Part shown: positions 1 through 64,000 of the stretch, one piece after another | Layout of the letters: every line of letters begins with the position of its first letter | Numbering within the stretch: position 1 is the stretch's first letter | Notes under the pieces: model-generated | Told to the model about the DNA's origin: nothing | What the model saw: only the letters and a program-made list of their open reading frames with translations | Database searches by the model: none | NCBI GenBank assembly: GCA_038883775.1 | Contig: JAVZLM010000003.1 | Coordinates: 32,001 to 96,000, forward strand | DNA: 64,000 bases | Reading direction: 5' to 3' | From: Candidatus Bathyarchaeia archaeon | Lineage (GTDB): Archaea > Thermoproteota > Bathyarchaeia > Bathyarchaeales > Bathycorpusculaceae | Position numbers and translations under genes: made by a program

Positions 1-42
1 GTTCTGATATGTTAATTTTCACTTCTGTCATATGCGCCTACC

Positions 43-702
43 TCATTTCCTAACCATTATAATTCTAACTTGGTCGCATGCATCTTCACATGCGTCTGCA
101 ATCATTTCTATAGCCTCAAACAATTGGCTTATTAAAACTGCTATTCCCGCCTTAGGTATTTCTTCTTTTCCAAGAAGCGCTCTCGCCTTTTCATGGATGT
201 CATCAACCTTTTCCTCTTCCCTTTCCACCATGTCTGCCGCTTGGAGGGCTTCTTGGGGTTTCGTCATCATCTTGTTCACGCATTTCTGGAGGGAGATCGT
301 GCATTCCTTTGCTCCTTTAACCATCTCTATAAATTCGTTTTTTATGGAGTTTGGCACATATGCCATTGAAATTGCGCCGAGCACGCGGGTAGATTCTCTG
401 CTCCAATCTGCAACCATGTCCACCCTTTTCACTAGGTCCATTAAGTCCACCCTATCATTTGGGGGAAGTTCTCCCTTTGAAATTTCGTCCATAACTTTTC
501 TTCGAAGTTTGTCCGCTTCCTTTTCACCGTTTGTCACCCTTTCTATGCATTTTTGCATTTCTTTTTCGCCGTTTTTTATGGCTGCAATTATTGCCTTTTC
601 TAAATCCTCAACGATTCCAGTTGTTAGAGCCAAATGTTGTTGCACAGTTGCCAAAGCTTTTGTTTCCCTTCTCTTTTCAAACCATTTTATTAGTTCACTC
701 AA
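43..702 (-). CDS. DUF47/TIGR00153 family PhoU-like protein
   Basis: All-helical 219 aa protein with EKEADKLRR, EREEEKVDDIH and EMIADACED repeats typical of DUF47; overlaps the stop of the ABC ATPase gene. Confidence 0.85.
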   Translation of the reverse strand: MSELIKWFEKRRETKALATVQQHLALTTGIVEDLEKAIIAAIKNGEKEMQKCIERVTNGEKEADKLRRKVMDEISKGELPPNDRVDLMDLVKRVDMVADWSRESTRVLGAISMAYVPNSIKNEFIEMVKGAKECTISLQKCVNKMMTKPQEALQAADMVEREEEKVDDIHEKARALLGKEEIPKAGIAVLISQLFEAIEMIADACEDACDQVRIIMVRK

Positions 703-1801
703 CGGCTATTTCCTCCTTCAATCCAACTTCTGGATATTTGAACGTATGGGCTTTTTCTGCTGGGAAGCAGACAGTTACTTCTTCGCCAATGTTAAACCAT
801 TCTTCTGTCAAGGAAGGTTTAACAATTACAACTAAATCTTGATTTTTAAGTCTAACCTCATACCTCATGTTTGTTCCTTCGAAGGTGATCCTTTCTATTT
901 TGCCTGAAATGGCGTTTTTTATTTCCTTTTTTCCTTTTTCAATCATGAAGATTTCTGGTCTTATGGCTAAAAGCACTTTTTCGCCCTCTTTTACATCTTT
1001 ATTATTAACTGCTTGAACCTTTATTCCGCCGCGGAGTTCAACAGTTGCTGTTTTGCCACTTATTTTTGAAACGTATCCTTCAAGAAAGTTTGATTCTCCA
1101 ATAAAGTGAGCCACAAATATGCTTTGTGGATTTATGTAAAGCTCCCCTGGAGTTCCTACCTGCAAAATCTTTCCTTTCTTCATAACTGCTATCCTGTCTG
1201 AAATTGCCATAGCCTCAGACTGGTCATGCGTCACGTGTATGGCTGTTAACTCCAAATCTTTCGCCATCCTTCTTATTTCATAACGCAGTTCATTCCTCAC
1301 TTTAGCGTCCAACTGCCCTAAAGGCTCGTCTAAAAGCAGTAATTTCGCTCCCGCTGCCAAGGCTCTTGCCACGGCTATTCGCTGCATCATTCCACCGCTT
1401 AACTCGTTTGGAAAGGCGTCCAAACGCTCATGCAATCTAACCATTTCCAACACTTCATGTCCTATCGTTTCAGCCTTTCTCGTGTCAAAACCTTTCACTC
1501 TTGGACCATAAGTCACATTGTCCCAAGCGGTCATATGCGGAAAAAGGGCGAAAGTTTGAAAAACGAAACCTATATCCCTATCTTCAGGCGGCACATCATT
1601 AACAAGCCTATCTCCAATGTAAATTTCGCCATCGTCAGGCTGGATTAACCCAGCAATAAGCCTTAAAAGCGTTGTTTTTCCACAACCGCTCGGACCTAAA
1701 AGCGAGAAATATTCCTTATCGCGAATGTGAAGGCTAACGTTGTCCACAGCCACGATTTTGCCAAACTTTTTTGTAACATTGACTAGGCGCACGTCCGGCA
1801 T
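695..1801 (-). CDS. ABC transporter ATP-binding subunit (PotA/FbpC-like, C-terminal TOBE)
   Basis: Walker A GPSGCGKT, signature LSGGMMQR, Walker B LLLLDEP, H-loop HVTHD. Confidence 0.95.
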   Translation of the reverse strand: MPDVRLVNVTKKFGKIVAVDNVSLHIRDKEYFSLLGPSGCGKTTLLRLIAGLIQPDDGEIYIGDRLVNDVPPEDRDIGFVFQTFALFPHMTAWDNVTYGPRVKGFDTRKAETIGHEVLEMVRLHERLDAFPNELSGGMMQRIAVARALAAGAKLLLLDEPLGQLDAKVRNELRYEIRRMAKDLELTAIHVTHDQSEAMAISDRIAVMKKGKILQVGTPGELYINPQSIFVAHFIGESNFLEGYVSKISGKTATVELRGGIKVQAVNNKDVKEGEKVLLAIRPEIFMIEKGKKEIKNAISGKIERITFEGTNMRYEVRLKNQDLVVIVKPSLTEEWFNIGEEVTVCFPAEKAHTFKYPEVGLKEEIAVE

Positions 1802-1825
1802 TAGGGTTCCTCTCCGAACGTCATG

Positions 1826-3547
1826 TTAATATCTTCCCTTACCCTTAACGATAAGTCTTAAGACTAATAGTATTATAAAGGAGATTAATATTAAGAAACC
1901 GCAACCTAAACCCATTTCCAAAGATGTGGCAATAACTTTTCCCTTAACCCAATCAACGAGAACCACAGGAGCCGTTTTAAGTTTGGTAACCGCCAATGTG
2001 GCGCCCGTTTCGCTTACACTTCTTGTAAAAACCATTATTGCGCCAGAAAACATTGAGTATTTAGTTAACGGAAATATTATAGTTCTGAAGACGCCAAAGG
2101 GCTTAGCCCCTAAAGTTCTAGAGGCCTCTTCCAATTCTAAGCCTATCCTTTCAACAGCCGCAGACATAGACCTCACAAAATATGGATACGTAATTGCTAA
2201 ATGCGCAAAGACAAGAAGCCAAACGTCTGGTATGAAGGCTAAAGTTTCCTTCCAAAAGAATTTAAGAGAAACACCCAACGCCACTGATGGAACTATTATT
2301 GGGATATCCACAAGCATATTTAAAGCCGATGAAAAGTTTCCAAGTCTCTTTCTCGCAACTATTATTGCCATGGGCAAACCTATAAGAACGTTCAAAACGG
2401 TTACAACCGCTCCAAGAGAATAGGAGAGTAGGAGACTTTGCCAATAATCTGTCCAAGGCTCTACACCCGCTAGCGCTTTTGACAGCGCATCTGTTGAAAG
2501 GGCTTCAAAAGCTGGAAGCGCCACAAACAACGAGGGAATAAGCACAAGGATAAGGAAGATTAAAAGTGAAGTGCCATTCCGAAGAAGCGTTGCCGAGGAA
2601 TAGCTCAGTTTTCTCTCCAATGTTGGCCAAGCTCCCTTTATTGGCAACTTTAGCCTACTTCCGAGAGTGCGTACTACTACAAAAATTAAACATGAAACAA
2701 TTATGAGGATAAGACTCGCAAAAGTAGTGGAACCCTCGTAGACTGCTTGATTAATCTGGGGCGGTTGAGCTGAAAACGCGTCTTTCATGTTCTGTATGAA
2801 AACGGGTCCATTTTCAAAGACTCCGGCAACCATCATAGTCGCTCCAGTTTCCGAAATTGACCTTGCAAAGGCAAGTATGAACGCTGCAATTAACGAGGGC
2901 TTTATAATTCCAAGCGTAACCGTTCTAGCCGTTGTAAGCGGCGGCGCACCCAAAGTTCTCGACGCCTGCTCATATTCAATTTTATAATCCAGTAAGGCAC
3001 CTACTATGACTCTTACTACAATTGGATAAGAAAAAGTGAAATGTAAAAGAGTGATAAGAAGCCATCCAGGCGAAACGAGTGAACCGCCAAAAAGGGCTGA
3101 AATTCCTTCAGGTTTATACCAGAAGAGAAGAAGCGAATAACCAAGCACAGCCGTGGGCACTATAAAAGGAACATCAGCGAGAGTGTCTAGAAAATTTATC
3201 CATTTAGATCTTCCACGAGCTATAAACCAAGCCATAGGAATCCCCGCTGCAACATCCAAAAGAGAGACTAACGCTGCTATCATGAAGGAGTTTTTCGCAG
3301 CGTTTAGAATGCGAGCTACGAGCTCACCATTTCCTAAAACCTCTCCCATCACATTCCACTTAATAATTATGCCTAAAATCGGAGGTAGCAAAATCAAAGC
3401 AAAAAAAAGTGCAACTGCGGTCAAATAAACTCCATATTTAACCATAGGTTTTGAGGAGAGTGTGTCAAGATTCTCCCTAAGTTTTCTGGGCAAACTTATC
3501 AGCCTAAGTCCATTAACAACTAAACATGCTTCTTTTTTCATTTGCAA
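1826..3547 (-). CDS. ABC transporter permease with two fused TM domains (FbpB/ThiP-like); start uncertain
   Basis: Two EAA loops (EQASRTLGA, EEASRTLGA), duplicated RSI/VSETGAT motif, many TM helices. Confidence 0.9.
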   Translation of the reverse strand: MQMKKEACLVVNGLRLISLPRKLRENLDTLSSKPMVKYGVYLTAVALFFALILLPPILGIIIKWNVMGEVLGNGELVARILNAAKNSFMIAALVSLLDVAAGIPMAWFIARGRSKWINFLDTLADVPFIVPTAVLGYSLLLFWYKPEGISALFGGSLVSPGWLLITLLHFTFSYPIVVRVIVGALLDYKIEYEQASRTLGAPPLTTARTVTLGIIKPSLIAAFILAFARSISETGATMMVAGVFENGPVFIQNMKDAFSAQPPQINQAVYEGSTTFASLILIIVSCLIFVVVRTLGSRLKLPIKGAWPTLERKLSYSSATLLRNGTSLLIFLILVLIPSLFVALPAFEALSTDALSKALAGVEPWTDYWQSLLLSYSLGAVVTVLNVLIGLPMAIIVARKRLGNFSSALNMLVDIPIIVPSVALGVSLKFFWKETLAFIPDVWLLVFAHLAITYPYFVRSMSAAVERIGLELEEASRTLGAKPFGVFRTIIFPLTKYSMFSGAIMVFTRSVSETGATLAVTKLKTAPVVLVDWVKGKVIATSLEMGLGCGFLILISFIILLVLRLIVKGKGRY

Positions 3548-3575
3548 AATTTGCTGATAAGCTTTCCGTATGAAA

Positions 3576-3641
3576 GGTGTCAGTTCGCCCGTCGAGCCCT
3601 ATCATAGCAAAAGCTCTATTGACTCTCTAACTCATCATCCA
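3576..3641 (-). ncRNA. C/D box guide sRNA with two guides
   Basis: Minus strand reads ATGATGA (box C, 3638-3632), gttagagagtcaa, TAGA (D'-like), ATGATAG (C'-like), ggctcgacgggcgaa, CTGA (box D, 3583-3580). Guides are complementary to conserved rRNA motifs UGACUCUCU and CGCCCGUC. TATA-like aaaccctaaaattt lies upstream. Confidence 0.85.
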
Positions 3642-3701
3642 AGAATAAGTGGTCAGTGCATAAATTTTAGGGTTTTGCAAAACAAATTAAAAGCATGTTA
3701 C

Positions 3702-4919
3702 CTAAGGCTTTCCAAGAGTTCCTTCCCACATTTTTTCCAAAAACATTTTCAAATCTTTTTTTGACATTTTTCTTTTACAATTGCCAGAAAAGGCTTGGTA
3801 AGCTTTTGGATTTTCTGCTAATATTCTAACAATTTCAGCAATATCTTTTCTGTCTGCATTATCTATCATGTTAATTGAAGTGGGAAGGTCCAATTCCTCT
3901 AGTAGTCTTTTTACGGCATAAACTCCTTTATAGGCAGCCTTACGTTTCGTTAAACCATTAATGTTTTCGCCTAAGGCAACAGCTACCCGTACTAAAATAT
4001 CTAAATTAACTGGTATATTCCATTCCATTGCATATGGTAAGGCGATTCCACATGCAATTCCATGGTGTATATTATAAAATGCCCCTATGGTGTGTGCAAC
4101 TGCATGTGCCTCCACATCTCCTGTGTTGCCTTCCGAGAAAGCGGCAGCTAATGCTGCTAGTGCCATATTATAGCGAGCCTTAAGATTGGTTCCTTGAAAT
4201 GTTGCGGTACGAATGTTTTCTGAAATCAGTCTTATAGATTCTAAAGCCAGCGCTTGGGTTAATGGAAAAGCAGAAACGGCTAACGCGGATTCTATAGCAT
4301 GCGAGAGCGCATCGATGCCCGTGGCGGCAGTTAATTTGGGAGGTAAAGTTAGCGTCATTAATGGATCAACAATTGCCATTTTAGCGCGGACATTATCGAA
4401 CCAATATTTGACTTTTTCTTCTGGTAAAGTTATGACGGCATCTGGTGTACACTCCGCTCCAGTGCCTGCAGTGGTCGGTATCGTTATAACTGGAACTCCA
4501 ATTTTCTTAAATCCTCTTTTTAAATACTGTTTAATGTTTCCAGGATTAGTTACCGCTTTTCCAACGATTTTTGCTGTATCTAAACTGCTCCCTCCACCAA
4601 TACCAACGACAAAATTAACCATAGTGTTTCTAGCAAAATCCACAGCTTTTTGTACAGACTCCAATGTTGGTTCTGGCACGACTCCGTTATAAATTTCTAC
4701 ATTGAATTCTGCATTTTTAAGTGATTTTAACACATTTTCAAGTAGTCCCGCTTTCTCGATTCCCATGTCAGTTATGATTAAACAGTTCTCTCCAACGCCT
4801 AGTTGATTGGCCTCCACGCCAACCTTTGTAACCGCATTAACACCGAATAAAACTTTTTCCACAGATGAAAAGGTGTATAAAACTTTCTGTGAATCACATT
4901 TCCAATCCATGTGTATCAT
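3702..4919 (-). CDS. Iron-containing alcohol dehydrogenase
   Basis: GGGSSLD, IPTTAGTGAE, GIDALSHAIES, HAVAH...HHG motifs. Confidence 0.93.
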   Translation of the reverse strand: MIHMDWKCDSQKVLYTFSSVEKVLFGVNAVTKVGVEANQLGVGENCLIITDMGIEKAGLLENVLKSLKNAEFNVEIYNGVVPEPTLESVQKAVDFARNTMVNFVVGIGGGSSLDTAKIVGKAVTNPGNIKQYLKRGFKKIGVPVITIPTTAGTGAECTPDAVITLPEEKVKYWFDNVRAKMAIVDPLMTLTLPPKLTAATGIDALSHAIESALAVSAFPLTQALALESIRLISENIRTATFQGTNLKARYNMALAALAAAFSEGNTGDVEAHAVAHTIGAFYNIHHGIACGIALPYAMEWNIPVNLDILVRVAVALGENINGLTKRKAAYKGVYAVKRLLEELDLPTSINMIDNADRKDIAEIVRILAENPKAYQAFSGNCKRKMSKKDLKMFLEKMWEGTLGKP

Positions 4920-5012
4920 CGTTTTGTTAATAAATTTATTTTAAATTTAATATAAAAGTGTCTCAAAAGAATATAAGTATTCGTAGATTGTCAAAGAATT
5001 GGGGCTGAAATT

Positions 5013-5534
5013 ATGGACGTTTTAGAAGCGATAAAAGGAAGAAGAAGCATAAGAGCTTTCAAAAGCCAAGATGTTCCAGCCGAAATAGTGGAAAAGCTTA
5101 TTGAAGCCGCCCGTTGGGCTCCTTCTGCTGGGAACATTCAGCCGTGGGAGTTCATAATTGTGCGTAAACCAGAAATTAAGAGACAGCTGGCGGAAGCAGC
5201 TTTAAATCAATCTTTTATTGAAGAAGCGCCCGTGGTAATTGTGGTTTGTGCAAACGAGAACCGCTCTTCTCAAGGCTATGGAGTTCGGGGCAAAACCCTA
5301 TATTGCATACAAGACACGGCTGCTGCAATCCAAAACATTCATTTAGCCGCCTATTCTCTCGGTCTTGGAACATGTTGGGTTGGCGCTTTCCGAGAAGACG
5401 AGGCAAGGCAAATCCTAAAAGTTCCTGAAGGAATAAGACCCGTCGCCATAATCCCAGTTGGTTATCCCGCTGAGGCTCCACAACCGCGGAGTAGAAGACC
5501 GATAAATCAAATAGTTCATTACGAAACTTTTTAG
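5013..5534 (+). CDS. Nitroreductase family flavoprotein
   Basis: RRSIRAF, APSAGNIQPW, GLGTCWVG motifs. Confidence 0.93.
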   Translation: MDVLEAIKGRRSIRAFKSQDVPAEIVEKLIEAARWAPSAGNIQPWEFIIVRKPEIKRQLAEAALNQSFIEEAPVVIVVCANENRSSQGYGVRGKTLYCIQDTAAAIQNIHLAAYSLGLGTCWVGAFREDEARQILKVPEGIRPVAIIPVGYPAEAPQPRSRRPINQIVHYETF

Positions 5535-5709
5535 GAGAATGGAAAAAGTTATGAAAATGCGAAGCTATCATCTTGGAAAATCACCATAGAAAGACTTGCA
5601 GAATTGTTGGCAGAGCTTGACAAAATGAAACTTTAACAGTCTATTTATGAAACAGAAAGCTAACACATTTTTAAGCATCCTTATATTAAATTAAAAATGA
5701 GGTTAGTTA

Positions 5710-7473
5710 TTGAAGTACGCTGAAATTGCCGAGGCTTATGAAAAAATTGAAGCCACAACAAAAAGACTTGAAATGACAGATCTCCTAGTTGACCTTCTAA
5801 AAAAAACGCCTAAAGAAATAATAGACAAAGTCGTATACTTAACGCAGGGCAAAATCTACCCAGACTTTGTCAAACTTGAAATAGGTGTAGCCGAAAGACT
5901 CGCCATAAAAGCCTTGGCAAAAGCCTCTGGAATTAAAGAGTCTGAAATTGAAGAAGACTTGAAGAAGACTGGGGATTTAGGCGAAACAGCCCAAAAATTC
6001 ATGGCAAAAAAGAAGCAGGTAACCTTCTTTCAGCAACCTCTAACGGTTCAAAAAGTTTATGAAACATTGGATAAAATGGCTAAGGCTTCGGGTTCAGGTG
6101 CTGTAGACTTAAAAACCGCTCTTTTAGCTGGGCTTTTGGCTGATGCAACCCCAAAAGAGGCAAAATACATAATGCGCACGGTAACTGGCAACCTACGCTT
6201 GGGTATTGCTGACATGACAGTTTTGGACGCTTTAGCCATAGCCTACGGAGGCGGAAAAGAAGCCCGCGAGCTCATAGAACGCGCCTACAACATTTCTTCA
6301 GACCTTGGAAGAGTTGCAAAAGCAGTGGCTGAAAAAGGTTTGAAAGGCGTCAAAAAGTTTGAGGTTTTGGTTGGCGAACCCATAAGGCCGATGTTGGCTG
6401 AGAGGCTTTCTTCTCCAGAGGAAATTTTAGAAAAGCTTGGCGGGAAGTGCATAGCTGAATACAAGTATGATGGTGAAAGAATTCAAATTCACAAGAAGGA
6501 TGGCGAAGTAACCCTGTTTTCGAGGCGTTTAGAGGACATTTCAAGCCAATATCCAGATGCCATAGAACTCGTTAAGAAGCATGTTAGGGCGAAGGAAGCC
6601 ATTTTGGAGGCTGAATGCGTAGCCATAGACGCTGACACTGGTGAAATGCGTCCCTTTCAAGAATTGATGCATCGGAGACGTAAATATGGAATTGAAGAGG
6701 CTATGGAAGAATATCCCGTATCGCTTTTCATGTTTGATGCGTTGTATGTGGATGGCGAAGACCTAACCTTAGAGCCCTATCCAATTAGGCGAGAAGCCCT
6801 TGAAAAGGCGATAGAAGAAAGCGAAAGGGTGAAAACAGCCAAATACATAATCACAAGCAATCCGAAGGAGCTGGAAAAGTTTTTCTTAGAGGCTATAGAA
6901 AATGGCTGCGAAGGCTTAGTATGCAAATCTATGGCTGAAGACTCCGTTTATCAGGCAGGTGCAAGGGGCTGGCTATGGATAAAATATAAACGCGACTACA
7001 AAAGCGAAATGACAGACACCGTAGACCTTGTAATAGTCGGCGCTTTTCATGGTAGAGGAAAGAGGGCGGGAACATACGGCGCATTACTATTGGCGGCATA
7101 TAATCCAGAAAGCGACACCTTCGAGACAGTAACAAAATGTGGAACAGGCTTTACGGATGAGGATTTGGCGAAGCTTCCAGAAATGATGAAAAAACACGTT
7201 ATACCACATAAACACCCAAGAGTAAATTCAATGATTGAAGCGGATGTCTGGTTTGAGCCGTTTGTTGTGATTGAAGTTTTAGGTGCTGAAATAACCCTAA
7301 GCCCAATCCACACATGCGCCATGAACGCCATACGCCAAGGAAGCGGCTTAGCAATACGGTTTCCACGTTTTACTGGAAATTACCGGCTTGATAAGGCTGC
7401 TGAAGACGCAACTACTATAAGCGAAATTGTTGAGATGTACCAGAAACAATTAAAGAAAATTGCTGAAAGTTAA
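5710..7473 (+). CDS. lig: ATP-dependent DNA ligase (archaeal)
   Basis: Motif I EYKYDGER, EGLVCK, WIKYKRDY, AIRFPRF; TTG start. Confidence 0.97.
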   Translation: MKYAEIAEAYEKIEATTKRLEMTDLLVDLLKKTPKEIIDKVVYLTQGKIYPDFVKLEIGVAERLAIKALAKASGIKESEIEEDLKKTGDLGETAQKFMAKKKQVTFFQQPLTVQKVYETLDKMAKASGSGAVDLKTALLAGLLADATPKEAKYIMRTVTGNLRLGIADMTVLDALAIAYGGGKEARELIERAYNISSDLGRVAKAVAEKGLKGVKKFEVLVGEPIRPMLAERLSSPEEILEKLGGKCIAEYKYDGERIQIHKKDGEVTLFSRRLEDISSQYPDAIELVKKHVRAKEAILEAECVAIDADTGEMRPFQELMHRRRKYGIEEAMEEYPVSLFMFDALYVDGEDLTLEPYPIRREALEKAIEESERVKTAKYIITSNPKELEKFFLEAIENGCEGLVCKSMAEDSVYQAGARGWLWIKYKRDYKSEMTDTVDLVIVGAFHGRGKRAGTYGALLLAAYNPESDTFETVTKCGTGFTDEDLAKLPEMMKKHVIPHKHPRVNSMIEADVWFEPFVVIEVLGAEITLSPIHTCAMNAIRQGSGLAIRFPRFTGNYRLDKAAEDATTISEIVEMYQKQLKKIAES

Positions 7474-7505
7474 GTAAAATTGTTTCTTTACTTAGGTTTA
7501 AACAG

Positions 7506-7826
7506 TTAACTTTTATCTGCATTTTTCATTAGACACGATTTCAAATCGTTAAGCATTTTGATTTTTGAGTTCATTTCTGCTATCGAGTTTTCTAAATCCT
7601 CCTTGGTTAGTGAAGGGTTTATGGTTATTTTGGCTTTTTCCAGCGATATGCCCGATTGTGGGTAGTAGCCGTGGTATTCTAGGAATCTTCTAATTGCGTC
7701 TTTTACAAATTCTGAGCGGCTTGAGTAGGCAAATTGCTCACTTTCTATTAATTTATCAATTAACCTAGCTAGCGTGTTTGGAATATGCACTGTAGTATAT
7801 TTCATTTCGACTTTCTCATTAGGCAT
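7506..7826 (-). CDS. Ribbon-helix-helix (CopG/MetJ-like) regulator with C-terminal coiled coil
   Basis: YTTVHIP...YSSRSEFVKDAIRRFL RHH pattern. Start moved to ATG 7826 because a TTATAA box lies at 7874-7879 inside the longer ORF. Confidence 0.8.
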   Translation of the reverse strand: MPNEKVEMKYTTVHIPNTLARLIDKLIESEQFAYSSRSEFVKDAIRRFLEYHGYYPQSGISLEKAKITINPSLTKEDLENSIAEMNSKIKMLNDLKSCLMKNADKS

Positions 7827-7968
7827 CTGTATCAGCGCACCGCATATCAGACTAGCAATTTTCCATTCCTTACTTATAACTATTATTCTCATATGATTCT
7901 TCAAAACGTATATTTCAAACTTATTTAGTAGTGTTAGTTTGAATCATTTGCAAAATATGAGATTTTCC

Positions 7969-8092
7969 AAAATAAAAAAGAGAAGGGAAGAAAGGGAGAG
8001 GAGAGGAAGGTGGAGGAGAAAGGAATTCAAACACCGAGGGATTCTCGGATGTGCGCTGATACAGACGCGTTAATCCACCTTCCCCTTCCATA
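7969..8092 (-). ncRNA. Candidate structured small RNA antisense to the RHH gene translation start
   Basis: Minus-strand AAACTTATAT promoter (8124-8115), 10-bp stem 8005-8014/8074-8083, inner hairpin 8034-8048, terminator-like CCCTTCTCTTTTTTATTTT (7987-7969), and a 15-nt perfect complement to 7826-7840. Confidence 0.5.
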
Positions 8093-8104
8093 TTTTAATA
8101 TGGA
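8087..8104. promoter_or_regulatory. Palindrome TCCATATT-tt-AATATGGA overlapping the TATA box of the 8143 gene
   Basis: Perfect 8-bp inverted arms seen in sequence; candidate operator for the adjacent RHH protein (inference). Confidence 0.45.
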
Positions 8105-8142
8105 GAGGATGGAAATATAAGTTTATCTATGGATGGAGGAGA

Positions 8143-10827
8143 ATGAAAGGAAAAGTTAACTGCGAGTTAATGGCGACTATGCTGCTTTTAATGCTTTTGG
8201 CGGGAACATTCAGTGTAACAATGAAGTTTACACCTGTTTCAGCGGAGACAGAAGTTAAGTATTTGACGATTTCATATTTGCCTTCTGAAATGCCAGAACC
8301 AGCAACCGTTCCATCAGTTGGGCTTCATGAGCTGGCGAAGGGTTGGACCGGTCCTATTGAAGCGCCTGACATTGTTGAAACTTCGAATCCTGGTATCCGC
8401 TATAAGTTTGTGCAGTGGGCGATATGGTGGGAAGAAACGCAAGAGTGGCACAACTTTACAGACAACCCTCACACAGTAGTTCTAGATCAAAACAAGACAG
8501 CATACGCGTGCTACAAAGTTCAATATAAATTGAGTGTAAGTACGCCGTACTCCACACCTTATTCGCAAGTTGAAGGTGAAGTTTGGGTTGCTCATCCACC
8601 GGACCGATGGCTCGATGCCGACACTAAGGTGAGGGCTGGTGTGCCAGTCTCCGAAGTTACGATAAGACCCAACATGAAGGCTGTGTTTGAGAAGTGGGTT
8701 ATTAATGGGGTTGATGATGGAACAGATCGCATTAGCGATTGGTTCTTCATGGACGGGCCTAAAGTGGCCGTGGCTGTTTGGAAGATACGATATTATTTAT
8801 ACGTTAAGGCTGCTCCTCCCGAACCAAGACCAGACCTTGGCGGCTGCCTTACGCCTCCCGAGGGCGAGGGTTGGTACGATGAATGTGAGGAAGTGGAATT
8901 AGAAGCGGACGAGTTTCAGGCAGTTCACGACGATTGGCGATTAAGGTTTGACTACTGGGATGTCGATGGAGAACCCGTAGAAGGCAACCCCATATTCGTA
9001 CATATGGATACGAATCACACGGCTACGGCGCATTACTGGCTACAATACAAGCTATGGGTTAAAACCGACCCAGCAGACATAGTGGAGATTCCGGGAACTG
9101 GCTTCTACGATACATGTACAGATGTACTTTTAGAAGCGCCAGAATTTGTCTACATCAGCGATGTCGCCAGATATCGTTTCGACAAATGGGTTGTAACAAA
9201 CGTCGGCACATTTACGGAAAGGGAAATAGAATTCCATGTGCCTCACTACTTGCCAACTCTTCCTTTCGTTGCTACAGCATACTATAAATTACAATATTAC
9301 TTGGAAGTGAAGGATAACATTGATGGCTTAAGCTGTGTTTCCACACAGAGCGGATGGTTCGACAAGACAACCACTGTGCCTTTGTCAGCGCCATCAACTG
9401 TTCCGGTAGATGAAGGCGCCCAATATGTCTTTGTAAAATGGGTTAAAGATCCAGGCGGCTATGTGGACACAAACCCAGACACAACAATAAAAATGACAAG
9501 TCCACGCGTTGCAACAGCCTATTATAAGCTGCAGTGGCTTGTAACTTGGAGGAGCGATCCAGAAGGCATTATTGCAGGAGAAAAATGGTTTGACAACTGC
9601 ACTGTTGACTATCCATGGGCGCCGCCATTCTGGGATGATCCAACAAGCCCAATAGATTGGGTCTTCGACCACTGGATAGTTAATGGTGTTCCACGACCGA
9701 GAGGCCAAAACCCGATTCAAGTGCATTATGGTGAACCAACAGATCTAGTGGCTGTTTACCGTCAGATGAACGCCTTTGTCATAATTCCAGAATCCACTTT
9801 TGTAACAGTAGATCCATACGTTGACCCATGCACAAGAACTTTCAAAGTAAATGTCACAGCCTTGAACTTTGAGGACCTATACGGCATTGACATGAAAATA
9901 ACATGGGACGCCAACCTCATAGAACTTGTCGACGTCGAAGTGGAACTTCGCGAGATATGGCCTGTGAACTTCTGGTGGGACGACTACGGCGACGGATGGT
10001 ATCAGCTTGTTGGAACATCCCTAGATGAAGGATTCTATGGCTCACACAAGATAGTGACGCTCACGTTCCACATCAAATACGAGCCATGCTACCCAGACGT
10101 TTGCAGCACATCCATTGCCTTTGAACATGTCATTCTCAGCAACAGCAAAGCCGAAGAAATAATACCAGAACTGCTACTTGGCGCTAATTATCAAATATCC
10201 TCCGTTAAGCCAAAGCTTGAACTGAGACCAAGCGAAGTTGTGGCTAACAAATTCCCATTCAGCTTCACAGTTGAACTATGGGCAGTAGACGTAATCAAAC
10301 TAAACAGCTACTTTGTCGAAATCAGCTTTGATCCAAGCGTATTTGAAGTCGTGAAAGTAGTAATACATGACGATTTCCTCCAAGGACCAACATTCAGAAG
10401 CCACAGCTATAGTATCTATCCCACTAGTATAGTAATCTGGGTGGAGCAAGCCGACGGCATGCCTCTGGCACGCGGCGAAGGACTATTAGCCTCGATTACC
10501 TTCAAACTGAAATATGGAATAATATGGAACATTAACGAACCAGAAATCCTCAGCTATATAGACTTCATCTACGCTGACATAGACGTGCTCTGTCCAAACT
10601 ATCGCATATTGTATGCCCCAGATTATCTAGATGTGAAAGGAGTCACATTTAGATACTTGCCGAAACCAGGCGACGTTAACATGGACGGCGTCGTAGGCCT
10701 AGAAGACCTCCGCATAATAGCAGCGCACTACGGCGAGGGCTCATACAACCCATACGACCTGAACTTAAACGGCAAAGTAGACCTCTTCGACCTAGTACTA
10801 GTCGCCATAAACTACGAAGAAGAGTAG
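8143..10827 (+). CDS. Secreted adaptor scaffoldin-like protein: InlB-B-like repeats, 2 cohesin-like domains, C-terminal dockerin-like domain
   Basis: Signal peptide; repeated GW[YF]...RYxFxxW units; FKVNVTALNFEDLYGIDMKITWD cohesin pattern; GDVNMDGVVGLED...DLNLNGKVDLFD tail. Confidence 0.75.
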   Translation: MKGKVNCELMATMLLLMLLAGTFSVTMKFTPVSAETEVKYLTISYLPSEMPEPATVPSVGLHELAKGWTGPIEAPDIVETSNPGIRYKFVQWAIWWEETQEWHNFTDNPHTVVLDQNKTAYACYKVQYKLSVSTPYSTPYSQVEGEVWVAHPPDRWLDADTKVRAGVPVSEVTIRPNMKAVFEKWVINGVDDGTDRISDWFFMDGPKVAVAVWKIRYYLYVKAAPPEPRPDLGGCLTPPEGEGWYDECEEVELEADEFQAVHDDWRLRFDYWDVDGEPVEGNPIFVHMDTNHTATAHYWLQYKLWVKTDPADIVEIPGTGFYDTCTDVLLEAPEFVYISDVARYRFDKWVVTNVGTFTEREIEFHVPHYLPTLPFVATAYYKLQYYLEVKDNIDGLSCVSTQSGWFDKTTTVPLSAPSTVPVDEGAQYVFVKWVKDPGGYVDTNPDTTIKMTSPRVATAYYKLQWLVTWRSDPEGIIAGEKWFDNCTVDYPWAPPFWDDPTSPIDWVFDHWIVNGVPRPRGQNPIQVHYGEPTDLVAVYRQMNAFVIIPESTFVTVDPYVDPCTRTFKVNVTALNFEDLYGIDMKITWDANLIELVDVEVELREIWPVNFWWDDYGDGWYQLVGTSLDEGFYGSHKIVTLTFHIKYEPCYPDVCSTSIAFEHVILSNSKAEEIIPELLLGANYQISSVKPKLELRPSEVVANKFPFSFTVELWAVDVIKLNSYFVEISFDPSVFEVVKVVIHDDFLQGPTFRSHSYSIYPTSIVIWVEQADGMPLARGEGLLASITFKLKYGIIWNINEPEILSYIDFIYADIDVLCPNYRILYAPDYLDVKGVTFRYLPKPGDVNMDGVVGLEDLRIIAAHYGEGSYNPYDLNLNGKVDLFDLVLVAINYEEE

Positions 10828-10850
10828 CCAAACACCCACTTCCAAAGCAT

Positions 10851-10865
10851 CCCCCTTTCTTTATT
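10851..10865 (+). terminator. C-tract/T-tract terminator-like site
   Basis: CCCCCTTTCTTTATT after the stop; the same pattern follows other surface genes. Confidence 0.55.
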
Positions 10866-10906
10866 TGAATCAAATATTAAAAATTTCGAAATAAGGTTGA
10901 AATACA

Positions 10907-11923
10907 ATGTATAAAGAAATCTCCATAATGTCACTCTTAATGCTCATATTCCTCCTAACTCCAATCCCACTATCATTCTCCCAAACAACAAACGTCTACG
11001 TAGACCCCCCACTAACCATAACCCAAATAGACGAAACATTCTCAATAAACATAAGCATAGCCCAAGTAACAAACCTTGCCGCCTGGGAAATAAAACTATA
11101 CTACCTAAACACTATGCTGAACGGAACAAAAGCCACAGAAGGTCCCTTCCTAAAAACCGCAGGCTTAACATTCTTCTGGGTCCTAAGCTTCACAGACAAC
11201 TACAACGCAACCCACGGTAAAGTTCACATAGCATGCACCCTAACCGGCACAGGACCAGGCGCAACAGGAAGCGGAACCCTTGCAACAGTGACATTCAAAG
11301 CCAAAAACGCGGGAAATACACCTCTAACACTTAAAGACACGAAACTCCTAGACAACCAAGATCCCCCACAACAAATCATCCACACAGCAATCAACGGCGA
11401 CGTCCAAGTGAGAGGCATAAGAGACATAGCAGTATTAAACGTTAACCCCTTCAAAACTATCGTTGGACAAGGGTACACGATACAAATAAACGTCACAGTC
11501 GTCAACAATGGCGACCAAGCGGAAACTTTTAACGTTACGCTTTACGCCAACACAACAGGAATAGAAACACGCCAAATCACACTAATAAACGGCGTATCAA
11601 CAACCCTAACTTTCACATGGAACACGATAGGCTACCAAAAAGGCAGCTACACAATTTGGGCTTACGCATGGCCGGTCCAAGGTGAAACAGAAATAGACGA
11701 CAATATTTTCATTTCGCCCACTATTGTTCATGTTGTTCTGCCAGGAGACGGTGACTGTGACGGAGACGTCGACATTTACGATGTTGTCATGATAACAAGC
11801 ATATACAACTTAAAGAGTGGAGACCCATATTACAATCCAAACTTGGACTGGGATAATAACGGCGTAATCAACATTTACGACGTAGTCATAGCCACCAGCG
11901 TCTATGGACAGAAAGATCCATAA
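10907..11923 (+). CDS. Secreted cohesin + CARDB + dockerin protein
   Basis: VYVDPP...FSINISIAQVTNLAAWEIKLYY...GSGTLATVTFK; DIAVLNV..V.V.N.G..ETFNVT; GDGDCDGDVDIYD...DWDNNGVINIYD. Confidence 0.8.
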   Translation: MYKEISIMSLLMLIFLLTPIPLSFSQTTNVYVDPPLTITQIDETFSINISIAQVTNLAAWEIKLYYLNTMLNGTKATEGPFLKTAGLTFFWVLSFTDNYNATHGKVHIACTLTGTGPGATGSGTLATVTFKAKNAGNTPLTLKDTKLLDNQDPPQQIIHTAINGDVQVRGIRDIAVLNVNPFKTIVGQGYTIQINVTVVNNGDQAETFNVTLYANTTGIETRQITLINGVSTTLTFTWNTIGYQKGSYTIWAYAWPVQGETEIDDNIFISPTIVHVVLPGDGDCDGDVDIYDVVMITSIYNLKSGDPYYNPNLDWDNNGVINIYDVVIATSVYGQKDP

Positions 11924-11930
11924 GTCGCTA

Positions 11931-13265
11931 TTATTTTCCAGCCACAGTTAACTCTGAAAGCTTAACAGTTGGCGAGTAGTTTTGCACACTATTTATAAGG
12001 TCCTTTCCTACTATTTCTATTCCGCCTTTAAGCACTTCGTAAAAGTTTCCTGAAACAACAACTCCCTTGATTGGCTCTGTCAATTCGCCATTTTTTACTA
12101 GGAATCCATGGGTAACCGTAGCATTTAAGTTTCCACTCACAGGGTTAGAAAGCCATTCTCCAATAGTTTCCTCAATGTAAATTCCATGCTTTGTCTCCTG
12201 AATTATTTCCTCTAAACTTGCACTTCCAGGTTCTAGGATTAAGTTGTTCGGCATAGGCTGCGGAATAATCCAATAATATGGTCTGTTAGCGTTTCCAGTT
12301 GACTTCACATCATCCTTCAAAGCCGTGTAAGTGTCGTAAATATAGTTTTTGAGAATGCCTCTCTCAATTATCGGTGTTTTCTGTGTTGGATGTCCCTCAT
12401 CATCAAAGGGTTTTGTCCGCCAACCTCCACGCAATAATCCACTGTCAACTATTGTTATGTTTTCTGAGGCTAACTCCATACCAAGTTTTCCAGACAAGGG
12501 AGATCTGCCCTTCTGAACCCAGTCCGCATTTATCGGCCCGCTTAAAATAACTCCTAAAATGCTGGCAAATATTTGGTTCTTAAAAATTATTGACATTTTT
12601 CCACTTTGAATAGGCTTTGCCTTCAGGAATTTTATCGCTCTTTCTGCAGCCCTTAAAGCTAAATCTTCGAAATTAATTTCCTTCCAGAATCTTGCCTCTC
12701 TATGCTCCGTTCCAGTACTTTTCGTTCCAGAATCCTCAGCTTTAGCTCTCATCCAAACCGCCAAATGAGTTTCATCCCTGCTACAAGTTTGACCAGAGCT
12801 GTTACTCAAAGAGGTGAATGAATTTTCAAGATTTAGAATCCCCCGCGTTGGCTTAACCCTTTTGTCAAAATCTTTCATTATATTAATCGAAGAAAGCAAA
12901 GTGTCAACAATTTCGCTGTAATCCAATGTCTCCAGCGTCTCATCATGATAGCCTTCTGCTGGTGCTTTTCCGAAGTTTGTGTTCATATGCCTCCAATTCG
13001 GATCCTCTGGTGTTACCTTCGCTATTTTAAAAGCTTTAGTCACAGCTTCGCTTGTTTCGTTTTCATCTAGTACGGAGGAAGAGTAGGTGGCGATTTTTTT
13101 GTTTAATGCCACCCTTACACTAAGCCCAGTGGACTCTGTCACCTTGAAACTTTCGATTTTTTCTGCGAACTCAACTCTAATTTGTTTACTTTTTTGCACA
13201 TATGCCTCTGCTTCTGTCGCTCCAGCGCTTAAAGCTTTCTTTACAGCAAATTCGCAAAGTTCCAT
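11931..13265 (-). CDS. pmbA: TldE/PmbA family protein
   Basis: AEAYV N-terminus, PFDDEG, STGNA, no HExxxH; directly downstream of tldD; start at ATG 13265. Confidence 0.9.
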   Translation of the reverse strand: MELCEFAVKKALSAGATEAEAYVQKSKQIRVEFAEKIESFKVTESTGLSVRVALNKKIATYSSSVLDENETSEAVTKAFKIAKVTPEDPNWRHMNTNFGKAPAEGYHDETLETLDYSEIVDTLLSSINIMKDFDKRVKPTRGILNLENSFTSLSNSSGQTCSRDETHLAVWMRAKAEDSGTKSTGTEHREARFWKEINFEDLALRAAERAIKFLKAKPIQSGKMSIIFKNQIFASILGVILSGPINADWVQKGRSPLSGKLGMELASENITIVDSGLLRGGWRTKPFDDEGHPTQKTPIIERGILKNYIYDTYTALKDDVKSTGNANRPYYWIIPQPMPNNLILEPGSASLEEIIQETKHGIYIEETIGEWLSNPVSGNLNATVTHGFLVKNGELTEPIKGVVVSGNFYEVLKGGIEIVGKDLINSVQNYSPTVKLSELTVAGK

Positions 13266-13266
13266 A

Positions 13267-14655
13267 TCATCTCCCTCCAACAATCATTTCGCGAACTCTT
13301 ATATGAGGACCACCATCACCCACTCTTACCATTTGGCCATCCTTTCCGCATCCACCAAAAGCGCTCGTTCTTATAGTTAAATCGCGTCCCACAGCATCTA
13401 CGGTTTTCAATGTTTCAAGAATTAAACCACTTATAATCACGCTTCTCACGGTTTCGGCTAATTCGCCATTCTTTATGATCTTAGAGGGTCCAACTCCAAA
13501 AGTGAAGGCTCCCATGCCCACTTCAACTTGTCCTCCCGTGGATCCCTTGCCCTTTACGTATATCCCAAAATCTATATCTTCAATCAACTCTTCAAAAGTA
13601 TAGTCCATAGGCTGCATGTAATAGTTTGTCTGTCTAACTATGGGTATATTCTCGAAGTCTTCAGCTCTTCCATTTCCAGTTGGTTCAGCGCCAAATTGTG
13701 AAGCTGAGTTTCTATCATGCAAATAGTTTTTTAAAACTCCCTTTTCAACAATGACCGTTTTACCTTTTTTAACTCCTTCATCGTCAAATGGATAAAAGTA
13801 TCCTCCTCTAACAACACCTTCGTCAATAATAGTGACATAGTCACTAGCCACCTTTGTTCCGATTTTGTCGCGAAGCACCGATTCACCAGTTGCTACTAAG
13901 TCGCCCTCTGATGCATGCCCAAATGCCTCATGGAGAAGTAAGCCAACGACTTCGGGATCTACAACTACGGGATATGTTCCAGGTGGTGGAGGCTTTGAAC
14001 ATGCGGCTTCAATTGCAAGTTTAGATATATCGGTTGTGAAAGAATTCCAGTCTTTAGATGCTATAAATTCAAAACCAGCACACTCAGACTCTTGATAAGG
14101 AACCCTTTCCATGGCTCCATTCACTTTTGCAACGCTTTCATGCGAAAGACCCGAAATTGTTGTTTCAACCTTGACTCTGCTTTCTTCTGATGACATAAAC
14201 AGTCTATAATCTTTTAATAAACAGAGACTTGTGACAGCGTTTTTAATCTTATCTACAGCTAATGAGGCTTTATTTGCGTCCACCGCTACCGAAACTTTTT
14301 CCTCTGGAGAAATATCCAACGGATTAATTTTTTCAGACGATTTAACCTCCGCCTTATTGACTGTTACTAATCCAAGAGATTTAATTGTATTTTTTGCGGA
14401 GCGAGCTGCTTTAATCGCCTTTTCTAAAGTTTGATTAAGGTTTTCAGAGCTTAAATCGCTTGTTGATGCATAACCTACGCCTCCTTCAATGGCAACTCTG
14501 ACCCCCACGCCTTTTAAACGTCTTGAGGAATAGCTTTTTAATACTCTATTTTCAACGGTGATGATTTCATACTCATAGCATTGGTAACGGGCATCAGCGT
14601 AAGAAGCCCCCAACTTAATTGCTTTTTTAAGCAGATTTTCGATTTCAGATTCCAT
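13267..14655 (-). CDS. tldD: TldD family metalloprotease
   Basis: HEAFGHASEGD, PFDDEG, PIVRQTN, CGKDGQ...GGPH. Confidence 0.92.
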   Translation of the reverse strand: MESEIENLLKKAIKLGASYADARYQCYEYEIITVENRVLKSYSSRRLKGVGVRVAIEGGVGYASTSDLSSENLNQTLEKAIKAARSAKNTIKSLGLVTVNKAEVKSSEKINPLDISPEEKVSVAVDANKASLAVDKIKNAVTSLCLLKDYRLFMSSEESRVKVETTISGLSHESVAKVNGAMERVPYQESECAGFEFIASKDWNSFTTDISKLAIEAACSKPPPPGTYPVVVDPEVVGLLLHEAFGHASEGDLVATGESVLRDKIGTKVASDYVTIIDEGVVRGGYFYPFDDEGVKKGKTVIVEKGVLKNYLHDRNSASQFGAEPTGNGRAEDFENIPIVRQTNYYMQPMDYTFEELIEDIDFGIYVKGKGSTGGQVEVGMGAFTFGVGPSKIIKNGELAETVRSVIISGLILETLKTVDAVGRDLTIRTSAFGGCGKDGQMVRVGDGGPHIRVREMIVGGR

Positions 14656-14828
14656 AATTGTGTCACCAAACTAAATTGATATTCACATCAAATTGTCCAT
14701 GCATAAATACTTTTTTAAACACTTCTTATGTGTTAGATGACTCAACAATTTGCAATGTAAATTTTAAAATTTTGGAAGTAAGTTTTAAAAAGTGAATAAT
14801 GGTTAATTTCTGAGAAGAAGGTGAAAAA

Positions 14829-16628
14829 ATGGGAAAAAGAAAACTCTCACTTGAAACTTTGGCTCGAATACCGCAAGTTTTTCAATTTGACCTTTCACCG
14901 CAAGGAGATAAAGTGGCCTTCGCATGGAATAAAGAGGACAAAGTTGACATTTATGTAAAAAACCTAAAAACCGATGAAATTTATAAACTTACAGAAGGAC
15001 CAGAATCAGCCTTAGAACCCAAATGGTCACCAGATGGCAAGACGATAGCTTACGTTTCAGACAGAGCTGGAGACGAAAACTTCGATATTTTCACGATTCC
15101 AGCAGATGGCGGAAAACCCTCAAGACTTACGGACGATCCATACGATAACCATAGCCCTCAATGGACCTTGGATGGTAAGTGGATCCTGTTTATTTCTAAC
15201 CGCGGTGGAGACAACCTAAACTTGTTTAGAATATCTACAGGAACGGGTGAAATTGAGAATCTGACAAAAGGCGAAGATCCAGTATTTTCGTTCTCGTTAT
15301 CTCCTGAGGGTCATCGCATTGTCTTCCTTAAGGGCTTTATAAATCGAAGTCTTTGGCTTCTAGATTTAGAGACTAAAACATCAAAGAAAATTTTGAGCCA
15401 CCAAAATGCTGAAATCGGAACAGGTCCAGAGCCATGGGCGCCAAATAGTGAAAAAATAGTTTTTACATCGAACATAAATAACTTTTATGACATTGGAATC
15501 TATGAGTTTAAAAATGAAACTGAACAATGGTTCGAGAAGACACCTTATGAAAAAAGCTTTCCGATATGGTCACCAGATGGGTCTAAAATAGCTTTTACCG
15601 AAAATATGGAAGGAAACATACTGTTAAAAGTTAAACCCTTGAAGGGAGCTGGTGCAAAACTTTTGGGCTTCAGTGAAGGTGTGTGTGGCTTTATGGGCAA
15701 TCTATGCTGGAGCCCGAAAGGAGACAGAATATTCTTTCTTTATTCTGGACCAAAGAATCCTCCGGATGTCTGGGCGGTGGATTTGGATGGCAATCTTGAA
15801 CAAATAACATTTTCGCTAAAAAATGAAATTGACACGGAACAGCTTGTAAGTCCCAATTTTATAAGATACAAATCCTTAGATGGATTAGAAGTTCCAGCTT
15901 TAATCTATTTGCCTCAGAAAGCTACGGCGAAAAAACCTCCAGGATTGGTTCTGCCCCATGGTGGTCCTGAAGCCCAGTTTACAAACATTTGGAATCCATA
16001 TGTGCAGTTTATGGTTTCCAATGGATTTGTCGTTATAGCTCCAAACTTTAGGGGAAGCACAGGCTACGGGCGTCAATATCAAAGAATGAGCGACAAAGAT
16101 CTCGGAGGAGGAGATTTAATGGACACTGTGGCTGCCGCTAAATATCTTAAGGAATCCGGAATTGCTGATCCCAACAAAATTGGAATTTATGGTGCAAGCT
16201 ATGGAGGCTTCATGTCTATGATCGCGCTCACAAAATATCCTGATGTATGGGCGGCTGGAGTAACTATGGTTGGCTTTTTCAACTGGAAAACAGAATATGA
16301 AACTGAGAGAGAATATCTTAGATATTATGATAGCCACAAAGTGGGTACTCCGGAAAGTAATCCTGAATTTTACTATGAAAGATCTCCCATAAACTTTATT
16401 GACAAAATAAAAGCGCCCGTCCTCATACTTCATGGAGCCAAAGACCCTAGATGTCCAGTTACTGAAGCGTATCAAGTTATAGATCTCCTTAAAAAACATG
16501 GAAAAACATTTGAATACAAAATATATCCAGATGAAGGTCACATGTTTAGGAAACTCTCGAACCGCATTGATTCATATAAAAGAATGGTTAAATTCTTAAA
16601 GAAACACATGAAAATAAGCCAAGCTTAA
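14829..16628 (+). CDS. S9 family (acylaminoacyl/dipeptidyl) peptidase with TolB-like beta-propeller
   Basis: WSPDG repeats; HGGP, NFRGSTGYG, GASYGG, D and GH catalytic triad motifs. Confidence 0.93.
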   Translation: MGKRKLSLETLARIPQVFQFDLSPQGDKVAFAWNKEDKVDIYVKNLKTDEIYKLTEGPESALEPKWSPDGKTIAYVSDRAGDENFDIFTIPADGGKPSRLTDDPYDNHSPQWTLDGKWILFISNRGGDNLNLFRISTGTGEIENLTKGEDPVFSFSLSPEGHRIVFLKGFINRSLWLLDLETKTSKKILSHQNAEIGTGPEPWAPNSEKIVFTSNINNFYDIGIYEFKNETEQWFEKTPYEKSFPIWSPDGSKIAFTENMEGNILLKVKPLKGAGAKLLGFSEGVCGFMGNLCWSPKGDRIFFLYSGPKNPPDVWAVDLDGNLEQITFSLKNEIDTEQLVSPNFIRYKSLDGLEVPALIYLPQKATAKKPPGLVLPHGGPEAQFTNIWNPYVQFMVSNGFVVIAPNFRGSTGYGRQYQRMSDKDLGGGDLMDTVAAAKYLKESGIADPNKIGIYGASYGGFMSMIALTKYPDVWAAGVTMVGFFNWKTEYETEREYLRYYDSHKVGTPESNPEFYYERSPINFIDKIKAPVLILHGAKDPRCPVTEAYQVIDLLKKHGKTFEYKIYPDEGHMFRKLSNRIDSYKRMVKFLKKHMKISQA

Positions 16629-16768
16629 ATCGCTTCAACTTTCCCTTTCCTTTTCTAATCATATAACGCGATAAGTTCATGCTGTTTTTGAGGAGTTGAT
16701 GCAAATTTCAGCAAGAAATAAATATAGAGTCAGCAATATTCTGTGAGTTAATTTGATTTGGGATAATC

Positions 16769-18160
16769 ATGAGGGATCTTCTCAAGAAAGTTGTTGATAA
16801 TGCACTAAAGTTCGGTGCTGAATTCTGCGATGTAAGGGTTGTGATGAGAACAGCGACGCAAATGCGTATTGAAAATGGAATTGCAAAGGAACTGTTGGCC
16901 CCTCAAGATTTTGGCGCGTGCATCCGCGTTCTGTTAAATGGTTCTTGGGGCGTTGTTTCCATAAATTCCACAGCAAAAGACGAGCTATTCAAAGCATTAG
17001 AGGAAGCTATCTCTTCGTCAAAGGCTAAAAAGGGGCAGGAAAAGAGTCGCGTAGCTGAAATTAAGGCATGCGAAACTATTGTAAAAAGCAAATTTAAGAT
17101 TGATCCAGAAAGTGTAGGCTTAGAGGAAAAGATGGATAAACTGTTAGAACTGGAAAAAGCCGCCAGAGAATATGACAAGAAAGTGAAAAGCACATCGTTA
17201 GTTTACCAGGATGAAAACATTAACGAAGTTGTCTGCAACTCATTTAATACTTTTATTGATCAAACTTTGACTCGGGTTTTGGCTAGGATAAGTGTGACAG
17301 CAAAGGAGGGAACCAACCGCCAGTCTGCACACAAAGTGGTTGGAAAACTTGCAGGATTTGAGGTGATAAATGACATAGAACCTGAAGAATTCGGTGTTGT
17401 AGCAGCAGAAAGGGCAGTAAACCTGTTAAAAGCAAAAAGGGCGCCATCCGGAAAATTTGTTGTAGTCATGGATCCAGAAATCACGGGACTGTTTGCACAT
17501 GAGGCTGTGGGACATAACGCTGAAGGCGACCTTGTTGCCTTTCATGAAAGCCTCTTCGATGGTATGCAGAACCAAAAAATTGCAAGCAATAAAGTAACCA
17601 TGATAGATGATGCGACCATTGAGGGAGCTTACGGCAGCTATTACTTTGACTCGGAAGGAACGCCTGCTTCCCGGAGGATAATAATTGAAAGAGGTGTTTT
17701 GAAAGGATTTATGCATGGATTGGAATCTGCAGCAATTTTAAATGAGAAACCCAACGGTAGCTGCAGAGCGTATTTACATCAAAATGTTCCAATTGTTCGC
17801 ATGAGCAATACTTTCTTTGCGCCAGGTGATTACACATTAGAAGAGTTAATAGAAGATGTTAAGTTGGGAATTTTCGTTAGAGGAGCCCGTGGTGGGTATG
17901 TCTTCGTTGAAAGAGGCCAGTTTACTTGCAATGTTGAAGAAGCCCAGATGATTAGAAACGGTGAGCTGGCAGAACCGCTTAGTAATGTGAGTATAGGCGG
18001 GTTGACGCTTGAAATATTAAAGAATGTTGAGGCTTGTAGTAAGGACTTTGAGTTAGTAGACCCCGGATTTTGCGGGAAAAATGGACAGAGAATGTGGGTG
18101 GACGATGGTGGTCCTTACATCCGAGTTAAAGACATTGTTGTAGGGGGATACAAAGAATGA
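16769..18160 (+). CDS. tldD: TldD family metalloprotease (second copy)
   Basis: HEAVGHNAEGD, FDSEG, PIVRMSNT, CGKNGQ. Confidence 0.92.
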   Translation: MRDLLKKVVDNALKFGAEFCDVRVVMRTATQMRIENGIAKELLAPQDFGACIRVLLNGSWGVVSINSTAKDELFKALEEAISSSKAKKGQEKSRVAEIKACETIVKSKFKIDPESVGLEEKMDKLLELEKAAREYDKKVKSTSLVYQDENINEVVCNSFNTFIDQTLTRVLARISVTAKEGTNRQSAHKVVGKLAGFEVINDIEPEEFGVVAAERAVNLLKAKRAPSGKFVVVMDPEITGLFAHEAVGHNAEGDLVAFHESLFDGMQNQKIASNKVTMIDDATIEGAYGSYYFDSEGTPASRRIIIERGVLKGFMHGLESAAILNEKPNGSCRAYLHQNVPIVRMSNTFFAPGDYTLEELIEDVKLGIFVRGARGGYVFVERGQFTCNVEEAQMIRNGELAEPLSNVSIGGLTLEILKNVEACSKDFELVDPGFCGKNGQRMWVDDGGPYIRVKDIVVGGYKE

Positions 18161-19500
18161 TTTCAGCGGATGAATTGCTATCGCTAGTCCGTATAGGAGT
18201 TGACGTAGCTTTACAAGTGGGGACTGATCAAGTGGAGGCGTATGGAGATGTGTCCAAGCGTATTAACGTGTCCATTAGTGGCAAACACATTCACTCCATA
18301 CAAGTCACGCATGATTCTGGTGTTGGAATAAGATCTTATGTTCATGGAGGCTTTGGATTTTCTTACACGATGCAACTAAACAAAGATTCCATAAGAACCG
18401 CTGCGGAAAAAGCCACCAAATTGGCTAAAGTGGCTCAAAAAGATCCTTATTTTAAGTCTCTTCCAGAACCAAAAAAGACAAAACATGTAAAGGGGCTATA
18501 CGATCCAGAGTTAGCATCCATACAAGTGGAGGAAGCATCTAAAATAGTTGAAAATATGATTTGTTCAGCCCATGAAGTCTCAAATGCTGCCATTCTACGG
18601 GGAAGTTTAATGGTGGTTTCACGAAATTATGCAGTGGCAAATAGTTTAGGTGTAGATTTTGCAGAACCCACGACGAATATTTCCATTCACATCATGAGCA
18701 TTGTTAGAAAAACTTCAGATAACGTTGGCTCGGGTTTTGAGTTCGACTATGCTCGAAATTTAAGAGACATCCACCCCGAATGGGTTGCTCATCAAGCTAC
18801 AAGCAAAGCCGTCAATTTTCTAGGAGCATGTCAATCCAGAACACAAAAATGCGCACTCCTCTTGAGCCCGAACGCTACGTGGCGTCTTGCCTATGCAATG
18901 GCTTTGCCTCTTGACGGACAAAATGTGGCTTTGGAAAATAGCTGTTTAGCTGATAAAATTGGAGCTAGAATAGCATATGAAGGGCTTACCTTAATAGACA
19001 ACGGCGTCGTAGAAAAAGGAATGCTTTCTTCAAGCGTTGATGCTGAAGGGACTCCTAAAAAAAGTTTTGCAATAATAGAAAAGGGCGTACTGAAGGCATA
19101 CCTTCATAACTCCTACACTGCAAACAGGTTAAAAATGAAAAATAACGCTTGTGCAGCACGGGACTCATACAAATCTTCAGTTACGACAGCACCTTCCAAT
19201 ATTCAAATCAAGCTTGGAGATCAAAAACTAGATGACATGATAAGGGACATAAAAAATGGAATATACCTAGATTCTTTTCCAGCACCTGATCCAGTAACAG
19301 GCAACGTAAGCTCTATGATTGATTTTGGCGTTCAGATTCGTAATGGTGAGATGGCTGAACCCGTTAAGGGAACAATGATTGGCGCTAATCTTTTAGATTT
19401 ACTAAGAAACATCAGCTCAATTTCAAAGGAGACAAGAAACACAGCAGGAGTGATGCTTCCTTACCTAAAAATTGAAAACGTTCAGATAGCAGGCAAATAA
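18157..19500 (+). CDS. pmbA: TldE/PmbA family protein (second copy)
   Basis: Translationally coupled to tldD (ATGA overlap); VDAEG, GVLKAYLHNSYTA; no HExxxH. Confidence 0.88.
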   Translation: MISADELLSLVRIGVDVALQVGTDQVEAYGDVSKRINVSISGKHIHSIQVTHDSGVGIRSYVHGGFGFSYTMQLNKDSIRTAAEKATKLAKVAQKDPYFKSLPEPKKTKHVKGLYDPELASIQVEEASKIVENMICSAHEVSNAAILRGSLMVVSRNYAVANSLGVDFAEPTTNISIHIMSIVRKTSDNVGSGFEFDYARNLRDIHPEWVAHQATSKAVNFLGACQSRTQKCALLLSPNATWRLAYAMALPLDGQNVALENSCLADKIGARIAYEGLTLIDNGVVEKGMLSSSVDAEGTPKKSFAIIEKGVLKAYLHNSYTANRLKMKNNACAARDSYKSSVTTAPSNIQIKLGDQKLDDMIRDIKNGIYLDSFPAPDPVTGNVSSMIDFGVQIRNGEMAEPVKGTMIGANLLDLLRNISSISKETRNTAGVMLPYLKIENVQIAGK

Positions 19501-19549
19501 TCTTTTCAACGTTTTTTGAAAAAGTTGACTGCTTGCAAAGTGGCTCGGA

Positions 19550-20782
19550 TCATATAAGAGAGTGATCAAATTTTTCAGTAAAATATCGCTTCGGCACCCA
19601 AAAAACTATGAAAATTATCGCTAAAATAACCCCAACTAATCCTACGAATATGGGCGCTTTGAAGCCAAAAGAATCATACAGAAAACCACCTATGTAGGGT
19701 GCTGGAAAACCAGCTAAACCTCCAAAAAATGCCAATTTTCCAAGAGCTTCGGCTCTATTTTCTTCAGGGAAGTTGTTTGCTATCAAAGTTCTTATTGCTG
19801 GTGCCCAAGTTGCAATAACTATTCCCATTAAAACATGAAGTGTAGCAAAGGATTCAAAGGCTGTTACCGTCAACCATCCAACCATCAGTATTACGCCTAC
19901 AAACTCCGAGGCAAACATGAAAATTTTGCAGCCAAATCGTTGAATTAGAATCCCTATAAGTAACTGAAAACAAATCGCCGATAAAGATGAAATGCTAGAA
20001 AGCATTCCAAGCTGGAAAGTTGAGAATTTAAAAGTTTTTGAAAGAAGTCCTAACAGAATTGCTGAGCCTACACCCCATGAGAAAGTATCTAAAGCTATTA
20101 TGAAATAAAATCTCTTCATCTCTTTTCTCATTCTCAAGTTTAAAAAAGACCTTACAATATTATGTACTCTTAATGAATCCATTCTCCTAACCCGCAGAGT
20201 TTCTTTCGTGAGAAAAATAAATGGTAAGCTTGATGCCTGAAGAATCAAACATACGCAAAAGAGAAAGATGTAGCCAAAATTGTATGATAGATATCCGCCA
20301 ACTAAAGGTGCAAATAACCCGGGAATCATCGTGAAAACCATAAGTACGCTATAGGCAACTCCCACATTATTTGCTTCGACGGATTCAGCTATAGCCGAAT
20401 CTCTTGCTGGTATACTAATTCCCGTAAATAAACCGAGAGAAATCATTGCAATAATTAATAGCATCCAGTTGAAGTAATATGCCATTATAATTAGACCTAA
20501 AGCGTTTAAAGCAAATAAATTTCCAAGGATTAGGAAAACTTTTCTCCCTTTTTTGTCTGAAACTTGTCCTGAAATAGGTTGGGCGAAAGTTGCCATCAAT
20601 CCATGCAGACCTCCTATAGCTTCCAGTACTCCCACAAAAGTCATTGAAGCCCCCAAGCTTAAAACAAAAGGCTGAAGGTTAACTCTTAGCATTCCAAGCG
20701 CAATTCCAGATAGCAAATAGGCTAGACAAATTAACAGGAGATTTCCTTGGAATAACGATGTTTTGGGCACTATTTTAATCAA
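19550..20782 (-). CDS. MFS transporter
   Basis: About 12 TM helices; GQVSDKKGRK motif A. Confidence 0.9.
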   Translation of the reverse strand: MIKIVPKTSLFQGNLLLICLAYLLSGIALGMLRVNLQPFVLSLGASMTFVGVLEAIGGLHGLMATFAQPISGQVSDKKGRKVFLILGNLFALNALGLIIMAYYFNWMLLIIAMISLGLFTGISIPARDSAIAESVEANNVGVAYSVLMVFTMIPGLFAPLVGGYLSYNFGYIFLFCVCLILQASSLPFIFLTKETLRVRRMDSLRVHNIVRSFLNLRMRKEMKRFYFIIALDTFSWGVGSAILLGLLSKTFKFSTFQLGMLSSISSLSAICFQLLIGILIQRFGCKIFMFASEFVGVILMVGWLTVTAFESFATLHVLMGIVIATWAPAIRTLIANNFPEENRAEALGKLAFFGGLAGFPAPYIGGFLYDSFGFKAPIFVGLVGVILAIIFIVFWVPKRYFTEKFDHSLI

Positions 20783-20937
20783 ACTCCCTTGTCTGATGCA
20801 TTAACTATAGCAAGGCTCCTAACATTAGATGTACAGTAAGGTATTTCATATTGCGATGTTTTTCTTATAAGAATTTTCTGTCTATAGCAATAAACAATAA
20901 AATGTAACAGAAAAAGGAGGCATTGAAGCACCAGCTG

Positions 20938-22644
20938 CTAATTTAGGATTAATTCTTTTTCGTCTTTGCCGCCTTTTTCCGAGTATGCGACAACTTTTAC
21001 TTTTGTCGGCGTAGTGGCCTTTACAATCCACTCAACTTTCTTTTTGTTGCCCTCATCCATAGCTGGTGTTGGAAGCTCTGGAAGTTTATCAAATCTGCCT
21101 TTTAAATGACCTACCTCAACCCATTCTCTACCAAAGAGAAGGCTGGCATCTCCACTCAATTCCAAATAAGCAATCACAGGCTTAACAGCATTTACTTGAA
21201 TAGCTTGCTCGGAAATGTTCGTTGGGAGAAAGCCAAAATTTTCAATTGTAACTTCTACCTTAAATACTTCTTGAGCTACTTTAAGTGCGCTGGCATTTGT
21301 TATTTTAATCATTGGCAGCAAAGATGCATGTTTTAATGGAAACATAAAGACCTTCTTGCATTCATCTTCCAGGAATTTTCCAGGCGGAGGATTCCTCCAC
21401 GTGAATTTTACATCCCACCCTCCTATTTCAACATCTCCAAGTTGAGGATGTTTGAACTGATGCCAATTAACAAAACCTTTGCCGTTTAACTCTTTATCAA
21501 GCCACTGGATGGCTTTTATAGCATCTTCTTCTTTTGCCTCCAGTTTGAAGTTTACTCCTCCCCTTTCTCTGAATCCTCCTATTCCAGCACGCGCCGCCAA
21601 ATCCCATAGTTCAACACAAAAACCAGGAACGCCTCTGCTAATATATGTCCAACCGTCAAGACATCCATGTCTTGGTCTTTTTTTGTCCCTAGTAAGCTCT
21701 TCAAAACTGGAAACACAAGGATAGCCAGTAATCTCCGTTCCAATGGCGCCTATAGTTTTGAAAAGAATTAAATCCTTTTCGATGAACTCGGTGTCAGGTT
21801 TATTATCGAAGGCGCGAACTATTATTCCACCATGAGTATGATAAGTTGTCAAGCCTCCGATGTTTGGATGGTTCAACCAGAAATCTATAATTGCCCTAAC
21901 TTCAGGCTCTGACATTGGTGTTGGACCGCTTCCAGATTGTATATTCTCAGGAACCCAATCTCCTGGAAAGTTTCTATTCAAATTCATTCCATACTTAGGT
22001 GGGGCAATTTTGATCTCTTCACCGTGATAGTTAAGCAGTAAACCTTCCACGTAAACTTTGTAATATATACCACCATTTTCTATGGGTCCTCTTTTGATCA
22101 TTAGCCTAGGGTCTTTGTTTGAAATCTTCCAATCACCATTTGGATCTTTAATTCTCATTTGAGTTATACGTCCGTCTCCATCAATATCTTCCGGATAGAG
22201 TCCTTCCTTTCTTCGCCATTCTTCCTCGCTAAGTGGATAAAACTTTGCAGCAGAGTAAAAGAGTTCAGGTGTTTTAAGAAATTTTTCAGCTCCATCAACG
22301 TCAACTCGTGGTAGAATGTAAAAAACCTTAGAGTCTAGAAGGTCTGTTATAAAATCATCTTTACCATAATTGGTGAGAAGATACCAGATGGTGTAGAGGC
22401 AAATCATTGACCCCGTAACTTCGCTTGCATGAAGGTTCCCGTCTATGTAATATCCAGGTTTATCTTTTCCAATTCCTGTTTTGAAGTTTGTGATTTCTAG
22501 AAGCCACAAGTCCCTTCCCATAGCACTTTTGCCTATGCTATTCATTTTAGCGAGATTTCCATATTTTTCTTCCATGGACTTTAAAAACGATGTTAATTCC
22601 TCATATGTGTAGTAGTGACTGAAATCAAATATGTCTATGCCCAT
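20938..22644 (-). CDS. M14 family zinc carboxypeptidase
   Basis: GNLHASE, NLNRNFP, SEPE, TYHTHGG; no signal peptide. Confidence 0.88.
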   Translation of the reverse strand: MGIDIFDFSHYYTYEELTSFLKSMEEKYGNLAKMNSIGKSAMGRDLWLLEITNFKTGIGKDKPGYYIDGNLHASEVTGSMICLYTIWYLLTNYGKDDFITDLLDSKVFYILPRVDVDGAEKFLKTPELFYSAAKFYPLSEEEWRRKEGLYPEDIDGDGRITQMRIKDPNGDWKISNKDPRLMIKRGPIENGGIYYKVYVEGLLLNYHGEEIKIAPPKYGMNLNRNFPGDWVPENIQSGSGPTPMSEPEVRAIIDFWLNHPNIGGLTTYHTHGGIIVRAFDNKPDTEFIEKDLILFKTIGAIGTEITGYPCVSSFEELTRDKKRPRHGCLDGWTYISRGVPGFCVELWDLAARAGIGGFRERGGVNFKLEAKEEDAIKAIQWLDKELNGKGFVNWHQFKHPQLGDVEIGGWDVKFTWRNPPPGKFLEDECKKVFMFPLKHASLLPMIKITNASALKVAQEVFKVEVTIENFGFLPTNISEQAIQVNAVKPVIAYLELSGDASLLFGREWVEVGHLKGRFDKLPELPTPAMDEGNKKKVEWIVKATTPTKVKVVAYSEKGGKDEKELILN

Positions 22645-22735
22645 TTTTATTCCCCTCGCAGTGAGGTAAGATTTTTGTAAACTTTAAAGATAAATTTTTT
22701 GAAATGTTATTTCAATGGAAGATCCCTTTTTAAGC

Positions 22736-23836
22736 TCAGAAAGTGTAAGAAATAATAAGGTATAAGCTGTAACTCACTAAAATAATGCCGCTGAGTGCTT
22801 GAATTTTGGATTTATGTTTGTAAGTGACTCTTGTAAGCTTCGATATAGAACTGGCAACAGCTCCGATGGCAATAAAGGGTAGGATAACTCCTAAACAAAA
22901 CAAAAAGAGTACTAATAGAAATTCAGCTTGTGCTAGCAAGGGGATCATAGCAAAAAAGATTGGTGCAATGCATGGATCAAGAAAATAAAAGAGGAAACCC
23001 AAAAGAAAAAGTCCTGTGTAAGTGAAAATGTATTTTTTTGACAATTTTTGAATTAGAGGTTTCGTTTCAATTTGTATTTTCAGCAATCCTAATAAATTAA
23101 GCCCAAAAAGTATGGCTAAAATGCAAACGATCCATGTTAAGGCTGAATGAAGTATCGGTAGGTAAAGAAACAATAACCCTACAGCTAATCCTAATAATGT
23201 AGCAGCTAAAGCGAATCCTATTCCAAAAATTAAAATGTATATAAAGCTCTTTTTAAAACTGCTTGTTTTTGCTACTGCAAAACTTAACACGAATGACAAC
23301 AAGACAAGTAAACAAGGAGAGAAAGTGTCTAAAACGCCAAAGGAAAAAGCAAGTACAAAAATGCCAGTTAAGGGAAGGGGAGGTGAGGATGGAGGTGGAA
23401 TTTTTCCTTCTAAAAAAGCATCAATAACCTCTCTAATGTAAGTTTCATTAAAGGCTCCTTCTATAATTTTGATGTTGCCTTTGTTATCCTTTATAACCAA
23501 CGAATTAGATTGATTTAAATGGTAAAATTTTGCTTTTTCCTGTCCATATTCAGAGTAATATTCTATCCATTCAGTTGAAACTAATCCAGCATACTCTTGT
23601 TGGATTTCGTTTATTGTTTGATTTTTATTTAGAAATTCTTGATAAAGTTCTTGCCAGCAAAGTGGACAAGTTTTCCACAAAGGATGGGTTGATGGGTCCC
23701 AATAAAAAAACTCTACACTCACTTGTTCTGTTGAGTAAGCTATTCTCGTAAGTAGGAGTACGATAAGAATAATAAGCAGAAACTTTGGTCTTTTCAGTTT
23801 TGTATTGATGAATGAGTAGACGTCATCATTATACAT
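22736..23836 (-). CDS. Thioredoxin-like (CxxC) domain fused to CcdA/DsbD-type TM domain
   Basis: EFFYW...CPLC; membrane motifs FSPC and DPCIAP. Confidence 0.8.
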   Translation of the reverse strand: MYNDDVYSFINTKLKRPKFLLIILIVLLLTRIAYSTEQVSVEFFYWDPSTHPLWKTCPLCWQELYQEFLNKNQTINEIQQEYAGLVSTEWIEYYSEYGQEKAKFYHLNQSNSLVIKDNKGNIKIIEGAFNETYIREVIDAFLEGKIPPPSSPPLPLTGIFVLAFSFGVLDTFSPCLLVLLSFVLSFAVAKTSSFKKSFIYILIFGIGFALAATLLGLAVGLLFLYLPILHSALTWIVCILAILFGLNLLGLLKIQIETKPLIQKLSKKYIFTYTGLFLLGFLFYFLDPCIAPIFFAMIPLLAQAEFLLVLFLFCLGVILPFIAIGAVASSISKLTRVTYKHKSKIQALSGIILVSYSLYLIISYTF

Positions 23837-23925
23837 ATAAGTTATAGTTAACGTTCATAGTTAAGTGTATTTCTGTCAAGTTTACCAGCACCTTTTTCAG
23901 GAGTTAATTCTATGGCTTAAACACT

Positions 23926-25017
23926 TTACATTTCAGTCATTCGGTACTCTTTATATTCTCCTTCGCAAGGGTTTCCGCGACATAGCCACAACGTGAGATG
24001 AGTCAGATCAATTATCGCCGAATAAATTGTTTTTATTTCTCCTGCGCCATTAACCTCTCCACTTTTATGCCTACATATAGAGTAAGGAAAATTCACGTGA
24101 TCTGTGAGAATTTTCTTAAAGTAATCTATCGAAATATTACGATTATCTATTCCCTTCTTCAATAACTTAAGAGCCCTGTTATATCTAACGATTGAATGAA
24201 AAGTTTTGTTCACATTTTTCTCGAATTTCTTCATTTTTTCTGTTACATAATGGTTTGTGTGAACTATATACCCGTTAATCGCATATATTGCCTCAAAATC
24301 TGTGGCTGAGCCTTCCAAACTATATATTTCTCCATCAGCGCTTGATACAACTTGATTGTAGCTGGATGCTCTCTTCTCCGGAAGCGCAAATTCCATGGCT
24401 TTGCCAATGCTCTCCGCGCTCAAAACTTTTCTAACGGTGAAACCTAGTGGAACCCCTATTCTCATATCCGTTGGAGTTAAGTGGTTTCCTGTAATACTTA
24501 TGCCCGCAGAATTAAATCCTATTGTTGGGAATACGCCGCCATGTACTACGGCAAAGAATCTAGGCTTATTATTTGGCTTTGCGTCTAAAAGAAATGTAAA
24601 CTCTTCGCCTGTAGAGTCATTATTGTGACCCACCAAAACTGACCTATCAGAAGTTAATTCGCCGCTAACAGCTATGTCCGTGCAAGCATTGGGAATTGTG
24701 GACGAAGCAGACCACGGAATTACATCACTTATTGTATCGCTGCAATATAGTGCAAAATACTCCTCAAACGAAACCTGTGCTCCTTCAGCGCATCCTTTAA
24801 CTTCTTCTAAAAGTTCAGGGCAAAAATCTTCAGCGTATGGTAAATACTTTTTTGTCTCTAACACTATTCTTTTCCATGCTATTCTTTTTTCAACTTTACT
24901 TTTGAAGTTATTCAAAGCTGCTTGTACAATATCTTTACATTTTGTTCCTACTTGGAATCCAATCTCATAATGGGAGCCGCTGACTTTTACGACAGGGAAG
25001 GAATGACTCTCTTCCAT
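23926..25017 (-). CDS. C45 family Ntn-hydrolase peptidase (acyl-CoA:6-APA acyltransferase-like)
   Basis: GSHYEIGFQ, A-CTD autoprocessing site, HNND, GFNSAGI, HTNHY; start moved to ATG 25017. Confidence 0.88.
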   Translation of the reverse strand: MEESHSFPVVKVSGSHYEIGFQVGTKCKDIVQAALNNFKSKVEKRIAWKRIVLETKKYLPYAEDFCPELLEEVKGCAEGAQVSFEEYFALYCSDTISDVIPWSASSTIPNACTDIAVSGELTSDRSVLVGHNNDSTGEEFTFLLDAKPNNKPRFFAVVHGGVFPTIGFNSAGISITGNHLTPTDMRIGVPLGFTVRKVLSAESIGKAMEFALPEKRASSYNQVVSSADGEIYSLEGSATDFEAIYAINGYIVHTNHYVTEKMKKFEKNVNKTFHSIVRYNRALKLLKKGIDNRNISIDYFKKILTDHVNFPYSICRHKSGEVNGAGEIKTIYSAIIDLTHLTLWLCRGNPCEGEYKEYRMTEM

Positions 25018-25140
25018 TTCAACGCACTTAACCCAATAGAGCACTTGTTTATTATTTAAGAGTTTACATGCACGCCACTTCAACGTTGTTCCCTAAAACA
25101 AAAGCAAATTTATATATGAAAATTTATTTAAACAAAGTAA

Positions 25141-26160
25141 ATGAAATTTGAACTTTCAATAATCTACGTATTCTTTCTACTTTACCTTGTATTCGGACAG
25201 TCGATGAGCTTCACCAACACAGTGCTTCTTGAATTTTTTTACATCGACACCTCAAAATGTCCAAGCTGTTTTGAAGAGTACATTTATAAAATTGCACGAG
25301 CAGAAGCAATATTGGCTGAAATTCAAAATAAATATGGTCGTGCTATTGAAGTTAAACGGTGGGATTTTTCAAGCAACAACGGATCTACGCTATTCCGACA
25401 GTATAACCTCACTAAAATTCCAAGCATTGTGATAAATGCTAAAGAAATTCTTTTAGATCAAGAAATTACCCAGGACAAACTTCAAAGCATCATAAATTCT
25501 ATATTAAATTATCCAATGTCCGAAGATCTACCCGGTATGATTCATCTAGGAGTTCTTTCTTTTCTGTCTCCAAGCGTTATAACCCTATTGTTCTTTATTA
25601 TGAGCTACACGGTTGATGAAGATCTTAAAATGAAAAATTGGATTAAAAACGCAATAGTATTTAGTTTAGGACTTATAATTGCGCAGCTGGTCATATTCAG
25701 TCTTTTCTTCCTAAATTTTTCTTTTACCAATTTTCAAATTTTACTAAGATATGTCATTCGATTTTCTTCTATATGCCTTATTATTGGAGGATTAGAATTA
25801 TTTGGGTTAACAAGATTCCCATATGAATTCAGTTTTCTGAAAAAGTTAAAGAATTGCAAGAATAATTTAAAATTTATTGGAATCTTTTGTATCGGGGGAT
25901 TATTTTTTGTGATTGAAACGTTTAACACACCTTCTTTCAGTTACGCTCTTCTCAGCGCTACAAACTTACCTCTTCTGCTTGGTTTTAGCGTCGGTGTTTT
26001 AATTCCGTTCTTGACTGTTGGATTAATATGCATAAAGATCGTAGGCATTTTAATAGTAGCTATTAAAGGGGATGTTCAAAGAATGCGCTTAATAAGTGGC
26101 GCAATATTGATTGCTTATGCTTCTTGGTTAATGTTAAAAATATTGCTAAGGCAATTTTAA
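25141..26160 (+). CDS. Thioredoxin-like + CcdA-like membrane protein lacking the TM cysteines
   Basis: EFFY...CPSC; FLSPS and NTPS occupy the positions of FSPC and PCxxP in the paralog at 22736. Confidence 0.65.
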   Translation: MKFELSIIYVFFLLYLVFGQSMSFTNTVLLEFFYIDTSKCPSCFEEYIYKIARAEAILAEIQNKYGRAIEVKRWDFSSNNGSTLFRQYNLTKIPSIVINAKEILLDQEITQDKLQSIINSILNYPMSEDLPGMIHLGVLSFLSPSVITLLFFIMSYTVDEDLKMKNWIKNAIVFSLGLIIAQLVIFSLFFLNFSFTNFQILLRYVIRFSSICLIIGGLELFGLTRFPYEFSFLKKLKNCKNNLKFIGIFCIGGLFFVIETFNTPSFSYALLSATNLPLLLGFSVGVLIPFLTVGLICIKIVGILIVAIKGDVQRMRLISGAILIAYASWLMLKILLRQF

Positions 26161-26272
26161 AATATGACCTTACACGTTAAAATTTCAACTCTAATGACGA
26201 GTTTAAAACTTGGAATTCTGTTAAATTTTCCGAAAGCTTTTAGTACCCTAACAGTTTTTCTTAATATTTGCC

Positions 26273-26716
26273 ATGCAAAGCAAAAAGCTTTCTACCTTTA
26301 AAACGGTTCTAATAGTGTTTTTAGTTAGCGTCTGTGTATTCGGTATTATGAATATGGCTGCGCGGACACCAGGTATTGGTTATACAGCAAAATGTGAACA
26401 AATGGCACCACCAGAAGTTTTTTCCTTCGGGAGAACGCATACTTTTGGTTATCAAGAATTGGTCTATTTAAATATATCTTATAATCCCATCTTTTTCCCA
26501 ATTAGTTATTTATCCGGAAGCGGTTCTTTTTCTGGCTTGACTATAGTGCTTCATTATCCAGAAGAAAAAGTAGAAACTATTGCAGCTCTAATGAGAGTTC
26601 AGGAAGAAATTGGAAGAAACCTTGTATATCTTATTACTATTAGTTTTCTTATAGGAATAATTATAGAAGAGACTGCTTTTCATTTGAAAAGCAAGTTTTC
26701 AAAGGCTTCTCAGTGA
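26273..26716 (+). CDS. Hypothetical membrane protein
   Basis: 147 aa ORF with N- and C-terminal hydrophobic helices; TATA-like site upstream. Confidence 0.65.
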   Translation: MQSKKLSTFKTVLIVFLVSVCVFGIMNMAARTPGIGYTAKCEQMAPPEVFSFGRTHTFGYQELVYLNISYNPIFFPISYLSGSGSFSGLTIVLHYPEEKVETIAALMRVQEEIGRNLVYLITISFLIGIIIEETAFHLKSKFSKASQ

Positions 26717-26794
26717 CTTGTTCATTTTAAAACTAAGATTTCAAAAGGTTAATAAAATGCAAAGGTTTTATTAATAATCCTAGCGACAATCACG

Positions 26795-27505
26795 GTGACA
26801 GTTTTGCGAAGAAAGTTGCTGACACTTGGAATAGCTCTTCTATTCATCAGCGTAGTTCTTGTTTCGGGTTCTCGTGTACCAAACGAAAAAGTATGGAATG
26901 ACGTGGTTAATCAAGATAACAACGTATGGGAATTGTCAGCTTTCTTTAACAGTGGCGACATTATGGTTGTATACTTTGAACCAGCAAAAAACTGTTCCAG
27001 ACTTAATAATAATTGGTGGTACCTTTTTGTCCGTTCGCCTGATCCTGAGCATCGGGAGAATCTCAACTTTACAATATTCGGTCCAAGCGGTAAATCCGTA
27101 TTTAATGTTACACTTGGCGGACCACGTCCCTCATGGGGAATTACGCCTGACCCTGAAACTGGAGAGGTTCCAGTGATTATATATAGCATCGAACTGATAA
27201 GCCAAGAAGGTTCCGATTTAGAAATAAGGAACCCTCCAGAGATAGGTGGTATTGTTAAGAAATCTGGCAACTATACTGTGAGAATTGAACCTAACGTATA
27301 TTGGGATAGGGATAGAACTATAAATACTACTTGGCCGAAGGTGCCGCCGCAAGAGATAATATTTTACCGTGAAGTTCATGAAAAAAACTATCCTTATAGT
27401 TATCTTCTTCCTATAGGGGCATCTTTAAGCGTTACAGGGATTACTGTGTCAATTTTTGGAGCAAAAAATAAAGGGCGCAGAAGAAGATGGGGTGGAAGAT
27501 CGTGA
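26795..27505 (+). CDS. Hypothetical membrane-anchored extracellular beta-domain protein
   Basis: N-terminal signal/TM, N-x-T/S sequons, C-terminal TM plus RRRR tail. Confidence 0.7.
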   Translation: MTVLRRKLLTLGIALLFISVVLVSGSRVPNEKVWNDVVNQDNNVWELSAFFNSGDIMVVYFEPAKNCSRLNNNWWYLFVRSPDPEHRENLNFTIFGPSGKSVFNVTLGGPRPSWGITPDPETGEVPVIIYSIELISQEGSDLEIRNPPEIGGIVKKSGNYTVRIEPNVYWDRDRTINTTWPKVPPQEIIFYREVHEKNYPYSYLLPIGASLSVTGITVSIFGAKNKGRRRRWGGRS

Positions 27506-27604
27506 CAATATTTTCTATTAGCTACTTAGTATGTTGTTTTCAAACAAAGCAAAGTAATGATCTTTTAAAGCCAAAAAGTGTTTATGAAGTTAAAGGTTAT
27601 TAAC

Positions 27605-29620
27605 ATGGATAAGAAAAAAATCTTAGATTTAGTTTTTTTACTAACTTTAATTGTCCTTTCAAATTTATCCTATAACATTAAAACCATCAAAGCAAACTCT
27701 ACATTAATCGTAGAAAGCGGCGCGTCTGAAAACTTTCAAAAAATACAGGACGCTATAAACGCTGCAAATCCTGGAGATGTTATCCTTGTGCGTAACGGGG
27801 TATACTACGAAAATGTGTGCATCAACAAAACAATATCGCTAATTGGAGAAGATAAAAATTCGACAATAATTGATGGTGGCGGTGTCGGCATAGTCCTTAC
27901 AATTATTGCTAACAATGTCAAAGTTCAAGGTTTCACAATACAAAACGGAGGGACAAATTTACCAGATCGTACAATATTCGTGACAAATTGCCGTGAAGTT
28001 ATAATTGAAAATAATATGATCAGAAATTCTCTTTGCGGTATAGAATTAAGGAATTCAAACGCCTGTAAGATTATTAATAATGTTATTATGAGTCATTCGT
28101 GGAAGGGAATTTTCATTGCAGGTAATGATAATGAAGTGTGTTGCAATACCATAGCAAATAATTCTATTGGAGTTTCAATCGCTGCTCCAGTTGCACCTCC
28201 TAATAGATTTTATCGCAATAACTTCGTCAATAACACACTCCAAGCTGAGGGTACGGCAAATTGGGATAATGGTGCAGAAGGCAATTATTGGAGCGATTAT
28301 TCAGGTGAGGATATAAATGGAGATGGAATAGGGGATACTGAAACTCCGCATTTGGGAATAGATTTTCGTCCGTTGATGGAGCCGTGGCGTTCTTTAAGAA
28401 CTTTTTATGTTCCACTTGGGCAAAGAATTTATTGTATCACAATTTTTAGCAATTCTACAATTGCAAGTTTCGAGTTTGATCATCTGTTGAAGAGAATACG
28501 CTTTAACTCGACCGGGCCTTATGGAGTGTTCTCTTTTTGTAACGCTTCTATTCCGAAAGAATTACTAATAGGTCCTTTTGCGGTTTCTTTAGATGATATT
28601 CCAATAACTTTAATTGTGAACTCGAATGAAACGCATTCCTTTATATATTTTAACTACACTCTGTCCACTCATAAAATTCAAATTGATGGTTCATACATAA
28701 AACCTGTAGCCAATTTTGCTCCCTCCACCTTTATTCAAGCGACACATGAACCTGTATTTTTCAATGCGTCATTAAGTTACGATCCTGATGGTAATATAAC
28801 CATATACTATTGGGATTTTGGTGACGGTTCAACCCTCGAAAATAGTGCGTTTGTCTCGCATAAGTATGCTTTGTCCGGAAGATATCATGTGAGTTTAACG
28901 GTGAAGGATGATGATAACTTGACGGATACTTATGCAGTTGATGTCATTATAGGTGAGAAAATAGATGTTGAAGTTGATGTTGGCGTGTTATACTTTAAGG
29001 GGGAAACAGCCGAATTTTATGTTATAACTTCAATTTTGGGTCAGCCTTTGAATGTTACAAGTATTAGGGCAGAACTCTACTATAAAGGAACATTGTTTGC
29101 AAATTTAAGCGGTAGTGTTCAGCATGTTGCTGACGGAGTTTATCGAATAGTTTATAGAATACCTCTTCAAGCGGCTAATGGCACTTATGCTTTGGTCGTT
29201 GCTGTTGATTGTGGTTCGCTTAAGGGTTTCTCTCTTAAATGCTTCTTGGTTGATGGGTGGATTGAGGCTACTTTAGCAGATATTAAAAATGGAATTGCAA
29301 CTATTATAGTGCCAAATCTCGGAGAAATCGAAGCTAACTTGACCCAAATTAATGCGAGATTAATTGGAATAGAGGGGGTCTTCGGAATACTGAATTCATC
29401 CCTGGGCGAAATCAAGGTTAATTTAAATTCAATTAATGCTTCAATTGTTGAGGTTAAGGGTAGTTGCGTTATTTTTGAAACAGGTCTTGGCGAGATTGCT
29501 TTCTCATTGGATGGTCTTCACTCAGCTGTTTCCTTAGGAATTGTTGTGGTGTGTGCGTTATCCGTGTTAACAGTCACTTTAACTTCGGTTTGCCTTGCAC
29601 TTCTTAGAAGAAGGCGTTAG
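27605..29620 (+). CDS. Surface protein: NosD/CASH parallel beta-helix + PKD + stalk repeats + C-terminal TM
   Basis: IQDAINAANPGD..V.NGVYYE, GNYWSDY.G.D..GDGIGD, SYDPDG..YYWDFGDG, LGEI repeats, TM plus RRRR. Confidence 0.82.
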   Translation: MDKKKILDLVFLLTLIVLSNLSYNIKTIKANSTLIVESGASENFQKIQDAINAANPGDVILVRNGVYYENVCINKTISLIGEDKNSTIIDGGGVGIVLTIIANNVKVQGFTIQNGGTNLPDRTIFVTNCREVIIENNMIRNSLCGIELRNSNACKIINNVIMSHSWKGIFIAGNDNEVCCNTIANNSIGVSIAAPVAPPNRFYRNNFVNNTLQAEGTANWDNGAEGNYWSDYSGEDINGDGIGDTETPHLGIDFRPLMEPWRSLRTFYVPLGQRIYCITIFSNSTIASFEFDHLLKRIRFNSTGPYGVFSFCNASIPKELLIGPFAVSLDDIPITLIVNSNETHSFIYFNYTLSTHKIQIDGSYIKPVANFAPSTFIQATHEPVFFNASLSYDPDGNITIYYWDFGDGSTLENSAFVSHKYALSGRYHVSLTVKDDDNLTDTYAVDVIIGEKIDVEVDVGVLYFKGETAEFYVITSILGQPLNVTSIRAELYYKGTLFANLSGSVQHVADGVYRIVYRIPLQAANGTYALVVAVDCGSLKGFSLKCFLVDGWIEATLADIKNGIATIIVPNLGEIEANLTQINARLIGIEGVFGILNSSLGEIKVNLNSINASIVEVKGSCVIFETGLGEIAFSLDGLHSAVSLGIVVVCALSVLTVTLTSVCLALLRRRR

Positions 29621-29719
29621 CTTCTTCTCAGTTGAAAATTCGCTTAAAGTGTGACGAGCAGTAAACTATAAAAATGTATGCTTGTATTACAGTTTAAAGA
29701 TTTGGAAGGTGATAAAGCT

Positions 29720-32113
29720 ATGCGTAAAAATGCGTTGAGCTTGCTGCTTAGTCTTTTAATCTTCTTTGACCTCATCGTCTTTGTTGCTGGCCTTTCGATA
29801 GTTAATCCTAAGACAAGTCCAGGGTTTTTCGTCAGCGAATCTGAACATGACATTAAAATAATTCTTGAGGCGCCCGCGAACATTTTGTTGGGATATTCTT
29901 CTCCATTAAAAGCTACTGCAGTTAACGTGGGTTCTTCTGCTGAGACTAATGTAACATTATGCCTATTTATCGATGGCGCTGTTGTTGCTTCAAAGAGTGC
30001 AGATTTGGCCGTTGGTTCTAACAGTTCTGTTTCTTACACTTGGGTTCCTGGCCTTACATTGGAACAAGTGGAGCTTCCCAGATGGATTAATGATGTAAGC
30101 TTCAGCTATAATATCACTGCTTATGCCTATCCTGTCGAAGGCGAAACCAACATTGCAGACAATGTAGAAACTAAGATAGTTAATGTGTGGAACCCTGTTT
30201 TATATGTGGAGTCTCCTCCGCCTAAGAATGTCGGTGAAACTTTTACCATATCCGTTAAAGTGGCTAATTTAACAGATAAGATGATTCCTCATCCTGATCC
30301 TGCTAGGGCAGCTATTGGAAGCAAGGCTAATCTCGGAAACTTGTACGGTTTAGACATTGAATTTTCTTGGGATCCAAATATCCTCGAGTACGTAAGTCAC
30401 ACACCAACTATACCCATAGAAACTTATCCTGGAGGAGTTTTACATGCGCCTCTCCTTGAGCCATGGATTAATAACACAGTGTATGCGAGTGATGGCTTTT
30501 ACAGAATTACCGTTTCTTCTCTGTCGCCAGCGCCAGTGTTTAATAATCCATATGGGTCTAACACCGTTTTCAATATGACTTTCAGAGTGAAAAGTAAAGG
30601 AGGCTGTCTTTTAAAGCTGAGGTTCAGTGATCTCTCGCGAAAATGGGAGCTTGGTCAAGATTTGTTGATATTCCATGCTCGTCTTGATGGAGCTTTTGAA
30701 ACGGTGGGGGCTCCCAAAGCTGTTTTCACATGTTGGCCACCAGACGCAGCTGTTGCAAATAAGACAGTGCATTTTGATGCATCTGGAAGTTATGATCCAG
30801 ACGGATCCATAAATCTTTACATTTGGGACTTTGGGGATGGATCAAAGCAGAACACGACGGATCCTGTGGTGAGTCACAATTACACTAAAGAGGGACTTTA
30901 TTCCATAACTCTTAGAGTGAGAGATAATGAAGGCTCATTGAGTGTGCCGGTGATTAAGCGTCTTTGGGTTGTGAAGAAACGAGACATAAAATTAGAAACT
31001 ATCGGAGTTTCATCTAAATTGTTGCTGCAGAATTTGACGTTGACTATTAGTGTTAAAATAAAGAATTATGGAGATTGGGCGGAGAGTTTTATGGTTTCAG
31101 TGTACTACAATAAAACGGCTGTTGACACTGATACGCTTTGGGAACCTATAAGTGTGCAAAGTGTAGTTAAGATGGCTGAGTTAAGTGAGTTGACATTAAA
31201 GTTTTATTGGAATACAAGTGGCGTAACTCCAGAGGCATACTATTACATTATGGCGAATGCGACGGAACTTCCACATGAGGAGAGGGTGAATGATAATGTA
31301 CTGCTTTCCTCTGAAGCAGTGTTCATCACTGCTGAGATACGTCATGACGTAGCGGTTGTAGACATAGACATTAAAGCATCCGTGGGAACCACAGAGTTTA
31401 ATCTTCCAGTGTTGCGAGGTGAAAACGTGACAGTGCATTTAACTGTAGCGAGCGTGGGCAATGTTCCTGAAACATGTGATGTTACGCTTCATGTAATTGC
31501 TCCTAATGGTACGCTTTTGTTGAGTAAGACTTGGGAAGCTCTGAACTTAGATCCTGGCGACACACTGCGGTTAACGTATATTTTCAGCTCAGCTGATTTA
31601 TTAGGAGGAAACTACACAGCCAGCGTTAGTGCCGTAATTCAGGAGGAAGATTATAATCCTGATGATAATAGCATGGATGAAATTTTCAGAATTATTACCC
31701 CTCCGACTCTAGTGTTTGAAGTTCCAAGCGAAATTCATGTGGGGGACACCATAACTTTCGATGCTTCTGCAAGTGAATTTCCAGATGGAGAAATAGCGGT
31801 GTTTGAGTGGACATTCTATCAAGGTGGTTTGCTTAAATGGATCAAACGTGGAGAAAGCGTGGATGTTACCTTTGACTCTATTGGTCCTTGGAAAGTTCGC
31901 TTAGAAGTATGGGATAACTATGGAATCACTTATCAGGCTGGTCGCCCTCAGACAAGAGCTTACCGTAAAGAAGTGATATTCGATGTTACAGGGAAGACGG
32001 GAGGATTTACTCCAGAGATGCTATATTTGATAATTGGAACCGTCGTGGTTGTAGTTGTTGGAGTATTTGCCTACTTGAGGTTGAGGAAGCCTAGGGAAAA
32101 GCCTGAAAGCTGA
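29720..32113 (+). CDS. Membrane-anchored scaffoldin-like protein: CARDB, cohesin, PKD, CARDB x2, PKD, TM
   Basis: NLYGLDIEFSWDPNILEY cohesin pattern, WDFGDG, C-terminal TM plus basic tail; start at ATG 29720 after GGTGA. Confidence 0.78.
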   Translation: MRKNALSLLLSLLIFFDLIVFVAGLSIVNPKTSPGFFVSESEHDIKIILEAPANILLGYSSPLKATAVNVGSSAETNVTLCLFIDGAVVASKSADLAVGSNSSVSYTWVPGLTLEQVELPRWINDVSFSYNITAYAYPVEGETNIADNVETKIVNVWNPVLYVESPPPKNVGETFTISVKVANLTDKMIPHPDPARAAIGSKANLGNLYGLDIEFSWDPNILEYVSHTPTIPIETYPGGVLHAPLLEPWINNTVYASDGFYRITVSSLSPAPVFNNPYGSNTVFNMTFRVKSKGGCLLKLRFSDLSRKWELGQDLLIFHARLDGAFETVGAPKAVFTCWPPDAAVANKTVHFDASGSYDPDGSINLYIWDFGDGSKQNTTDPVVSHNYTKEGLYSITLRVRDNEGSLSVPVIKRLWVVKKRDIKLETIGVSSKLLLQNLTLTISVKIKNYGDWAESFMVSVYYNKTAVDTDTLWEPISVQSVVKMAELSELTLKFYWNTSGVTPEAYYYIMANATELPHEERVNDNVLLSSEAVFITAEIRHDVAVVDIDIKASVGTTEFNLPVLRGENVTVHLTVASVGNVPETCDVTLHVIAPNGTLLLSKTWEALNLDPGDTLRLTYIFSSADLLGGNYTASVSAVIQEEDYNPDDNSMDEIFRIITPPTLVFEVPSEIHVGDTITFDASASEFPDGEIAVFEWTFYQGGLLKWIKRGESVDVTFDSIGPWKVRLEVWDNYGITYQAGRPQTRAYRKEVIFDVTGKTGGFTPEMLYLIIGTVVVVVVGVFAYLRLRKPREKPES

Positions 32114-32238
32114 AAGCGTCGATGCTTTACTCCCTTTTTTATGTTATGATGTTTCTGTTGAGGATATAGAGAATTTTTCCAGAAAGCTTTTAAAGTTGTT
32201 TTCGGTAATAGGTTTTGGGAGAAAAGGAGAAATTGATA

Positions 32239-35200
32239 ATGGATATTAAAGAGAAAAAAGCGTATAGTCTATTGTCTGTTCTACTGCTTCTCGTTAGCTT
32301 CTTTGCAGCGGCAACGCCTGTGCTTAAAGCTCAAGCTCCTGAAACCGCCGTGAGGGTGTTTGTGAATGCGCCCTATCAGAGTGAGATGACCCTCGGCGAT
32401 GGGGTTACTGATGTTAGAGGAACAATTATCAGCATTGCTGTGGTTGTTGAGGATGTTGAGAACCTTTATGGTTTTGACATTAGACTGAAATGGCCTATGG
32501 AATACCTTGAATATGTTGACCACACGTTCACCATACCGTGGAATACGAGTCAAACGCCAATCGATCCAAGCCCCTATGCTGGCATTCTGTATGCGCCTGT
32601 GTCCCCTGTGCCTGGTCATGGATTGCACTTGGATGTGGGAGAAATTTGGGCTGTTATGGCTTCGCAGGCTCCTGCGCCATCCTTTTACGGTGACGGAACG
32701 GTTTTCGTTTTGAGGCTTAGATTGATTAAGCAGCAATACGCCTACGAGGGAGACGTTGAACTCGTTTTAAACATCACTACACATGACTTAGCCGGCAAAG
32801 TGCCGCCAGGCCCGCTCATAATTCCACACACGGCATACAATGGACGAATAATCCTTAAGGGAAGGGCTTTTGCTTATCCGCCACTTCCACTTCTGAAAAT
32901 ATTGCCAGAAACCATAAAAGACGTTAAACTCTGCGAGAACTTTGACATTAGTGTTTGGCTTATGGGTGAGGGCGGCGTTGACCTGGACCCATTCTGGGAC
33001 ATAAGCGGCTTCGACTTCACAGTAAACTTCAACTCAACCCTCCTAGAAGCAGTCGACGTCAAAATAGACCCAGCCAACTGGTGGCTAGGCTTCTACCCAG
33101 GCGGAGTCTGGACTACGGCAAAAGAAATTGACAATGTTACTGGAAGGGTTAGGATAGCCTTTATGGGTATACCTGACCCATCGCGGACTCCGCCACATGA
33201 TGCGCCACACGGGAAGGGCATCCTTGCCACAATAACCTTCCATGTCATCTACGAGTCTGAGAAGTATCCTCCGCCTTCTGCGCCCATATGGCTTGAAAAC
33301 CCGCTTCCACTAGCCCTCATAGACCTCTACAGCGAAAACGGCCTAATAAACCTCGGCAGCCCCGTATCAACAGACTGGCATGAAATCATGCCGGCATACT
33401 GTAAGCGTTTCGGCCTAACTTTCTGGGAGGATGTTGACGGCGACGGGCGCCTCAGCCCCAACGACCAAATCCGCCTCCTAAACAAAGAAACTGGCAAGTG
33501 GCTCCCCTACCGGGTCCACGCCGTCCCAGTAACCATGCGCGTTGACATCCTACCCTTCGAATACACAGACGAATACCACGAAGGCACAACAGCCTTCACA
33601 AACGCTTGGCCTCACCCAGGAATAGGCTCTTGGACTCCTCCAACGCCAATAACAGAGTATCCGCCTCCAGAAGGCTTCCCACCAGTTAATATATCCCTAA
33701 CCTATCTAGCCCAAGAAGTCCACAGCGTTGAAGTATTATTCCCCAACGGAACAAGAAGACTCCTCAACTACGGAACAGAATGGGACTACTACCCAGGAAC
33801 AAACCTAGTGGAAATAAAAATGATCCTTGGAACGCCAGAAACAGAATATTTCGTTGAAGACGTCAACATGACAACAGGCTGGGAAGGCTACGTACCCAAA
33901 GCAAGAGTCCTCTTAGACCCGCCGCCAACAGGTTGGATCCACCGCATAAGAGTCCAATTCCCAGAGGAAATACCGCCAGAATATCTAGACCTCTGGGATG
34001 GCTTCCAAGGCGAATACATAGAGCTTTTGCCATGGAAGATAAGTGGTGGATACCTATGGATGAACATGTGGGGCGAGCCAGGCTGGGACTATAACTGGGC
34101 TTATCACTACGCTCCAAACGTAGGCGTAGTAGCAATAGCTCCATGGGACAAGTTCCCGCCAGGCACAGAAGTTTGGATAGACTATTTTGCCCAGTCAACC
34201 CAAATATGGGTTAACTACACAGCCCTAGAACTAGAACCAAGATGGATTAAATCCGCAATAGGCGCAGCCGACTTCCCATTCACTGCACCATTAACAAGTG
34301 AATGGACAGAAATAATGCCGAATTTCGACAAAGAACATGTTATAACTGGCTGGACTGACACAGATGTTAACGGTCGCCTCAGCATAGGCGACATAATCCA
34401 ACTCTACGACGTGGAAACTGGCGAAACCAAACCCGCCAACATAACACTACTGGCAACAGGCCTAACCGTAATCCAAAAGCCCGTCATCTGCACCTTCGAC
34501 CTTGAAGACCCATTCTACGGCATGGTAGCCATAGTAGACGTGGCTGGCTTCCCCCACCCAGAAAGACCCATGTGCCCATGGCATAACCAACCCTACGCAG
34601 TCCCCATCCCCCACAAAACAGAACCAGCCACATACACAGCGCCTTTCAAGCCGCCAGGAAGATGGATAGACCTATACCTCTGGGGTATTGAAGCCTGCAA
34701 CGGAACAAGATGGGAATATGCAGACTTCGCCAAAGGATTAGGCCCCAACGAACCAGCCGACGCAGTTCAACCACAAGCAAAAGTGGTCCTCCGCGCCTTT
34801 GTAACCTACAACTTCCAGCCAATAGCAGGAAAATCAGTGACATTCGAACTCATATCCCCAACAGGAGAATTCCACATAATCAGAAGCGCCATAACAGGAG
34901 GCTGGGACACACCACTATACGGCATAGCTGAAGTAATAGTAACAATACCATGGCCATACCCAGACCCAGAAGGAAGAGTCTTCGGAACATGGAACGTCAT
35001 AGCCACAGTAGACATAGTAAAAGTAGTAATCAACGACACCCTAACCTTCAGATTAGGCTACCTAATAGACACAGTCTTCGTAATACCAGGCAAACAAACA
35101 TACCATAAAGGCGAACACATGAACTTCACCCTAACATACACAAGCATATCACACCAAATCCGCACAGCCTACTTCACAATAGTAGTCTACGACGAACTAG

Positions 35201-35400
35201 GCGTACCAATAGCATGGCAAATCCTAGGACCCTTCAACGTCACCTACGGCACCCACACCATAGTATTCGAATGCATGGAAGTACCCCACTGGGCATTCAG
35301 ATACAGATGCACGGCCTACGTCAACGCCCTAACAAGCCTGCCAACCCTCGGCGGAGCACAATACTGCCCAGAAATCTACGCAGTATTCGCAATAGAATAA
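32239..35400 (+). CDS. Large secreted protein: 2 cohesin-like domains (second with ~410 aa insertion) plus C-terminal Ig-like GGxxYCPE region
   Basis: Signal peptide; NLYGFDIRLKW..EYLEY; DISGFDFTVNFNSTLLE; no TM or dockerin at the C-terminus. Confidence 0.75.
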   Translation: MDIKEKKAYSLLSVLLLLVSFFAAATPVLKAQAPETAVRVFVNAPYQSEMTLGDGVTDVRGTIISIAVVVEDVENLYGFDIRLKWPMEYLEYVDHTFTIPWNTSQTPIDPSPYAGILYAPVSPVPGHGLHLDVGEIWAVMASQAPAPSFYGDGTVFVLRLRLIKQQYAYEGDVELVLNITTHDLAGKVPPGPLIIPHTAYNGRIILKGRAFAYPPLPLLKILPETIKDVKLCENFDISVWLMGEGGVDLDPFWDISGFDFTVNFNSTLLEAVDVKIDPANWWLGFYPGGVWTTAKEIDNVTGRVRIAFMGIPDPSRTPPHDAPHGKGILATITFHVIYESEKYPPPSAPIWLENPLPLALIDLYSENGLINLGSPVSTDWHEIMPAYCKRFGLTFWEDVDGDGRLSPNDQIRLLNKETGKWLPYRVHAVPVTMRVDILPFEYTDEYHEGTTAFTNAWPHPGIGSWTPPTPITEYPPPEGFPPVNISLTYLAQEVHSVEVLFPNGTRRLLNYGTEWDYYPGTNLVEIKMILGTPETEYFVEDVNMTTGWEGYVPKARVLLDPPPTGWIHRIRVQFPEEIPPEYLDLWDGFQGEYIELLPWKISGGYLWMNMWGEPGWDYNWAYHYAPNVGVVAIAPWDKFPPGTEVWIDYFAQSTQIWVNYTALELEPRWIKSAIGAADFPFTAPLTSEWTEIMPNFDKEHVITGWTDTDVNGRLSIGDIIQLYDVETGETKPANITLLATGLTVIQKPVICTFDLEDPFYGMVAIVDVAGFPHPERPMCPWHNQPYAVPIPHKTEPATYTAPFKPPGRWIDLYLWGIEACNGTRWEYADFAKGLGPNEPADAVQPQAKVVLRAFVTYNFQPIAGKSVTFELISPTGEFHIIRSAITGGWDTPLYGIAEVIVTIPWPYPDPEGRVFGTWNVIATVDIVKVVINDTLTFRLGYLIDTVFVIPGKQTYHKGEHMNFTLTYTSISHQIRTAYFTIVVYDELGVPIAWQILGPFNVTYGTHTIVFECMEVPHWAFRYRCTAYVNALTSLPTLGGAQYCPEIYAVFAIE
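32948..34643 (+). repeat. Patchwork direct repeat, copy A (copy B at 39393-41403)
   Basis: Blocks 32948-33108/39393-39553 (161 bp, 3 mismatches), ~33253-33591/~39698-40036, ~33850-33893/~40301-40344 and 34242-34643/41002-41403. Confidence 0.95.
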
Positions 35401-35420
35401 AACAATAAAAACTCAACCCA

Positions 35421-35433
35421 CCCCCCTTTTTAT
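35421..35433 (+). terminator. CCCCCCTTTTTAT terminator-like site
   Basis: Follows the stop via CAATAAAA and an AC-rich spacer; same layout at 48872-48905. Confidence 0.65.
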
Positions 35434-35489
35434 CATATCCAAAAATAACGTTTAAAAGAACAAGAACTAAATATTAATTGGGTTGAATT

Positions 35490-36479
35490 ATGCCTGAATA
35501 TACCAAAAATATGCCTATCAAAATTATCACAGTTTCCTTATTATTGTCCTTTTTGACAATAACCTTAGGCTGCGCCCAACTCGAGCCACTAAAAATAACC
35601 ATCGCCACTGACAAATCTACTTATCAATATAGGGAAATTGTAAACATATATGGAAACGTGACGTATGAAGGCGCTCCCGTGGAAAGGGGGTTAGTAGCGA
35701 TCAGTATAAGATATCCAAATGGTACAATAATAAGCGTGAGAACCGTTCCTGCCAAAAGCATCCCCTCAACTACTTGGAATGTTGGAATAACATCTTTTAT
35801 ATCTTGTGATCAAAATGGAAATCCAAAAAAGGACTTTAGGCGAGACTCTTTTGCATATTTTTATATGATCGCAAAAAACAATATTCCTTTTAGCTATACT
35901 GTTTTGCTCACAATTTCAGTTTATGATGTTGATCAAACTCCAATAGGAATCCTATGGCAAGGACCGGTTTCCGTGCCAGGTAATTCCGAAATTGGTTGGC
36001 TTATTGGAGTTTTAATCCCCACATGGGCGTCCACAGGAACCGGAAGGGCATACGCCAATGTGTACACAGATTGGCCGGAAAAAGGTGGTTACCCATATTG
36101 TCCAGAGTGGAACACTACTTTTAACATTGAACGTCAAACATCAATCCCAAATATTCCAAGTACAAACAATACTTACCAAGTATCATTTCGATTGCCCCCC
36201 TATGTACCTAGAGGCACATACCTAATTAATGTAAGCGCCTGGTATTCTGGATGGAAAGCTTTCCAATACACTACTTTCACGGTCGATTATAGGCTATTGG
36301 GAGACGTTGCCGAACCTTGGGGAATTATTAACGTATATGATGTGGTGATGTTAACATCCATATACGGCTCAAAAAGTGGCGATCAAAACTGGAATCCTGA
36401 ACTAGACTTAAATTCAGATGGCAAAATAGACATTTATGATGTTGTGATAGTAACTTCACAATATGGAACAAGATATTAG
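35490..36479 (+). CDS. Secreted Ig-like/GGxxYCPE-domain protein with C-terminal dockerin
   Basis: Signal peptide; TDKSTY; GGYPYCPE; GDVAEPWGIINVYD...DLNSDGKIDIYD. Confidence 0.78.
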   Translation: MPEYTKNMPIKIITVSLLLSFLTITLGCAQLEPLKITIATDKSTYQYREIVNIYGNVTYEGAPVERGLVAISIRYPNGTIISVRTVPAKSIPSTTWNVGITSFISCDQNGNPKKDFRRDSFAYFYMIAKNNIPFSYTVLLTISVYDVDQTPIGILWQGPVSVPGNSEIGWLIGVLIPTWASTGTGRAYANVYTDWPEKGGYPYCPEWNTTFNIERQTSIPNIPSTNNTYQVSFRLPPYVPRGTYLINVSAWYSGWKAFQYTTFTVDYRLLGDVAEPWGIINVYDVVMLTSIYGSKSGDQNWNPELDLNSDGKIDIYDVVIVTSQYGTRY

Positions 36480-36491
36480 ACTTATGCCTTT

Positions 36492-36559
36492 GATGGAAAA
36501 TTGGCATTTATGATGTTGTCGTTGCTACTTCTAGATATGGCTATAAGTATGAGTCGTAG
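36492..36559 (+). pseudogene. Orphan frameshifted half-dockerin fragment
   Basis: GAT GG- AAA ATT GGC ATT TAT GAT GTT GTC GTT GCT ACT TCT AGA TAT GGC... reads DGKIGIYDVVVATSRYGYKYES* and parallels DGKIDIYDVVIVTSQYGTRY* at 36417-36479. Confidence 0.75.
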
Positions 36560-36642
36560 CCTTCCTTAGTGTTTGAATGGAATTTAATTCCAAAATCTTT
36601 ATACGGTATCGCGCTCGATATTGTTATGGGAGAGGGGGAAAT

Positions 36643-38562
36643 ATGCAAAAAAGGAAAATTTTACAATTTTTGTTTTTCTTTCTGATGCTGATTATATGTT
36701 TTGTTTTCGAGGAAGTTTCGATATACGCTAAAGAAAGCGTTTCTTTTTCAGCTGAGAGTGAAAAGCCACTAGTTTATGTGGATCCGCCGGAGGTTCGAAA
36801 CTTGGCTGTTGGTAAAACTTTTACGATTAGTGTTAAAATCGCTAATGTTACAAACCTTTACGGCGTTGACATTGAGTTTCACTGGAACCCGACAATTTTA
36901 GAATATATGGAACATACTGTTTTGATTCCAGTGGACGATTATCCCGGCGGCGTTTTATATAAGCCCATTATGCCGATTGCAAATACGGTGAATGCCACTG
37001 GTGGAACATATAAGGTTGCTTATGCTTCCATGCTTCCTGCACCATCATTTGACGGAAGTGGAACAGTTTTCACGATGAAGTTTAAAGTGAAGAGCATAGG
37101 ACGCTCTTTATTGGACATTTATACGAGTGATTTGTCTGGAAAAGTTCCTCCGGGACCACTTATCATATACCATGATGTTCAAGATGGATACTTTTCTAAT
37201 TATGTTCCTTCGAAAGCGAAAATTTACATAAATCCTCCAAAAATAATAGATTCAACCTTAACGCCCACATCCAATTTCACAGTAAACGTAAACCTTGAAA
37301 ACGTAGTTGAATTTGACACCTTCGAATTTTGGATAAACTATAACACGACAATTTTAGACGCCTTTAATGTCACGGTTAACCCAACATTTCCAGCGGCACA
37401 AACCAATTTACAAATTATGGAAGCAGAAGGCAAAATTCGAACCAAAGCTTGGCTTCAACCAGCATCCCCACCCTACACGGGCAATCTAATGCTTGCGTCA
37501 ATAATATTTAAAGTGGCAGATATTGGCGCGAGCACTCTCGACTTGTATAATATTACGTTAGTGGATGCATGGAAAGAAAATATTCCATATCAAGAACCTG
37601 GAGACGGCTTTTTCAGTAACATGTTATTAACAAAGCTTTTTATTGATCCTAGCGAAATCATTGACCCCACGATACGTCCACCCATGACTTTCAATATTTA
37701 TGTTAAAGCTGAAAATGTTATGGATATGTATGGTTACGAGTTCAAACTATCTTATGATACAAACGTTTTAACTGCTTTAGGCGTTAGGATTCTTCCGCCA
37801 ACAAATGATACGAGCTTCACTGTTACTACAAGTATTGACGACCCATCGGGCTACATATGGATTAAAGTTCAATATTATCCGCCAGCCGTGCCCATCACTA
37901 TAACTTCCGCAAAAGCATTAGTGGAGTTGTTGTTCCAAGTTCAATCGTTAGGAGTTACCGTTCTCGACTTGCATGATGAGAGGCTTACAGACGTAAATGG
38001 CAACCAAATCCGCGTAGACGAGGTTGGAGATGGCTTCTTTATGTCTATTATAAGAAATGTTGCTATTTTAAATGCTACAGCCACTCCGAACAAAGTTTAT
38101 CCTGGAAGGATGGTTACAATAACTGTTTTGGTGAAAAACTTGGGCATTGGAATGAGTGAAACATTCAATGTGACCGTTTACTATGACAACAACCCGATTG
38201 CAACACAGATCGTCGCAGACCTTGCTCCCCAACACGAAACGACATTGACGTTTTTGTGGGATACCACCGGCTTACAGCCATGCAACAATTATACAATAAG
38301 GGCTGAAGCAAGCCAGGTTCCATTCGAGGTTAATTTGGAGGACAATATTTACTTTGATGGTTGGGTGAAAATTAAAATATGGGGCGATGTGGATGGCGAC
38401 GGAGATGTTGACATTTATGATATCGCCCTGGCGTCAGCAGCCTATGGAAGCCGTCCCGGAGATCCAAACTGGAATCCAGAGGCGGATGTTGCACCGGAAT
38501 GGGGCTTCATCAATATTTATGATATGGTGACAATTTCGTCTTATTATGGACAGACGTGTTAG
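36643..38562 (+). CDS. Adaptor scaffoldin-like protein: 3 cohesins + CARDB + dockerin
   Basis: Three V/I-Y/F-V/I-D/N-P...F..NV...F..(W/Y)(N/D)..L...DG(Y/F)F units; GDVDGDGDVDIYD...ADVAPEWGFINIYD; start at ATG 36643. Confidence 0.82.
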   Translation: MQKRKILQFLFFFLMLIICFVFEEVSIYAKESVSFSAESEKPLVYVDPPEVRNLAVGKTFTISVKIANVTNLYGVDIEFHWNPTILEYMEHTVLIPVDDYPGGVLYKPIMPIANTVNATGGTYKVAYASMLPAPSFDGSGTVFTMKFKVKSIGRSLLDIYTSDLSGKVPPGPLIIYHDVQDGYFSNYVPSKAKIYINPPKIIDSTLTPTSNFTVNVNLENVVEFDTFEFWINYNTTILDAFNVTVNPTFPAAQTNLQIMEAEGKIRTKAWLQPASPPYTGNLMLASIIFKVADIGASTLDLYNITLVDAWKENIPYQEPGDGFFSNMLLTKLFIDPSEIIDPTIRPPMTFNIYVKAENVMDMYGYEFKLSYDTNVLTALGVRILPPTNDTSFTVTTSIDDPSGYIWIKVQYYPPAVPITITSAKALVELLFQVQSLGVTVLDLHDERLTDVNGNQIRVDEVGDGFFMSIIRNVAILNATATPNKVYPGRMVTITVLVKNLGIGMSETFNVTVYYDNNPIATQIVADLAPQHETTLTFLWDTTGLQPCNNYTIRAEASQVPFEVNLEDNIYFDGWVKIKIWGDVDGDGDVDIYDIALASAAYGSRPGDPNWNPEADVAPEWGFINIYDMVTISSYYGQTC

Positions 38563-38683
38563 CCTAATTTTTTCCATGTTCTCAATTTTAGACTTTTTAT
38601 TTTCTTCCTTTAGGCTTAACTTAGTTAAAGATAGAAAAATTCAAATATTCATCGCTAAAATACATAGAGTCTGCGGTGAAAGA

Positions 38684-41600
38684 ATGATGAATAATTTATG
38701 GAAAAAACTGAGTAACTGCTTATGGATTTCGTTGATTATTTCAGCGATGCTTTTATCCAATGTTCATGTGATGGCAGGAAATGAATATTCAATTCAGCAG
38801 GCACCAACAAAAGTGAGGGTAATACCCTCGCCTATAGAATTTAAAGGAGGAAACGCTACAGGTCAAGAGTTTGATGTTGCGGTTGTTGTTGAAAATGTAA
38901 CCAACCTTTATGGCATTGATATCAATATGACCTGGGATATAACATACCTTGAGTATGTCAGCCACGAATTCACAATGCCAGTAACCGACTATCCAAATCC
39001 CATTCCTCCAAGCCCCTATCCAGGAATTTTAAATGGTCCATTAATAACCACCATCGAAGATGTTAACCCAACCGCAGGTTACATAAGAGTTGGTAAGGCT
39101 ACAATGGCCCAACCTCCGCCTCCATCATTCAACGGAAACGGCACAGTCTTTGTTGTTAAATTTAGAGTGAAATATCATCCGCAAGAAGCTGACACAGTGA
39201 CTTATCTACATTTGGCCTCAACAGATTTGGCTGGCAAAATGCCGCCTGGGCCTCTTATTATACCCCACGAGCGTCAAGACGGTGTAGTTATTTTACGCTC
39301 CTATTTTGAGTATCCACCAATGCCATTATTAGATTTGAGAATAAACGGAGATAAGGAATACAATGCTATAAGAATAGGCGAGCGCTTTAACGTTAGTGTT
39401 TGGCTTATGGGTGAGGGCGGCGTTGACTTGGACCCATTCTGGGACATAAGCGGCTTCGACTTCACAGTAAACTTCAACTCAACCCTCCTAGAAGCGGTCG
39501 ACGTCAAAATCGACCCAGCCAACTGGTGGCTAGGCTTCTACCCAGGCGGAGTCCAAGTCTTTGCGGAGTCTATTGATAACACAGTGGGCAGAGTTAAAAT
39601 AGCCTTCATCGGCTTGCCTGACCCAACGCAAACGCCGCCTCATGATCCTCCGAATGGTAAGGGTGTTTTAGCCATCGTGACTTTTCACGTTATTTATGAG
39701 TCTGAGACGTATCCTCCGCCTTCTGCGCCCATATGGCTTGAAAACCCGCTTCCACTAGCCCTCATAGACCTCTACAGCGAAAACGACCTAATAAACCTCG
39801 AAACTCCAGTCTCAACAGACTGGCATGAACTCACCCCCACATACTGCAAACACTTCAATGTTACTTTCTGGGAGGATGTTGATGGCGACGGGCGCCTCAG
39901 CCCCAACGACCAAATCCACCTATTAGACAAAGAAACAGGCAAGTGGCTTCCCTACCGGGTCCACGCCGTCCCAGTAACCATGCGCGTTGACATCCTACCC
40001 TTCGAATACACAGACGAATACCACGAAGGAACAACAATATTCACCAACACGTGGCCGCCATATCATGCGCTTCTAAGTGGGCTAAAGCTTGATCCCGCGT
40101 ATCCCGTTATAACTTGGCCGCCAACATACGTTCCAGTGAACCTTACGCTGTCTTATGCAGCTTTGGACGTAAGCTCCGTTGAGGTTGAATTTCCAAATGG
40201 TACAAGAAGGCTGTTAACCGAAAACACTGAATGGGAATGGTTCTACGGGTCAGATCAACTTGAAATCAAAATACCGCTTGGCGTGCCAAAATCCTGCGCC
40301 TTCGTTGAGGGCGTCAACATGACAACAGGCTGGGAAGGCTACGTTCCGAAAGGCAGAGTTATACTCCCAGACCAAACAACAGGCTGGATTCACCGATTCG
40401 TCGTCACACCAGTCAAAGACAGAATAGACCTTTACGTAACCATAGTTGACAGCGCCGAATTTAATGTCACAAGAACCTATGCCATATACCTCAACGAAAC
40501 ACTAATAGAAACAGGAGAGCTAACCTATCTTGGAGAGCCAATAGAGCTATACACGGTCATAAATGACATAGACCCCGGATACTACGTCTTAAACTTCACC
40601 TTAGACAGTCCAGACGACAAACCATGGAGCGTAGAAATTTATGGAGCACTTTTCTACTCATATGAGGACGAATTCTACACAGAAGGCAACGTAACGATAT
40701 CATCTCCACTAACAGTCGATTTCACTGCGGATCCACCAACCTTAACCGTGCTTCCATTAGGCGAGCGGGGCGGCTACCTATGGATGAACATAGATGCTGA
40801 TGGAGACGGCGACGCTGAACCAGGATGGTACTGGAACATGGGATACGACTATGCCCCAAACAACCCAGTTGTTGCCATCGCCCCAACATGGACTGGAACA
40901 GAACCAACAGACAGATTCCCGTTAGGAACAGTTGTTACAATAGATTATATGGCTGAATGCACAAAAATGTGGGTTAACTACACAGCCATCGAGCCTACTA
41001 AATGGATTAAATCCGCAATAGGCGCAGCTGACTTCCCATTCACTGCACCATTAACAACCGAATGGAAAGAACTAATGCCATATCCAGACAAGCAACATGT
41101 TATAACTGGCTGGACTGACACAGACGGCAACCACCGCCTAAGCATAGGCGACATAATCCAACTCTACGACGTGGAAACTGGCGAAACCAAACCCGCCAAC
41201 ATAACACTACTGGCAACAGGCCTAACCGTAATCCAAAAACCAGTCATCTGCCTCGCCGACACATCAGACCCATTCTACGGCCAAGTAGCAATAGTGGACG
41301 TGGCCGGCTTCCCCCACCCAGAAAGACCCATGTGCCCATGGCACAACAAAGCCTACTCAGTCCCCATCCCCCACAAAACAGAACCAGCCACATACACAGC
41401 GCCCACACGGGGACCAATAGCGAATTTCACTTATACCCCAAGCGAACCAGTGCAATTTGAAGAAATAACATTCGACGCTTCTCTAAGCTATTCTCCAGCT
41501 AACAAGACAATTGTCAGTTATGTTTGGGATTTTGGTGACGGTTCTCCAGTTGTTGTTGAATCGGATCCAATAACAACCCATGCATACCTCAGTTCAGGAG

Positions 41601-42649
41601 ACTTCCTTGTAAGTTTAATTGTAACAGATGAAGACTACGTGAATAGCTCCGCCTTTGTCGTCAGCATACATGTGGCTAGTTGGCCATCACCAGTAGCTAA
41701 CTTCACTTACTCGCCTACCATGCCAATAGAATGTGAAACTTTAATTTTCGATGCTTCTCTAAGCTATTCTCCAATGGGCGCTGAAATTGTCAGTTATGTT
41801 TGGGATTTTGGTGACGGTTCTCCAGTTGTTGTTGAATCGGATCCAATAACAACCCACGCATACGCATACGCGGGTTCGTATAAAGTCACCCTTACCGTAA
41901 AAGATCTATACAACAGTACCAACAGCATTTCGACTCACCTGCTTATCACTCGTGGTTTTGCAGCCCTAAACGTTGAAACAGATGTTGGCTCGATCTATTT
42001 TGTAGGAGAACTAGCAGAGTTCCGATTCCTAGTAAGCTTCCTGGGCGAACCTAGTAACGCAACGAAACTTAGCGCCAAGTTGTATGGGCCGAATAAACAA
42101 ATGATAGCAAAATACGTTTATCCAACCAATATCACTTTGTTCGCCACTGGAGTATACAGCATCACTTATGAAGTAGGTGCCGCTGCGGGGGTATACACAT
42201 TAGTTGTTGAGGTTGAATATTCTTCGCTCAAGGCAAGCGGACTTAAAAGTTTTCTAGTAAGCGCTACTCTAAACAATTGGGATGCCATAATAACGGACAT
42301 AAAAGATGAAATAGCGACCGTTGTTGTGCCAACCCTTGGAGAAATCAAGCTAAACTTGACTTCCATCAACGCAACATTATCTAATCTAATAGTTAATAGT
42401 AAAGGTGAAATCCTTGCAGAACTAGACACTGCATTAGGTTCGATAACCGCTAAGTTAAATACAATCAACACAGCCATAACTGCCATTGATGGCAACGTTG
42501 TAGACATCAAAACTTCTGTGGGCGACATACAAGCAACTCTCGGCGGGTTACAATCAACACTAACACTTGGTTTAGCAGCAACAGCGATACTCTCCATTAT
42601 AGCAGTATTATTAGCTGCTCTAATCTTGTTAACATTGAAAAAGAAATAA
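38684..42649 (+). CDS. Membrane-anchored scaffoldin-like protein: 2 cohesins (second with large insertion), PKD x2, stalk repeats, TM
   Basis: NLYGIDINMTWDITYLEY; central region shared with the 32239 gene; two WDFGDG; C-terminus similar to the 27605 gene; TM plus KKK. Confidence 0.78.
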   Translation: MMNNLWKKLSNCLWISLIISAMLLSNVHVMAGNEYSIQQAPTKVRVIPSPIEFKGGNATGQEFDVAVVVENVTNLYGIDINMTWDITYLEYVSHEFTMPVTDYPNPIPPSPYPGILNGPLITTIEDVNPTAGYIRVGKATMAQPPPPSFNGNGTVFVVKFRVKYHPQEADTVTYLHLASTDLAGKMPPGPLIIPHERQDGVVILRSYFEYPPMPLLDLRINGDKEYNAIRIGERFNVSVWLMGEGGVDLDPFWDISGFDFTVNFNSTLLEAVDVKIDPANWWLGFYPGGVQVFAESIDNTVGRVKIAFIGLPDPTQTPPHDPPNGKGVLAIVTFHVIYESETYPPPSAPIWLENPLPLALIDLYSENDLINLETPVSTDWHELTPTYCKHFNVTFWEDVDGDGRLSPNDQIHLLDKETGKWLPYRVHAVPVTMRVDILPFEYTDEYHEGTTIFTNTWPPYHALLSGLKLDPAYPVITWPPTYVPVNLTLSYAALDVSSVEVEFPNGTRRLLTENTEWEWFYGSDQLEIKIPLGVPKSCAFVEGVNMTTGWEGYVPKGRVILPDQTTGWIHRFVVTPVKDRIDLYVTIVDSAEFNVTRTYAIYLNETLIETGELTYLGEPIELYTVINDIDPGYYVLNFTLDSPDDKPWSVEIYGALFYSYEDEFYTEGNVTISSPLTVDFTADPPTLTVLPLGERGGYLWMNIDADGDGDAEPGWYWNMGYDYAPNNPVVAIAPTWTGTEPTDRFPLGTVVTIDYMAECTKMWVNYTAIEPTKWIKSAIGAADFPFTAPLTTEWKELMPYPDKQHVITGWTDTDGNHRLSIGDIIQLYDVETGETKPANITLLATGLTVIQKPVICLADTSDPFYGQVAIVDVAGFPHPERPMCPWHNKAYSVPIPHKTEPATYTAPTRGPIANFTYTPSEPVQFEEITFDASLSYSPANKTIVSYVWDFGDGSPVVVESDPITTHAYLSSGDFLVSLIVTDEDYVNSSAFVVSIHVASWPSPVANFTYSPTMPIECETLIFDASLSYSPMGAEIVSYVWDFGDGSPVVVESDPITTHAYAYAGSYKVTLTVKDLYNSTNSISTHLLITRGFAALNVETDVGSIYFVGELAEFRFLVSFLGEPSNATKLSAKLYGPNKQMIAKYVYPTNITLFATGVYSITYEVGAAAGVYTLVVEVEYSSLKASGLKSFLVSATLNNWDAIITDIKDEIATVVVPTLGEIKLNLTSINATLSNLIVNSKGEILAELDTALGSITAKLNTINTAITAIDGNVVDIKTSVGDIQATLGGLQSTLTLGLAATAILSIIAVLLAALILLTLKKK
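39393..41403 (+). repeat. Patchwork direct repeat, copy B
   Basis: Same blocks as copy A, with an extra ~90-100 codon segment around 40400-40760. Confidence 0.95.
41509..41856 (+). repeat. Intragenic PKD repeat, 72 bp identical
   Basis: 41509-41580 = 41785-41856. Confidence 0.9.
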
Positions 42650-42753
42650 CCTTCAACACCCCACTTTTATTTTTCAATTTTTTAACTCTTAAATAAGAAA
42701 AGCTTAAAAATTAAGCTTCAACATAGTGGTAACACAAATTGCATGGTGAAAAC

Positions 42754-45700
42754 ATGATTAAAAATTGTTTAAAAACTTTCATATTTATTATGCTTCTGTT
42801 TAGCATAAATCTGGGAACCGTTAAAGATGTTTTTTCGGGCACCTCACCAAAAAGCGTTATAGATTATCCCATAGAATCCGTAGAGCATGAACTTATAGTA
42901 AATTGGATAACTCCACCTCAAGATCTTAATCTTAGAGAATCAACTATTATAAAAGTTAGCGTAACTAACAGCGGCTTAGAAAACGAGAGTGATGTGCAAT
43001 TATCTCTTTCAATTAACGATAGTATTGTTGCTTCCAAAACTTTTCCGTTGTTAATTGCAGGTTCTATGGGCACTTTGGAGTATGAATGGACTCCTGCTGT
43101 GGAGGGACAATACAATGTTACTGCTTATTCACTACCAGTAGTTAATGAAACAGACACAGCAAACAATGTTGTGTCTAAAATAGTTCAAGTTTGTCGTGTT
43201 GTTGTTTGTGTAGAACCAGAAACGGTCACGGCGAATGTAAACGAAACCTTCACTATTAACGTGAAAATTGCTAACGTTACGAGACTTTTTGGTTTCGACA
43301 TTCAATTCCGCTGGAGTCCAATAACTCTAAAATATGTCAGTCATAAGGTTAAAGTGCCAAAGGGTTCAACCTATCCTGACGGCATTCTTTACGGCTCTCC
43401 ATTAATAATTAAAAATATGGTGAACGAATCTGGAGTATCTGAGGCTTCTCCAGGAACTCTCTTTTGGCTCTCTGTTGTTTCTTTTGGCACTTCTTTGTCG
43501 TTTAATGGAACAGGAATAGCATTCAATATGACTTTTAAAGTATTGCAAAAAGGCGAATGTGACATATACTTTACATCCGTGGATCTTTCCGATAAGAAAG
43601 GAAAGTCGATTCCCCATGAAGTTAGAGACGGCTACTTTTACATGGAAGGATTAGGCTCTGTGCCCGTGGCTAACTTCACTTGTTGGCCGTCGAAGCGTGT
43701 GGATAGCGTAGATTGCGTTGTTGTTGGTAAGTCTGTTGTTTTTAATGCTTCTTTGAGTTATGATCCTGATGTGGGTGGCGGAATTACCTTGTACATGTGG
43801 GATTTTGGTGATGGAACACGTTTAAACACAACTGAATCCCTCATAAACCACACATATGCTGCAGAGAAAACTCGAAATCCTGTTTCCTTAACCGTTGTGG
43901 ATGTTGAGAATTCAACAAGTAGGCTGTTTTATCGGTTAATAGATATTGTTAACCCAAAGCCTGTGGCTAGATTCACGGTTTGGCCTCCTGATGGACACCC
44001 GGTTGTTGGTAAGTCTGTTGTTTTTAATGCTTCTTTGAGTTATGATCCTGATGTGGGTGGCGGAATTACCTTGTACATGTGGGATTTTGGTGATGGAACA
44101 CGTTTAAACACAACCGAACCCCTCATAAACCACACATATTTGGAAGTTACTGGTATAAGTGCACGTGTAGTGCGGTTAGTTGTCAAGGACGCTGAAAACC
44201 TTACAAGCGAACCGGCCACTTTCTCTTTGTATGTTATAGGCTCGCGTGACGTTAACGTAAAGAATGTTGAAGTATATCCAACCTTGGTTATGCCTGGAGA
44301 TGTTGTGGTTGTTAACGCTACCATAGCTAGTTTGGTAACACAATCAGCGTATAATTTTACAATGGGCTTTGATGTAAAGGTGTTTTGGACAGATTATAGT
44401 GAAATCATGCAAGGTGTGATTGATCAGAAAAAGGTTGAATTGGCCACAAACGTTAGCAAAATTTTTACTTTCTCTTGGAACACAACGGGCATGTCCGAAG
44501 GAGCTTATTGGGTTTGGGTTGAAGCCCTAAATGTTCCTCACGAAGATGATTTTACTAATAATATTTGGCGCAGTTCTGAGGCTGTTAATGTTACATTGAG
44601 AGAGGTTCACGATGTGGCGATTAAAGATTTAACCCTAGCTGTTAGTGTTGAAACAAAGGAATTTGCGCCGCCGGCGATTGTTGGAGAGAATGTAACTATG
44701 CGCGTTTATGTTATGGCAAATGGCACTGTTTCAGAGACTTTTAACGCCACTTTAAGAGTGATGGACTCGGAAGGTGAAGTTTTGTTTAGCAAAATTTGGC
44801 TTAATGAAGGTTTAGCAGCGCGAGAGACAAAGGAGTTAAAGTGCGTGTTTAACACGGAGGATGCGGCTGCTGGTAAGTATATAGTTTCTGTTAACGTCAC
44901 AATTGCGGAGGTGGATGAGCATCCTGATGATAACCTTAGAAGTGTGGAATTTAGAATTATTAGGTCTCCATTTTTATTAGTTGAACCCTTGCCGAGCCTC
45001 ATAGTTGTAGGAGATACCGTTGTTTTTAATGCTTCTGCCAGTTATCATTTAGACGGGGCTATTGTAGGGTATAGATGGGAGTTTTTTGACCCTAATGGAT
45101 TTCTTAGGCGTGTGGAAACAAGTAAAGCTGTTGTTAACTTTACATTCCCTGAGCAAGGTGGTGTTGGGGTATGGGTTATTAAGTTGATCGCGGAGGATAA
45201 TTATACAATAACTTACGGTGCTGATAGGCCCTTGACTGAGCCTTACCGCAAGGTTTTTGAGGTGAATGTTAAAGGAGCCAGTGTTATAGCTCTTCAGCTT
45301 AATCCAGCAACTATACAATATGGTCAATCCATCATTATAAATGGAACGTTAACGCCGCCCAGAGAAGGCGTGAATGTTACTGTTAGGGTTAATGGTACTG
45401 TTTTGGCTACAGTGTTAACTGGTGATATGGGCAACTTTACAATTACTTGGAAGCCAGACAAAGCTGGAACCTACCTAATCGAGGCATCTTGGCCTGGCGA
45501 TGCTGAAACGGCTCCTTCGGCAGATGAAAAAATCTTGATAGTTAGTAAAGCAGTGAGCAGTATAACTTTAAATGTTTCTCCTTCAACGGTTTCTGTTGGG
45601 GAAAATGTTATCATAAGCGGGGTTCTTTCTCCAGAGGAAATCGGAGCTCATGTGAATGTTACTGTTAGGGTTAATGGTACTGTTTTGGCTACAGTGTTAA

Positions 45701-45933
45701 CTGGTGATATGGGCAACTTTACAATTACTTGGAAGCCAGACAAAGCTGGAACCTACCTAATCGAGGCATCTTGGCCTGGCGACGCCAATTCTCTTCCATG
45801 CTCATCGGGACAGCGGCTTGTGAAGGTTGAAGCTCCACAGTTTAATGTTATGCCTTATGTTGCAGTTGCAATAGTAGCAATAATTGTTGTTGCATTAGCC
45901 GTATATCTTGTCAAGTTTAGAAAGAGAGGGTGA
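42754..45933 (+). CDS. Membrane-anchored scaffoldin-like protein: CARDB, cohesin, PKD x2, CARDB x2, PKD, Ig x2, TM (paralog of the 29720 gene)
   Basis: RLFGFDIQFRWSPITLKY; WDFGDG x2; DNYTITYGADRP..YRK shared with 29720; TM plus KFRKRG. Confidence 0.78.
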   Translation: MIKNCLKTFIFIMLLFSINLGTVKDVFSGTSPKSVIDYPIESVEHELIVNWITPPQDLNLRESTIIKVSVTNSGLENESDVQLSLSINDSIVASKTFPLLIAGSMGTLEYEWTPAVEGQYNVTAYSLPVVNETDTANNVVSKIVQVCRVVVCVEPETVTANVNETFTINVKIANVTRLFGFDIQFRWSPITLKYVSHKVKVPKGSTYPDGILYGSPLIIKNMVNESGVSEASPGTLFWLSVVSFGTSLSFNGTGIAFNMTFKVLQKGECDIYFTSVDLSDKKGKSIPHEVRDGYFYMEGLGSVPVANFTCWPSKRVDSVDCVVVGKSVVFNASLSYDPDVGGGITLYMWDFGDGTRLNTTESLINHTYAAEKTRNPVSLTVVDVENSTSRLFYRLIDIVNPKPVARFTVWPPDGHPVVGKSVVFNASLSYDPDVGGGITLYMWDFGDGTRLNTTEPLINHTYLEVTGISARVVRLVVKDAENLTSEPATFSLYVIGSRDVNVKNVEVYPTLVMPGDVVVVNATIASLVTQSAYNFTMGFDVKVFWTDYSEIMQGVIDQKKVELATNVSKIFTFSWNTTGMSEGAYWVWVEALNVPHEDDFTNNIWRSSEAVNVTLREVHDVAIKDLTLAVSVETKEFAPPAIVGENVTMRVYVMANGTVSETFNATLRVMDSEGEVLFSKIWLNEGLAARETKELKCVFNTEDAAAGKYIVSVNVTIAEVDEHPDDNLRSVEFRIIRSPFLLVEPLPSLIVVGDTVVFNASASYHLDGAIVGYRWEFFDPNGFLRRVETSKAVVNFTFPEQGGVGVWVIKLIAEDNYTITYGADRPLTEPYRKVFEVNVKGASVIALQLNPATIQYGQSIIINGTLTPPREGVNVTVRVNGTVLATVLTGDMGNFTITWKPDKAGTYLIEASWPGDAETAPSADEKILIVSKAVSSITLNVSPSTVSVGENVIISGVLSPEEIGAHVNVTVRVNGTVLATVLTGDMGNFTITWKPDKAGTYLIEASWPGDANSLPCSSGQRLVKVEAPQFNVMPYVAVAIVAIIVVALAVYLVKFRKRG
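43720..44139 (+). repeat. Intragenic PKD repeat, 138 bp with 2 mismatches
   Basis: 43720-43857 vs 44002-44139. Confidence 0.92.
45370..45782 (+). repeat. Intragenic Ig-like repeat, 131 bp identical
   Basis: 45370-45500 = 45652-45782. Confidence 0.92.
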
Positions 45934-45990
45934 ACTCTTCCTTCCTGTTTGTTTGAAGGTTAATTCGGAGATCTTTGGAGGGGCTTCATT

Positions 45991-46386
45991 ATGTTTCATA
46001 AAAAATTGTATAAGTGGATTTGTTTAATTTTAGGTTTTGTGGGAATGATTAATGTGGCTACTGTGGGGCTTTATTTGGTTGTAACATGCCTTAGTTTGTC
46101 TCCTTTTCCAGGGGGCGAACATTTTCTTTTTTATGCTTATGCGGCAGCTATTTTAGCGGTTGTTTCCATGTTGCTTCTGGTTTGTGGTATTTGCTTGATG
46201 TGGAGAGGGCGTTTGCGGATGGGAGGCGCATTTAATTTTTTTGCTGGAGTATTTTTTGTTTCCTTTTACTTTTACTTTTCATTTTTTTCTCAACCGTCGA
46301 TGCTTGGATGGTTTTGGCCTTTTGGTTGTTTGCTTTTTCTTCCATTATTTTTGAGTGGCGTTATTGGAATGTTTGTTAAAGGTTAA
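45991..46386 (+). CDS. Hypothetical 4-TM membrane protein
   Basis: 131 aa hydrophobic ORF with a GGAGG RBS. Confidence 0.7.
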   Translation: MFHKKLYKWICLILGFVGMINVATVGLYLVVTCLSLSPFPGGEHFLFYAYAAAILAVVSMLLLVCGICLMWRGRLRMGGAFNFFAGVFFVSFYFYFSFFSQPSMLGWFWPFGCLLFLPLFLSGVIGMFVKG

Positions 46387-46423
46387 ATTTTGGCTGGGTT
46401 TTGGTATAGAAAAAAGTTTCAGA

Positions 46424-46434
46424 AAACCTTAAAT
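46424..46434 (+). promoter_or_regulatory. BRE/TATA AAACCTTAAAT upstream of the SBP gene
   Basis: The identical 11-mer is also at 48915-48925 and 52026-52036. Confidence 0.65.
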
Positions 46435-46480
46435 GGCAATTCGCGTTACAATAGTTTTTGAGAGAAAGGAGAAAGAGGTT

Positions 46481-48871
46481 ATGAATTCGAAAAAAGTTGC
46501 TTTGATGTTTGTATTGTCGCTGGTTCTCTTTGCTTCTTTAATGGTTCATTCGTCTCCTAGGAAGGTTGCATTGGCTGCCGAGGTTCAGAAGGGACCGCGG
46601 GCTCCAGAGTTTCAGATGATTCTTAAGGCTACGACTGAGGCTGCTTATGCCTCTTTGGTTGCTGGTGAACTTGAGTATATAGGCGGTTTGCTTCCAGCCC
46701 AATTTGAGGATGCTCAGAGGCGTCCCGAAATAACAACTTATCTCGAACTTATTTATAGCATGCAAGATGAAGCCATTATGAGCAACTATTCCATGCCCTC
46801 TCAGAAGTCTCATCCTAACGCTCCACCAGGCTCCAGCGGAATCCTCCGCAGTCCAACAAACGATGTGAACTTTAGGAAGGCTGTAAACCACCTGTTCAAC
46901 AAGGACTGGATCTGCGAAACCGTTTGGAAGGGGCTTGTTGAAAGAATTGATGTGCCAATTGCTGCCCCATCCAAGGGTTGGATGAACACAAGCTGCTTCA
47001 ACCTTTACCCATTCAGCTTTGAACAGGCAATAGCCAAACTCACGGACCCAGCCGTTTACGGAAGCGCTCAAAACGGCTGGTACGACTACGACGGAGACGG
47101 CATAAGAAACTATCCTCTTGACTGGCCGGGCGTTCAAGGCCAACCAGGCGTTAGAGACGAGCCAAACATGCTTCCACTTCAGTACTGGATTTACGACGAC
47201 CCACCGCAGAGATACGAGTTCGCCCACAACGTGGCAGAAAACCTAAGAAGCATAGGCATCCCAGTAGATGAGCACGTTGCACCCTTCCAGCTTATAAACG
47301 ACCAGTGCTTCTGCGCCTACGATTACCACCTAAGCTCAGACGGTTGGGCTGTGGGAAGGTTCCCAACATACATACAATTCTTCTTCGACAGTGAACTGTG
47401 GATTCCAGGATATTGTGGAGCCAACTGCTACACAGGTGGCAATGAGCCTTGGACTGCTGAGATAGACGAGGCTGTTAGGGCTGTAAGGTATGCTGCAACC
47501 CCAGAGGATAGCAGAGTAGCATGCCTTTACGCTCAGTGGCTGCTTGTGGACAAGTGGGCTGTTGGCATGATTCCGCTTTACACGCCTAAGGCTGCATACG
47601 CCGTTAGAAACGTTTTGGGCGCCGTCAAATTCTTCGGAGCATCGCCCTTCAACGAGTTAGCCATGATGAACATGTTCCGAATTGACGATCCAAACGCCCC
47701 AATAAGGATGGGATTCGACTTCCCACCAAACGTTAACACGATCTACTGCATGTGGGCTGTGGGCTACACAATAATGCAGATGACATGGGAATTCCCAATG
47801 CAGCTTAACCCATTAGACCCCATGTATGAGATGCCTTGGGGCGCCATAGACTGGGACGTAGGAACATGGGTTGATCCCGCTGACGGCAAAACAAAAACTG
47901 TCACCAAATGGTGGTTTAGGCCAGGAACCAAATACATAGCGCCGGTAACAGGAGAACCCTTAGACGACTTCACTGCGGCATCAAACATTTTCGGAATGTG
48001 GTACGTCTATCAGACGACAGATGCCTGGTGGTGGAGCGACTTCAGAGACCTCCACCACATAAGAGTAGACCCAACAAACCCATACTACTTCGAAATATAC
48101 TTCAACAGGTTCAGCTGCTGGTTCTACTTGGATACGCCCTATTCCACAAACTTGGGAATCTACCCGCCAGCCTACAAGGTTTATCCGCTATGCGACAACC
48201 CAGACCACACGTACACAAGCGGGCAACCAGTAGACCCAATAGTTAGAGTGTTCGTTGAAGGCGAAAATATGTCGACTCCAGGCGACTTGGCATTGCCATG
48301 GCAAACGAAATATGCGCCAGTAGAAATAGTCTCCATAGTACAGCAGGGCGTTGGCCCACTAAAGCCGTCAGACACAACGGGCAATTATGACTACGAAATG
48401 GTTAAGGGCAAAATCCACATATACAAAGACCTGCCAAACGGAGCAGTAATAACAGTCACATACTACGGCAGAGGAGAAGCCTACGGCACAACACCAGGAG
48501 ACATTCCATGGGACAAAATCTTCATAGGAGCAGGAAAATGGTACATGACCTACTTAGACCTACTGGCAGGCGCATACTTTAAGGCTAACAGAAACTACTG
48601 GGCTGAAACTCCGCCATTAGGCGAAACAGACTGGTACTACTGGAGAATTGAAGGACCCAAACCAAGAAAAGGCTACTTCCAAATCAACATATATGACGTG
48701 GTAGTAGCCACAGGCGCCTACGGAACCCAAGGCAGATACACCCCAGACCCAGCCTTCACAGTATCCGCAGACCTAGCCCCATCAGCCGACGGCCTAGGAG
48801 GCAAAATAGACATCTACGACGTAGTCACCATAACAGGAAGCTACGGAACCAAATTCTGGGAAATCAAATAA
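46481..48871 (+). CDS. Opp/Dpp-type (family 5) ABC substrate-binding protein with C-terminal dockerin
   Basis: PTNDVNFRKAVNHLFNK, A..L..IGIPV, IPLY, FIGAGKWY..Y..FKANRNYW; tail INIYDVV..TGAYG...DLAP...GKIDIYDVV..TGSYG; directly upstream of oppBC. ATG 46433 lies in the TATA box, so the start is placed at 46481. Confidence 0.8.
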   Translation: MNSKKVALMFVLSLVLFASLMVHSSPRKVALAAEVQKGPRAPEFQMILKATTEAAYASLVAGELEYIGGLLPAQFEDAQRRPEITTYLELIYSMQDEAIMSNYSMPSQKSHPNAPPGSSGILRSPTNDVNFRKAVNHLFNKDWICETVWKGLVERIDVPIAAPSKGWMNTSCFNLYPFSFEQAIAKLTDPAVYGSAQNGWYDYDGDGIRNYPLDWPGVQGQPGVRDEPNMLPLQYWIYDDPPQRYEFAHNVAENLRSIGIPVDEHVAPFQLINDQCFCAYDYHLSSDGWAVGRFPTYIQFFFDSELWIPGYCGANCYTGGNEPWTAEIDEAVRAVRYAATPEDSRVACLYAQWLLVDKWAVGMIPLYTPKAAYAVRNVLGAVKFFGASPFNELAMMNMFRIDDPNAPIRMGFDFPPNVNTIYCMWAVGYTIMQMTWEFPMQLNPLDPMYEMPWGAIDWDVGTWVDPADGKTKTVTKWWFRPGTKYIAPVTGEPLDDFTAASNIFGMWYVYQTTDAWWWSDFRDLHHIRVDPTNPYYFEIYFNRFSCWFYLDTPYSTNLGIYPPAYKVYPLCDNPDHTYTSGQPVDPIVRVFVEGENMSTPGDLALPWQTKYAPVEIVSIVQQGVGPLKPSDTTGNYDYEMVKGKIHIYKDLPNGAVITVTYYGRGEAYGTTPGDIPWDKIFIGAGKWYMTYLDLLAGAYFKANRNYWAETPPLGETDWYYWRIEGPKPRKGYFQINIYDVVVATGAYGTQGRYTPDPAFTVSADLAPSADGLGGKIDIYDVVTITGSYGTKFWEIK

Positions 48872-48892
48872 GCAATAAAACAACCAAACACT

Positions 48893-48908
48893 CCCCCCTT
48901 TTTATTTT
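48893..48908 (+). terminator. CCCCCCTTTTTATTTT terminator-like site
   Basis: Between the SBP stop and the permease promoter. Confidence 0.65.
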
Positions 48909-48914
48909 AAAGCC

Positions 48915-48925
48915 AAACCTTAAAT
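48915..48925 (+). promoter_or_regulatory. BRE/TATA AAACCTTAAAT upstream of oppB
   Basis: About 34 nt before ATG 48959. Confidence 0.65.
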
Positions 48926-48958
48926 ATTCACAGTTTCATCTCATAATAAGAGGGGAAA

Positions 48959-49951
48959 ATGGGCTTCAAAACCTACCTAGTTAAAAGGACCATATATAGC
49001 CTAGCACTTTTATGGGCTATAATGTCAGTAAACTTCATAATCTTCTCCCTTATACCAGGAGACCCAATCGGCAGATGGGTTAAAAACCAAGAGGCAGCCA
49101 TATCAAAAGAAGAAATAATGGAGTTAAGGCGAATCTACGGGCTGGATATGCCACTCCACGAAAGATACTTCTTGTATCTTCAAAACATGTTAACATGGAA
49201 CTTTGGAAGATCACGATACACACAAGCAGACATAAAAACAGACATAATGAATAGACTTGGAAACACCCTCTTACTCTTGGGAATAGCAGACGGCTTCACA
49301 ATATTTGCCGGAACATTGTTAGGCGTATTAGTTGCATACAAAAGAGGCTCAAAATTAGACACAGCATTAGTCACAGCCTCCCTAGGCACATACAGCCTAC
49401 CAGTCTTCTGGTTAGGATGGCTAATACTCTTCTTTTTCGCCATATACCTAAAATGGTTCCCAGTTGGGGGAATATACCCAGCCGAATGGATGAAACAGTG
49501 GCCCACAAGCATAGTAGAAATAATTGCTGGAAGACTGAAACACATAGTCCTCCCAGTTTTAACCCTTTTCATCTTTAACGTAGGCGGATGGCTACTATTA
49601 ACAAGGTCATGCGTACTCGAAGCCATAACCGAAGACTACGTAGTAACAGCAAGGGCAAAGGGATTAAGCACAAGAAAAGTCTTGTTAAACCACGTCTTAA
49701 GAGTTGCATCCCTACCAATCGTCACATCTCTAGCTTTAACATTAGCTGGACTTTGGAGCGGCGCAATTGTAACCGAAACCGTTTTCAGTTATGAGGGAAT
49801 GGGAAGGTGGATTTGGAGGGCCATCGGATTACAAGACATACCAATCATGTACGTTGTTTTCTACATATCCGCCCTCACAATAATCATTGCCAACTTCATG
49901 GCAGACCTCATTTATGGAGTATTAGATCCAAGAATAAGAGTCGGGGGATAA
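48959..49951 (+). CDS. oppB: Oligopeptide/dipeptide ABC permease B
   Basis: PGDP, YGLD.P, EDYVVTARAKGL, ETVFSYEGMG, ADLIYGVLDPRIR. Confidence 0.92.
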   Translation: MGFKTYLVKRTIYSLALLWAIMSVNFIIFSLIPGDPIGRWVKNQEAAISKEEIMELRRIYGLDMPLHERYFLYLQNMLTWNFGRSRYTQADIKTDIMNRLGNTLLLLGIADGFTIFAGTLLGVLVAYKRGSKLDTALVTASLGTYSLPVFWLGWLILFFFAIYLKWFPVGGIYPAEWMKQWPTSIVEIIAGRLKHIVLPVLTLFIFNVGGWLLLTRSCVLEAITEDYVVTARAKGLSTRKVLLNHVLRVASLPIVTSLALTLAGLWSGAIVTETVFSYEGMGRWIWRAIGLQDIPIMYVVFYISALTIIIANFMADLIYGVLDPRIRVGG

Positions 49952-49953
49952 AC

Positions 49954-51573
49954 ATGGCCACATACAAAGAGAGAGCAGCCTTCACACTTAAAAGACTAAA
50001 AAATTTCTGGAGGGATTTCTCCAGAAGCAAAAGAGGAGTCCTAGGAGTTGTCATCATACTATTCTACATTATAGTAGCCTTAATAGGTCCACTATTCATA
50101 ACAATTGACCCCCTCTTTCCAACAATGCCAGGATACTACCCAGCAGGCCCAGCTCCAATAGCTGATGTTCTATGCAAACCCACATGGTACAAGTACTTTC
50201 CAGGCAGAAGCGGCATGTCAGAAAACATGAAGTTAATATCAGATCACGAGTTCTCCTCAATCAAAGCAATGGAGGCTTGGGATCAAAAGACTAACGCTCC
50301 AAACTTAATAAGCTATGCATATAACCCAACAGCGGGATCCCACAACAACGACGGATGCATCGAAATATCCTATAACCGCCCAGCCGATTACACTAGCACT
50401 GAAACACCATACCTTCAAATAACCCACAACTTTACCTATCCATACCAGGAAAGCCCAAGAAAATTCTGGATACACCTCTCCTTCCTCCTCAACGGCACAA
50501 TAACAAGGGAAAGTTACGTGTCAATAGAAGTATCATTTTACAGAATTCAAACCCCCCCACCGCCATTAAATTATACGTACCCAAGTTCTCTAACAACGTA
50601 CATAGACTCATTAATAATTTACAAATACCCACTACATAGCATAAATACAACTAGTCCCTCCGCAACCTGGACTCACATGTGGATCACCTCAACCAGAGAC
50701 AGCATAATGTACGATCCAAAATACTACCTCAAACCATGCGCCATCATATTTCCAACATCAGGCAATTACACATTTGAAATTAAAGTAAGCTTTTACGACA
50801 CAGCAACCACTGAAAGAGAAATAAAAGTTTATCTCGACAATTTAGACGTGCTAATTTACGGAGAAGCCTACGGCATACTCGGAACAGACTATAAGACAGG
50901 AGGCCCAAGAGACAACCTAATATCCCTCGTATACGGCGCAAGAATCTCAATATTCGTCGGTTTACTCGCAACCTTTATCTCCGTCAGCCTCGGCTTACTC
51001 GTAGGATTAACAGCAGGATACGTTGGAGGATTAGGCGACGAAGCACTAATGAGACTTGCAGACTTCCTCATGTGCCTCCCAGGCTTGCCATTATATATTG
51101 TGCTGATGGTAGTCTTAGGAAGCTCCATATGGAACGTAATATTACTCATGTCCTTCCTTGGATGGATGGGTTTCTCACGCCAAATAAGATCCATGACCCT
51201 ATCATTACGCGAAAGAGCCTTCGTTGAAGCCGCCAAGGCCGCCGGAGCAGGCAAAGTCTGGATCCTATTTAAGCATATTCTCCCAAACGTCTTCGCGCTA
51301 GTTTACATAGCATTAGCAGTTTCAGTTCCAGGAGTTGTATTAACAGAAGCAACATTAAGTTGGCTCGGACTATTCGATCCAAAACAAATATCATGGGGAA
51401 GAATGCTTCACGAATTCTCCCAAGCAGGTGTTGCAGTTGCAAGAGGCATCGAAGATTACTGGTTCTGGGTGATTCCACCAGGCATAGCCATCGCCTTATT
51501 AGCGATAGCCTTCGTGTTGCTCGGCTACTCTTTAGATGAAATATTAAATCCCAAGCTTAGAGTAAGACGTTAA
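49954..51573 (+). CDS. oppC: Oligopeptide/dipeptide ABC permease C with large extracellular insertion
   Basis: ILGTD..G.RD, YGARISI.VG, ERAFVEAAKAAGA, HILPN, DEILNPKLR; start at ATG 49954. Confidence 0.9.
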   Translation: MATYKERAAFTLKRLKNFWRDFSRSKRGVLGVVIILFYIIVALIGPLFITIDPLFPTMPGYYPAGPAPIADVLCKPTWYKYFPGRSGMSENMKLISDHEFSSIKAMEAWDQKTNAPNLISYAYNPTAGSHNNDGCIEISYNRPADYTSTETPYLQITHNFTYPYQESPRKFWIHLSFLLNGTITRESYVSIEVSFYRIQTPPPPLNYTYPSSLTTYIDSLIIYKYPLHSINTTSPSATWTHMWITSTRDSIMYDPKYYLKPCAIIFPTSGNYTFEIKVSFYDTATTEREIKVYLDNLDVLIYGEAYGILGTDYKTGGPRDNLISLVYGARISIFVGLLATFISVSLGLLVGLTAGYVGGLGDEALMRLADFLMCLPGLPLYIVLMVVLGSSIWNVILLMSFLGWMGFSRQIRSMTLSLRERAFVEAAKAAGAGKVWILFKHILPNVFALVYIALAVSVPGVVLTEATLSWLGLFDPKQISWGRMLHEFSQAGVAVARGIEDYWFWVIPPGIAIALLAIAFVLLGYSLDEILNPKLRVRR

Positions 51574-51576
51574 ACC

Positions 51577-51957
51577 TTAACCTTTACTCAAAGAATCTAT
51601 TTTTTCATCTAAAAATCTCCAAAAATCATCCTCAATTTTTTCCAAAGCCTCTAAAGACTTCAAACCTTTCGATAAAAACCATCCACCGCCCAAAAATGAT
51701 GTCAACCAGCCAAACTTAACAAACGAACGAGAACGCCTTCCAGCCTCAAAAACCACCAAGAAATCATCAGGTTTCCCTCTAATAAAAACTTCAATGTGTT
51801 CGCATAAGTCATGAATGCGCCTAGGAGCTGCTGTAATCTTATACTCTTCCGATGAACACTGCATATTCGTCAAAAAACCCCTATGCTTAAAGAAACCCTC
51901 TAAAACTTCACACAGCAACTTTAAGTTAATATTTTTTCGAATCCACCGACTCTGCAT
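51577..51957 (-). CDS. Hypothetical protein inserted antisense within the opp cluster
   Basis: 126 aa ORF with a GAGG RBS that fills the oppC-oppD gap. Confidence 0.7.
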   Translation of the reverse strand: MQSRWIRKNINLKLLCEVLEGFFKHRGFLTNMQCSSEEYKITAAPRRIHDLCEHIEVFIRGKPDDFLVVFEAGRRSRSFVKFGWLTSFLGGGWFLSKGLKSLEALEKIEDDFWRFLDEKIDSLSKG

Positions 51958-52025
51958 GTTCCTCTAATTTGTAAATAAAGTTCTTACTAAAAAATTTTTG
52001 GAAAAGCTTTCCATCTATAATGGCT

Positions 52026-52036
52026 AAACCTTAAAT
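52026..52036 (+). promoter_or_regulatory. BRE/TATA AAACCTTAAAT upstream of oppD
   Basis: Identical to the 11-mers at 46424 and 48915. Confidence 0.55.
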
Positions 52037-52110
52037 AGCAATGCTTCCACTTAAAGCAAGATGGAAGGCAATCAGCTTTCAAACCTTGCAAGGGGAGGAA
52101 AACAAAAGAC

Positions 52111-53073
52111 ATGGAATTACTTAATGTCAACAACTTAAAAACTTACTTTTTCACACTGAGTGGTGCAGTGAAGGCTGTAGACGGCGTAAATTTTGTAATT
52201 GAAAAAGGAGAAGCAATGGGGTTAGCCGGAGAATCCGGTTGCGGAAAAACCACAGTAGCCCTATCGCTTTTAAGAATTCTTCCACCAGGAGGAAAAATTG
52301 TTGGCGGAAAAATCCTATTCAAAAACTTAAACATAGTCGACTTAGATGAAAGTGATCTGCGGAATAAGGTAAGATGGAAAGGAATTTCTTTAATATTCCA
52401 AGGAGCAATGAATGCGCTTAACCCCGTCCACAGGGTAAAGGACCAAATTATAGAAGCAATAAAGTTACACGAACCGCATGTAACAAAGGATGAAGCTAAA
52501 GAAAGAGTTTTAAAACTCTTTGAAATGGTAGGTTTAGATCCTTCAAGGGTTAACAGTTATCCTCATGAATTAAGTGGAGGAATGAAGCAGCGTGCCATGA
52601 TAGCAATGGCTCTAGCGTGCAACCCCGAACTTTTGATAGCGGATGAACCTTCAACAGCATTAGACGTTATAGTTCAAGCTCAAGTCCTCCAACTTATAAA
52701 GCATTTAAAAGAAAAACTACAGTTATCCATGATACTTATATCTCATGATCTGTCAATTGTTGCCGAAACATGCGATAAAGTGGCTATTATGTATGCGGGA
52801 AAAATAGTAGAATACGGAGATGTCAAAACACTTTTCGAGGAACCTCTACATCCATACGCACAAAGTTTGATAAAGGCCTTTCCACACATTAAAGAAGCTA
52901 AGACCCGCTTAATTTCTATACCAGGCGCTCCCCCAGATCTAATAAATCCTCCCACTGGTTGTCGATTCCACCCCAGATGCAGTTATAGTATGGAAATTTG
53001 TAAGAAAAAAGAACCGCCTATGATAAATGTTAAGGGTAACGCGCATTACGTAAGTTGTCACCTTATTGGTTAA
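52111..53073 (+). CDS. oppD: Oligopeptide ABC ATPase D
   Basis: GESGCGKT, LSGGMKQR, IADEP, HPY..GCRFHPRC tail. Confidence 0.93.
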   Translation: MELLNVNNLKTYFFTLSGAVKAVDGVNFVIEKGEAMGLAGESGCGKTTVALSLLRILPPGGKIVGGKILFKNLNIVDLDESDLRNKVRWKGISLIFQGAMNALNPVHRVKDQIIEAIKLHEPHVTKDEAKERVLKLFEMVGLDPSRVNSYPHELSGGMKQRAMIAMALACNPELLIADEPSTALDVIVQAQVLQLIKHLKEKLQLSMILISHDLSIVAETCDKVAIMYAGKIVEYGDVKTLFEEPLHPYAQSLIKAFPHIKEAKTRLISIPGAPPDLINPPTGCRFHPRCSYSMEICKKKEPPMINVKGNAHYVSCHLIG

Positions 53074-53093
53074 GTTGATGGAGAGATAACAAA

Positions 53094-54089
53094 ATGAGCG
53101 AAACAATAGTTAAAGTAGTAAATTTGAAAAAATGGTTTCCTGTAAAATTGGGTTTCTTTAAAACATTAGTTTCCCGCAAGCAACTTTATGTTCGCGCGGT
53201 AGACGGCATAAACTTAGAAATAAAAAAGGGAGAAATTTTTGGACTTGCAGGCGAAAGTGGGAGTGGAAAGACCACTACAGGACGGTTACTTGTTAAACTT
53301 ATTGAACCAACATCCGGACAAATTTTCTTTGGTGATAAAGATGTAACTAACCTTCCAGAAAGCCAATTTAAGCCTTTCCGTCAAAAAATACAAATAATTT
53401 TCCAAGATCCATATGAGTCGCTTAATCCTAGAATGACAATTTTTGACATTATAGCTGAACCTTTACGCCTTCAAGCTGGTTTAAGCGGATCTGAACTTGA
53501 TGAAAAAGTTTTCAAAGTCTTAACCGACGTAGGTTTAGTTCCGCCTCATGAGTTCATTTTTAGATTCCCCCACGAGTTAAGCGGAGGACAAAGGCAACGA
53601 GTGGCTACGGCGAGAGCTTTATCGCTGAGTCCAGATTTCATAGTTGCTGACGAACCAGTGTCAATGTTAGATGTATCTATCAGAGCAGAAGTTTTAAATT
53701 TAATGTTCGATTTAATGAAGAAGTACCATGTGTCTTTCCTTTACATCACACATGATTTAGCATTAGCTCGACACATCTGCGACGAAATAGCTATAATGTA
53801 TCTTGGTAAAATCATGGAAAAGGGACCTACAGAAAAAGTCATTTATGAACCTTTGCATCCCTACACAAAAGCCCTAATATCAGCTGTTCCTGTTCCTGAC
53901 CCATCATCAAAACGAGCGGAAATAGTGATAAAAGGAGAAATTCCAAGTCCAGTTAACCCACCCCCAGGCTGCAGATTCCACACAAGATGTCCAGAATACA
54001 TTGGCGACGTGTGTAGAACAAAAGAGCCAACGCTTATAAATGTGGGAAAGGCTCATTATGTTGCATGCCATTTATACTCTAAACCTTAA
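53094..54089 (+). CDS. oppF: Oligopeptide ABC ATPase F
   Basis: GESGSGKT, FQDPYESLNP, LSGGQRQR, DEPVSMLDVS, GCRFHTRC. Confidence 0.93.
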   Translation: MSETIVKVVNLKKWFPVKLGFFKTLVSRKQLYVRAVDGINLEIKKGEIFGLAGESGSGKTTTGRLLVKLIEPTSGQIFFGDKDVTNLPESQFKPFRQKIQIIFQDPYESLNPRMTIFDIIAEPLRLQAGLSGSELDEKVFKVLTDVGLVPPHEFIFRFPHELSGGQRQRVATARALSLSPDFIVADEPVSMLDVSIRAEVLNLMFDLMKKYHVSFLYITHDLALARHICDEIAIMYLGKIMEKGPTEKVIYEPLHPYTKALISAVPVPDPSSKRAEIVIKGEIPSPVNPPPGCRFHTRCPEYIGDVCRTKEPTLINVGKAHYVACHLYSKP

Positions 54090-54102
54090 AATCTTCAAAA
54101 TT

Positions 54103-54345
54103 TCATGAGCCTTGAAGCCCTTTAGTTCCTTGTTCTGATTCTTTTATTTTTGATAGAATCCAATCTTTATAGGCTGCCACAACTCCCCAAGCTATAAATA
54201 TTCCAATTGTTGCTAAGGCATTAAATGGTGAAGGAAGCCATACAAGGGCCAAAACTAAAAGGAAAGGTGTTAAAGTTACCAAAATACCAGCAATCACAAT
54301 AACCCAAAAATATTTGGAACGTAAGATAGAACCTAGTAGTCCCAT
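54103..54345 (-). CDS. Small 2-TM membrane protein
   Basis: Hydrophobic ORF; start at ATG 54345 or 54366. Confidence 0.6.
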   Translation of the reverse strand: MGLLGSILRSKYFWVIVIAGILVTLTPFLLVLALVWLPSPFNALATIGIFIAWGVVAAYKDWILSKIKESEQGTKGLQGS

Positions 54346-54458
54346 ATTTACGAACCATGTTTGCATAAAATAAAAAGGTTTCTCTTCTACTTTTAGTGCA
54401 TTTACCTCAAGAATAAAATATTAATTGTTCTTATTATATTATAACATTTATTGAAAAT

Positions 54459-57400
54459 ATGGAGATGAAGGAACTGAATATCAAGATAGCAATTTTAGTA
54501 ACGCTGCTAACTTTCCTGACATTAACATTAAATGGCATAAGCGTAATAGAGGGGCAATGCGTAAACCAGGCGTCGCTCGAATGGAATCAAAGAGACCTTG
54601 AACGGATTCTTGATCAACAAGACCGGTTGAAAAAAATTGCCTATGTGAAAAACGACCTTGTCAGGTTGGTGTTGGGAGTTGATGCTCAAGTTTCATATAG
54701 CTATTTTAAGCTGGAAAAAGTTGTTGCCGCTTATAGTGGGCGCATAGTTAATTTAATCTCGATGAACAGCGAAGTTAAAGCAGTAACTGTTGAAATTCCA
54801 ATAAAGCGCTCTTCGATTTTTATGAGTGAAATAACTGAAAAAAAGATGGCAAAGTTTATTGAGCCTAACTTTAAATTTCAATGTCAGTTTGTTCCAAATG
54901 ATCCTTATTGGACACTGCAGTGGGGACCGCAAAAAATAGAAGCTCCTTGGGCATGGAACATAACAGTAGGTGACCCCTCAGTTCTTGTGGCGGTTGTGGA
55001 TACTGGAATAGATTATTCCCATCCAGATCTAGCTGCTAACTATGTCGCCCTTGGCAGGGATTGGGTGAACGGTGACCCGGATCCCATGGATGATGAGGGA
55101 CATGGAACACATTGTGCAGGCATAATAGCCGCTGTATTAAATAACGGCATCGGCATCGCCGGGGTGGCTAAAATTAAAATAATGGCTGAGAAAGGTCTTG
55201 ATAGAACAGGATCCGGATACACAGATTGGCTTGCGAATGCCATCATTCACGCTGTAGAAAAAGGTGCCAAAATTATAAGCATGAGCTGGGGAGGATACTA
55301 CCACAGCAAACTAATTTATGAAGCAATTAAATATGCTTATGATTCTGGCGTGCTTTTAGTGGCGGCCGCAGGTAACGATCGAGTAAATGCAAAACTATTC
55401 CCTGCGGGTTATAATGAAGTTATAGCCGTTGCGGCAACAGACGATTACGATAATGTTGCTTCATGGTCCAACTTCGGCGATTGGATTGAATTGTCAGCGC
55501 CGGGAGTGCAGATTTATTCTACTTATCCAAGAAATAATTATGTGTATTTAAGTGGGACTTCGATGGCGGCGCCGCATGTAAGTGGTGTTGCAGCTTTAAT
55601 TTGGAGCCAATTTCCAGAAAAAAGCAGAGACTGGGTGAGGATACGTTTACGATACACTAGCGATGACATCAGTTTTCCAGGTTATGATATTCGTTCTGGT
55701 TATGGAAGAATTAACGCAAGAAAAGCTGTTGAGCAGCCTCTGTTAAATCATGATTTAGCCTTTTACGATTGGGAGTTTCCTCCTTATGTAGAACCAGGAA
55801 GCACGGCAACGGTTAATTTTACAGTGTTGAATTTTGGAGCGCAAAACGAATACGATGTAACTATACAGCTGTTAATAGAGGGAGCCCTCACAAACTTTAC
55901 CGTTATAAGCTTCATTGCTAATGGTACATCTGAAACAGCAAGTGTTAAATGGAACCCAGTTACAAAAGGAAATTATAACGTCACTTTATATTTGGTTCCC
56001 GTATCTGGCGAATTTTCCATCCAAAATAACAGAGTTACAAAATTTGTTTATGTAGATTTTCCAAGAAAAGCTTTGGTTCTAAGTTCAGAAGGGAATGTTT
56101 TAAGTTTTGTCACCCGCAATTGGGATGAGTTAAATGCGAAATGGTCTTCCTTTGGAGATAACATGATCTACATTGATTATACAACTTTAAACAAAGAAGA
56201 CATAACGTACGAAGAGATTGCAACTACAAACGCAGACGTTTTAATAATTTCGAGTGCATGGACTTCCGAGTATGGATGGGAATTTACAGATTCAGAAATA
56301 GACGCTATAAAGAGATACGTGCTTGAAGGACACGGATTAATAGTTACGGAAGCTACATTTTATCATCCAGTTCAAAACAATGTTAAGTTAGCTTCGCTGT
56401 TAGGGTTAAACGACTCGTTAATCTGGAATTATACAACAGCCACCTCTCTCAATCTGATAGAACCTAGCCATCCGCTTCTACGTGGAATCCCAAATCCCTA
56501 TTCTTTTCCGGAAGTAACAACTATGATTTCTTTAGACGGTTTATGGGATGACAATGAGTTAGAAGGCGGCAAATATATTGCGCTGGGAAGCAATAAGAAA
56601 ACTGCAATAGTTGTCTCTGAACGTGGCCGCGTTTATATTTCGCCTTATCTTGAAAGTATAGATCCATCAGCAAGTCAGAATCATCTAAAGTTACTTTACA
56701 ACGCCATTACATGGTCACCTCATGAACTTTCGGTATCATTGGATGCGCCAAATTATCATCCTTTAGGCGAATCATTGCTGCTTAATGCAACAGTTCATAA
56801 CATTGGATCCGTAAATGAAACAAATGTTCTTTTGCAATTGATTATTAATGGTTCAACAGTCTGTTCCGCAGTTATTGCAGAGTTAAAAAGCAATTCTTCT
56901 TATACGATAAGCTACTTATGGACGCCGGAAGAGGGCGAATACAATGTTACAGCTTATGCTGCTCCAGTAAAAGGCGAGACTTTTAAAATCAACAATACTG
57001 AAACGAAAATTGTCAAGATATCGCGTTTTCGTGATGTGGCGGTGTTTAACATTTCAGCTCCGAATGCGGCTTATAAAGGAAGTATTGTAAAAATCGAAGT
57101 TTTGGCAGGAAATTTGGGAGAACTCAGCGAAACCTTTAATGTTACCGTATACTGTGACTATACACTTATAGCCACGCTTCCTGTGGTAGACTTACTCCCA
57201 AAACAAAATATAACATTAACACTTTGGTGGAACACTTCAGCGTTAACACCTTGTCATACGTATAATATTTGGGCTGAAGCAACATCGGTTTCAGGTGAGG
57301 TTAACATAGAAAATAATGTTTTCATTGGGGTGCAAGTGAAGATTAAAATGCTTGGAGATGTAAATGGAGATGGTAACATTAACATTTACGATGTTGTGTT

Positions 57401-57533
57401 GGTCGCGTCAATTTATGGATGCAAAGAAGGAGATCCCAACTGGAATTCAGAAGCCGACTTGGCTCCACCATGGGGATTAATCAACATATATGACATTGTA
57501 GTAATAACCTCCGTATATGGGCAAAAATGTTAA
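54459..57533 (+). CDS. Secreted S8 subtilisin-like protease with CARDB domains and C-terminal dockerin
   Basis: Signal and propeptide; VAVVDTG, GHGTHCAG, AAGN, GTSMAAPHV; tail GDVNGDGNINIYD...ADLAPPWGLINIYD. Confidence 0.92.
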   Translation: MEMKELNIKIAILVTLLTFLTLTLNGISVIEGQCVNQASLEWNQRDLERILDQQDRLKKIAYVKNDLVRLVLGVDAQVSYSYFKLEKVVAAYSGRIVNLISMNSEVKAVTVEIPIKRSSIFMSEITEKKMAKFIEPNFKFQCQFVPNDPYWTLQWGPQKIEAPWAWNITVGDPSVLVAVVDTGIDYSHPDLAANYVALGRDWVNGDPDPMDDEGHGTHCAGIIAAVLNNGIGIAGVAKIKIMAEKGLDRTGSGYTDWLANAIIHAVEKGAKIISMSWGGYYHSKLIYEAIKYAYDSGVLLVAAAGNDRVNAKLFPAGYNEVIAVAATDDYDNVASWSNFGDWIELSAPGVQIYSTYPRNNYVYLSGTSMAAPHVSGVAALIWSQFPEKSRDWVRIRLRYTSDDISFPGYDIRSGYGRINARKAVEQPLLNHDLAFYDWEFPPYVEPGSTATVNFTVLNFGAQNEYDVTIQLLIEGALTNFTVISFIANGTSETASVKWNPVTKGNYNVTLYLVPVSGEFSIQNNRVTKFVYVDFPRKALVLSSEGNVLSFVTRNWDELNAKWSSFGDNMIYIDYTTLNKEDITYEEIATTNADVLIISSAWTSEYGWEFTDSEIDAIKRYVLEGHGLIVTEATFYHPVQNNVKLASLLGLNDSLIWNYTTATSLNLIEPSHPLLRGIPNPYSFPEVTTMISLDGLWDDNELEGGKYIALGSNKKTAIVVSERGRVYISPYLESIDPSASQNHLKLLYNAITWSPHELSVSLDAPNYHPLGESLLLNATVHNIGSVNETNVLLQLIINGSTVCSAVIAELKSNSSYTISYLWTPEEGEYNVTAYAAPVKGETFKINNTETKIVKISRFRDVAVFNISAPNAAYKGSIVKIEVLAGNLGELSETFNVTVYCDYTLIATLPVVDLLPKQNITLTLWWNTSALTPCHTYNIWAEATSVSGEVNIENNVFIGVQVKIKMLGDVNGDGNINIYDVVLVASIYGCKEGDPNWNSEADLAPPWGLINIYDIVVITSVYGQKC

Positions 57534-57658
57534 AGCGTATTAACCTCTTTATTAAAGTGCACTATTTTATCCTATAATTTACAAATAAGTTATACTAGAA
57601 GATAATTCCAAAAGTTTTAAATGTTTTGAGGCGAAATTATTTTCGGGGAAGGGAGAGA

Positions 57659-60600
57659 TTGTACTCTTGGTTTAAATACTTGTCAGTTTTTTTCTTAATT
57701 GTATTTTTAGTGATGCCTTTGCTTTTCGTGTTTTCGGTCAACGCTTCTTCTAGTGTACGCTTATATCCTACTGCTGATTCTTGGGTTGAAGCTGAATATC
57801 CAAACGACAATCATGGCACTGACACTAGTCTGCGTGTCAAGTCCAATTCTAGGACTAGGCGGAGTTATTTAAAATTTGATTTAAGTTCTATTCCAAATGG
57901 TAAATCCGTAATTTCTGTGAAGCTTTATTTGTATTGTACTTATGCCGATGCTAATCCAAGTGTTGAGATTTATGTTCATGAAACTGGTGACGGTTGGACT
58001 GAATCGACCATAACTTGGAATAATGCACCCGCTGTTGGCGCTTCTATTACAAGCGTTTCTGTTGGCGGAACTGGCAAGTATTATTGTTGGGATATTACGC
58101 CTTATGGCCAAGCGCAGTATTCTGGTGACAAGATTTTAAGCGTTGTTGTAAAATTGCTTTTGGATGATCCTTCACAGAACAATCCTAGCTATACTAGATA
58201 TTTTGCAAGCAAAGAATATAGTGGAACTGGGCAAGATCCATATTTAGAAGTAATTTATGAGAATACTCCTCCAACAGCTTTGTTCACTTATTCGCCTACT
58301 TATCCTGTGGCAAATGAGACTGTTACTTTTGATGCTTCTGGAAGTTATGATCCAGACGGGTCCATTGTGAGCTATACTTGGGATTTTGGGGATGGAAATA
58401 TAACCACCGTGACAACACCAGTAATCGGCCATGAATTTATAACATATTCTAACTACACTGTCACGTTAACTGTTACTGACGATAACGGTTTGAGTGGTTC
58501 ATACTCGAAGGTTGTGGAGGTTGTTGACCCGGCTATTTTGAGGGTTTATCTTCCCGAAGGCGTTTATGTTAAGAAAAACACGGGTGACCCGTGGATAGAT
58601 GAGGGTTGGCTTCTAAATAAGACGGGTAACTCTTGGAGTTTCACGTTGAAGATTTATGATACAAGCAAATGCGTAACGTCTTATGATACGCATCTGGTCG
58701 TTGCCCTTAATGATGCTGCCTACAACAATCTTCAAACTTTAACTATAAATGGGACTTCTATACCCAAATCCACCTTCAAAAATGGTAAACCGAAGCCCTA
58801 TGATAAAGGATACTGGCCTAACTGTGTTTATCCAACATGGTTTAACGATACATATATTAATGTTGGAACAATCTTGCCTAAGGGCACTGTGAGCCTTACT
58901 GTTTCTGTAACATTTTCTGGTGCCACTGGTGCAAGAATGCATTTTGACGCCTACGGTTCTGTAGTTAATAGAAAGCCATGTTCTTGGACGGAAGTTGCAT
59001 ATTCTCCAAGCTCTGAGGATTCAACGGTTCTTTATCAAGCTGCTCCCCAACCCCTCACGGTTTCCATAACCCCAACATCAGCCATTATCGATTTGGGACA
59101 ATACATAACCTTTAATTCCATAGTTTCTGGTGGAACTCCGCCCTACAGTTATCAATGGTATCTTAACGGAAGCGCTGTGATCGGCGCCAACCAGAGCAGT
59201 TGGATTTTCACGCCTTCAATACCTGGCTATTATTTGGTTCATTTAAATGTGACAGATAATGTTGGCAATAAGGCGGAATCAAATGTTGCCGGAATCACAG
59301 TTAATCCGCCCATTTCAGTTTCAATTCAGCCTATTTCAAGTGTTATTGTTTTGGGCGAGTCGGTAAAATTTACATCAACCGTTTCTGGTGGAACACTGCC
59401 CTACAGTTATCAATGGTATCTTAACGATACGGCAGTGAGCGGAGCTAATGATCCGTCTTGGAATTTCACGCCAACAGAAGTTGGATATTATCTTGTTTGT
59501 TTAAAAGTAACTGATGGTTCGTCGGCAGTTGCGCTTTCAAATGAAGTAGAAGTCACTGTTAATCCTAAAACTTATACTCTTACAATCATAACAACTGCTG
59601 GTGGAACAACTACTCCATGTCCTGGAACGTATACCTATGTTGAAGGAACACTTGTTTTGGTCGCTGCCATTCCATACGTAAACTACAACTTTGGATATTG
59701 GGAACTAGACGGTGCCTATTACGGCACTAATAATCCAACAACAGTTTTAATGGATAAAAACCACACTTTAAAGGCGTTTTTCGCAGTAATTACTCGCACA
59801 TTAACTATTACTGCCACAACCGGAGGAACAACCAGCCCGGCTCCTGGGACTTACGTATATGTTAATGGTACATATGCTACTGTCACCGCCATTCCCTCGG
59901 CTAACTATCTGTTTCATCATTGGATTTTGGATGGTTCTCCAGCTGGTTCCGTTAACCCAATTAACGTTCTAATGGACAGAGACCACAATTTGCACGCTGT
60001 TTTCGCCATAATCAATTATACGCTTACAATAACAACAACAAGTGGTGGCACCACTAACCCTTCCCCCGGCACCTATGTTTATGCTTCAGGCTCTACAGTT
60101 CAGGTATTAGCAATTCCAAATGTAAACTACAAGTTTGTTAGATGGGAGCTTAACGGCAATAACATAACAACTAATCCAATAACAATTCTAATGAACAAAA
60201 GTTACACCTTGCACGCCGTTTTCGCGCCTTTAACTTATAAACTAACAATTTTAAGCTCCACGGGCGGAACCACAAATCCAGCGCCTGGAACGTACACTTA
60301 TCCTAATGGCACATATGCTTCTGTAACAGCCATACCAGATGCAAATTACCTATTTGACCATTGGCTTTTAGATGGTAACCCCGCAGGTTCAGCTAATCCA
60401 ATTAACATTCTAATGACAGATGACCACACTCTACAACCAATATTTGTATTACGTAATTACACATTAACAATAACAACAACAGCAGGAGGCACTACCAATC
60501 CAGCGTCGGGAGTATACACCTATCCAGCTGGAACGGTTGTCCAAGTTACCGCCATACCTAATACTGGTTACAGGTTTGATTATTGGGTTTTGGATGGTTC

Positions 60601-61252
60601 TCCGGCGGGCTCAGCCAATCCTATAAGCATAACAATGAACAACGACCACACACTACAAGCAGTATTCGCGGAAATTCATATTTTGACTATTGCTGCGACT
60701 GCTGGCGGCACAACAAATCCCACGCCTGGAACATACACTTATAACGTTCCAACCAACGTTACTGTTACGGCTATACCCTACAGTAACTACTATTTTGATC
60801 ATTGGGAATATGACAGTGTCAATATAGGCTCAGCTAACCCGATCACTATTTACGTGGGAAGCGTTCACAATTTACGTGCTGTTTTTATGCAGATAAAACG
60901 CACGCTAATAATAGAAACAACTGCCGGGGGTACAACTAACCCAACATCGGGAACTTACACATACTCCAACGGAACTACTGTGCAAGTCGCAGCCATACCC
61001 AGCCCAGGTTATCAATTTGATTATTGGGTTTTGGATGGTTCTCCAGCTGGTTCCGTTAACCCAATTAACGTTCTAATGGACAGAGACCACACCTTAAAAG
61101 CAGTTTTCAAAATTGCGCAACCACCGCCTCCATTTGGAGGGCGCTCGTTTTCGTTAGCTAAACCAGCCGCGACAATCTCCATCGCTACTTACTTCATTTT
61201 AGTCGCCTTGTTTGCTACGGCTTTAAGCTTTAGAAAACGCAAAAGAAAATAG
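57659..61252 (+). CDS. Adhesin-like surface protein: DNRLRE/CBM96-like, PKD, choice-of-anchor-N-like, PKD-like x2, ~7 InlB-B-like repeats, C-terminal TM
   Basis: PTADSWV...RRSYLKFDLS...ITWNNAP...FASKE; WDFGDG; MHFDAYG; repeated GGTTxPxPGTYxY...FxxW.LDG; TTG start at 57659. Confidence 0.78.
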   Translation: MYSWFKYLSVFFLIVFLVMPLLFVFSVNASSSVRLYPTADSWVEAEYPNDNHGTDTSLRVKSNSRTRRSYLKFDLSSIPNGKSVISVKLYLYCTYADANPSVEIYVHETGDGWTESTITWNNAPAVGASITSVSVGGTGKYYCWDITPYGQAQYSGDKILSVVVKLLLDDPSQNNPSYTRYFASKEYSGTGQDPYLEVIYENTPPTALFTYSPTYPVANETVTFDASGSYDPDGSIVSYTWDFGDGNITTVTTPVIGHEFITYSNYTVTLTVTDDNGLSGSYSKVVEVVDPAILRVYLPEGVYVKKNTGDPWIDEGWLLNKTGNSWSFTLKIYDTSKCVTSYDTHLVVALNDAAYNNLQTLTINGTSIPKSTFKNGKPKPYDKGYWPNCVYPTWFNDTYINVGTILPKGTVSLTVSVTFSGATGARMHFDAYGSVVNRKPCSWTEVAYSPSSEDSTVLYQAAPQPLTVSITPTSAIIDLGQYITFNSIVSGGTPPYSYQWYLNGSAVIGANQSSWIFTPSIPGYYLVHLNVTDNVGNKAESNVAGITVNPPISVSIQPISSVIVLGESVKFTSTVSGGTLPYSYQWYLNDTAVSGANDPSWNFTPTEVGYYLVCLKVTDGSSAVALSNEVEVTVNPKTYTLTIITTAGGTTTPCPGTYTYVEGTLVLVAAIPYVNYNFGYWELDGAYYGTNNPTTVLMDKNHTLKAFFAVITRTLTITATTGGTTSPAPGTYVYVNGTYATVTAIPSANYLFHHWILDGSPAGSVNPINVLMDRDHNLHAVFAIINYTLTITTTSGGTTNPSPGTYVYASGSTVQVLAIPNVNYKFVRWELNGNNITTNPITILMNKSYTLHAVFAPLTYKLTILSSTGGTTNPAPGTYTYPNGTYASVTAIPDANYLFDHWLLDGNPAGSANPINILMTDDHTLQPIFVLRNYTLTITTTAGGTTNPASGVYTYPAGTVVQVTAIPNTGYRFDYWVLDGSPAGSANPISITMNNDHTLQAVFAEIHILTIAATAGGTTNPTPGTYTYNVPTNVTVTAIPYSNYYFDHWEYDSVNIGSANPITIYVGSVHNLRAVFMQIKRTLIIETTAGGTTNPTSGTYTYSNGTTVQVAAIPSPGYQFDYWVLDGSPAGSVNPINVLMDRDHTLKAVFKIAQPPPPFGGRSFSLAKPAATISIATYFILVALFATALSFRKRKRK
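59925..61091 (+). repeat. Intragenic 63-bp identical repeat in non-adjacent InlB-like units
   Basis: 59925-59987 = 61029-61091. Confidence 0.88.
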
Positions 61253-61300
61253 ATGTTTTCGCCATTTTATTTAGTGTTCACCTAGTTCGGAGTTTAGTTA

Positions 61301-62254
61301 ATGAAGAAAAAGAAGGAGACTGTTCCAAAAAGAGAGAGACGGTTCACGAATAAAAAACTTGCAATAATTTCCTCAGCCATTATAAGCGTTATTGCTTTAG
61401 GAATAATGTTTTACCAAATTTTTATCATGGACCATCCGGAAATTAAATTTTCATTTAATGCTGCAATAATCGATCAGGTTGGAGCGAATCCTCCATCTGA
61501 CCCTGAAAGTGCACGCGAGTTTAATGAAACTGTGACTAGAATTTTAGAAGATGCCGGATTTACGGTGTTTTATTATAGAAGCGGAAGTATAACTGTCAAC
61601 CTTTACAAAGGGCTGGCAAAAAATAATTACGGACTAATAATTTTACGGGTTCACTCAGCTCTACGGGAAGGTGAAACTGAAATAGATTTTTTCACCTCTG
61701 AAAAGTTTGAAGACAACCGTTACAGAGACGAGCAGAATGAAGGCTTGCTAACAATGGGCAATTATAGCTGGCAACCTGGCGAATCCTATTTTGCAATTAC
61801 ACCAAAGTTTATAGAACGTTTAGATGGATATTTCCCCAAAAGTATAGTTATTGCAATGGGATGTTGGAGCCTAAAATCTAACTATGAGGAAATGGCACAA
61901 GCTTTTATCAAAAAAGGAGCCAAAGCCTATATTGGATGGACTGATGCCCTCAGCATGGCACATAGCGACAATTCAACAATAAGATTTCTTCAATACTTGC
62001 TGGAAAATAACATGACGATAAGTGATGCGGTAGATAAATGTAATACATTTCATGATCCAGTAATCTATTACCATGCAGAACTTTCTTATTATCCTTCACA
62101 AATCGGCGACTACAAATTCTCAGATTTTAAATTTGCCCTTGTGTACACATCTTCAATGGGAAGAAAGGGATTCTTTCAAAAATTGCCACTTAATTCTTTG
62201 AGGCGCTTAGCTACTACATTGTATAGTTTTTCTTTGAGCATAGTTCCAGCATAA
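61301..62254 (+). CDS. Membrane-anchored hypothetical protein, possible caspase/CHAT (clan CD) fold
   Basis: N-terminal TM; LIILRVHS, SIVIAMGC, AQAFIKKGAKAYIGW; 3' end overlaps the convergent gene by 79 bp. Confidence 0.6.
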   Translation: MKKKKETVPKRERRFTNKKLAIISSAIISVIALGIMFYQIFIMDHPEIKFSFNAAIIDQVGANPPSDPESAREFNETVTRILEDAGFTVFYYRSGSITVNLYKGLAKNNYGLIILRVHSALREGETEIDFFTSEKFEDNRYRDEQNEGLLTMGNYSWQPGESYFAITPKFIERLDGYFPKSIVIAMGCWSLKSNYEEMAQAFIKKGAKAYIGWTDALSMAHSDNSTIRFLQYLLENNMTISDAVDKCNTFHDPVIYYHAELSYYPSQIGDYKFSDFKFALVYTSSMGRKGFFQKLPLNSLRRLATTLYSFSLSIVPA

Positions 62255-62505
62255 TTTAAACTTCGAAGATTTCTTATCTCTTTTGCCAGTTCTCTATCTT
62301 CTAGAGTTTCATCTATCCATTTCTCAAAGTCTCCCCTATATAGGTGAAATTCTAAGGATTTTATGTTCACTTGATTTATTTTTTCCATGAATTCTTTTAG
62401 GGACGCAGCGCTTTCGCCTGTGTAGTTTCCTATTGAGGTGAAAAAGTAGAAGGCTTTTTCTCTGGGAACAGTCCTTAAAATTTTTGAGGCGCTTTCTATG
62501 TTCAT
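62176..62505 (-). CDS. DUF5752 family protein
   Basis: AFYFF...SLKEF...SLEFHLYRGDFEKWI..L.D.ELA pattern. Confidence 0.75.
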   Translation of the reverse strand: MNIESASKILRTVPREKAFYFFTSIGNYTGESAASLKEFMEKINQVNIKSLEFHLYRGDFEKWIDETLEDRELAKEIRNLRSLNYAGTMLKEKLYNVVAKRLKELSGNF

Positions 62506-62506
62506 T

Positions 62507-63040
62507 TTATTTCTCTTCCTTTATTTTGTGTGTTTCCCTTATAAGTGTTAACTTCCGTGGGTCATTTATTATTGAAAATTGGGTTTCCTTGAACTTTTTC
62601 GTTATTATTGAAGTACGAATTCTTAGGACCCCGTGGAGGGGTGCAATGGAGTTGGCGATGAATGTGTGGAGGTTTTCCTGGTTTTCGGCTACGACTTTGG
62701 CTATTATTTGGAGTTCTTCTGATAGGGATGTGTAAACTTCTAGGACTTGGGGTGCTGTGCATAGTTTTTCTGCAACTTTTTCGCTTTCTTTTGGGTCTGT
62801 GTAAATGGTCATTATGGCTATGATGCTTTTTGCTCCTGTTTTTTCAGCATCTATCACAGTCGTGTACTTCTTTATTATTCCGTATTGTTCCATCCTCTTT
62901 ATTCTGTCATAAACTGTGGAGTGGGCTATGCCTAAGCGTTTTCCTATGGCTGTGTAAGTTTGCCTTGCGTCTTCTTGCAAAACCTCTAAGATTCTTAAGT
63001 CTGTGGCATCTAATGCTAAAGCGTTGTTCTTTAATTTCAA
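62507..63040 (-). CDS. Lrp/AsnC family transcriptional regulator
   Basis: LDATDLRILEVLQEDAR...IGKRLGIAHSTVYDRIKRM..GIIK; C-terminal RAM domain. Confidence 0.92.
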   Translation of the reverse strand: MKLKNNALALDATDLRILEVLQEDARQTYTAIGKRLGIAHSTVYDRIKRMEQYGIIKKYTTVIDAEKTGAKSIIAIMTIYTDPKESEKVAEKLCTAPQVLEVYTSLSEELQIIAKVVAENQENLHTFIANSIAPLHGVLRIRTSIITKKFKETQFSIINDPRKLTLIRETHKIKEEK

Positions 63041-63312
63041 GGCGCGGTTCTGCCTCTCGCTTATTAAGGTGTTGTTTTTGAATTTATTGTTTTTGTCAGA
63101 AAAATAAGGAAAATTCTACATTTTTCCTTCAGAATTTTATTCCGAGTCTTCCGTAAACTTGTAGACAATTAGCCATTTTATCTACAAACTTTCAATTTGT
63201 AATTGCTTTGTCGTACATTTTTACAGATAAATTGACAAACAAGTTTAAATTTATGTGTGTGTAATAGAATATTGTTCTAGAGGATTCTATCAGAAAGGTT
63301 TGTGATGGAAAG

Positions 63313-63801
63313 ATGAAGATGCCCAGAGTTTGGGAAATCATTAAAAAGTTTAAGGATTTTTGCAAGTTTCATGGTTGGAAAACTTCTGAAACTGAAGATT
63401 GGGTAGAAGCTGACGATAAATATCACAATTTCCTCTGGACTAGGGATGTTCACCCATCCTCCTTCAAAAATATAGCTTCTCATAGACAATGCGTTGTTAG
63501 GGAAGGCTTGTCTTATCGGGTTGTTGAAGCCTATTACACAGCTTGGCTTTTCTCTGAAACACCATCAGAGACTCTTATGAAAGCAATATTTGAGAATCCA
63601 GATTTCTCCAAGAGAATAGCCATCTACGATTTAAGTCCATTGCTTGAAGGGAAAAACTTGTGCAGAAAACTTAACAATACAGACAGTTCTGTTTTTCAAG
63701 AATTTGAGAGTTTTCTAAAGAATGAGTTGAAGGTTGAACTCAAACCAATTTCGAATTTAGAGTTTTCTCCAGAAAGCTGTTCAGTTGCGGAGATGGCTTA
63801 A
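63313..63801 (+). CDS. Hypothetical protein
   Basis: 162 aa ORF divergent from the Lrp gene, normal composition. Confidence 0.7.
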   Translation: MKMPRVWEIIKKFKDFCKFHGWKTSETEDWVEADDKYHNFLWTRDVHPSSFKNIASHRQCVVREGLSYRVVEAYYTAWLFSETPSETLMKAIFENPDFSKRIAIYDLSPLLEGKNLCRKLNNTDSSVFQEFESFLKNELKVELKPISNLEFSPESCSVAEMA

Positions 63802-63859
63802 CAATAAAATTGAAAGGTTTGATAAGGGAAAACAGCGCTAAATATTATTGTGAGATGGG

Positions 63860-64000
63860 ATGTCTCAAGAAGCTGAAAAAATAAAGAAGCTCGTGGCTTT
63901 TAAGAAAAAGCTTGAAAAAAGGGTTGAAGATTTAGAGGCTGAGCTTAAAGAATTGCAAACAATGCTTGAGGCAGTGAACTCCATGCTACTCGAAAAAGGG
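63860..64000 (+). CDS. Partial coiled-coil protein, truncated by the window end
   Basis: ATG 63860 opens MSQEAEKIKKLVAFKKKLEKRVEDLEAELKELQTMLEAVNSMLLEKG with no stop. Confidence 0.7.
   Translation, partial: MSQEAEKIKKLVAFKKKLEKRVEDLEAELKELQTMLEAVNSMLLEKG

Follow-up and report, generated by a model that had tools for sequence, protein, structure and literature searches.

The window analysed here, meaning the whole stretch of 64,000 nucleotides taken from contig JAVZLM010000003.1 (positions 32,001 to 96,000), belongs to a Candidatus Bathyarchaeia archaeon of the family Bathycorpusculaceae, whose assembly comprises 1.69 Mb in 28 contigs and is 91% complete with 5% contamination. A short intergenic region separates two genes of the minus strand, one for an Fe-type alcohol dehydrogenase (3702-4919), whose stop codon marks one end of the region, and one for an ABC-transporter permease (1826 to ~3541), whose start marks the other. 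Within this region, the initial annotation had placed a box C/D RNA at positions 3576 to 3641 with C, D'-like, C'-like and D boxes on the minus strand, and both the coordinates and the box assignments were reproduced from the sequence.

The boxes follow one another in the order C, D', C' and D over the span 3638-3580, all on the minus strand. The C box AUGAUGA (3638-3632) lies near the 5' end and is followed by the D' spacer GUUAGAGAGUCAA with a length of 13 nt (3631-3619) and by the D' box UAGA (3618-3615), which is non-canonical. A short hairpin of the form GC-UUUU-GC (3614-3607) occupies the space between the D' box and the C' box AUGAUAG (3605-3599), the latter being degenerate. The D spacer GGCUCGACGGGCGAA of 15 nt (3598-3584) then leads to the D box CUGA (3583-3580) near the 3' end. 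The element therefore possesses the C box RUGAUGA and the D box CUGA by which box C/D RNAs are recognised, as well as internal D' and C' boxes, both in degenerate form, while its spacers of 13 nt (D') and 15 nt (D) compare with about 12 nt in typical archaeal C/D guides.

A BRE/TATA-like motif, GCAAAACCCUAAAAU / GCAAAACCCTAAAAT, is located at 3678-3664 (minus strand), approximately 30 nt upstream of the C box. A motif with the approximate consensus GCAAAAGCCTTAAGT is found about 30 nt upstream in most of the 56 printed homologues, where the surrounding sequences differ, and it would represent the promoter of the sRNA. The pyrimidine- and T-rich tract directly after the D box (3577-3572, minus strand) may be a 3' end or termination signal, and many homologues have T-rich tracts in this place. 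In the gap that separates the D box from the permease, the minus strand carries a second, conserved promoter-like motif, GGAAAGCTTATCAGC, some 20 nt ahead of the ATG at 3541 (region 3541-3566). This ATG, rather than the TTG at 3547 chosen by the ORF tool, is probably the start of the permease, whose mRNA would then be leaderless, and the motif together with the ATG suggests a separate permease mRNA.

Conservation and rarity of the element

The distribution of the element was determined at several taxonomic levels. A BLAST search with a 101-nt query (E <= 1e-3) recovered the element from 46 of the 61 genomes of the family. With a sequence-only covariance model, the number of genomes with a hit was 69 out of 151 at the level of the order (family: 31 out of 35), 49 out of 151 at the level of the class and 40 out of 151 at the level of the phylum. 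Column conservation was read from an alignment of 27 family members and pairing counts were taken from 87 aligned homologues. In the family alignment, all columns of the C box except the last A are invariant in 27/27 members, with the last A conserved in at least 90%, and the D box CUGA is likewise invariant in 27/27. The GA of the D' box and the UGA of the C' box are invariant, and the U directly after the latter is found in at least 90% of the members. The same alignment shows an invariant core GAGUC in the D' guide, embedded in a wider conserved core GAGAGUC, and an invariant CUCGACGGGC in the D spacer, whereas free variation is seen at the four nucleotides that open the D' spacer and in the hairpin loop. 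The two GC pairs of the hairpin between the D' and C' boxes are also invariant, although its loop varies in length and sequence and extra pairs are formed in some relatives. A proposed covariation between D' position 1 and C' position 6 failed, with 55 of 94 sequences pairing at 1/6 and 83 of 94 having a pair or U-U at 2/5.

It is this conservation pattern, with boxes and guide cores nearly invariant and the rest variable, that is the decisive support at the sequence level for a real sRNA, and we regard it as highly probable that the element is a genuine archaeal box C/D sRNA. The complementarity to rRNA alone is weak evidence, since shuffled guides reached at least nine contiguous pairs including the N+5 position in 2% (D') and 9% (D) of the trials. 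The strict pattern of four boxes with their spacing is rare in the 1.69-Mb genome, with two matches, of which one is the present locus. A copy on contig C26 also fits the pattern. This contig (6151 nt) is collinear throughout with C3:29489-35652 at 87% identity, which is consistent with the 5% contamination; its copy was therefore rejected as a paralogue and is assigned to a co-binned relative. A relaxed C/D scan of the genome yielded 74 candidates. A 9-bp match to rRNA was present in 12, and the promoter motif is missing from most. Those with a 9-bp match to 23S rRNA outside the window, among them G000:C9:49529 and G000:C6:18366 (both minus strand), may be guides or chance matches.

Searches for other targets and for known RNA families complete this picture. 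No match longer than 7 nt to a tRNA was found, and genome-wide matches of 10 to 11 nt remained within the chance level, so that no better genomic target emerged. The Rfam search of the window gave no match at the gathering threshold. On the strand and span of the sRNA, the best C/D match was RF01139 (sR2) with 12.9 bits against a cut-off of 42 and E = 2.8; it extends weakly over the whole element (3578-3642, minus strand) but is below gathering, so that the sRNA is not a member of this family. The fold z-scores lie between -0.14 and -1.76, with one value of +0.58, and are not significant. For expression, the search brought up no RNA run that contains this organism; two raw-read metatranscriptome runs gave 0 reads and are not counted as evidence; nor is one contig run, flagged as probably DNA, which covered 3524-3651 only, at the 90-95% identity of the conserved core of relatives.

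The two guides and their rRNA targets

The initial annotation had described the D guide as complementary to a conserved segment of 16S rRNA, with the N+5 rule placing the methyl group on C1402, and had proposed an alignment with the organism's own rRNA as a check. A partial 16S rRNA is present at the end of contig C9 (L001, G000:C9:81852-82477; model positions 830-1467) and reads CACCGCCCGUCGUUCC in the relevant part. Positions 3 to 11 of the D spacer, counted upstream from the D box (3586-3594, minus strand), form nine contiguous Watson-Crick pairs with its segment CGCCCGUCG, so that the claimed complementarity was borne out on the host's own sequence. G3588, at guide position 5, lies opposite the third nucleotide of CGCCCGUCG, which is C1402 by the N+5 rule; the numbering follows from CCGCCCGTC, which begins at 1399 in the 1542-nt 16S rRNA of E. 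coli. All 21 of the 21 16S fragments read from the family contain the identical target, including G1408, which pairs with guide position 11. Among the 87 aligned homologues, 81 keep at least eight Watson-Crick pairs at this site, and in 82 the CUGA lies exactly five nucleotides downstream of the nucleotide paired with C1402. In all likelihood, the D guide directs the formation of Cm1402 at the top of 16S helix 44.

Guide-target covariation was not seen, both targets being invariant. In another family, guide position 11 is a U, and a matching change at 16S position 1408 was looked for there; G1408 is present in that family too, and only a wobble pair results. The 16S fragments read from the family and from two other families all carry G at the equivalent of E. 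coli A1408. This is the eukaryote-like state, which is associated with lower aminoglycoside sensitivity. A further observation on the 16S genes is that the match stops or splits at about Rfam model position 829/830 in the host genome and in the relatives G031, G029, G040 and G011, often at a contig end, which suggests an insertion (possibly an intron) or a recurrent assembly break.

For the D' guide, a 23S rRNA of the host was searched for in the assembly and is absent, a 10-mer match on contig C10 not being rRNA. The target was consequently read from the relatives whose 23S rRNA covers the site, five out of five, three of them from the same family and two from other families of the order. All five have the helix 69 sequence GUAACUCUGACUCUCUCAAGG with the stretch GGGAGUAACUCUGACUCUCUCAAGGUAGCC. 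Positions 2 to 10 of the D' spacer, counted upstream of the UAGA (3620-3628, minus strand), form nine contiguous pairs with UGACUCUCU of these 23S rRNAs, and G3623, at guide position 5, is opposite the C of UGAC, which is C1920 by the N+5 rule. The complementarity to helix 69 and the C1920 assignment made by the initial annotation were thereby reproduced on the 23S rRNA of five relatives. C1920 was placed by ungapped comparison with E. coli 23S rRNA, where it has the raw index 1918 in the 2902-nt copy used. The pseudouridines 1911, 1915 and 1917 served as landmarks which we take to give the helix 69 cytidine its standard number C1920. The position that Dennis et al. (2015; PMC4644070) give for A1912 in helix 69 agrees with this numbering.

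The C1920 site is kept less strictly than the C1402 site, with at least eight pairs in 49 and at least seven pairs in 70 of the 87 homologues. In 16 of the 87, a CAGA or CUGA box follows a D' guide with one nucleotide less, so that U1921 becomes the N+5 nucleotide, and in three the N+5 position falls on U1923. The D' box itself varies among the relatives, with CAGA, CUGA, AUGA, UUGA and CCGA as variants. The 23S site is therefore less secure than the 16S site, in view of the non-canonical D' box, of a register that in some relatives shifts to U1921 or U1923, and of the partial self-pairing of the guide described below. With these reservations, we consider it moderately likely that the D' guide also directs methylation in helix 69 at C1920.

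More distant homologues differ in the fate of the D' guide. In other orders of the Bathyarchaeia (L232, L234, L236-L239, L241), the C1402 guide is kept and the D' guide is UUCAGCCUU, whose complement in 16S rRNA is AAGGCUGAA, at about position 869 in the region of helix 27. These sequences indicate an evolutionary exchange of guide modules. A homologue from another class, present in two genomes (G377 and G328), has two spacers of the canonical 12 nt each and the D' box CUGA or CGGA. Its D guide is directed to C1402 and its D' guide forms eight pairs with helix 69, with C1920 at the N+5 position and without an internal partner, and the 23S rRNAs of both genomes carry the helix 69 target. That both guide modules were kept across classes would be best explained by the use of both.

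Several observations on the organisation of the rRNA genes were made in passing. The 23S rRNAs of G328 and G377 contain an insertion of about 560 nt directly after helix 69, between ...CUCUCAA and AAGGUAGCC (L265 ~2470-3009; L266 ~4230-4765), which is probably an rRNA intron beside the predicted methylation site. On one contig of a relative (G012:C1), the 16S gene (~1.372 Mb) and the 23S gene (~0.545 Mb) are far apart and hence unlinked, and in G327 and G334, which belong to another family, the two genes are adjacent.

Internal pairing and alternative readings

The D spacer is 15 to 17 nt or longer in the order, and its extra 5' nucleotides are conserved but show no match to 16S rRNA. Instead, they are complementary to the D' guide, with UGACUC opposite GAGUCA in most of the family and ACUCUC opposite GAGAGU in other families. 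In the window, this anti-guide is the GGCUC in the 5' part of the D spacer (3594-3598, minus strand), which is complementary to the GAGUC of the D' guide (3621-3625) with one G-U pair. In 73 of 85 parsed homologues, the D' spacer and the 5' part of the D spacer can form an uninterrupted run of five or more pairs, compared with 11% of within-sequence shuffles, and two lineages have changed on both strands (GAGAGA with UCUCUC; AAGAGUU with GACUCUU). The helix appears in the predicted minimum-energy folds of seven out of eight representatives, with unexceptional energies, the copy in the window folding slightly differently. Within the family, 99% of the helix cells are paired, a count that says little because there is almost no variation. 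We take the guide/anti-guide helix to be real, and it may mask part of the D' guide. One could further imagine that the anti-guide, formed by the extra 3-5 nt of the D spacer and a partial copy of the helix 69 target, acts as a switch in which the closed state would expose the 16S guide only and the open state would free the helix 69 guide. C3594 belongs both to the anti-guide and to the segment that pairs with 16S rRNA, a one-nucleotide overlap through which binding to helix 44 could help to free the helix 69 guide. We hold this switch to be unlikely; if it were true, the modification or chaperoning of both sides of the intersubunit bridge B2a would be coupled. No mention of a self-masked archaeal C/D guide was met in the archaeal C/D sRNA literature compared, and the anti-guide together with the pair of helix 44 and helix 69 guides would offer a simple system for testing guide masking of archaeal C/D RNPs.

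The internal pairing also bears on how many guides are effective. The element could be a real C/D sRNA with effectively a single guide, in which only the D guide is catalytic and forms Cm1402, while the D' region would be a strand of an internal helix closing the C'/D' kink-turn, or a chaperone contact without methylation, and no Cm1920 would be formed. The unequal conservation of the two guides (at least eight pairs in 81/87 for D versus 49/87 for D'), the drift of the N+5 register in 19/87 and the non-canonical D' box are in line with this reading, as are the excess of internal pairing over the shuffles with its two lineages changed on both strands and the orders of the Bathyarchaeia that join the same D guide to a D' guide for 16S rRNA near 869. 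Within the order, however, the core GAGAGUC of the D' guide is retained although the partner strand inside the RNA shifts in register, being UGACUC in one group and ACUCUC in another, and a core that is constant despite a changing partner indicates a constraint outside the RNA. The homologue from another class, which has a canonical D' box and keeps the helix 69 guide without any internal partner, also speaks against a purely internal role, and helix 69 is a documented methylation hotspot in archaea with C1920 as a documented site. A single effective guide is regarded as rather unlikely.

Two other explanations dispute the nature of the element itself. It could be a cis-acting leader of the ABC-transporter permease gene, such as a kink-turn bound by L7Ae for the control of translation. 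In favour of this, the permease start follows on the same strand at a distance of about 40 nt, a permease homologue adjoins the element in 25 of 29 family loci, and L7Ae-mediated regulation has been reported in archaea (PMC5539422). Over all loci, the permease homologue is adjacent in 34 of 56, which leaves 22 of 56 where the sRNA occurs without the permease, and the alcohol dehydrogenase adjoins it in 0 of 56. The permease-free loci, the promoter-like motif of the sRNA and the separate signals of the permease, namely the second promoter-like motif and the probable leaderless ATG, indicate that the sRNA is a gene of its own rather than a permease leader; moreover, the invariant segments are exactly those complementary to rRNA. 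A leader function is thus very improbable. A chance likeness to C/D boxes in an intergenic spacer could draw on the 9-bp matches of 2-9% of the shuffled guides and on the unexceptional fold energies (z -0.1 to -1.8), but the conservation at three taxonomic levels, the specific pattern over boxes and guides and the conserved promoter motif effectively refute it, and its probability is minute.

We therefore favour, as fairly likely, the reading of the element as an independently transcribed dual guide for 16S C1402 and 23S C1920. The proteins needed by a C/D RNP are present in the host, since its genome encodes fibrillarin (PF01269, E 5e-99), Nop5 (PF01798, E 3e-80) and L7Ae (PF01248, E 6e-29), with the fibrillarin and Nop5 genes adjacent on contig C10 and two genes of the L7Ae family. 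From these data we infer a pathway in which the locus would be transcribed independently into an sRNA of about 60-66 nt, which would assemble with L7Ae, Nop5 and fibrillarin into a 2'-O-methyltransferase RNP. In this RNP, the D guide would pair with the top of 16S helix 44 and place a methyl group on C1402, and the D' guide would pair with the 3' strand of 23S helix 69 and place a methyl group on C1920.

Comparison with known guides and methyltransferases

In the archaeal C/D sRNA catalogue of Dennis et al. (2015; PMC4644070), the criterion for a predicted target is at least nine contiguous Watson-Crick pairs including the target nucleotide (N+5). Such a pairing was found here for the D guide on the host's own 16S rRNA and for the D' guide on the 23S rRNA of relatives. 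The same authors count helix 69 among the methylation hotspots and find few targets in helix 44. The sRNA in the window shares with the sRNAs of the catalogue the layout of C, D', C' and D boxes, the N+5 rule, the extent of pairing and a target in the helix 69 hotspot, and it differs from them by its host from the Bathyarchaeia, its spacers of 13 and 15 nt, its D' box UAGA and the D spacer that is partly complementary to the D' guide. According to Lui et al., the precise sites are generally not conserved between groups but the hotspots are, which fits the register drift of the D' guide observed here.

Individual sRNAs with one of the two targets are listed in the supplementary table of Dennis et al. 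For the D' guides of M. maripaludis sR104 and S. acidocaldarius sR20, the predicted target is 23S C2186 (PMC4644070), which corresponds to E. coli C1920 on the basis of A2178 = A1912 and is thus the predicted target of the D' guide described here. Their other guides differ, as that of sR104 has no predicted target and that of sR20 is assigned to 23S U2222, while the sRNA in the window is directed to 16S rRNA. In P. calidifontis, sR25 and a second sRNA listed as sR35 possess a D guide complementary to 16S rRNA around C1389 (PMC4644070), which corresponds to E. coli C1402 on the basis of 1395 = A1408. Both are marked with an asterisk in that listing, meaning a mismatch at the target and a predicted non-productive guide, in contrast to the G-C target pair of the sRNA in the window, and their D' guide is directed to 16S C1349, unlike the one found here.

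A counterpart in terms of targets comes from N. equitans, for which Seistrup et al. report 16S Cm1402 by RiboMeth-seq (PMC5389701). In this organism, sR20 guides 16S Gm1530 as well as 23S Cm1920, and mass spectrometry and RiboMeth-seq confirmed the second of these (PMC5389701). Like the sRNA in the window, sR20 thus has one guide on 16S rRNA and the other on C1920 in 23S helix 69, but its 16S site is Gm1530 near helix 45 rather than C1402, and the likeness considered here is that of the targets. Several further sRNAs with one 16S and one 23S target appear in the table of Dennis et al. (PMC4644070). The remark of the initial annotation that one RNA serving both subunits is notable was hence overstated, and both target sites as well as cross-subunit guide pairs are already known from other archaea. 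The specific combination of C1402 and C1920 was not met in the archaeal C/D sRNA literature compared, and a literature search joining 'Bathyarchaeota' and 'box sRNA', whose coverage is incomplete, returned no publication. The knowledge of how C/D sRNAs work is left unchanged by this sRNA, and its value lies in providing a well-supported C/D guide RNA for the Bathyarchaeia, a large uncultured archaeal class.

In bacteria, Cm1402 is made by RsmI (PMC11542601) and Cm1920 by TlyA (PMC7317525). Both enzymes 2'-O-methylate the same two nucleotides as those predicted here, but they are protein-only and act without a guide RNA. Type II TlyA enzymes have 16S C1409 as a further substrate, and a single agent thereby acts on both helix 44 and helix 69. 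In eukaryotes, yeast snR70 and human SNORD43 are the C/D snoRNAs that guide 2'-O-methylation of the equivalent of C1402, the same universally conserved cytidine; these belong to eukaryotic snoRNPs and are compared with the sRNA in the window by their target. For the universally methylated C1402 of the decoding centre, a predicted RNA guide is conserved across several classes of the Thermoproteota, where bacteria use the protein RsmI.

What the first reader, a model, noticed from the sequence alone, without database searches (positions are those of the whole stretch)
27605..57533. Cellulosome-like cohesin-dockerin surface complex whose cargoes are a protease and a peptide-binding protein
Seen: about 12 cohesin-like modules (genes at 8143 x2, 10907, 29720, 32239 x2, 36643 x3, 38684 x2, 42754) and 6 C-terminal dockerin-like modules (8143, 10907, 35490, 36643, 46481, 54459). 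They fall into three tiers: TM-anchored cohesin proteins without a dockerin (29720, 38684, 42754), adaptors with both cohesin and dockerin (8143, 10907, 36643), and dockerin-only cargoes (S8 protease, family 5 SBP, 35490). Known: this anchor/adaptor/cargo logic is that of clostridial and ruminococcal cellulosomes, and a few cohesin and dockerin modules are known in Archaeoglobus fulgidus. No glycoside hydrolase is recognisable here. Inference: an archaeal scaffold that co-localises extracellular proteolysis with oligopeptide capture next to the OppBCDF transporter.
Basis: partly seen in the sequence, partly recalled or inferred. Interest (0 to 1): 0.9.

Follow-up and report, generated by a model that had tools for sequence, protein, structure and literature searches.

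The report
Archaeal cohesin-dockerin surface tethering gene cluster
An uncultured archaeon (Bathyarchaeia) encodes a conserved set of membrane-anchored "socket" proteins and secreted "plug"-tagged proteins, among them a protease and a nutrient-binding protein, that probably snap together on the cell surface. Similar parts are known from other archaea and from bacterial cellulosomes, so this is a variant of a known kind.

Summary
The DNA comes from a Bathyarchaeia genome.

The core is a gene cassette conserved across Bathyarchaeia MAGs. It runs: 2-cohesin protein ending in a beta-sandwich "domain X"; domain-X + dockerin protein; 3-cohesin + CARDB + dockerin adaptor; then cohesin proteins with C-terminal membrane anchors.

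The dockerin on the family-5 binding protein is found in 14 of 14 homologs. The dockerin on the S8 protease is found in 68 of 120 homologs. Opp genes or S8 genes flank the cassette in several other genomes.

Near the cassette elsewhere, cargoes are mostly non-proteolytic: PKD proteins, PQQ propellers, NosD beta-helices and binding proteins, with 1 peptidase among 47. I therefore read it as a general surface-tethering network with peptide scavenging among its clients, not a dedicated proteolysis machine.

ANME archaea already have published multi-cohesin proteins, dockerin-tagged binding proteins and subtilase-bearing cohesin/dockerin proteins. Verdict: new variant of a known kind.

The parts
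8143..10827 (+). g8143: secreted protein with InlB-B-like repeats, two cohesins (nt 9799-10212 and 10231-10647) and a C-terminal dockerin (10639-10824). Its dockerin differs in type from the other five.
   Evidence: Cohesin 21.5 and 16.8 bits; Dockerin_1 21.5 bits. Both calcium loops are canonical. Loop positions 10-11 read LE and LF rather than IY.
10907..11923 (+). g10907: small adaptor with a cohesin (10991-11419), CARDB and a dockerin (11723-11920).
   Evidence: (Cohesin 33.9 bits, above cut-off; Dockerin_1 19.9 bits). Both loops are canonical.
27605..29620 (+). g27578: NosD-like beta-helix + PKD protein with a C-terminal membrane anchor. It has no cohesin or dockerin and is a neighbour that shares its stalk/anchor region with g38546.
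   Evidence: NosD 57.7 bits, PKD_4 70.4 bits. (hydrophobic segment 646-677). (36% identity to g38546 over 435 aa). No hits with either window HMM.
29720..32113 (+). g29678: membrane anchor with CARDB, one class-A cohesin (30191-30712), PKD x2, CARDB and a C-terminal TM helix with a basic tail.
   Evidence: (TM 776-803), (Cohesin 24.4 bits).
32239..35400 (+). g32215: secreted two-cohesin protein (class A at 32395-32865, class D at 32905-33294) ending in beta-sandwich 'domain X'. It has no anchor and no dockerin. First gene of the conserved cassette.
   Evidence: (60-72% identity to g38546), (the C-terminal domain is conserved in the first cassette gene of other loci; MG-like leads only).
35490..36479 (+). 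g35490: signal peptide, 'domain X' (two beta-sandwiches, about residues 34-265) and a dockerin (36279-36476). Second cassette gene.
   Evidence: (Dockerin_1 21.4 bits), (pLDDT 84.1; only generic beta-sandwich matches).
36643..38562 (+). g36577: adaptor with three cohesins (class A 36766-37209, class B 37219-37623, class C 37639-38049), CARDB and a dockerin (38362-38559). Third cassette gene.
   Evidence: (Cohesin 77.3 bits, 3 stretches), (190 homologs at E<=1e-3, the 120 listed being 37-100% identical; fold; position-specific classes).
38684..42649 (+). g38546: membrane anchor with two cohesins (class A 38837-39304, class D 39347-39745), an unassigned middle region, PKD x2 and a C-terminal TM helix. 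Fourth cassette gene.
   Evidence: (TM 1337-1366), (28.0 and 16.5 bits).
42754..45933 (+). g42739: membrane anchor with CARDB, one class-A cohesin (43201-43653), PKD x3, Big_3_5 x2 and a C-terminal TM helix. Fifth cassette gene.
   Evidence: (TM 1032-1062), (25.5 bits).
46481..48871 (+). g46433: family-5 solute-binding protein with a signal peptide and a C-terminal dockerin variant (48653-48868) that lacks both canonical calcium loops.
   Evidence: SBP_bac_5 49.3 bits, above cut-off 32.4. (window dockerin HMM, E 1.9e-23). (14 of 14 homologs carry the same variant). (substrate not assignable).
48959..54089 (+). Opp/Dpp/Nik-type ABC importer: oppB 48959-49951; oppC 49807-51573 (longest ORF; orthologs align from residue 49, so the real start is probably near 49950); oppD 52111-53073; oppF 53094-54089.
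   Evidence: no equivalog cut-off met. (oppB and oppC orthologs at 41-58% and 30-54% identity lie next to the cassette in L002, L007, L009 and L011).
54459..57533 (+). g54459: secreted S8 subtilase + CARDB + an unassigned middle domain + CARDB x2 + dockerin (57333-57530).
   Evidence: Peptidase_S8 202.8 bits. (D181, H215, S368 and N306 invariant in 12 orthologs). (Dockerin_1 21.6 bits). (68 of 120 homologs have a dockerin).
57626..61252 (+). g57626: CBM96/DNRLRE + PKD + seven InlB-B-like repeats + C-terminal TM anchor. It has no cohesin or dockerin and is a directly anchored surface neighbour.
   Evidence: CBM96 124.3 bits, Flg_new_2 229.8 bits; TM 1181-1202.

Best explanation
This is a Bathyarchaeia cell-surface tethering network built from cohesin and dockerin modules.

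A conserved cassette supplies the framework:
- two or three proteins held in the membrane by a C-terminal helix, each displaying cohesins on PKD/CARDB stalks (g29678, g38546, g42739);
- a secreted adaptor with three different cohesins and its own dockerin (g36577);
- a secreted two-cohesin protein with no anchor (g32215);
- a secreted beta-sandwich protein with a dockerin (g35490).

Secreted proteins that end in a dockerin are plugged into these cohesins and so kept at the cell surface of an organism without an outer membrane. In this genome the clients include the binding protein of an Opp/Dpp-type ABC importer and an S8 subtilase. That would keep protein breakdown and uptake of the products close to the permease. 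In related genomes the clients are also PQQ beta-propellers, NosD-type beta-helices and PKD proteins, so the system is general-purpose, with peptide scavenging as one use.

SHOWN: module identity and fold; membrane topology by hydropathy; conservation of the cassette and of the fusions; neighbourhood links.

INFERRED: that cohesins bind dockerins here; who binds whom; what the transporter carries.
For: MODULE IDENTITY., as set out in the observation check.

TOPOLOGY. 12 of the 13 surface proteins examined have an N-terminal hydrophobic segment. 5 have a C-terminal one followed by basic residues.

LINEAGE AND CONSERVATION.
- The adaptor has 190 homologs at E<=1e-3. The 120 listed are 37-100% identical, and every named one is from Bathyarchaeota/Bathyarchaeia.
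- Among 185,579 species genomes, 30 loci were found. 26 are titled Bathyarchaeota/Bathyarchaeia, 1 Thermoproteota, and 3 'uncultured archaeon' from a single MAG.
- 22 of the 30 loci hold a multi-cohesin adaptor. Of those 22, 18 have the domain-X + dockerin gene upstream on the same strand; 2 of the 4 misses have no upstream sequence. 12 have the cohesin + domain-X gene before that. 13 have a cohesin + TM gene downstream; at least 6 of the 9 misses are cut by contig ends.

CLIENTS.
- Binding-protein dockerin: 14 of 14 homologs.
- S8 dockerin: 68 of 120 homologs, 67 of them C-terminal; 26 of 120 also carry a cohesin.
- 9 of 47 dockerin-only proteins near cassettes are family-5 binding proteins.
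- Opp and S8 orthologs neighbour the cassette in other genomes even though the arrangement differs.

SIGNS OF PARTNER CO-EVOLUTION.
- 29 of 72 dockerins have their nearest relative in the same genome, against 4.4% expected by chance. Loop positions 10-11 are genome-specific: IY here, and IL, IF, VR or MR elsewhere.
- Adaptor cohesin 1 is nearest to a cohesin of another protein of the same genome in 5 of 17 adaptors. Cohesins 2 and 3 never are (0 of 17 each); their nearest relative lies in another genome, almost always the same-position adaptor module.

PRECEDENT. Section 32 of PMC9012536 (read in full) reports the same kinds of protein in ANME archaea and cites work showing that archaeal cohesin-dockerin pairs bind.
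Against: No binding evidence of any kind was obtained.

None of the 6 window dockerins reaches Pfam's gathering score.

Only 2 of 6 have two canonical calcium loops, 3 have one, and the binding protein's has none. By a regular-expression count, 112 of 120 adaptor homologs have exactly one canonical loop, and 14 of 14 binding-protein homologs have none. Such loops might mean weakened or altered binding.

52 of 120 S8 homologs have no dockerin detected, so tethering is not obligatory for this protease family.

The client census covers only +/-10 kb around 30 cassettes plus one 64-kb window, not whole genomes.

The adaptor model has a low pTM of 0.46, so the relative placement of its domains is not predicted.

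The role of the unanchored g32215 and of domain X is unexplained.
Confidence: 0.6

Rival explanations
1. Dedicated 'proteolysome'. The scaffold exists specifically to hold the S8 protease and the peptide-binding protein together above the Opp permease, so that peptides are captured as they are released.
For: The binding protein, oppBCDF and the S8 gene follow the cassette directly on one strand. Both carry dockerins that are conserved in homologs: 14 of 14 and 68 of 120. Opp or S8 orthologs flank the cassette in at least 7 other loci. The window also holds four TldD/PmbA genes, an S9 peptidase and an M14 carboxypeptidase.
Against: Of 47 dockerin-only proteins near 30 related cassettes, 1 has a peptidase domain and none is an S8. 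17 carry PKD, PQQ-propeller or NosD/beta-helix domains. The cassette occurs without Opp or S8 within 10 kb in most loci. The substrate of the binding protein cannot be assigned; from general knowledge, archaeal members of this transporter family often carry sugars. The TldD/PmbA, S9 and M14 genes are not neighbours of the cassette in the other loci: 0, 0 and 1 of 30.
Confidence: 0.2
2. Envelope or adhesion structure. The cassette builds a structural surface layer, or mediates attachment to particles or to other cells. Cohesin-dockerin pairs act as structural glue, and enzymes are incidental passengers.
For: The invariant cassette members have no enzyme domain. They consist only of cohesin, CARDB, PKD, Big and beta-sandwich domain X. 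Domain X gives only generic beta-sandwich matches. Adhesion was the hypothesis offered for ANME cohesin/dockerin proteins in PMC5244752 (passages read).
Against: Dockerins are conserved on a transporter binding protein and on a protease, which are functional clients rather than structural ones. No S-layer or known adhesin family was detected in the cassette proteins.
Confidence: 0.12
3. Polysaccharide- or lignin-degrading, cellulosome-like complex whose catalytic subunits lie outside the window.
For: Neighbours include a CBM96/DNRLRE protein (124.3 bits) and a NosD-type beta-helix protein. Beta-helix proteins carry dockerins in 3 of the 47 related cargoes.
Against: No glycoside hydrolase, lyase or esterase family reaches its cut-off in the 36 window ORFs or the 47 related cargoes. 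No CBM sits on any cohesin-bearing protein. The CBM96 protein has neither a cohesin nor a dockerin.
Confidence: 0.04
4. The modules do not pair. The dockerin-like tails are calcium-binding or stabilising tails, the cohesin-like domains are generic beta-sandwich spacers, and they merely co-occur in surface proteins.
For: All six dockerins are below the Pfam cut-off and most have degenerate calcium loops.
Against: Both profiles match solved interacting cohesins and dockerins, including both chains of one complex: 2y3n_A at E 5.3e-8 and 2y3n_B at E 7.1e-13. The helices that follow the loops are conserved even where the loops are not. The cassette order is conserved, and dockerins are homogenised within genomes.
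Confidence: 0.04

Closest known systems
Cohesin/dockerin proteins of ANME methanotrophic archaea. Sources: Chadwick et al. 2022, PMC9012536 (section 32 read, S4 Data searched); Timmers et al. 2017, PMC5244752 (passages read).
   Same: Archaeal and non-cellulolytic. They include proteins with one dockerin plus several cohesins, and dockerins on OppA/NikA-type binding proteins. Subtilase-family domains occur in the table of cohesin/dockerin proteins: 671 occurrences of 'subtilase' in file 4, which is S4 Data. CARDB and PKD domains are abundant alongside them.
   Different: A different phylum. For ANME I saw only a domain census. I saw no conserved cassette, no position-specific cohesin classes and no calcium-loop variants described there. 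The S-layer-domain + dockerin proteins reported for ANME-2c were not seen here; anchoring here is by C-terminal TM helices.
Bacterial cellulosomes, especially the type II cohesin-dockerin pairs of Acetivibrio cellulolyticus (3l8q) and Bacteroides cellulosolvens (2y3n).
   Same: Closest solved relatives by sequence profile and by fold. The same anchor/adaptor/cargo architecture.
   Different: No glycoside hydrolase cargo and no CBM on a scaffold. Membrane-helix anchors take the place of SLH or sortase anchors (that bacterial detail is taken). Most dockerins have one or no canonical calcium loop. At most three cohesins per protein in the window.
Archaeoglobus fulgidus cohesin and dockerin modules (recalled; cited as refs 167-168 in PMC9012536).
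   Same: Archaeal cohesin-dockerin pairs outside cellulose degradation, reported there to bind specifically.
   Different: Not compared here. No A. fulgidus chain appeared among the PDB profile hits at E<=1, and no A. fulgidus sequence was fetched.
Non-cellulose 'somes' of bacteria: the Ruminococcus bromii amylosome (PMC4611034) and mucinolysomes (PMC12997984). Search listing and abstract starts only.
   Same: The cohesin-dockerin scaffold is reused for a substrate other than cellulose.
   Different: Those are bacterial and carry glycoside hydrolases. Here the recognisable enzyme cargo is a protease, and a transporter binding protein is also tagged.

Membership tests
Cohesin (Pfam PF00963) | Sequence match at or above the curated score | tested here: met
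   6 of 12 modules score at least 24.1 bits, and 11 of 12 have Cohesin as top hit. The profile of all 12 hits solved cohesins down to E 1.5e-17.
Cohesin (Pfam PF00963) | Flattened beta-sandwich (jelly-roll) fold like solved cohesins | tested here: met
   In the adaptor model (pLDDT 85.6) the four best PDB matches are the cohesin dyad 3l8q, E 5e-16 to 1e-14. Only the adaptor's three modules were folded.
Cohesin (Pfam PF00963) | Binds a dockerin | not testable with these tools
Needs a bench assay.
Dockerin (Pfam PF00404) | Sequence match at or above the curated score | tested here: inconclusive
   0 of 6 window modules reach 22.9 bits; 5 of 6 score 17.9-21.6. 23 of 47 related dockerin-only proteins do reach it, up to 43.4 bits. 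The window profile hits solved dockerins at E 7e-13.
Dockerin (Pfam PF00404) | Two tandem segments, each with a calcium-binding loop (D-x-D/N-x-D/N ... D) followed by a helix | tested here: not met
   The two segments and both helices are present in 6 of 6 (helices 613-621 and 647-655 in the model). Both loops are canonical in only 2 of 6, one loop in 3 of 6, and none in 1 of 6. This pattern is conserved in homologs.
Dockerin (Pfam PF00404) | Calcium-dependent folding and cohesin binding | not testable with these tools
   Needs ITC or native PAGE with and without EDTA.
Cellulosome in the strict sense | Dockerin-bearing glycoside hydrolases as cargo | tested here: not met
   No GH family among the 36 window ORFs or the 47 related cargoes.
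Cellulosome in the strict sense | Scaffoldin with several cohesins and a carbohydrate-binding module | tested here: not met
   Multi-cohesin proteins are present (2-3 modules each), but none carries a CBM. CBM96 sits on g57626, which has no cohesin.
ANME-type archaeal cohesin/dockerin repertoire | Proteins with one dockerin plus several cohesins, and dockerin-tagged OppA/NikA-type binding proteins | tested here: met
   g36577 and g8143 are the former; g46433 is the latter.
Opp/Dpp/Nik ABC importer | Binding protein, two permeases and two ATPases with the oligo_HPY C-terminal region | tested here: met
   SBP_bac_5, BPD_transp_1 x2, OppC_N, and ABC_tran + oligo_HPY x2.
Opp/Dpp/Nik ABC importer | Assignment to a substrate-specific equivalog (peptide, nickel or other) | tested here: not met
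   No NCBIfam cut-off is reached by any of the five proteins.
Subtilase (peptidase S8) | Pfam match and an Asp-His-Ser triad | tested here: met
   202.8 bits. D181, H215 and S368, plus N306, are invariant in 12 orthologs. Assigning these residues to the triad rests on recalled motif knowledge.

The most novel reading that the evidence does not exclude
Bathyarchaeia carry a lineage-wide, fixed-composition surface organelle. The adaptor's three positionally conserved cohesin classes each recruit one dockerin class, and the calcium-loop variants serve as the address code: loop 1 only, loop 2 only, or neither. This would place the binding protein, the S8 protease and the domain-X protein in defined positions over the Opp permease, giving channelled extracellular protein degradation and uptake. 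It would also mean that some dockerins bind without calcium and in a single orientation.
Probability: 0.15. Interest if true: 0.8.

Novelty: new variant of a known kind. Interest (0 to 1): 0.55.

Why it matters
Bathyarchaeia are among the most abundant archaea in anoxic sediments and are thought to live partly on detrital protein. How they start extracellular protein breakdown is still debated. One genome study states that its MAGs lack extracellular peptidases and asks how degradation is initiated (PMC9534799, passages read).

A secreted S8 protease family that frequently ends in a dockerin, next to a conserved cohesin cassette and a dockerin-tagged transporter binding protein, gives a concrete and testable model. 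The modules are small enough to express and test for binding without culturing the organism.

For the cellulosome field, the conserved dockerins with one or no canonical calcium loop, and the position-specific cohesin classes on a three-cohesin archaeal adaptor, offer new specificity types for study and for designer scaffolds.

I found no paper linking Bathyarchaeota with dockerin, cohesin or cellulosome in its title or abstract. The searches found 10, 11 and 21 papers holding both terms in their text; I judged these from the listings only.

Tried and rejected
1. COMPLEX PREDICTION. The queue was full each time, and the tool was declared unavailable. Nothing was folded.

2. MIRROR-TREE TEST. 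I asked whether a dockerin's between-genome distances track one cohesin class beyond the background divergence (after a script error). All pairs co-vary (partial r 0.21-0.69), so the test does not assign partners.

3. QUICK ML TREE. A tree of 154 cohesin modules shows position labels clustered (0 of 500 shuffles as low) but not monophyletic, with few columns. I relied on nearest-neighbour counts instead.

4. DOMAIN X FOLD SEARCH. Only generic beta-sandwich matches (E about 1e-6, TM below 0.3). No function follows.

5. ESM ATLAS on the g32215 C-terminus. All scores were 0.87 or lower, giving leads to MG/Big domains only.

6. REPRESENTATIVE-LIBRARY SEARCH with the cohesin profile. It found 14,021 proteins at E<=1e-3, some with up to 12 matched stretches. 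The named large ones are bacterial, so the count says nothing specific about archaea.

7. PFAM on the OppC insert, the g32215 middle region and the S8 middle domain. Nothing reached its cut-off.

8. LIPID ANCHOR IDEA. I considered that g35490 might be a lipid-anchored anchor. The cysteine after its signal peptide is not conserved in the 10 orthologs, so I rejected this.

9. PAPER NOT HELD. Peer et al. 2009 (PMC3035643) is not held. Its content is known to me only through citations.

10. FAULTY PATTERN. The first loop-counting pattern was in the wrong register and was replaced.

11. RNA SCANS. tRNA and Rfam scans of the window found nothing.

12. ATYPICAL DOCKERIN SEARCH. Two papers, neither about loop-less dockerins judging by their listing.

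Full report
WHAT IS THERE. From 25.1 kb to 62.3 kb all large ORFs lie on the + strand. Pfam shows that the stretch named in the finding encodes a run of secreted multidomain proteins (cohesin, CARDB, PKD, Big), an Opp/Dpp-type ABC importer and an S8 subtilase.

I built an HMM from the clearest cohesin modules and iterated it over all 356 six-frame ORFs of 50 aa or more. It finds 12 modules and no more: g8143 x2, g10907 x1, g29678 x1, g32215 x2, g36577 x3, g38546 x2 and g42739 x1.

Because that HMM is circular, I tested each module alone against Pfam. Cohesin is the top hit for 11 of 12, and 6 of 12 reach the curated score. The one module without a hit belongs to g32215, which is 60% identical to g38546 over its N-terminal 580 residues.

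A profile of the 12 modules hits solved cohesins: best 3l8q_A at E 1.5e-17, with 21 of the 26 listed hits at E<=1e-3. An AlphaFold model of the adaptor g36577, built with 21 homologs, has mean pLDDT 85.6. Its four best PDB matches are the cohesin dyad 3l8q. Generic multi-Ig proteins follow in that list, as expected for a string of beta-sandwiches.

DOCKERINS. Six proteins end in a duplicated segment of about 65 residues, and the six align with each other. Pfam Dockerin_1 is hit by 5 of 6, but all are below the curated score. The six-sequence profile nevertheless hits solved dockerins: 2y3n_B at E 7e-13, with 15 chains at E<=1e-3. 23 of 47 dockerin-only proteins from related genomes pass the Pfam cut-off.

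The window's modules are an atypical subgroup:
- Both calcium loops are canonical only in g8143 and g10907.
- In g36577 and g54459 the second loop is replaced by an A-x-P-W-G type segment.
- In g35490 the first loop is replaced in the same way.
- In the binding protein g46433 neither loop is canonical.

This is conserved rather than decayed. By a pattern count on the last 80 residues, 112 of 120 adaptor homologs have exactly one canonical loop and 6 have two. All 14 binding-protein homologs have none, and they share a G-P-K-P-R-x-G-Y segment in place of loop 1. The helices that follow the loops are kept throughout.

ORGANISM AND CONSERVATION. The adaptor has 190 homologs at E<=1e-3. The 120 listed are 37-100% identical over nearly full length, and every one that carries an organism name is from Candidatus Bathyarchaeota/Bathyarchaeia.

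A scan of one genome per species found 30 related loci. 26 are titled Bathyarchaeota/Bathyarchaeia, one Thermoproteota, and three 'uncultured archaeon' from one MAG. The best is 50% identical, so the window's own species is not among those representatives.

Annotating the 712 ORFs of these loci with the window HMMs, and with a BLAST for 'domain X', reveals a conserved cassette:
- gene 1: cohesins + domain X, with no anchor;
- gene 2: domain X + a variable middle part + dockerin;
- gene 3: a three-cohesin + CARDB + dockerin adaptor;
- genes 4 and 5: cohesin proteins with a C-terminal membrane helix.

22 of the 30 loci hold a multi-cohesin adaptor. Of those 22, 18 have gene 2 upstream, 12 have gene 1 before it, and 13 have an anchored cohesin protein downstream. 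Most misses are loci cut by contig ends.

The window has the full set, in the order g32215, g35490, g36577, g38546, g42739, with a further anchor (g29678) in front. Domain X folds as two beta-sandwiches (pLDDT 84.1) with only generic structural matches.

COHESIN CLASSES AND DOCKERIN TYPES. A tree of 154 modules (quick ML check) and nearest-neighbour counts separate four classes:
- Class A: adaptor module 1 plus the modules of the anchors and of gene 1.
- Classes B and C: adaptor modules 2 and 3.
- Class D: module 2 of the two-cohesin proteins.

Modules 2 and 3 never have their nearest relative in the same genome (0 of 17 each). It is almost always the same-position module of another genome's adaptor. 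Module 1 is nearest to a cohesin of another protein of its own genome in 5 of 17 cases.

Dockerins are likewise homogenised within genomes. 29 of 72 have their nearest neighbour in the same genome, against 4.4% by chance. Loop positions 10-11 are genome-specific: IY in five of the six window dockerins, and IL, IF, VR or MR elsewhere. From recalled knowledge of clostridial dockerins, these positions are specificity determinants.

Because the adaptor and the cargoes share these residues, sequence does not show a two-specificity hierarchy like type I/type II in Clostridium thermocellum. The loop variants may carry the distinction, but that is speculation.

CLIENTS. The S8 protein has the invariant residues D181, H215, S368 and N306 in 12 orthologs. 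Of its 120 listed homologs (42-100% identical), 68 carry a dockerin, 67 of them at the C-terminus, and 26 also carry a cohesin.

All 14 binding-protein homologs carry the dockerin variant. Orthologs of the dockerin-tagged binding protein, oppB and oppC lie next to the cassette in L002, L007, L009 and L011, on the opposite side and strand from the window. S8 orthologs (55-58% identical) lie next to it in L013, L022/L029 and L026. An association that survives rearrangement argues for a functional link.

The 47 dockerin-only proteins within 10 kb of the 30 cassettes break down as follows:
- 9 family-5 binding proteins (8 above cut-off);
- 9 PKD-only;
- 5 PQQ beta-propellers (4 distinct genes);
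- 3 NosD/beta-helix;
- 3 CARDB-only;
- 1 C39-like peptidase with a thioester-domain-like region;
- 17 with nothing beyond the dockerin.

The transporter cannot be assigned a substrate, because no NCBIfam equivalog cut-off is met.

INTERPRETATION. The best reading is a general surface-tethering network. Membrane-anchored cohesin proteins and a three-cohesin adaptor hold secreted dockerin-tagged proteins at the surface of a cell that has no outer membrane. In this genome a protease and a transporter binding protein are among the clients.

It is weakened by the diversity of clients elsewhere and by the unassigned substrate. Binding itself is inferred from homology, because the complex-prediction tool could not be used.

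COMPARISON WITH WHAT IS KNOWN. The closest solved relatives are bacterial type II-like cohesins and dockerins. It is not a cellulosome in the strict sense: it has no glycoside hydrolase cargo, no CBM on a scaffold, and membrane-helix anchors.

The closest described system is the ANME cohesin/dockerin repertoire. Section 32 of PMC9012536 describes dockerin + multi-cohesin proteins (up to five cohesins) and dockerin-tagged OppA/NikA and TroA binding proteins. Its S4 table of such proteins contains many subtilase-domain lines. PMC5244752 reports high counts of both domains in ANME-1 and ANME-2a.

For Bathyarchaeia I found no paper addressing these modules (judged from listings only). Database annotations already call some homologs 'cohesin domain-containing protein'.

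Three things appear new here: the conserved cassette with domain X, the position-specific cohesin classes, and the conserved one-loop and no-loop dockerins. I therefore rate it a new variant of a known kind.

LIMITS. Only 64 kb of the source genome was available. Peer et al. 2009 was not held. The ANME supplementary tables were searched for terms, not read through.

Noticed in passing
window 11931-22644: A peptide-degradation island lies between the two cohesin/dockerin gene groups. It holds two divergent TldD/PmbA pairs (11931-14655 on the minus strand, 16769-19500 on the plus strand) around an S9 prolyl oligopeptidase (14829-16628), then an MFS transporter and an M14 carboxypeptidase. None of these neighbours the cassette in the 30 related loci, except M14 in L002.
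   Followed up: partly
window 50107-50871 (OppC residues about 101-355): OppC carries an insert of about 250 residues between its N-terminal TM helix and the permease core. It has no Pfam match. The long form is conserved in the OppC orthologs of L007, L009 and L011.
   Followed up: partly
window 56046-56738 (S8 residues about 530-760): A conserved middle domain of the S8 protease gives only sub-threshold matches to LBP_M and ThuA-type domains (24.2 and 17.7 bits). Many longer homologs carry PF06283, PF14258 or alpha-2-macroglobulin domains.
   Followed up: partly
window 32215-35400 and 38546-42649: g32215 and g38546 are recent paralogs, 60% identical over 577 aa and 72% over 226 aa. One lacks and the other has the PKD + TM tail. 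Both contain an EF-hand-like D-V-D-G-D-G-R-L-S-P-N-D motif in an unassigned middle region.
   Followed up: no
window 27578-29620 versus 38546-42649: The C-terminal 400 or so residues of the NosD-like protein g27578 (PKD, stalk, TM) are 36% identical to the tail of the cohesin anchor g38546. In other genomes NosD/beta-helix proteins carry a dockerin instead (3 of 47). The same kind of protein is therefore anchored either directly or through a dockerin.
   Followed up: partly
window 10639-10824: The dockerin of g8143 differs from the other five at loop positions 10-11 (LE and LF versus IY), and its cohesins are the most divergent ones. This may be a second, separate specificity.
   Followed up: no
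window 5710-7473; loci L002, L003, L007, L017, L020, L024: An ATP-dependent DNA ligase lies within 10 kb of the cohesin cassette in 6 of the 30 related loci as well as in the window. This suggests a conserved chromosomal neighbourhood.
   Followed up: no
protein P0243: A 55%-identical paralog of the dockerin-tagged binding protein is listed with the same longest-contig length as the window's own protein. A second copy may lie on the same contig outside the window. I did not pursue this.
   Followed up: no
locus L027 1066-4692: A 1209-aa dockerin protein combines a C39-like peptidase domain with a thioester/terpenoid-cyclase-like (alpha-2-macroglobulin TED) region, fn3 and CARDB. It was the only peptidase-type cargo among the 47 examined.
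   Followed up: no

Follow-up and report, generated by a model that had tools for sequence, protein, structure and literature searches.

Steep gradients of synonymous codon endings along surface-protein genes of a Bathyarchaeia archaeon look tied to gene expression rather than to a DNA break site

Genes of the window and their codon gradients

The window, meaning here the whole 64-kb stretch of DNA that was analysed, carries long surface-protein genes and their neighbours, which are listed with the third-position keto skew, k3 = (G+T-A-C)/n:

8143..10827, + strand: cohesin-domain surface gene with a 5' G/T to 3' A/C gradient (k3 +0.3 to -0.82)
10907..11923, + strand: cohesin/CARDB/dockerin-like gene in the A/C patch 10014-11656 (k3 -0.8 to -0.56)
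28036..32724, + strand: G/T-leaning domain from HMM segmentation, 62% G/T at third positions and T-dominated, spanning a pair of PKD/CARDB surface genes and gene A up to codon ~160
32239..35400, + strand: gene A, 1053 codons, for a secreted surface protein without a Pfam family
35401..35431, + strand: terminator-like sequence just 3' of gene A: 20 nt consisting almost wholly of A and C, followed by C6 (35421-35426) and T5 (35427-35431)
38546..42649, + strand: gene B, a paralogue of gene A with 64-78% identity over residues 42-814
43650..46756, + strand: second G/T-leaning domain, 66% G/T at third positions, spanning a PKD/Big_3_5 surface gene, the small membrane ORF 45991-46386 (itself G/T-rich) and the SBP gene as far as codon ~90
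46481..48871, + strand: gene for an SBP_bac_5 solute-binding protein (the SBP gene), with a step at about codon 80 and then a linear rise to 96% A/C
48872..48958, + strand: spacer after the SBP gene, A/C-rich in part, with C6 (48893-48898) followed by T5 (48899-48903) and, further on, by a promoter-like box, AACCTTAAATA (48916-48926)
48959..51573, + strand: two Opp-type permease genes, A/C-ending over their whole length (k3 -0.24 to -0.84)
51577..51957, - strand: conserved 126-aa gene within the + strand A/C domain (own k3 +0.40)
57626..61252, + strand: CBM96/PKD/InlB-repeat surface gene whose gradient runs the same way but is weaker (+0.4 to -0.1)

The gradient is real and unusually strong, more so than the initial annotation had suggested. 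Along gene A the probability of an A/C ending, P(A/C), climbs from 0.36 to ~0.95, with log-odds linear along the codons. In 50-codon bins of ORF 32215-35400, k3 runs from +0.24/+0.36/+0.32 at the start to -0.88/-0.92/-0.80 at the end; in the SBP gene, which likely starts with the ATG at 46481, it runs from +0.48/+0.52 to -0.92. The initial annotation had counted by hand 15 of 20 third positions as G/T at 32401-32460 and 20 of 20 as A/C at 35341-35400 (stop codon included) in gene A, and 17 of 19 as G/T at 46622-46678 and 19 of 19 as A/C at 48782-48838 in the SBP gene, and all four counts are exact. Fourfold-degenerate sites of both genes shift in the same direction as k3, and a trend looked for at their codon positions 1 and 2 was not seen. 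The difference between first and last thirds is reached by none of 5000 synonymous-codon shuffles of gene A (z = 12.4) or of the SBP gene (z = 6.8), so that the skew noticed in selected segments persists at synonymous sites over full genes. Shuffles of 8143-10827 (z = 7.0) and 57626-61252 (z = 5.9) likewise gave 0 of 5000, and the same test shows no effect in three controls (one subtilase gene and two PKD genes). Among 882 genes of at least 200 codons, the slopes of gene A and the SBP gene are the steepest (z = -11.9 and -8.8); those of 8143-10827 and 57626-61252 have z = -7.5 and -6.0. The similar trend remarked for the 8143-11923 region is thus borne out by the gradient of its first gene and the A/C patch around its second, in which codon position 1 is likewise shifted to A/C.

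Skew changes sign at least four times in the window (HMM segmentation), and the transitions had been described as switches. That description does not survive model fitting: a logistic-linear gradient outperforms a single step both in gene A (log-likelihood -574.5 against -588.8) and in the SBP gene (-488.9 against -493.0). Fits to the four surface genes have intercepts of -0.58, -0.61, -0.59 and -0.84 and slopes of 2.9, 2.9, 2.05 and 1.0 per 1000 codons (-0.59 and 2.05 belonging to 8143-10827); their common intercept matches neighbouring genes in their G/T state (P(G/T) 0.63). What is abrupt is the end of gene A's gradient, skew being neutral again past the terminator-like flank. Similar flanks occur in relatives, and homologues of gene A in other genera tend toward the same gradient. 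Contigs from an RNA-seq run and from a library labelled metatranscriptomic cover gene A in its G/T-rich 5' region (32277-32613, 32389-33047) and likewise in its A/C-rich region, so that a single transcript probably holds both composition extremes; the depth of these contigs cannot rank genes by expression. Long spurious antisense ORFs lie at 32281-32736 and 46538-47227.

Codon set and extent across the genome

The pattern had been thought a property of surface genes; it is genome-wide and includes housekeeping genes. A/C- or G/T-rich patches occupy ~14% of coding DNA, and in the majority it is the coding strand that is rich in A/C. The 1.66 Mb of coding DNA contain 396 non-neutral segments, with a median patch length of ~430 bp; of 311 single-orientation patches, 257 have a skew whose sign matches the coding strand. 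Patch boundaries lie mostly inside genes, with 25% at 3' ends and 25% at 5' ends (13% expected by chance), and accessory genes (surface, sugar or virus-like) make up many of the extreme loci. A weak but significant tendency toward gradients exists among genes of at least 500 codons (n = 169), 62% of which have positive slopes (Wilcoxon p = 8.6e-5). In the 882-gene set the mean first-to-last change rises with gene length (-0.19 at 800 codons or more), and in 36 genes the slope is strong but opposite in sense. Because the average gene starts near k3 -0.03, not +0.3, the G/T baseline of the gradient genes must be local.

The A/C patches of the window and the thermosome, EF-2, LeuRS and S4 genes taken together use a common codon set (ATA 0.63 and 0.63, CCA 0.70 and 0.70, ACA 0.58 and 0.59, GAC 0.81 and 0.81). 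Thermosome, EF-2 and S4 are also among the 20 most A/C genes, with Rpb5, a NusA-like KH protein and an SSB-like protein. Families such as thermosome, EF-2, S4 and LeuRS are highly expressed in archaea generally. On this general knowledge of expression, the window's A/C patches share the codons of highly expressed genes, as translational selection predicts, and the long surface genes with the gradient are probably highly expressed as well. The thermosome gene is flat, with k3 ~ -0.7 from the first codons onward, so high expression by itself does not produce a gradient from a G/T baseline. ARAGORN finds 36 tRNAs, with G34, U34 and C34 species across many codon boxes, mostly in one copy each; the Lys, Tyr and Trp tRNAs were not found by it, perhaps because of introns or assembly gaps. 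The existence of C34 tRNAs for G-ending codons means that slow reading of G endings is not required.

LysRS provides a housekeeping example. Its amino-acid-corrected profile correlates (r = 0.83) with the mean of nine relatives of at least 85% identity. Transitions are depleted in its A/C patch, where they account for 4 of the 21 differences in one bin and 7 of the 18 in another (15-28 of 24-37 elsewhere in the gene). The prevailing changes in the patch are A<->C, which fits a constraint preserving A/C. Whole-gene skew ranges from -0.36 to +0.31 across genera.

These comparisons bear on a mosaic origin, in which A/C and G/T stretches would have been joined by horizontal transfer or by gene conversion among alleles or paralogues with different endings. 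Genes A and B do have stretches that are 80-92% identical and differ little at synonymous sites, and wherever identity is that high the A/C patches of gene B (39433-41461) have gene A's fine pattern; contigs from other samples link the two paralogues (34333 to 41094, 39511 to 33067). The short patches with intragenic boundaries, the accessory character of many extreme loci and the lack of an SBP-gene match at E<=1e-30 in 40 relatives searched would also suit a mosaic. Nonetheless, a few tracts would not yield a smooth log-linear gradient with a common intercept in four genes. The gradient also recurs in an old paralogue that lies elsewhere in the genome and is 59% identical to the SBP gene (+0.28 to about -0.4), about half of comparable third positions differing between the two, and in LysRS of the nine relatives. 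Since a transferred tract retains its skew relative to its own coding strand, transfer cannot make G/T-ending genes beside A/C ones and only shifts the question to the donor; we regard a mosaic as improbable.

The explanation originally offered placed at each switch a site of recurrent double-strand breakage or recombination initiation; deamination of the 3' single-stranded tails on its two flanks would make the left flank rich in G/T and the right one in A/C. The + strand order of G/T then A/C at three places in the window and at C6:9552-12662 / 15000-18430 would agree with it, as would a transition axis of deamination type and a thermophilic setting (from sequencing-run labels). Kataegis-like strand-coordinated clusters at resected breaks are densest beside the break. 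They have in common with the present pattern a change of affected strand at one point and a kilobase scale, but the present skew is lowest at the switch and greatest 2.5 kb off, the reverse of what resected tails predict: rather than decaying both ways from a peak, A/C skew climbs log-linearly with distance and halts at a terminator. Genome-wide, G/T-to-A/C steps are not in excess of A/C-to-G/T steps: at four scales, those beyond 3 SD number 16 versus 27, 11 versus 16, 7 versus 10 and 6 versus 8, and domain junctions give 13 versus 17. The agreement of sign with coding strand, and the same gradient in the SBP paralogue and LysRS orthologues elsewhere, also count against a break. The shape of the gradient has largely refuted this model already, and it strikes us as very improbable.

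A component carried by the DNA strand

Part of the skew belongs to the DNA strand, reaches over 1-3 kb and crosses genes of opposite orientation, which upholds the view that codon preference alone is not at work. The bias had been seen to enter the minus-strand gene at 51577, and A/C does make up 88 of its 126 third positions when these are read on the + strand; this is a real gene, with full-length homologues in 8 of 40 other genomes searched, and, lying inside a + strand A/C domain, it has G/T-ending codons of its own. PyrB (-0.40) and PyrI (+0.34), subunits of one enzyme, have opposed codon endings and the same DNA-strand skew, and at the sugar locus C6:15948-18430 real genes of both strands have one common A/C-rich strand. 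Coding skews of neighbours on opposite strands are negatively correlated (r = -0.33 to -0.43 for convergent pairs; r = -0.38 under stricter gene filters). Genome-wide, k3 correlates with k1 (r = 0.33) and k2 (r = 0.18), and the skew is found in amino-acid usage too (cluster C5:51-4723). Non-coding flanks track the adjacent k3 to ~40-70 nt (r = 0.29 downstream, 0.31 upstream), though terminator and promoter motifs there could mimic this. The opposite-strand correlations, PyrB/PyrI and the correlations of k3 with k1, k2 and flanks go beyond what codon selection can explain.

The axis is purely transitional (C<->T, A<->G) at constant purine content. The depleted strand has C/(C+T) of 0.06-0.19 and A/(A+G) of 0.1-0.4, a loss of C at least equal to that of A, the order that hydrolytic deamination would give. 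We infer deamination as the chemistry from this order; to that extent the initial annotation holds, and the recurrent break with resected 3' tails gains no support, leaving its interpretation overall partly supported.

These same features would favour a purely mutational, transcription-polar origin, in which the template strand of heavily transcribed units gains C-to-T and A-to-G changes or the coding strand is better repaired. Its 3' increase might arise, for example, if head-on forks stall and thereby expose a single-stranded template strand to the heat of the spring; in that case the G/T domain upstream would mark a local excess of co-directional forks, and the gene would be a polar fork barrier. 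The strand component that crosses orientation, its apparent extension to flanks, its extension to amino-acid usage, the deamination order and the variation of LysRS skew among genera all fit, and the sawtooth with its abrupt end at a terminator is compatible with forks coming from the 3' end. The polarity is the difficulty. Transcription-associated asymmetry by deamination of the non-transcribed strand is established in E. coli, yeast and mammals; common to it and the present pattern are restriction to transitions, a link to transcription units and, perhaps, extension into untranslated flanks. The G/T-leaning genes here are T-dominated and have its expected sign, but strongly expressed genes have the opposite one, their coding strands keeping A and C rather than gaining G+T with expression (thermosome, EF-2, S4 and LeuRS: C/(C+T) 0.71-0.81, A/(A+G) 0.78-0.86 at third positions). 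We know of no exception, a literature search included, to the rule that the exposed non-template strand gains G+T. Against this origin also stand the G/T-rich 5' part of gene A, present in the same RNA-library contigs; the depletion rather than increase of transitions in the LysRS A/C patch (which a lower coding-strand rate would also produce); patch boundaries without a 3'-end preference; and the PyrI side of PyrB and the C6 locus, which misfit the geometry of a fork barrier. We judge it possible, if unlikely.

Selection on RNA would suit the apparent reach of the skew into untranslated flanks. Either G/U-rich 5' parts would pair with A/C-rich 3' parts, a possibility raised at the outset, or unfoldable messages would be favoured, A/C-rich RNA being unstructured because A and C do not pair together. 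However, the inverted repeats that join the halves of the two regions number only 2 and 3 and are short and imperfect (16-27 nt, 74-88% complementary), and the same DNA-strand skew in opposite-strand neighbours is left unexplained; of the accounts considered, this is the hardest to credit.

Known systems, the preferred reading and its meaning

Replication produces strand-specific codon usage in Borrelia and Treponema and, reportedly, in Lawsonia intracellularis, where G/T- versus A/C-ending codons likewise form the main axis of codon usage. There the sign follows leading and lagging strands across replichores, whereas here it mostly follows the coding strand in patches of ~430 bp. Switches are not confined to origins and termini, as the 396 segments and the four or more sign changes in the window show. 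Nor is the sign constant along a replichore: in 20-kb bins over 9 contigs, the orientation-independent component stays within about +/-0.15 without a single-sign run, which speaks against fork termination, another early suggestion, at replichore scale. In vertebrate mitochondrial genomes a synonymous gradient of C-to-T and A-to-G changes is proportional to single-stranded time; it involves the same two transitions, is monotonic and attains comparable extremes, but it spans a whole small genome under one replication mode, while the present gradient restarts in each gene and ends at terminators.

The gradient looks tied to gene expression rather than to a DNA break site. The reading that we prefer, tentatively and with less than even confidence, is expression-linked, position-dependent selection for A/C endings over a G/T-leaning background, with a regional strand-asymmetric transition bias, of a type that deamination gives, added; we infer selection rather than mutation behind the gradient itself. 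Synonymous sites of this hot-spring genome vary on one transition axis from A/C-ending to G/T-ending, and gene A, gene B and the SBP-permease genes use the A/C set of archaeal highly expressed genes. From a common baseline of P(A/C) ~0.35, as in the neighbouring PKD genes, long genes climb to ~0.95 at the stop codon, linearly in log-odds; selection on synonymous codons would grow stronger along the coding sequence because late translation failure is more wasteful. The favoured codons would be those with exact Watson-Crick pairing to G34 or U34 tRNAs, opposed by a local mutational background that drives the coding strand to T and G. The superimposed regional bias affects neighbours in either orientation over 1-3 kb, and its spill accounts for the minus-strand gene at 51577.

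Log-odds rise with codon position in four genes of the window, as a nonsense-error model predicts; confinement to synonymous sites read on a gene's own strand, expected of translational selection, is seen in gene A and the SBP gene and fails genome-wide. Position effects in yeast and E. coli are changes of a few percent, in contrast to a rise of P(A/C) from 0.35 to 0.95 in one gene, beside a flat thermosome gene and a coexisting strand component. In other respects the pattern resembles position-dependent codon adaptation through selection against nonsense errors or ribosome drop-off (Gilchrist and co-workers): preferred codons increase with distance from the start, log-odds are approximately linear from a mutation-set baseline, and effects are larger in long genes. 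For yeast, selection against drop-off has been described as growing stronger toward the end of a coding sequence (PMC13271495).

Codon-bias gradients and strand asymmetries are each already known; their size here, from 35% to 95% A/C endings in one gene and in kilobase patches that cross orientation, is far beyond the usual. The genome is therefore a natural test bed for translational selection against strand-asymmetric damage and repair at synonymous sites, since both signals are large and are separable by position, orientation and paralogy. The patches will mislead codon-based expression predictors, detectors of horizontal transfer and gene callers in these MAGs, and will bias third-position phylogenies. 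A bolder proposition, which we think rather doubtful, is that thermophilic Bathyarchaeia have an undescribed transcription-polar mutational process of sign opposite to classical transcription-associated mutagenesis, the template strand of busy genes being progressively deaminated, or the coding strand preferentially repaired, increasingly toward the 3' end and with spillover of 1-3 kb into neighbours. If it were true, expression history would leave a mark in the DNA strong enough to alter codon use and, in surface proteins, even amino-acid content.

The flagged region and its features

The 1.69 Mb assembly (genome G000: 28 contigs, 40.7% G+C) holds the window at C3:32001-96000; bare coordinates here are window positions, and C3, C5, C6 and C20 are contigs. 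Close public relatives of its lysyl-tRNA synthetase (LysRS) are MAGs titled Candidatus Bathyarchaeia (92-97% identity), and the runs listed for the window stretch are, with two exceptions, labeled hot springs metagenome. The window contains no tRNA genes. In the whole genome ARAGORN finds only 36 tRNAs, those for Lys, Tyr and Trp not among them, which may be due to intron-containing genes or assembly gaps.

Features of the flagged region and the window
flagged region: secreted surface proteins with PKD, CARDB, cohesin and dockerin-like parts
flagged region: SBP_bac_5 binding protein, two Opp-type permeases and two ATPases
32239-35400, plus strand: gene A, 1053 codons, no Pfam family
38546-42649, plus strand: gene B, paralogue of gene A
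46481-48871, plus strand: SBP gene, the SBP_bac_5 binding protein
28036-32724: G/T domain (HMM), followed by an A/C domain at 32988-35606
43650-46756: G/T domain (HMM), followed by an A/C domain at 46990-51549
35401-35431, 48872-48903, 10828-10865, 42650-42675: A/C-rich stretch, C run, then T run, after the stop codons of surface-protein and SBP genes
46425-46435, 48916-48926, 52027-52037: promoter-like (BRE/TATA) box AACCTTAAAT(A/G), 45-85 nt upstream of SBP, permease and ATPase genes

Paired dockerin-like repeats lie at the C-termini of the products of 10907-11923 and of C20:4119-7193, and several neighbors have cohesin domains, which hints at a cohesin-dockerin surface assembly.

A gradient of codon endings within genes

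The initial annotation had proposed kilobase-scale switches from G/T to A/C inside the surface genes on the strength of four hand counts of third codon positions, and these are exact on recount (15/20 and 20/20 in gene A, 17/19 and 19/19 in the SBP gene). Third-position keto skew (k3, (G+T-A-C)/n) in 50-codon bins drops from ~+0.3 to -0.9 over the length of gene A, where bin 35065-35214 has 26 A, 22 C, 1 G and 1 T in third position, and from +0.5 to -0.92 along the SBP gene. Fourfold-degenerate sites of both genes follow the same course as k3, and codon positions 1 and 2 are without trend. When synonymous codons were permuted within each gene, the observed difference between the first and last thirds was matched by 0 of 5000 shuffles in gene A, the SBP gene and the genes at 8143-10827 and 57626-61252; three neighboring control genes yielded nothing remarkable. 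No slope is steeper, among the 882 confident genes that reach 200 codons, than those of gene A (z=-11.9) and of the SBP gene (z=-8.8), and the other two are also in the top ten. The skew thus does not disappear at synonymous sites over full genes, the outcome that the initial annotation had named as a refutation.

The word "switch" fares less well. A three-state HMM of the window (A/C state 22% G/T, neutral state 49%, G/T state 63%) does delimit alternating domains; nevertheless, a logistic model linear in codon position beats the best single step in all four genes. The logistic intercepts are nearly equal (-0.58, -0.61, -0.59 and -0.84), corresponding to P(A/C) of ~0.35, the same value that the G/T genes upstream have. 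Past the stop codon the skew breaks off abruptly, at an A/C-rich stretch followed by six C and five T. Homologous genes in other genera bear similar 3' flanks, and this succession of A/C stretch, C run and T run is probably the terminator signal of the lineage. The promoter-like box is not enriched in the window (5 found, 3.3 expected), and a scan for sigma-70 promoters and hairpin terminators was set aside as uninformative for an archaeon.

Long minus-strand antisense ORFs of 151 aa (32281-32736) and 229 aa (46538-47227) lie within the G/T-rich 5' parts. Overlapping antisense genes were considered as the source of these G/T parts and rejected: the third positions of ORF 46538-47227 fall on first positions of the SBP gene, and the PKD genes have no long antisense ORF at all. 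Stop-codon depletion on the A/C-rich complement most likely produced these ORFs as by-products, and they are liable to mislead gene callers.

The G/T-rich 5' part of gene A and its A/C-rich parts are both covered by contigs from an RNA-seq run and from a library labeled metatranscriptomic. The depth of contigs of library X4, treated as RNA-library depth and taken relative to the DNA runs X2/X3, correlates with k3 over 30 bins (rho=-0.58, p=7e-4), but contig depth cannot rank genes and the correlation is not counted as evidence of expression. The G/T genes at 36003-38670 and 42673-46007 have little or no contig cover from X4 or a further library, X7, and uncovered parts prove nothing.

Patches, strands and relatives

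Non-neutral patches occupy ~14% of the genome's coding DNA, with a median length near 430 bp. Among the 311 that lie in genes of a single orientation, the coding strand is A/C-rich in 257 (163 kb) and G/T-rich in 54 (26 kb); 27 more extend over genes on both strands. The symmetric HMM overlooks the weaker G/T domains of the window, which makes its junction counts a partial test, and a step-change test was added. The initial annotation had suggested, as the origin of the switches, deamination of 3' single-stranded tails either side of a recurrent break or recombination site. Such a break should leave the skew strongest at the switch, where it is in fact weakest; it should produce only the order G/T to A/C, whereas step changes are symmetric genome-wide; and it should be indifferent to gene orientation, whereas the sign mostly follows the coding strand. 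For long-range RNA pairing, one of the alternatives that the annotation named, there is no specific complementarity.

Within-gene slopes are over-dispersed (SD of z 1.95, with z<-3 in 59 genes and z>+3 in 36), and genes of at least 500 codons show a modest 3'-ward rise of A/C endings (62% of 169, p=8.6e-5). In codon use the window's A/C patches scarcely differ from thermosome, EF-2, LeuRS and S4, and the shift is present in every codon family, ATA and CTA included. Thermosome, EF-2, S4, Rpb5, a NusA-like KH protein and an SSB-like protein are among the most A/C genes; the G/T extreme is made up of real enzymes (sugar epimerase, formamidase, aldolase, PyrI, aIF5B, glycosyltransferases). Patch boundaries lie within 120 nt of gene 3' ends in 54/213 cases and of 5' ends in 56/224, against 13% by chance, so that there is no special 3' anchor. 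Signal peptides, assigned by crude hydropathy classes, show no significant link (mean slope 0.85 in 36 "SP-like" genes and 0.20 in 717 others, p=0.13; end-to-start difference, p=0.057). The most extreme patch of the genome, C5:51-4723, lies outside the window: five co-oriented genes, among them those for DUF5305 and DUF11 proteins and one that, by its sequence, looks like a signal peptidase without a Pfam match, have A/C at 88% of third positions, with positions 1 and 2 shifted too and proteins in which Thr, Ile, Gln and Lys are strikingly frequent.

A component of the skew belongs to the DNA strand. Coding skews of oppositely oriented neighbors correlate negatively (convergent r=-0.33 to -0.43, still -0.38 when genes are filtered more strictly; divergent r=-0.16 to -0.30), and plus-strand skew in windows of oppositely oriented genes correlates at +0.27 below 600 bp and has sunk by 3-4.5 kb to about -0.2, the baseline seen at long range. 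No component exists at the scale of replichores. At C6:15948-18430 one A/C-rich plus strand is common to a UDP-glucose dehydrogenase-like gene (minus), a hexapeptide transferase (plus) and an epimerase (minus). The surrounding sugar-modification locus, C6:9552-18430, consists on the plus strand of a 3-kb G/T-rich and then a 3.4-kb A/C-rich domain, each with real genes on both strands. At C5:14131-15633 the divergent PyrI (minus, k3 +0.34) and PyrB (plus, k3 -0.40) have opposite codon endings and the same DNA-strand skew; as subunits of one enzyme they provide a natural control for equal expression. Genome-wide, k3 correlates with the corresponding skews k1 and k2 at codon positions 1 and 2, and, over 40-70 nt, with the non-coding flanks, which themselves carry promoter-like and terminator-like motifs. 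The bias does run, as initially claimed, into the minus-strand gene at 51577-51957 (88/126 third positions A/C on the plus strand), which is real: 8 of 40 other genomes carry a full-length homologue. This small conserved gene has no Pfam family, and in at least five relatives its homologue shares a contig with a homologue of the gene A C-terminal domain.

The gradient travels with genes to other loci, which is likewise at odds with the break model. The SBP gene has no close match among 40 relatives; a paralogue of 59% identity at C3:27079-29391, differing at about half of comparable third positions, has the same gradient in weaker form. The amino-acid-corrected LysRS profile (5' G/T, 3' A/C) is kept where identity reaches 85% (9 relatives, r=0.83) and is weak, without significance, in the 52 distant relatives (r=0.35); whole-gene LysRS skew ranges among genera from -0.36 to +0.31. 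In the LysRS A/C patch A<->C transversions dominate and transitions are depleted. Genes A and B have a fine pattern in common wherever their identity is 80-92%. Contigs of other hot-spring samples join genes A and B (34333 to 41094, 39511 to 33067), and gene A differs from them by 2-13%, the PKD and SBP genes by <1%, which suggests gene conversion and fast evolution of the gene A/B surface protein.

Origin of the gradient

The best, though tentative, reading of the gradient is synonymous-codon selection that grows stronger along the coding sequence, with a purely mutational origin as a somewhat less likely rival. Several features fit such selection: A/C endings rise log-linearly from a baseline that the genes share, only third positions move in these genes, the A/C codon set recurs in thermosome, EF-2, LeuRS and S4, paralogues and orthologues repeat the gradient, and transitions are depleted. 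Such selection would act against a local mutational background leaning to G/T, and its 3'-ward strengthening is the pattern that PMC13271495 describes for selection against ribosome drop-off. A reverse-transcriptase route, conversion by 3'-biased cDNA, finds no support in the genome (91% complete), which has no RVT_1 match. Codon selection does not explain the strand component or the PyrB/PyrI pair, nor why the thermosome gene is flat and amino-acid usage affected; these results suggest a transition bias that is asymmetric between strands and of the deamination type. In highly expressed genes the sign of this bias is opposite to that of canonical transcription-associated asymmetry. At the level of literature listings, no paper was found on keto-skew gradients inside genes or on a transcription-linked asymmetry of inverted sign in archaea. 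Position-dependent codon adaptation, strand-specific codon usage and the single-strand-time gradients of mitochondria are phenomena of a similar kind, from which this one is set apart by its amplitude, by an A/C-versus-G/T axis that restarts with each gene, and by kilobase strand patches in a thermophilic archaeon.

Follow-up and report, generated by a model that had tools for sequence, protein, structure and literature searches.

Archaeal ABC importers usually keep their substrate-binding proteins (SBPs) at the cell surface by an N-terminal anchor, a lipid or a C-terminal transmembrane (TM) helix, as an earlier note on this DNA had summarized in agreement with the "Substrate binding proteins" section of PMC3387779. 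That section describes SBPs of the oligopeptide class from Sulfolobus and Aeropyrum with a signal cut by signal peptidase I (SPase I), a Ser/Thr stalk and a C-terminal TM helix. Cohesin-dockerin pairs are known from archaea too, for instance Archaeoglobus fulgidus (cited in PMC9012536), and the passages of Chadwick et al. 2022 (PMC9012536) drawn on here mention dockerin-tagged binding proteins of the NikA/OppA and TroA types in ANME archaea. The display of SBPs by a dockerin, which the earlier note called unusual, is therefore not unprecedented. A further comparison is offered by TpMglB-2 of Treponema pallidum, presented in PMC4990184 as a natural circular permutant among the cluster B binding proteins, with a subfamily of its own; its authors suggest that the new topology is linked to tethering. 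The protein described below comes from Bathyarchaeia, abundant uncultured sediment archaea whose uptake of organic matter has been inferred from genomes alone.

In the window (the whole stretch of 64,000 nucleotides that was analyzed), the reading frame that had been proposed as an SBP gene at positions 46481 to 48871 is present and encodes 796 aa (Table 1). The list of open reading frames gives it as 46433..48871 (+); AGGAG and GAGGT motifs lie 2 to 14 nt 5' of the start at 46481, none is found before 46433, and the database entry for the same protein also has 796 aa. Pfam SBP_bac_5 (PF00496) matches residues 51 to 291 of the 796-aa protein with 49.4 bits (gathering cut-off, 32.4), which bears out the assignment to this class. 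As with the canonical cluster C SBPs (OppA, DppA, NikA, AppA), profiles match AppA (1xoc_A, 2e-16) and DppA, and the partners are of the OppBCDF type; unlike them, the protein is permuted by a cut after the NxNYW motif, carries an extra insert of ~100 aa and falls far under every NCBIfam equivalog cut-off, with no informative name found there. Scans for promoters or terminators, tRNAs, Rfam families and tandem repeats gave no relevant feature. Going by its sequence features, the product is probably (at roughly 60%) a permuted substrate receptor of an Opp/Dpp/Nik-type importer that is tethered through its dockerin to neighboring cohesin scaffolds at the cell surface. The N-terminal Sec signal would be cut by SPase I, releasing the protein, and the dockerin would then dock on a cohesin of the neighboring scaffolds, keeping the SBP at the cell surface. 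Docking would thus substitute for the Ser/Thr stalk and TM helix, or the lipid anchor, of other archaeal SBPs, and from its scaffold-bound position the SBP could pass its ligand (peptide or oligosaccharide) to the permease.

Table 1. Features of the SBP gene, its product and the surrounding island, in window positions
Feature	Positions	Strand	Basis
Permuted SBP_bac_5 binding-protein gene with dockerin-like tail	46481..48871	+	796 aa + stop; Pfam SBP_bac_5
Putative Sec-type signal peptide, residues 1-32	46481..46576	+	n-, h- and c-regions; A-L-A ahead of putative cut
Equivalent of canonical cluster C SBP C-terminal part (DppA 234-533), residues 36-399	46586..47677	+	hhalign, Pfam, PDB matches
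Equivalent of canonical SBP N-terminal part (DppA 76-245), residues 452-719, NRNYW at end	47834..48637	+	hhalign
Beta-rich insert of ~100 aa, residues ~575-678	48203..48514	+	Gap in DppA alignment
Divergent dockerin, residues 714-791	48620..48853	+	Window-dockerin HMM, hhalign
OppB/DppB-type permease	48959..49951	+	BPD_transp_1 129 bits; NCBIfam Opp/Nik permease models below cut-off
OppC-type permease	49954..51573	+	Pfam BPD_transp_1; NCBIfam; extracytoplasmic insert of ~270 aa, TM1-TM2
OppD-type ATPase	52111..53073	+	ABC_tran + oligo_HPY; NCBIfam OppD 331 bits, below cut-off
OppF/DppF-type ATPase	53094..54089	+	ABC_tran + oligo_HPY; NCBIfam matches
Candidate anchoring scaffold, directly upstream of SBP gene	42754..45933	+	Signal, CARDB, cohesin, PKD + Ig, C-terminal TM helix
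Candidate anchoring scaffold	38684..42649	+	Cohesin nt 38795-39301 (Pfam 30.9 bits), PKD domains, C-terminal TM helix
Candidate anchoring scaffold	29720..32113	+	CARDB, cohesin-like module, PKD domains, C-terminal TM helix
Adaptor-type scaffoldin	36577..38562	+	Three cohesins (77.3 bits, 3 stretches), CARDB, C-terminal dockerin
Dockerin-bearing S8 subtilase (cargo), just downstream of operon	54459..57533	+	Peptidase_S8 202.8 bits, CARDB x3
Dockerin-bearing cargo	35490..36479	+	Tail Dockerin_1 21.5 bits; homologues in L002, L010, L017

The protein begins with MNSKKVALMFVLSLVLFASLMVHSSPRKVALAAEVQKGPR, a basic n-region followed by a hydrophobic core of 17 residues, and an A-L-A motif (small residues at -3 and -1, by inspection) stands five residues ahead of a conserved GPR, where the folded domain begins. 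Among the 175 family proteins fetched, 73 N-termini have a hydrophobic core soon followed by G[PAV]R. From this pattern we infer a Sec signal that is putatively cut by SPase I. As the earlier note had correctly read from the letters, there is neither a lipobox (Cys is absent from residues 1 to 40) nor a C-terminal TM helix: a Kyte-Doolittle scan of the 796-aa protein flagged residues 3 to 26 as the sole hydrophobic stretch and no hydrophobic helix at the C-terminus, where the chain ends in ...GSYGTKFWEIK. The segment could instead be an uncleaved signal anchor, in which case the dockerin would serve to recruit cohesin scaffolds and docked enzymes to the transporter. Its core is indeed long (residues 6 to 22; 17 residues or more) and TM-like in the scan, and the folded domain begins just ~15 residues past it. 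We nevertheless consider such an anchor unlikely, given that residues fitting -3/-1 (A-L-A, V-K-A, V-N-A, etc.) precede GPR in most of the 73 N-termini (by eye), that the window's scaffolds combine a similar signal-like N-terminus with a C-terminal TM helix, and that one relative, P0153, likewise pairs it with a C-terminal TM anchor, as do the archaeal oligopeptide-binding proteins with an SPase I-cut signal in PMC3387779.

Profile alignments make clear that the SBP body is circularly permuted, with the equivalent of the canonical C-terminal part first (residues 36 to 399) and that of the canonical N-terminal part second (residues 452 to 719). With the E. coli chains DppA, OppA, NikA and GsiB as references and a family alignment of 94 sequences, hhalign matched the first part to DppA 234-533 (98.8%, E 5.8e-17) and the second to DppA 76-245 (94.8%, E 5e-8; with 30 sequences the E value was 3e-3). 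In the same sense, positions 158 to 348 of the SBP_bac_5 profile are located at residues 51 to 291, and all 48 of 48 PDB matches of the family profile place family positions ~35 to 367 on the C-terminal half of canonical chains. The relative P0036 aligns with 4oet_A in two pieces that have changed places, each of them significant (6e-5 and 2.7e-8; P0036 358-546 corresponds to 4oet_A 15-185), and the best Pfam stretch of P0168, residues 446 to 602, corresponds to profile positions 2 to 141. The target thus departs from the canonical lobe order, in which the chain is colinear with positions 1 to 368 of the SBP_bac_5 profile, and relatives do the same. SBP_bac_5 was not matched on residues 430 to 720 of the target, and the corresponding halves of relatives were matched in 2 of 6 cases; since Pfam misses its C-terminal half, the permutation of the target itself rests on hhalign and on the colinear relatives. 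The alignments put the new C-terminus directly after the NxNYW motif. Because of this topology standard models detect half of the domain, and pipelines label many members hypothetical (the database search returned 36 homologues of the target).

The beta-rich insert has no DppA counterpart and no Pfam match (residues ~575 to 678), and the family HMM positions 538 to 632 are missing from the P0036 clade. ESM-Atlas neighbors of residues 430 to 720 include a canonical SBP cluster (TM 0.54, a lead only).

When the literature was searched for OppA-type SBPs with a permuted chain, TpMglB-2 alone turned up, and the permuted topology was not found reported for cluster C binding proteins. The family and TpMglB-2 are alike in that both are ABC binding proteins permuted in nature and each forms a separate subfamily; going by the parts of PMC4990184 used here, TpMglB-2 differs in being a type I, cluster B protein with another cut site that is lipid anchored and has no dockerin. 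The family would be the second case in nature of a circularly permuted ABC binding protein, and like the first it would be tethered. Should permutation and dockerin belong together in a complex with shared scaffolds, as sketched below, the family would also form a new subclass of cluster C, much as a "cluster Bc" has been proposed for TpMglB-2, and the cellulosome principle would have found a new use.

Judged by profile comparison, the C-terminal tail is a divergent dockerin, homologous to other dockerins. The duplicated terminal motif pointed out earlier is real: loop 1 (GETDWYYWRIEGPKPRKGYFQINIYD, 25 residues) leads into helix 1 and loop 2 (DLAPSADGLGGKIDIYD, 16 residues) into helix 2, with the twin motif INIYDVV..GAYG / IDIYDVV..GSYG at residues 735 to 748 and 776 to 789. 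The window holds five other C-terminal modules of this kind, and an HMM made from these five only matches residues 734 to 791 (38.0 bits, E 2.1e-12), and hhalign of 15 SBP tails against the same five modules gave 99.1% and E 1.5e-18. The profile of these five modules in turn matches solved dockerins (2y3n_B at E 1.3e-13; also 5k39_B, 2b59_B and 2ccl_B), which the tail profile alone reaches at E 0.41 at best. Pfam Dockerin_1 (PF00404) did not match the tail of the target at thresholds up to E<=10, nor 15 close relatives at E<=1; its cut-off is reached by the distant family members P0146, P0157 and P0168 (23.3, 23.9 and 28.4 bits).

The calcium loop of a dockerin is EF-hand-like and 12 residues long, with Asp or Asn at positions 1, 3, 5, 9 and 12. 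In common with Type I dockerins (Dockerin_1), the tail has a duplicated segment of ~22 residues, two helices, and in both repeats Asp at position 12 and Asp or Asn at position 9; it also retains the I-Y pair at loop positions 10 and 11 and acidic loop ends, where E715, D717, D739, D764 and D780 make up 5 of the 12 invariant columns of a 30-sequence alignment. It departs from them in lacking a Pfam match, in loops of 25 and 16 residues instead of 12 and 11, and in non-canonical positions 3 and 5, so that the binding of calcium and cohesin may be altered or lost. The description of the first loop as expanded was thus a fair reading. In the 116 family tails that could be analyzed, the distance from the G of G[ED]x[DN] to the last Asp of the loop is the canonical 12 in 6 tails, 18 in 19, 25 in 52 (including the target) and 30 to 37 in ~20. 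The expansion is confined to SBP tails: in our reading, none of the 14 dockerin modules that the loci encode outside SBP genes has it. An SBP-specific expanded first dockerin loop was not found reported in the literature. The linker between body and tail is nearly absent, the dockerin being joined at the NxNYW end.

These peculiarities could be taken to mean that the dockerin-derived tail no longer binds cohesin and serves the SBP body, by stabilizing the permuted chain ends or by contacting the external domain of the OppC-like permease. The SBP-specific loop, the missing linker, the failure of Pfam and the E value of 0.41 all point that way, as do the alignment by hhalign of residues 708 to 719 with the canonical strand after NxNYW and the ~270-aa external insert of the permease, which is conserved in 8 loci. 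Such a role seems improbable to us, however, because the tail shares its two helices and its I-Y pairs with the window's other dockerins and the acidic loop-end residues are invariant, because this site is occupied in basal relatives by canonical dockerins and in one by a TM anchor, and because in some relatives (P0070) a CARDB-cohesin-dockerin stretch takes the place of the tail. The insert of the permease is also without similarity to cohesins; a hidden cohesin there was rejected at sequence level (hhalign E 0.49 against a cohesin alignment).

Docking on the scaffolds remains our preferred reading, and permutation and dockerin might then be linked, an idea that we advance tentatively: the cut after NxNYW would let the SBP hang on the scaffolds with its cleft facing the permease, and a beta-hairpin-like, SBP-specific expansion of loop 1 (hairpin, residues 717 to 733) would couple the tail rigidly to the body, within a cohesin-dockerin "harvesting complex" of Bathyarchaeia. 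As for the loop itself, we discarded the idea that its end (KPRKGYFQINIY) is a copy of the N-terminal strand (GPRAPEFQMILK), the alignment being too weak (hhalign E 0.005 over 12 columns; controls, ~0.09). An ESM-Atlas feature search of the tail gave a best score of 0.75, which is noise; among the models nearest to the tail, 6 of 10 rows have Dockerin_1 (a lead only).

The SBP gene is the first of an oppBCDF-like operon that lies within an island of cohesin proteins. The earlier note was right to place cohesin scaffolds beside the gene, since cohesin proteins with C-terminal TM anchors are encoded next door. In the one directly upstream, the cohesin (residues ~150 to 305, nt 43186 to 43653) scores just 18.8 bits with Pfam Cohesin, yet aligns with the other cohesins; the cohesin-like module of the scaffold starting at 29720 (nt 30185 to 30712) reaches 21.4 bits, below the cut-off. 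Further cohesin modules of the window lie at nt 32338 to 32868 and 36760 to 37206, and there are more in the proteins that start at 36577, 8143 and 10907. The tail of the S8 subtilase matches Dockerin_1 with 21.1 bits. With degradative enzymes (here the S8 protease) and transporter receptors on shared scaffolds, products could be caught where they are made, and if the receptors are indeed dockerin tethered, the cohesin-dockerin system would organize nutrient uptake besides degradation. The pieces for testing are small and soluble.

A phmmer search among 1.84 billion representatives (clusters at 50% identity) gave 285 matches and did not reach canonical SBPs, which makes this a large family, with several paralogues per genome. 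All 25 of the related genome loci belong to Bathyarchaeia, and 143 of the 157 C-terminally complete relatives have the dockerin tail, which is a hallmark of the whole Bathyarchaeia family. Two points thus go beyond the earlier note: the tail is family-wide and not a one-off, and the SBP body is circularly permuted. No paper on these dockerin proteins of Bathyarchaeota/Bathyarchaeia was found, judged by titles and abstracts. An S8 protease neighbor was seen in 0 of the 25 loci, cohesin ORFs in 10, and the order SBP-permease-permease-ATPase-ATPase in 9; the other 16 have no transporter genes in the fetched flanks, several of them being short contigs.

This distribution bears on a further reading, in which the protein is no dedicated transporter receptor and would chiefly capture ligands within an extracellular complex of cohesins and dockerins, much as a carbohydrate-binding module does in a cellulosome. 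Beyond the 16 loci without adjacent transporter genes and the several paralogues per genome, this would be in keeping with SBP-cohesin fusions (L023, L025 and P0070; also P0105) and with a gap opposite an Asp of DppA that we take to hold the peptide amino group. Orphan OppA paralogues sharing one transporter are, however, common in bacteria, and in the window and in nine loci the gene begins or adjoins a complete oppBCDF-like set, so we regard a mainly ligand-capturing role as very improbable, and a receptor docked on scaffolds remains the reading that we prefer.

The ANME proteins of PMC9012536 resemble the target in being dockerin-bearing ABC binding proteins from archaea, in sharing its Pfam family and in coming from cohesin-rich genomes. 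In the single example inspected (supplement S4), PF00496 lies in one piece (99% model coverage, residues 134 to 495 of 580 aa) and COG0747 extends to residue 578, from which we infer a canonical order with an N-terminal dockerin. Compared with this example, the Bathyarchaeia family is permuted and has its dockerin, with expanded loops, at the C-terminus. The Sulfolobus and Aeropyrum SBPs of PMC3387779 share with the target the protein class and the plan of an N-terminal signal with a C-terminal retention device; they differ in that the target has a dockerin for the TM helix and a permuted body. Their device is found within the family itself, in P0153, which has a stalk and a TM helix at the attachment point where its relatives have the dockerin: its NxNYW-type motif is followed by a YtkA-like domain, the TM helix and an RRRR tail. 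P0153 is sister to the dockerin-bearing P0146 (support, 0.89), with 40% identity over 604 aa.

The gene of the substrate-binding protein (SBP) with the dockerin-like tail most likely starts at ATG 46481, since AGGAG and GAGGT motifs lie 2 to 14 nt upstream (none precede 46433) and the database copy of the protein has 796 aa. The sole Pfam family found was SBP_bac_5 (49.4 bits, cut-off 32.4), limited to residues 51-291, which correspond to profile positions 158-348 of 368. The genes downstream, two BPD_transp_1 permeases and two ABC_tran plus oligo_HPY ATPases, make up an Opp/Dpp/Nik-type importer, of which every part scored under the NCBIfam equivalog cut-offs, so that no substrate can be assigned by name. 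In the OppC-type permease, TM1 and TM2 are separated by an extracytoplasmic insert of ~270 aa (residues ~90-345), with the conserved motifs DGCIEI, F.YPY, GNYTF and LDN..L.YG; it was found in 8 loci and showed no similarity to cohesin by hhalign (E 0.49). Between this permease and the first ATPase lies a 126-aa ORF antisense to the operon, for which no Pfam or NCBIfam family was found, matched by tblastn in 8 related loci (32-49 % identity), most of which have it in this gap and likewise antisense.

Window coordinates of the features discussed
Feature	Position	Strand	Basis or remark
Peptide-catabolism cluster	11931-22644		
Two further surface proteins with C-terminal TM helices	57626-61252 and 27578-29620	+	domain matches
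Cohesin protein 32215	32215-35400	+	
Dockerin-bearing protein 35490	35490-36479	+	
Cohesin protein 38684	38684-42649	+	
SBP ORF	46433..48871	+	ORF call; likeliest start ATG 46481
GPRAPEFQMILK, SBP residues 38-49	46592-46627		
GW..GRFP, SBP residues 288-295	~47340-47365	+	
Beta-rich insert, SBP residues ~575-678	48203-48514	+	
KPRKGYFQINIY, SBP residues 727-738	48659-48694		
OppC-type permease	49954-51573	+	
126-aa antisense ORF	51577-51957	-	

Profile comparisons indicate that the SBP body is circularly permuted. When a 94-sequence family alignment was compared by hhalign to four E. coli SBPs, residues 36-399 matched DppA 234-533 (98.8 %, 5.8e-17) and residues 452-719 matched DppA 76-245 (94.8 %, 5e-8), the latter alignment showing an insert of ~100 residues. 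All 48 PDB matches of the family profile placed family positions ~35-367 on the C-terminal half of canonical chains. Among 15 relatives, the N-terminal part of the body matched Pfam profile positions ~146-366 in 13, and in the remaining two the C-terminal half matched positions 2-153. In the relative P0168 (181 bits overall), the best Pfam stretch equated residues 446-602 with profile 2-141. Another one, P0036, matched 4oet_A in two pieces, 358-546 to 15-185 (6e-5) and 98-255 to 255-398 (2.7e-8), and against 5u4o_A the cut fell after NKNYWG (to residue 225) and before the next strand (from residue 228). ESM-Atlas neighbour lists agree, as leads only. The listed relatives are all colinear with the target, so the permutation belongs to the family as a whole and did not arise from misassembly. 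The insert is beta-rich and has no DppA counterpart, and the P0036 clade lacks it; its sole match, cNMP_binding, was at chance level. By hhalign, the N-terminal strand GPRAPEFQMILK weakly resembles the last part of the expanded loop, KPRKGYFQINIY (E 0.005, against ~0.09 for controls); this likeness may be due to chance or be left over from the duplication that gave rise to the permutation.

The duplicated motif that the earlier note had described at the C terminus proved to be a dockerin homologue, also C-terminal in five other window proteins (8143, 10907, 35490, 36577 and 54459). The profile of these five modules matched solved dockerins (2y3n_B, 1.3e-13; 5k39_B, 2.7e-10; also 2b59_B, 2ccl_B and 1daq_A), and two of them reached 21 bits with Pfam Dockerin_1 (cut-off 22.9). 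Their HMM, built without the target, matched its residues 734-791 at 38.0 bits, and an alignment of 15 SBP tails matched their profile at 99.1 % and E 1.5e-18 over 50 columns. By itself, this tail alignment reached only E 0.41 against solved dockerins, and Pfam gave no match on the target tail at E<=10 or on those of 15 relatives at E<=1. By these comparisons the tail is a divergent dockerin. Since the aligned part starts at helix 1, the first loop is not alignable. In 116 family tails its length was 12 residues, the canonical value, in 6, 18 in 19 and 25, the class of the target, in 52, with others of 30-37, always flanked by G[ED]x[DN] and [IV][DN]I[YF]D. This spread between fixed flanks is consistent with extra residues having been inserted in the calcium loop, as previously proposed. 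By the author's reading, the expansion was seen in none of 14 dockerins on non-SBP ORFs of related loci. The loop-end residues E715, D717, D739, D764 and D780 are 5 of the 12 invariant columns in a 30-sequence alignment, which speaks for a module under selection that probably binds metal.

Known archaeal SBP anchors include, according to the review PMC3387779, an SPase I signal with a C-terminal TM helix (oligopeptide class), lipid anchors, class III signals and archaeosortase. The target N terminus reads MNSKK, a 17-residue hydrophobic core and HSSPRKVALA/AEVQKGPR; it has no Cys, and residues 3-26 are the only hydrophobic stretch, which bears out the reported lack of both a lipobox Cys and a C-terminal TM helix. 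The same design (hydrophobic core, usually small-x-small, then within a few residues a conserved G[PAV]R, which opens the folded domain) occurs in 73 N termini among 175 fetched relatives, 21 of them with a Cys somewhere ahead of G[PAV]R. From this pattern we infer that the signal is cleaved. Two relatives, P0153 and P0146, are sisters in the SBP-body tree (FastTree, midpoint root; local support 0.89), 40 % identical across the 604 aa that lead to the NxNYW-equivalent motif. Past it comes a canonical dockerin in P0146 (Pfam 23.3 bits), but in P0153 a YtkA-like domain with a TM helix and RRRR, so that one site can hold either a dockerin or a TM anchor. This swap is the best indirect support for the putative retention role of the tail.

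Cohesin modules were found in proteins 29720, 32215, 36577 (three modules), 38684 and 42754, as well as in 8143 and 10907; proteins 29720, 38684 and 42754 end in a TM helix and basic residues. What the earlier note observed on the target is confirmed, and retention by docking on these scaffolds is plausible from the genomic context. Proteins 32215 and 38684 are large paralogues that share 57 % identity over 915 aa, including long stretches without a difference; only the latter has a C-terminal TM helix. The N terminus of protein 35490 reads ...LLSFLTITLGCAQ, a lipobox-like motif, so this protein may be both lipid-anchored and dockerin-bearing; its homologues adjoin cohesin genes in three related loci (L002, L010 and L017).

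A phmmer search of 1.84 billion representatives gave 285 clusters at E<=1e-3, of which 95 reached E<=1e-30. The genome collection yielded 25 loci, all from Bathyarchaeota or Bathyarchaeia MAGs, in a scan that used the tail motif and is thus biased towards this family. The tail is present in 143 of 157 C-terminally complete relatives. Transporter genes adjoin the SBP in 9 of the 25 loci and cohesin ORFs in 10; the S8 protease neighbour of the target recurs in none. In two loci (L023, 2-3847; L025, 7770-11516) and two relatives (P0070, P0105), the permuted SBP shares its chain with CARDB and/or one to three cohesins, after which comes a canonical dockerin.

The earlier note considered a dockerin an unusual mode of SBP display, for which there is published precedent: according to PMC9012536, NikA/OppA- and TroA-type binding proteins are common dockerin proteins of ANME archaea. 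In one ANME dockerin SBP (supplement S4), PF00496 is in a single piece at 99 % coverage; its chain order is therefore the canonical one, whereas the Bathyarchaeia target is permuted. A cluster-B SBP is naturally permuted, and its authors speculate about a link to tethering (PMC4990184). Our literature search found no permuted OppA-type SBP and, judged by title or abstract, no publication on bathyarchaeial dockerin SBPs. Neither the permuted cluster-C topology nor the loop-expanded dockerin specific to SBPs appears to have been described so far.

Regarding the ligand, the Asp of DppA GWTGD, the residue that holds the peptide amino group, aligns to a gap by hhalign, and the family has a near-invariant GW..GRFP; because of this gap, the ligand may not be a free-N-terminus peptide. 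Two further surface proteins, one with CBM96, PKD and seven InlB B-repeat domains and the other with a NosD/beta-helix domain and PKD, suggest that substrates in the island may be polysaccharides rather than proteins. Elsewhere in the window, a peptide-catabolism cluster comprises four TldD/PmbA-type metallopeptidase genes (two pairs), an S9 prolyl oligopeptidase, an M14 carboxypeptidase and an MFS transporter.
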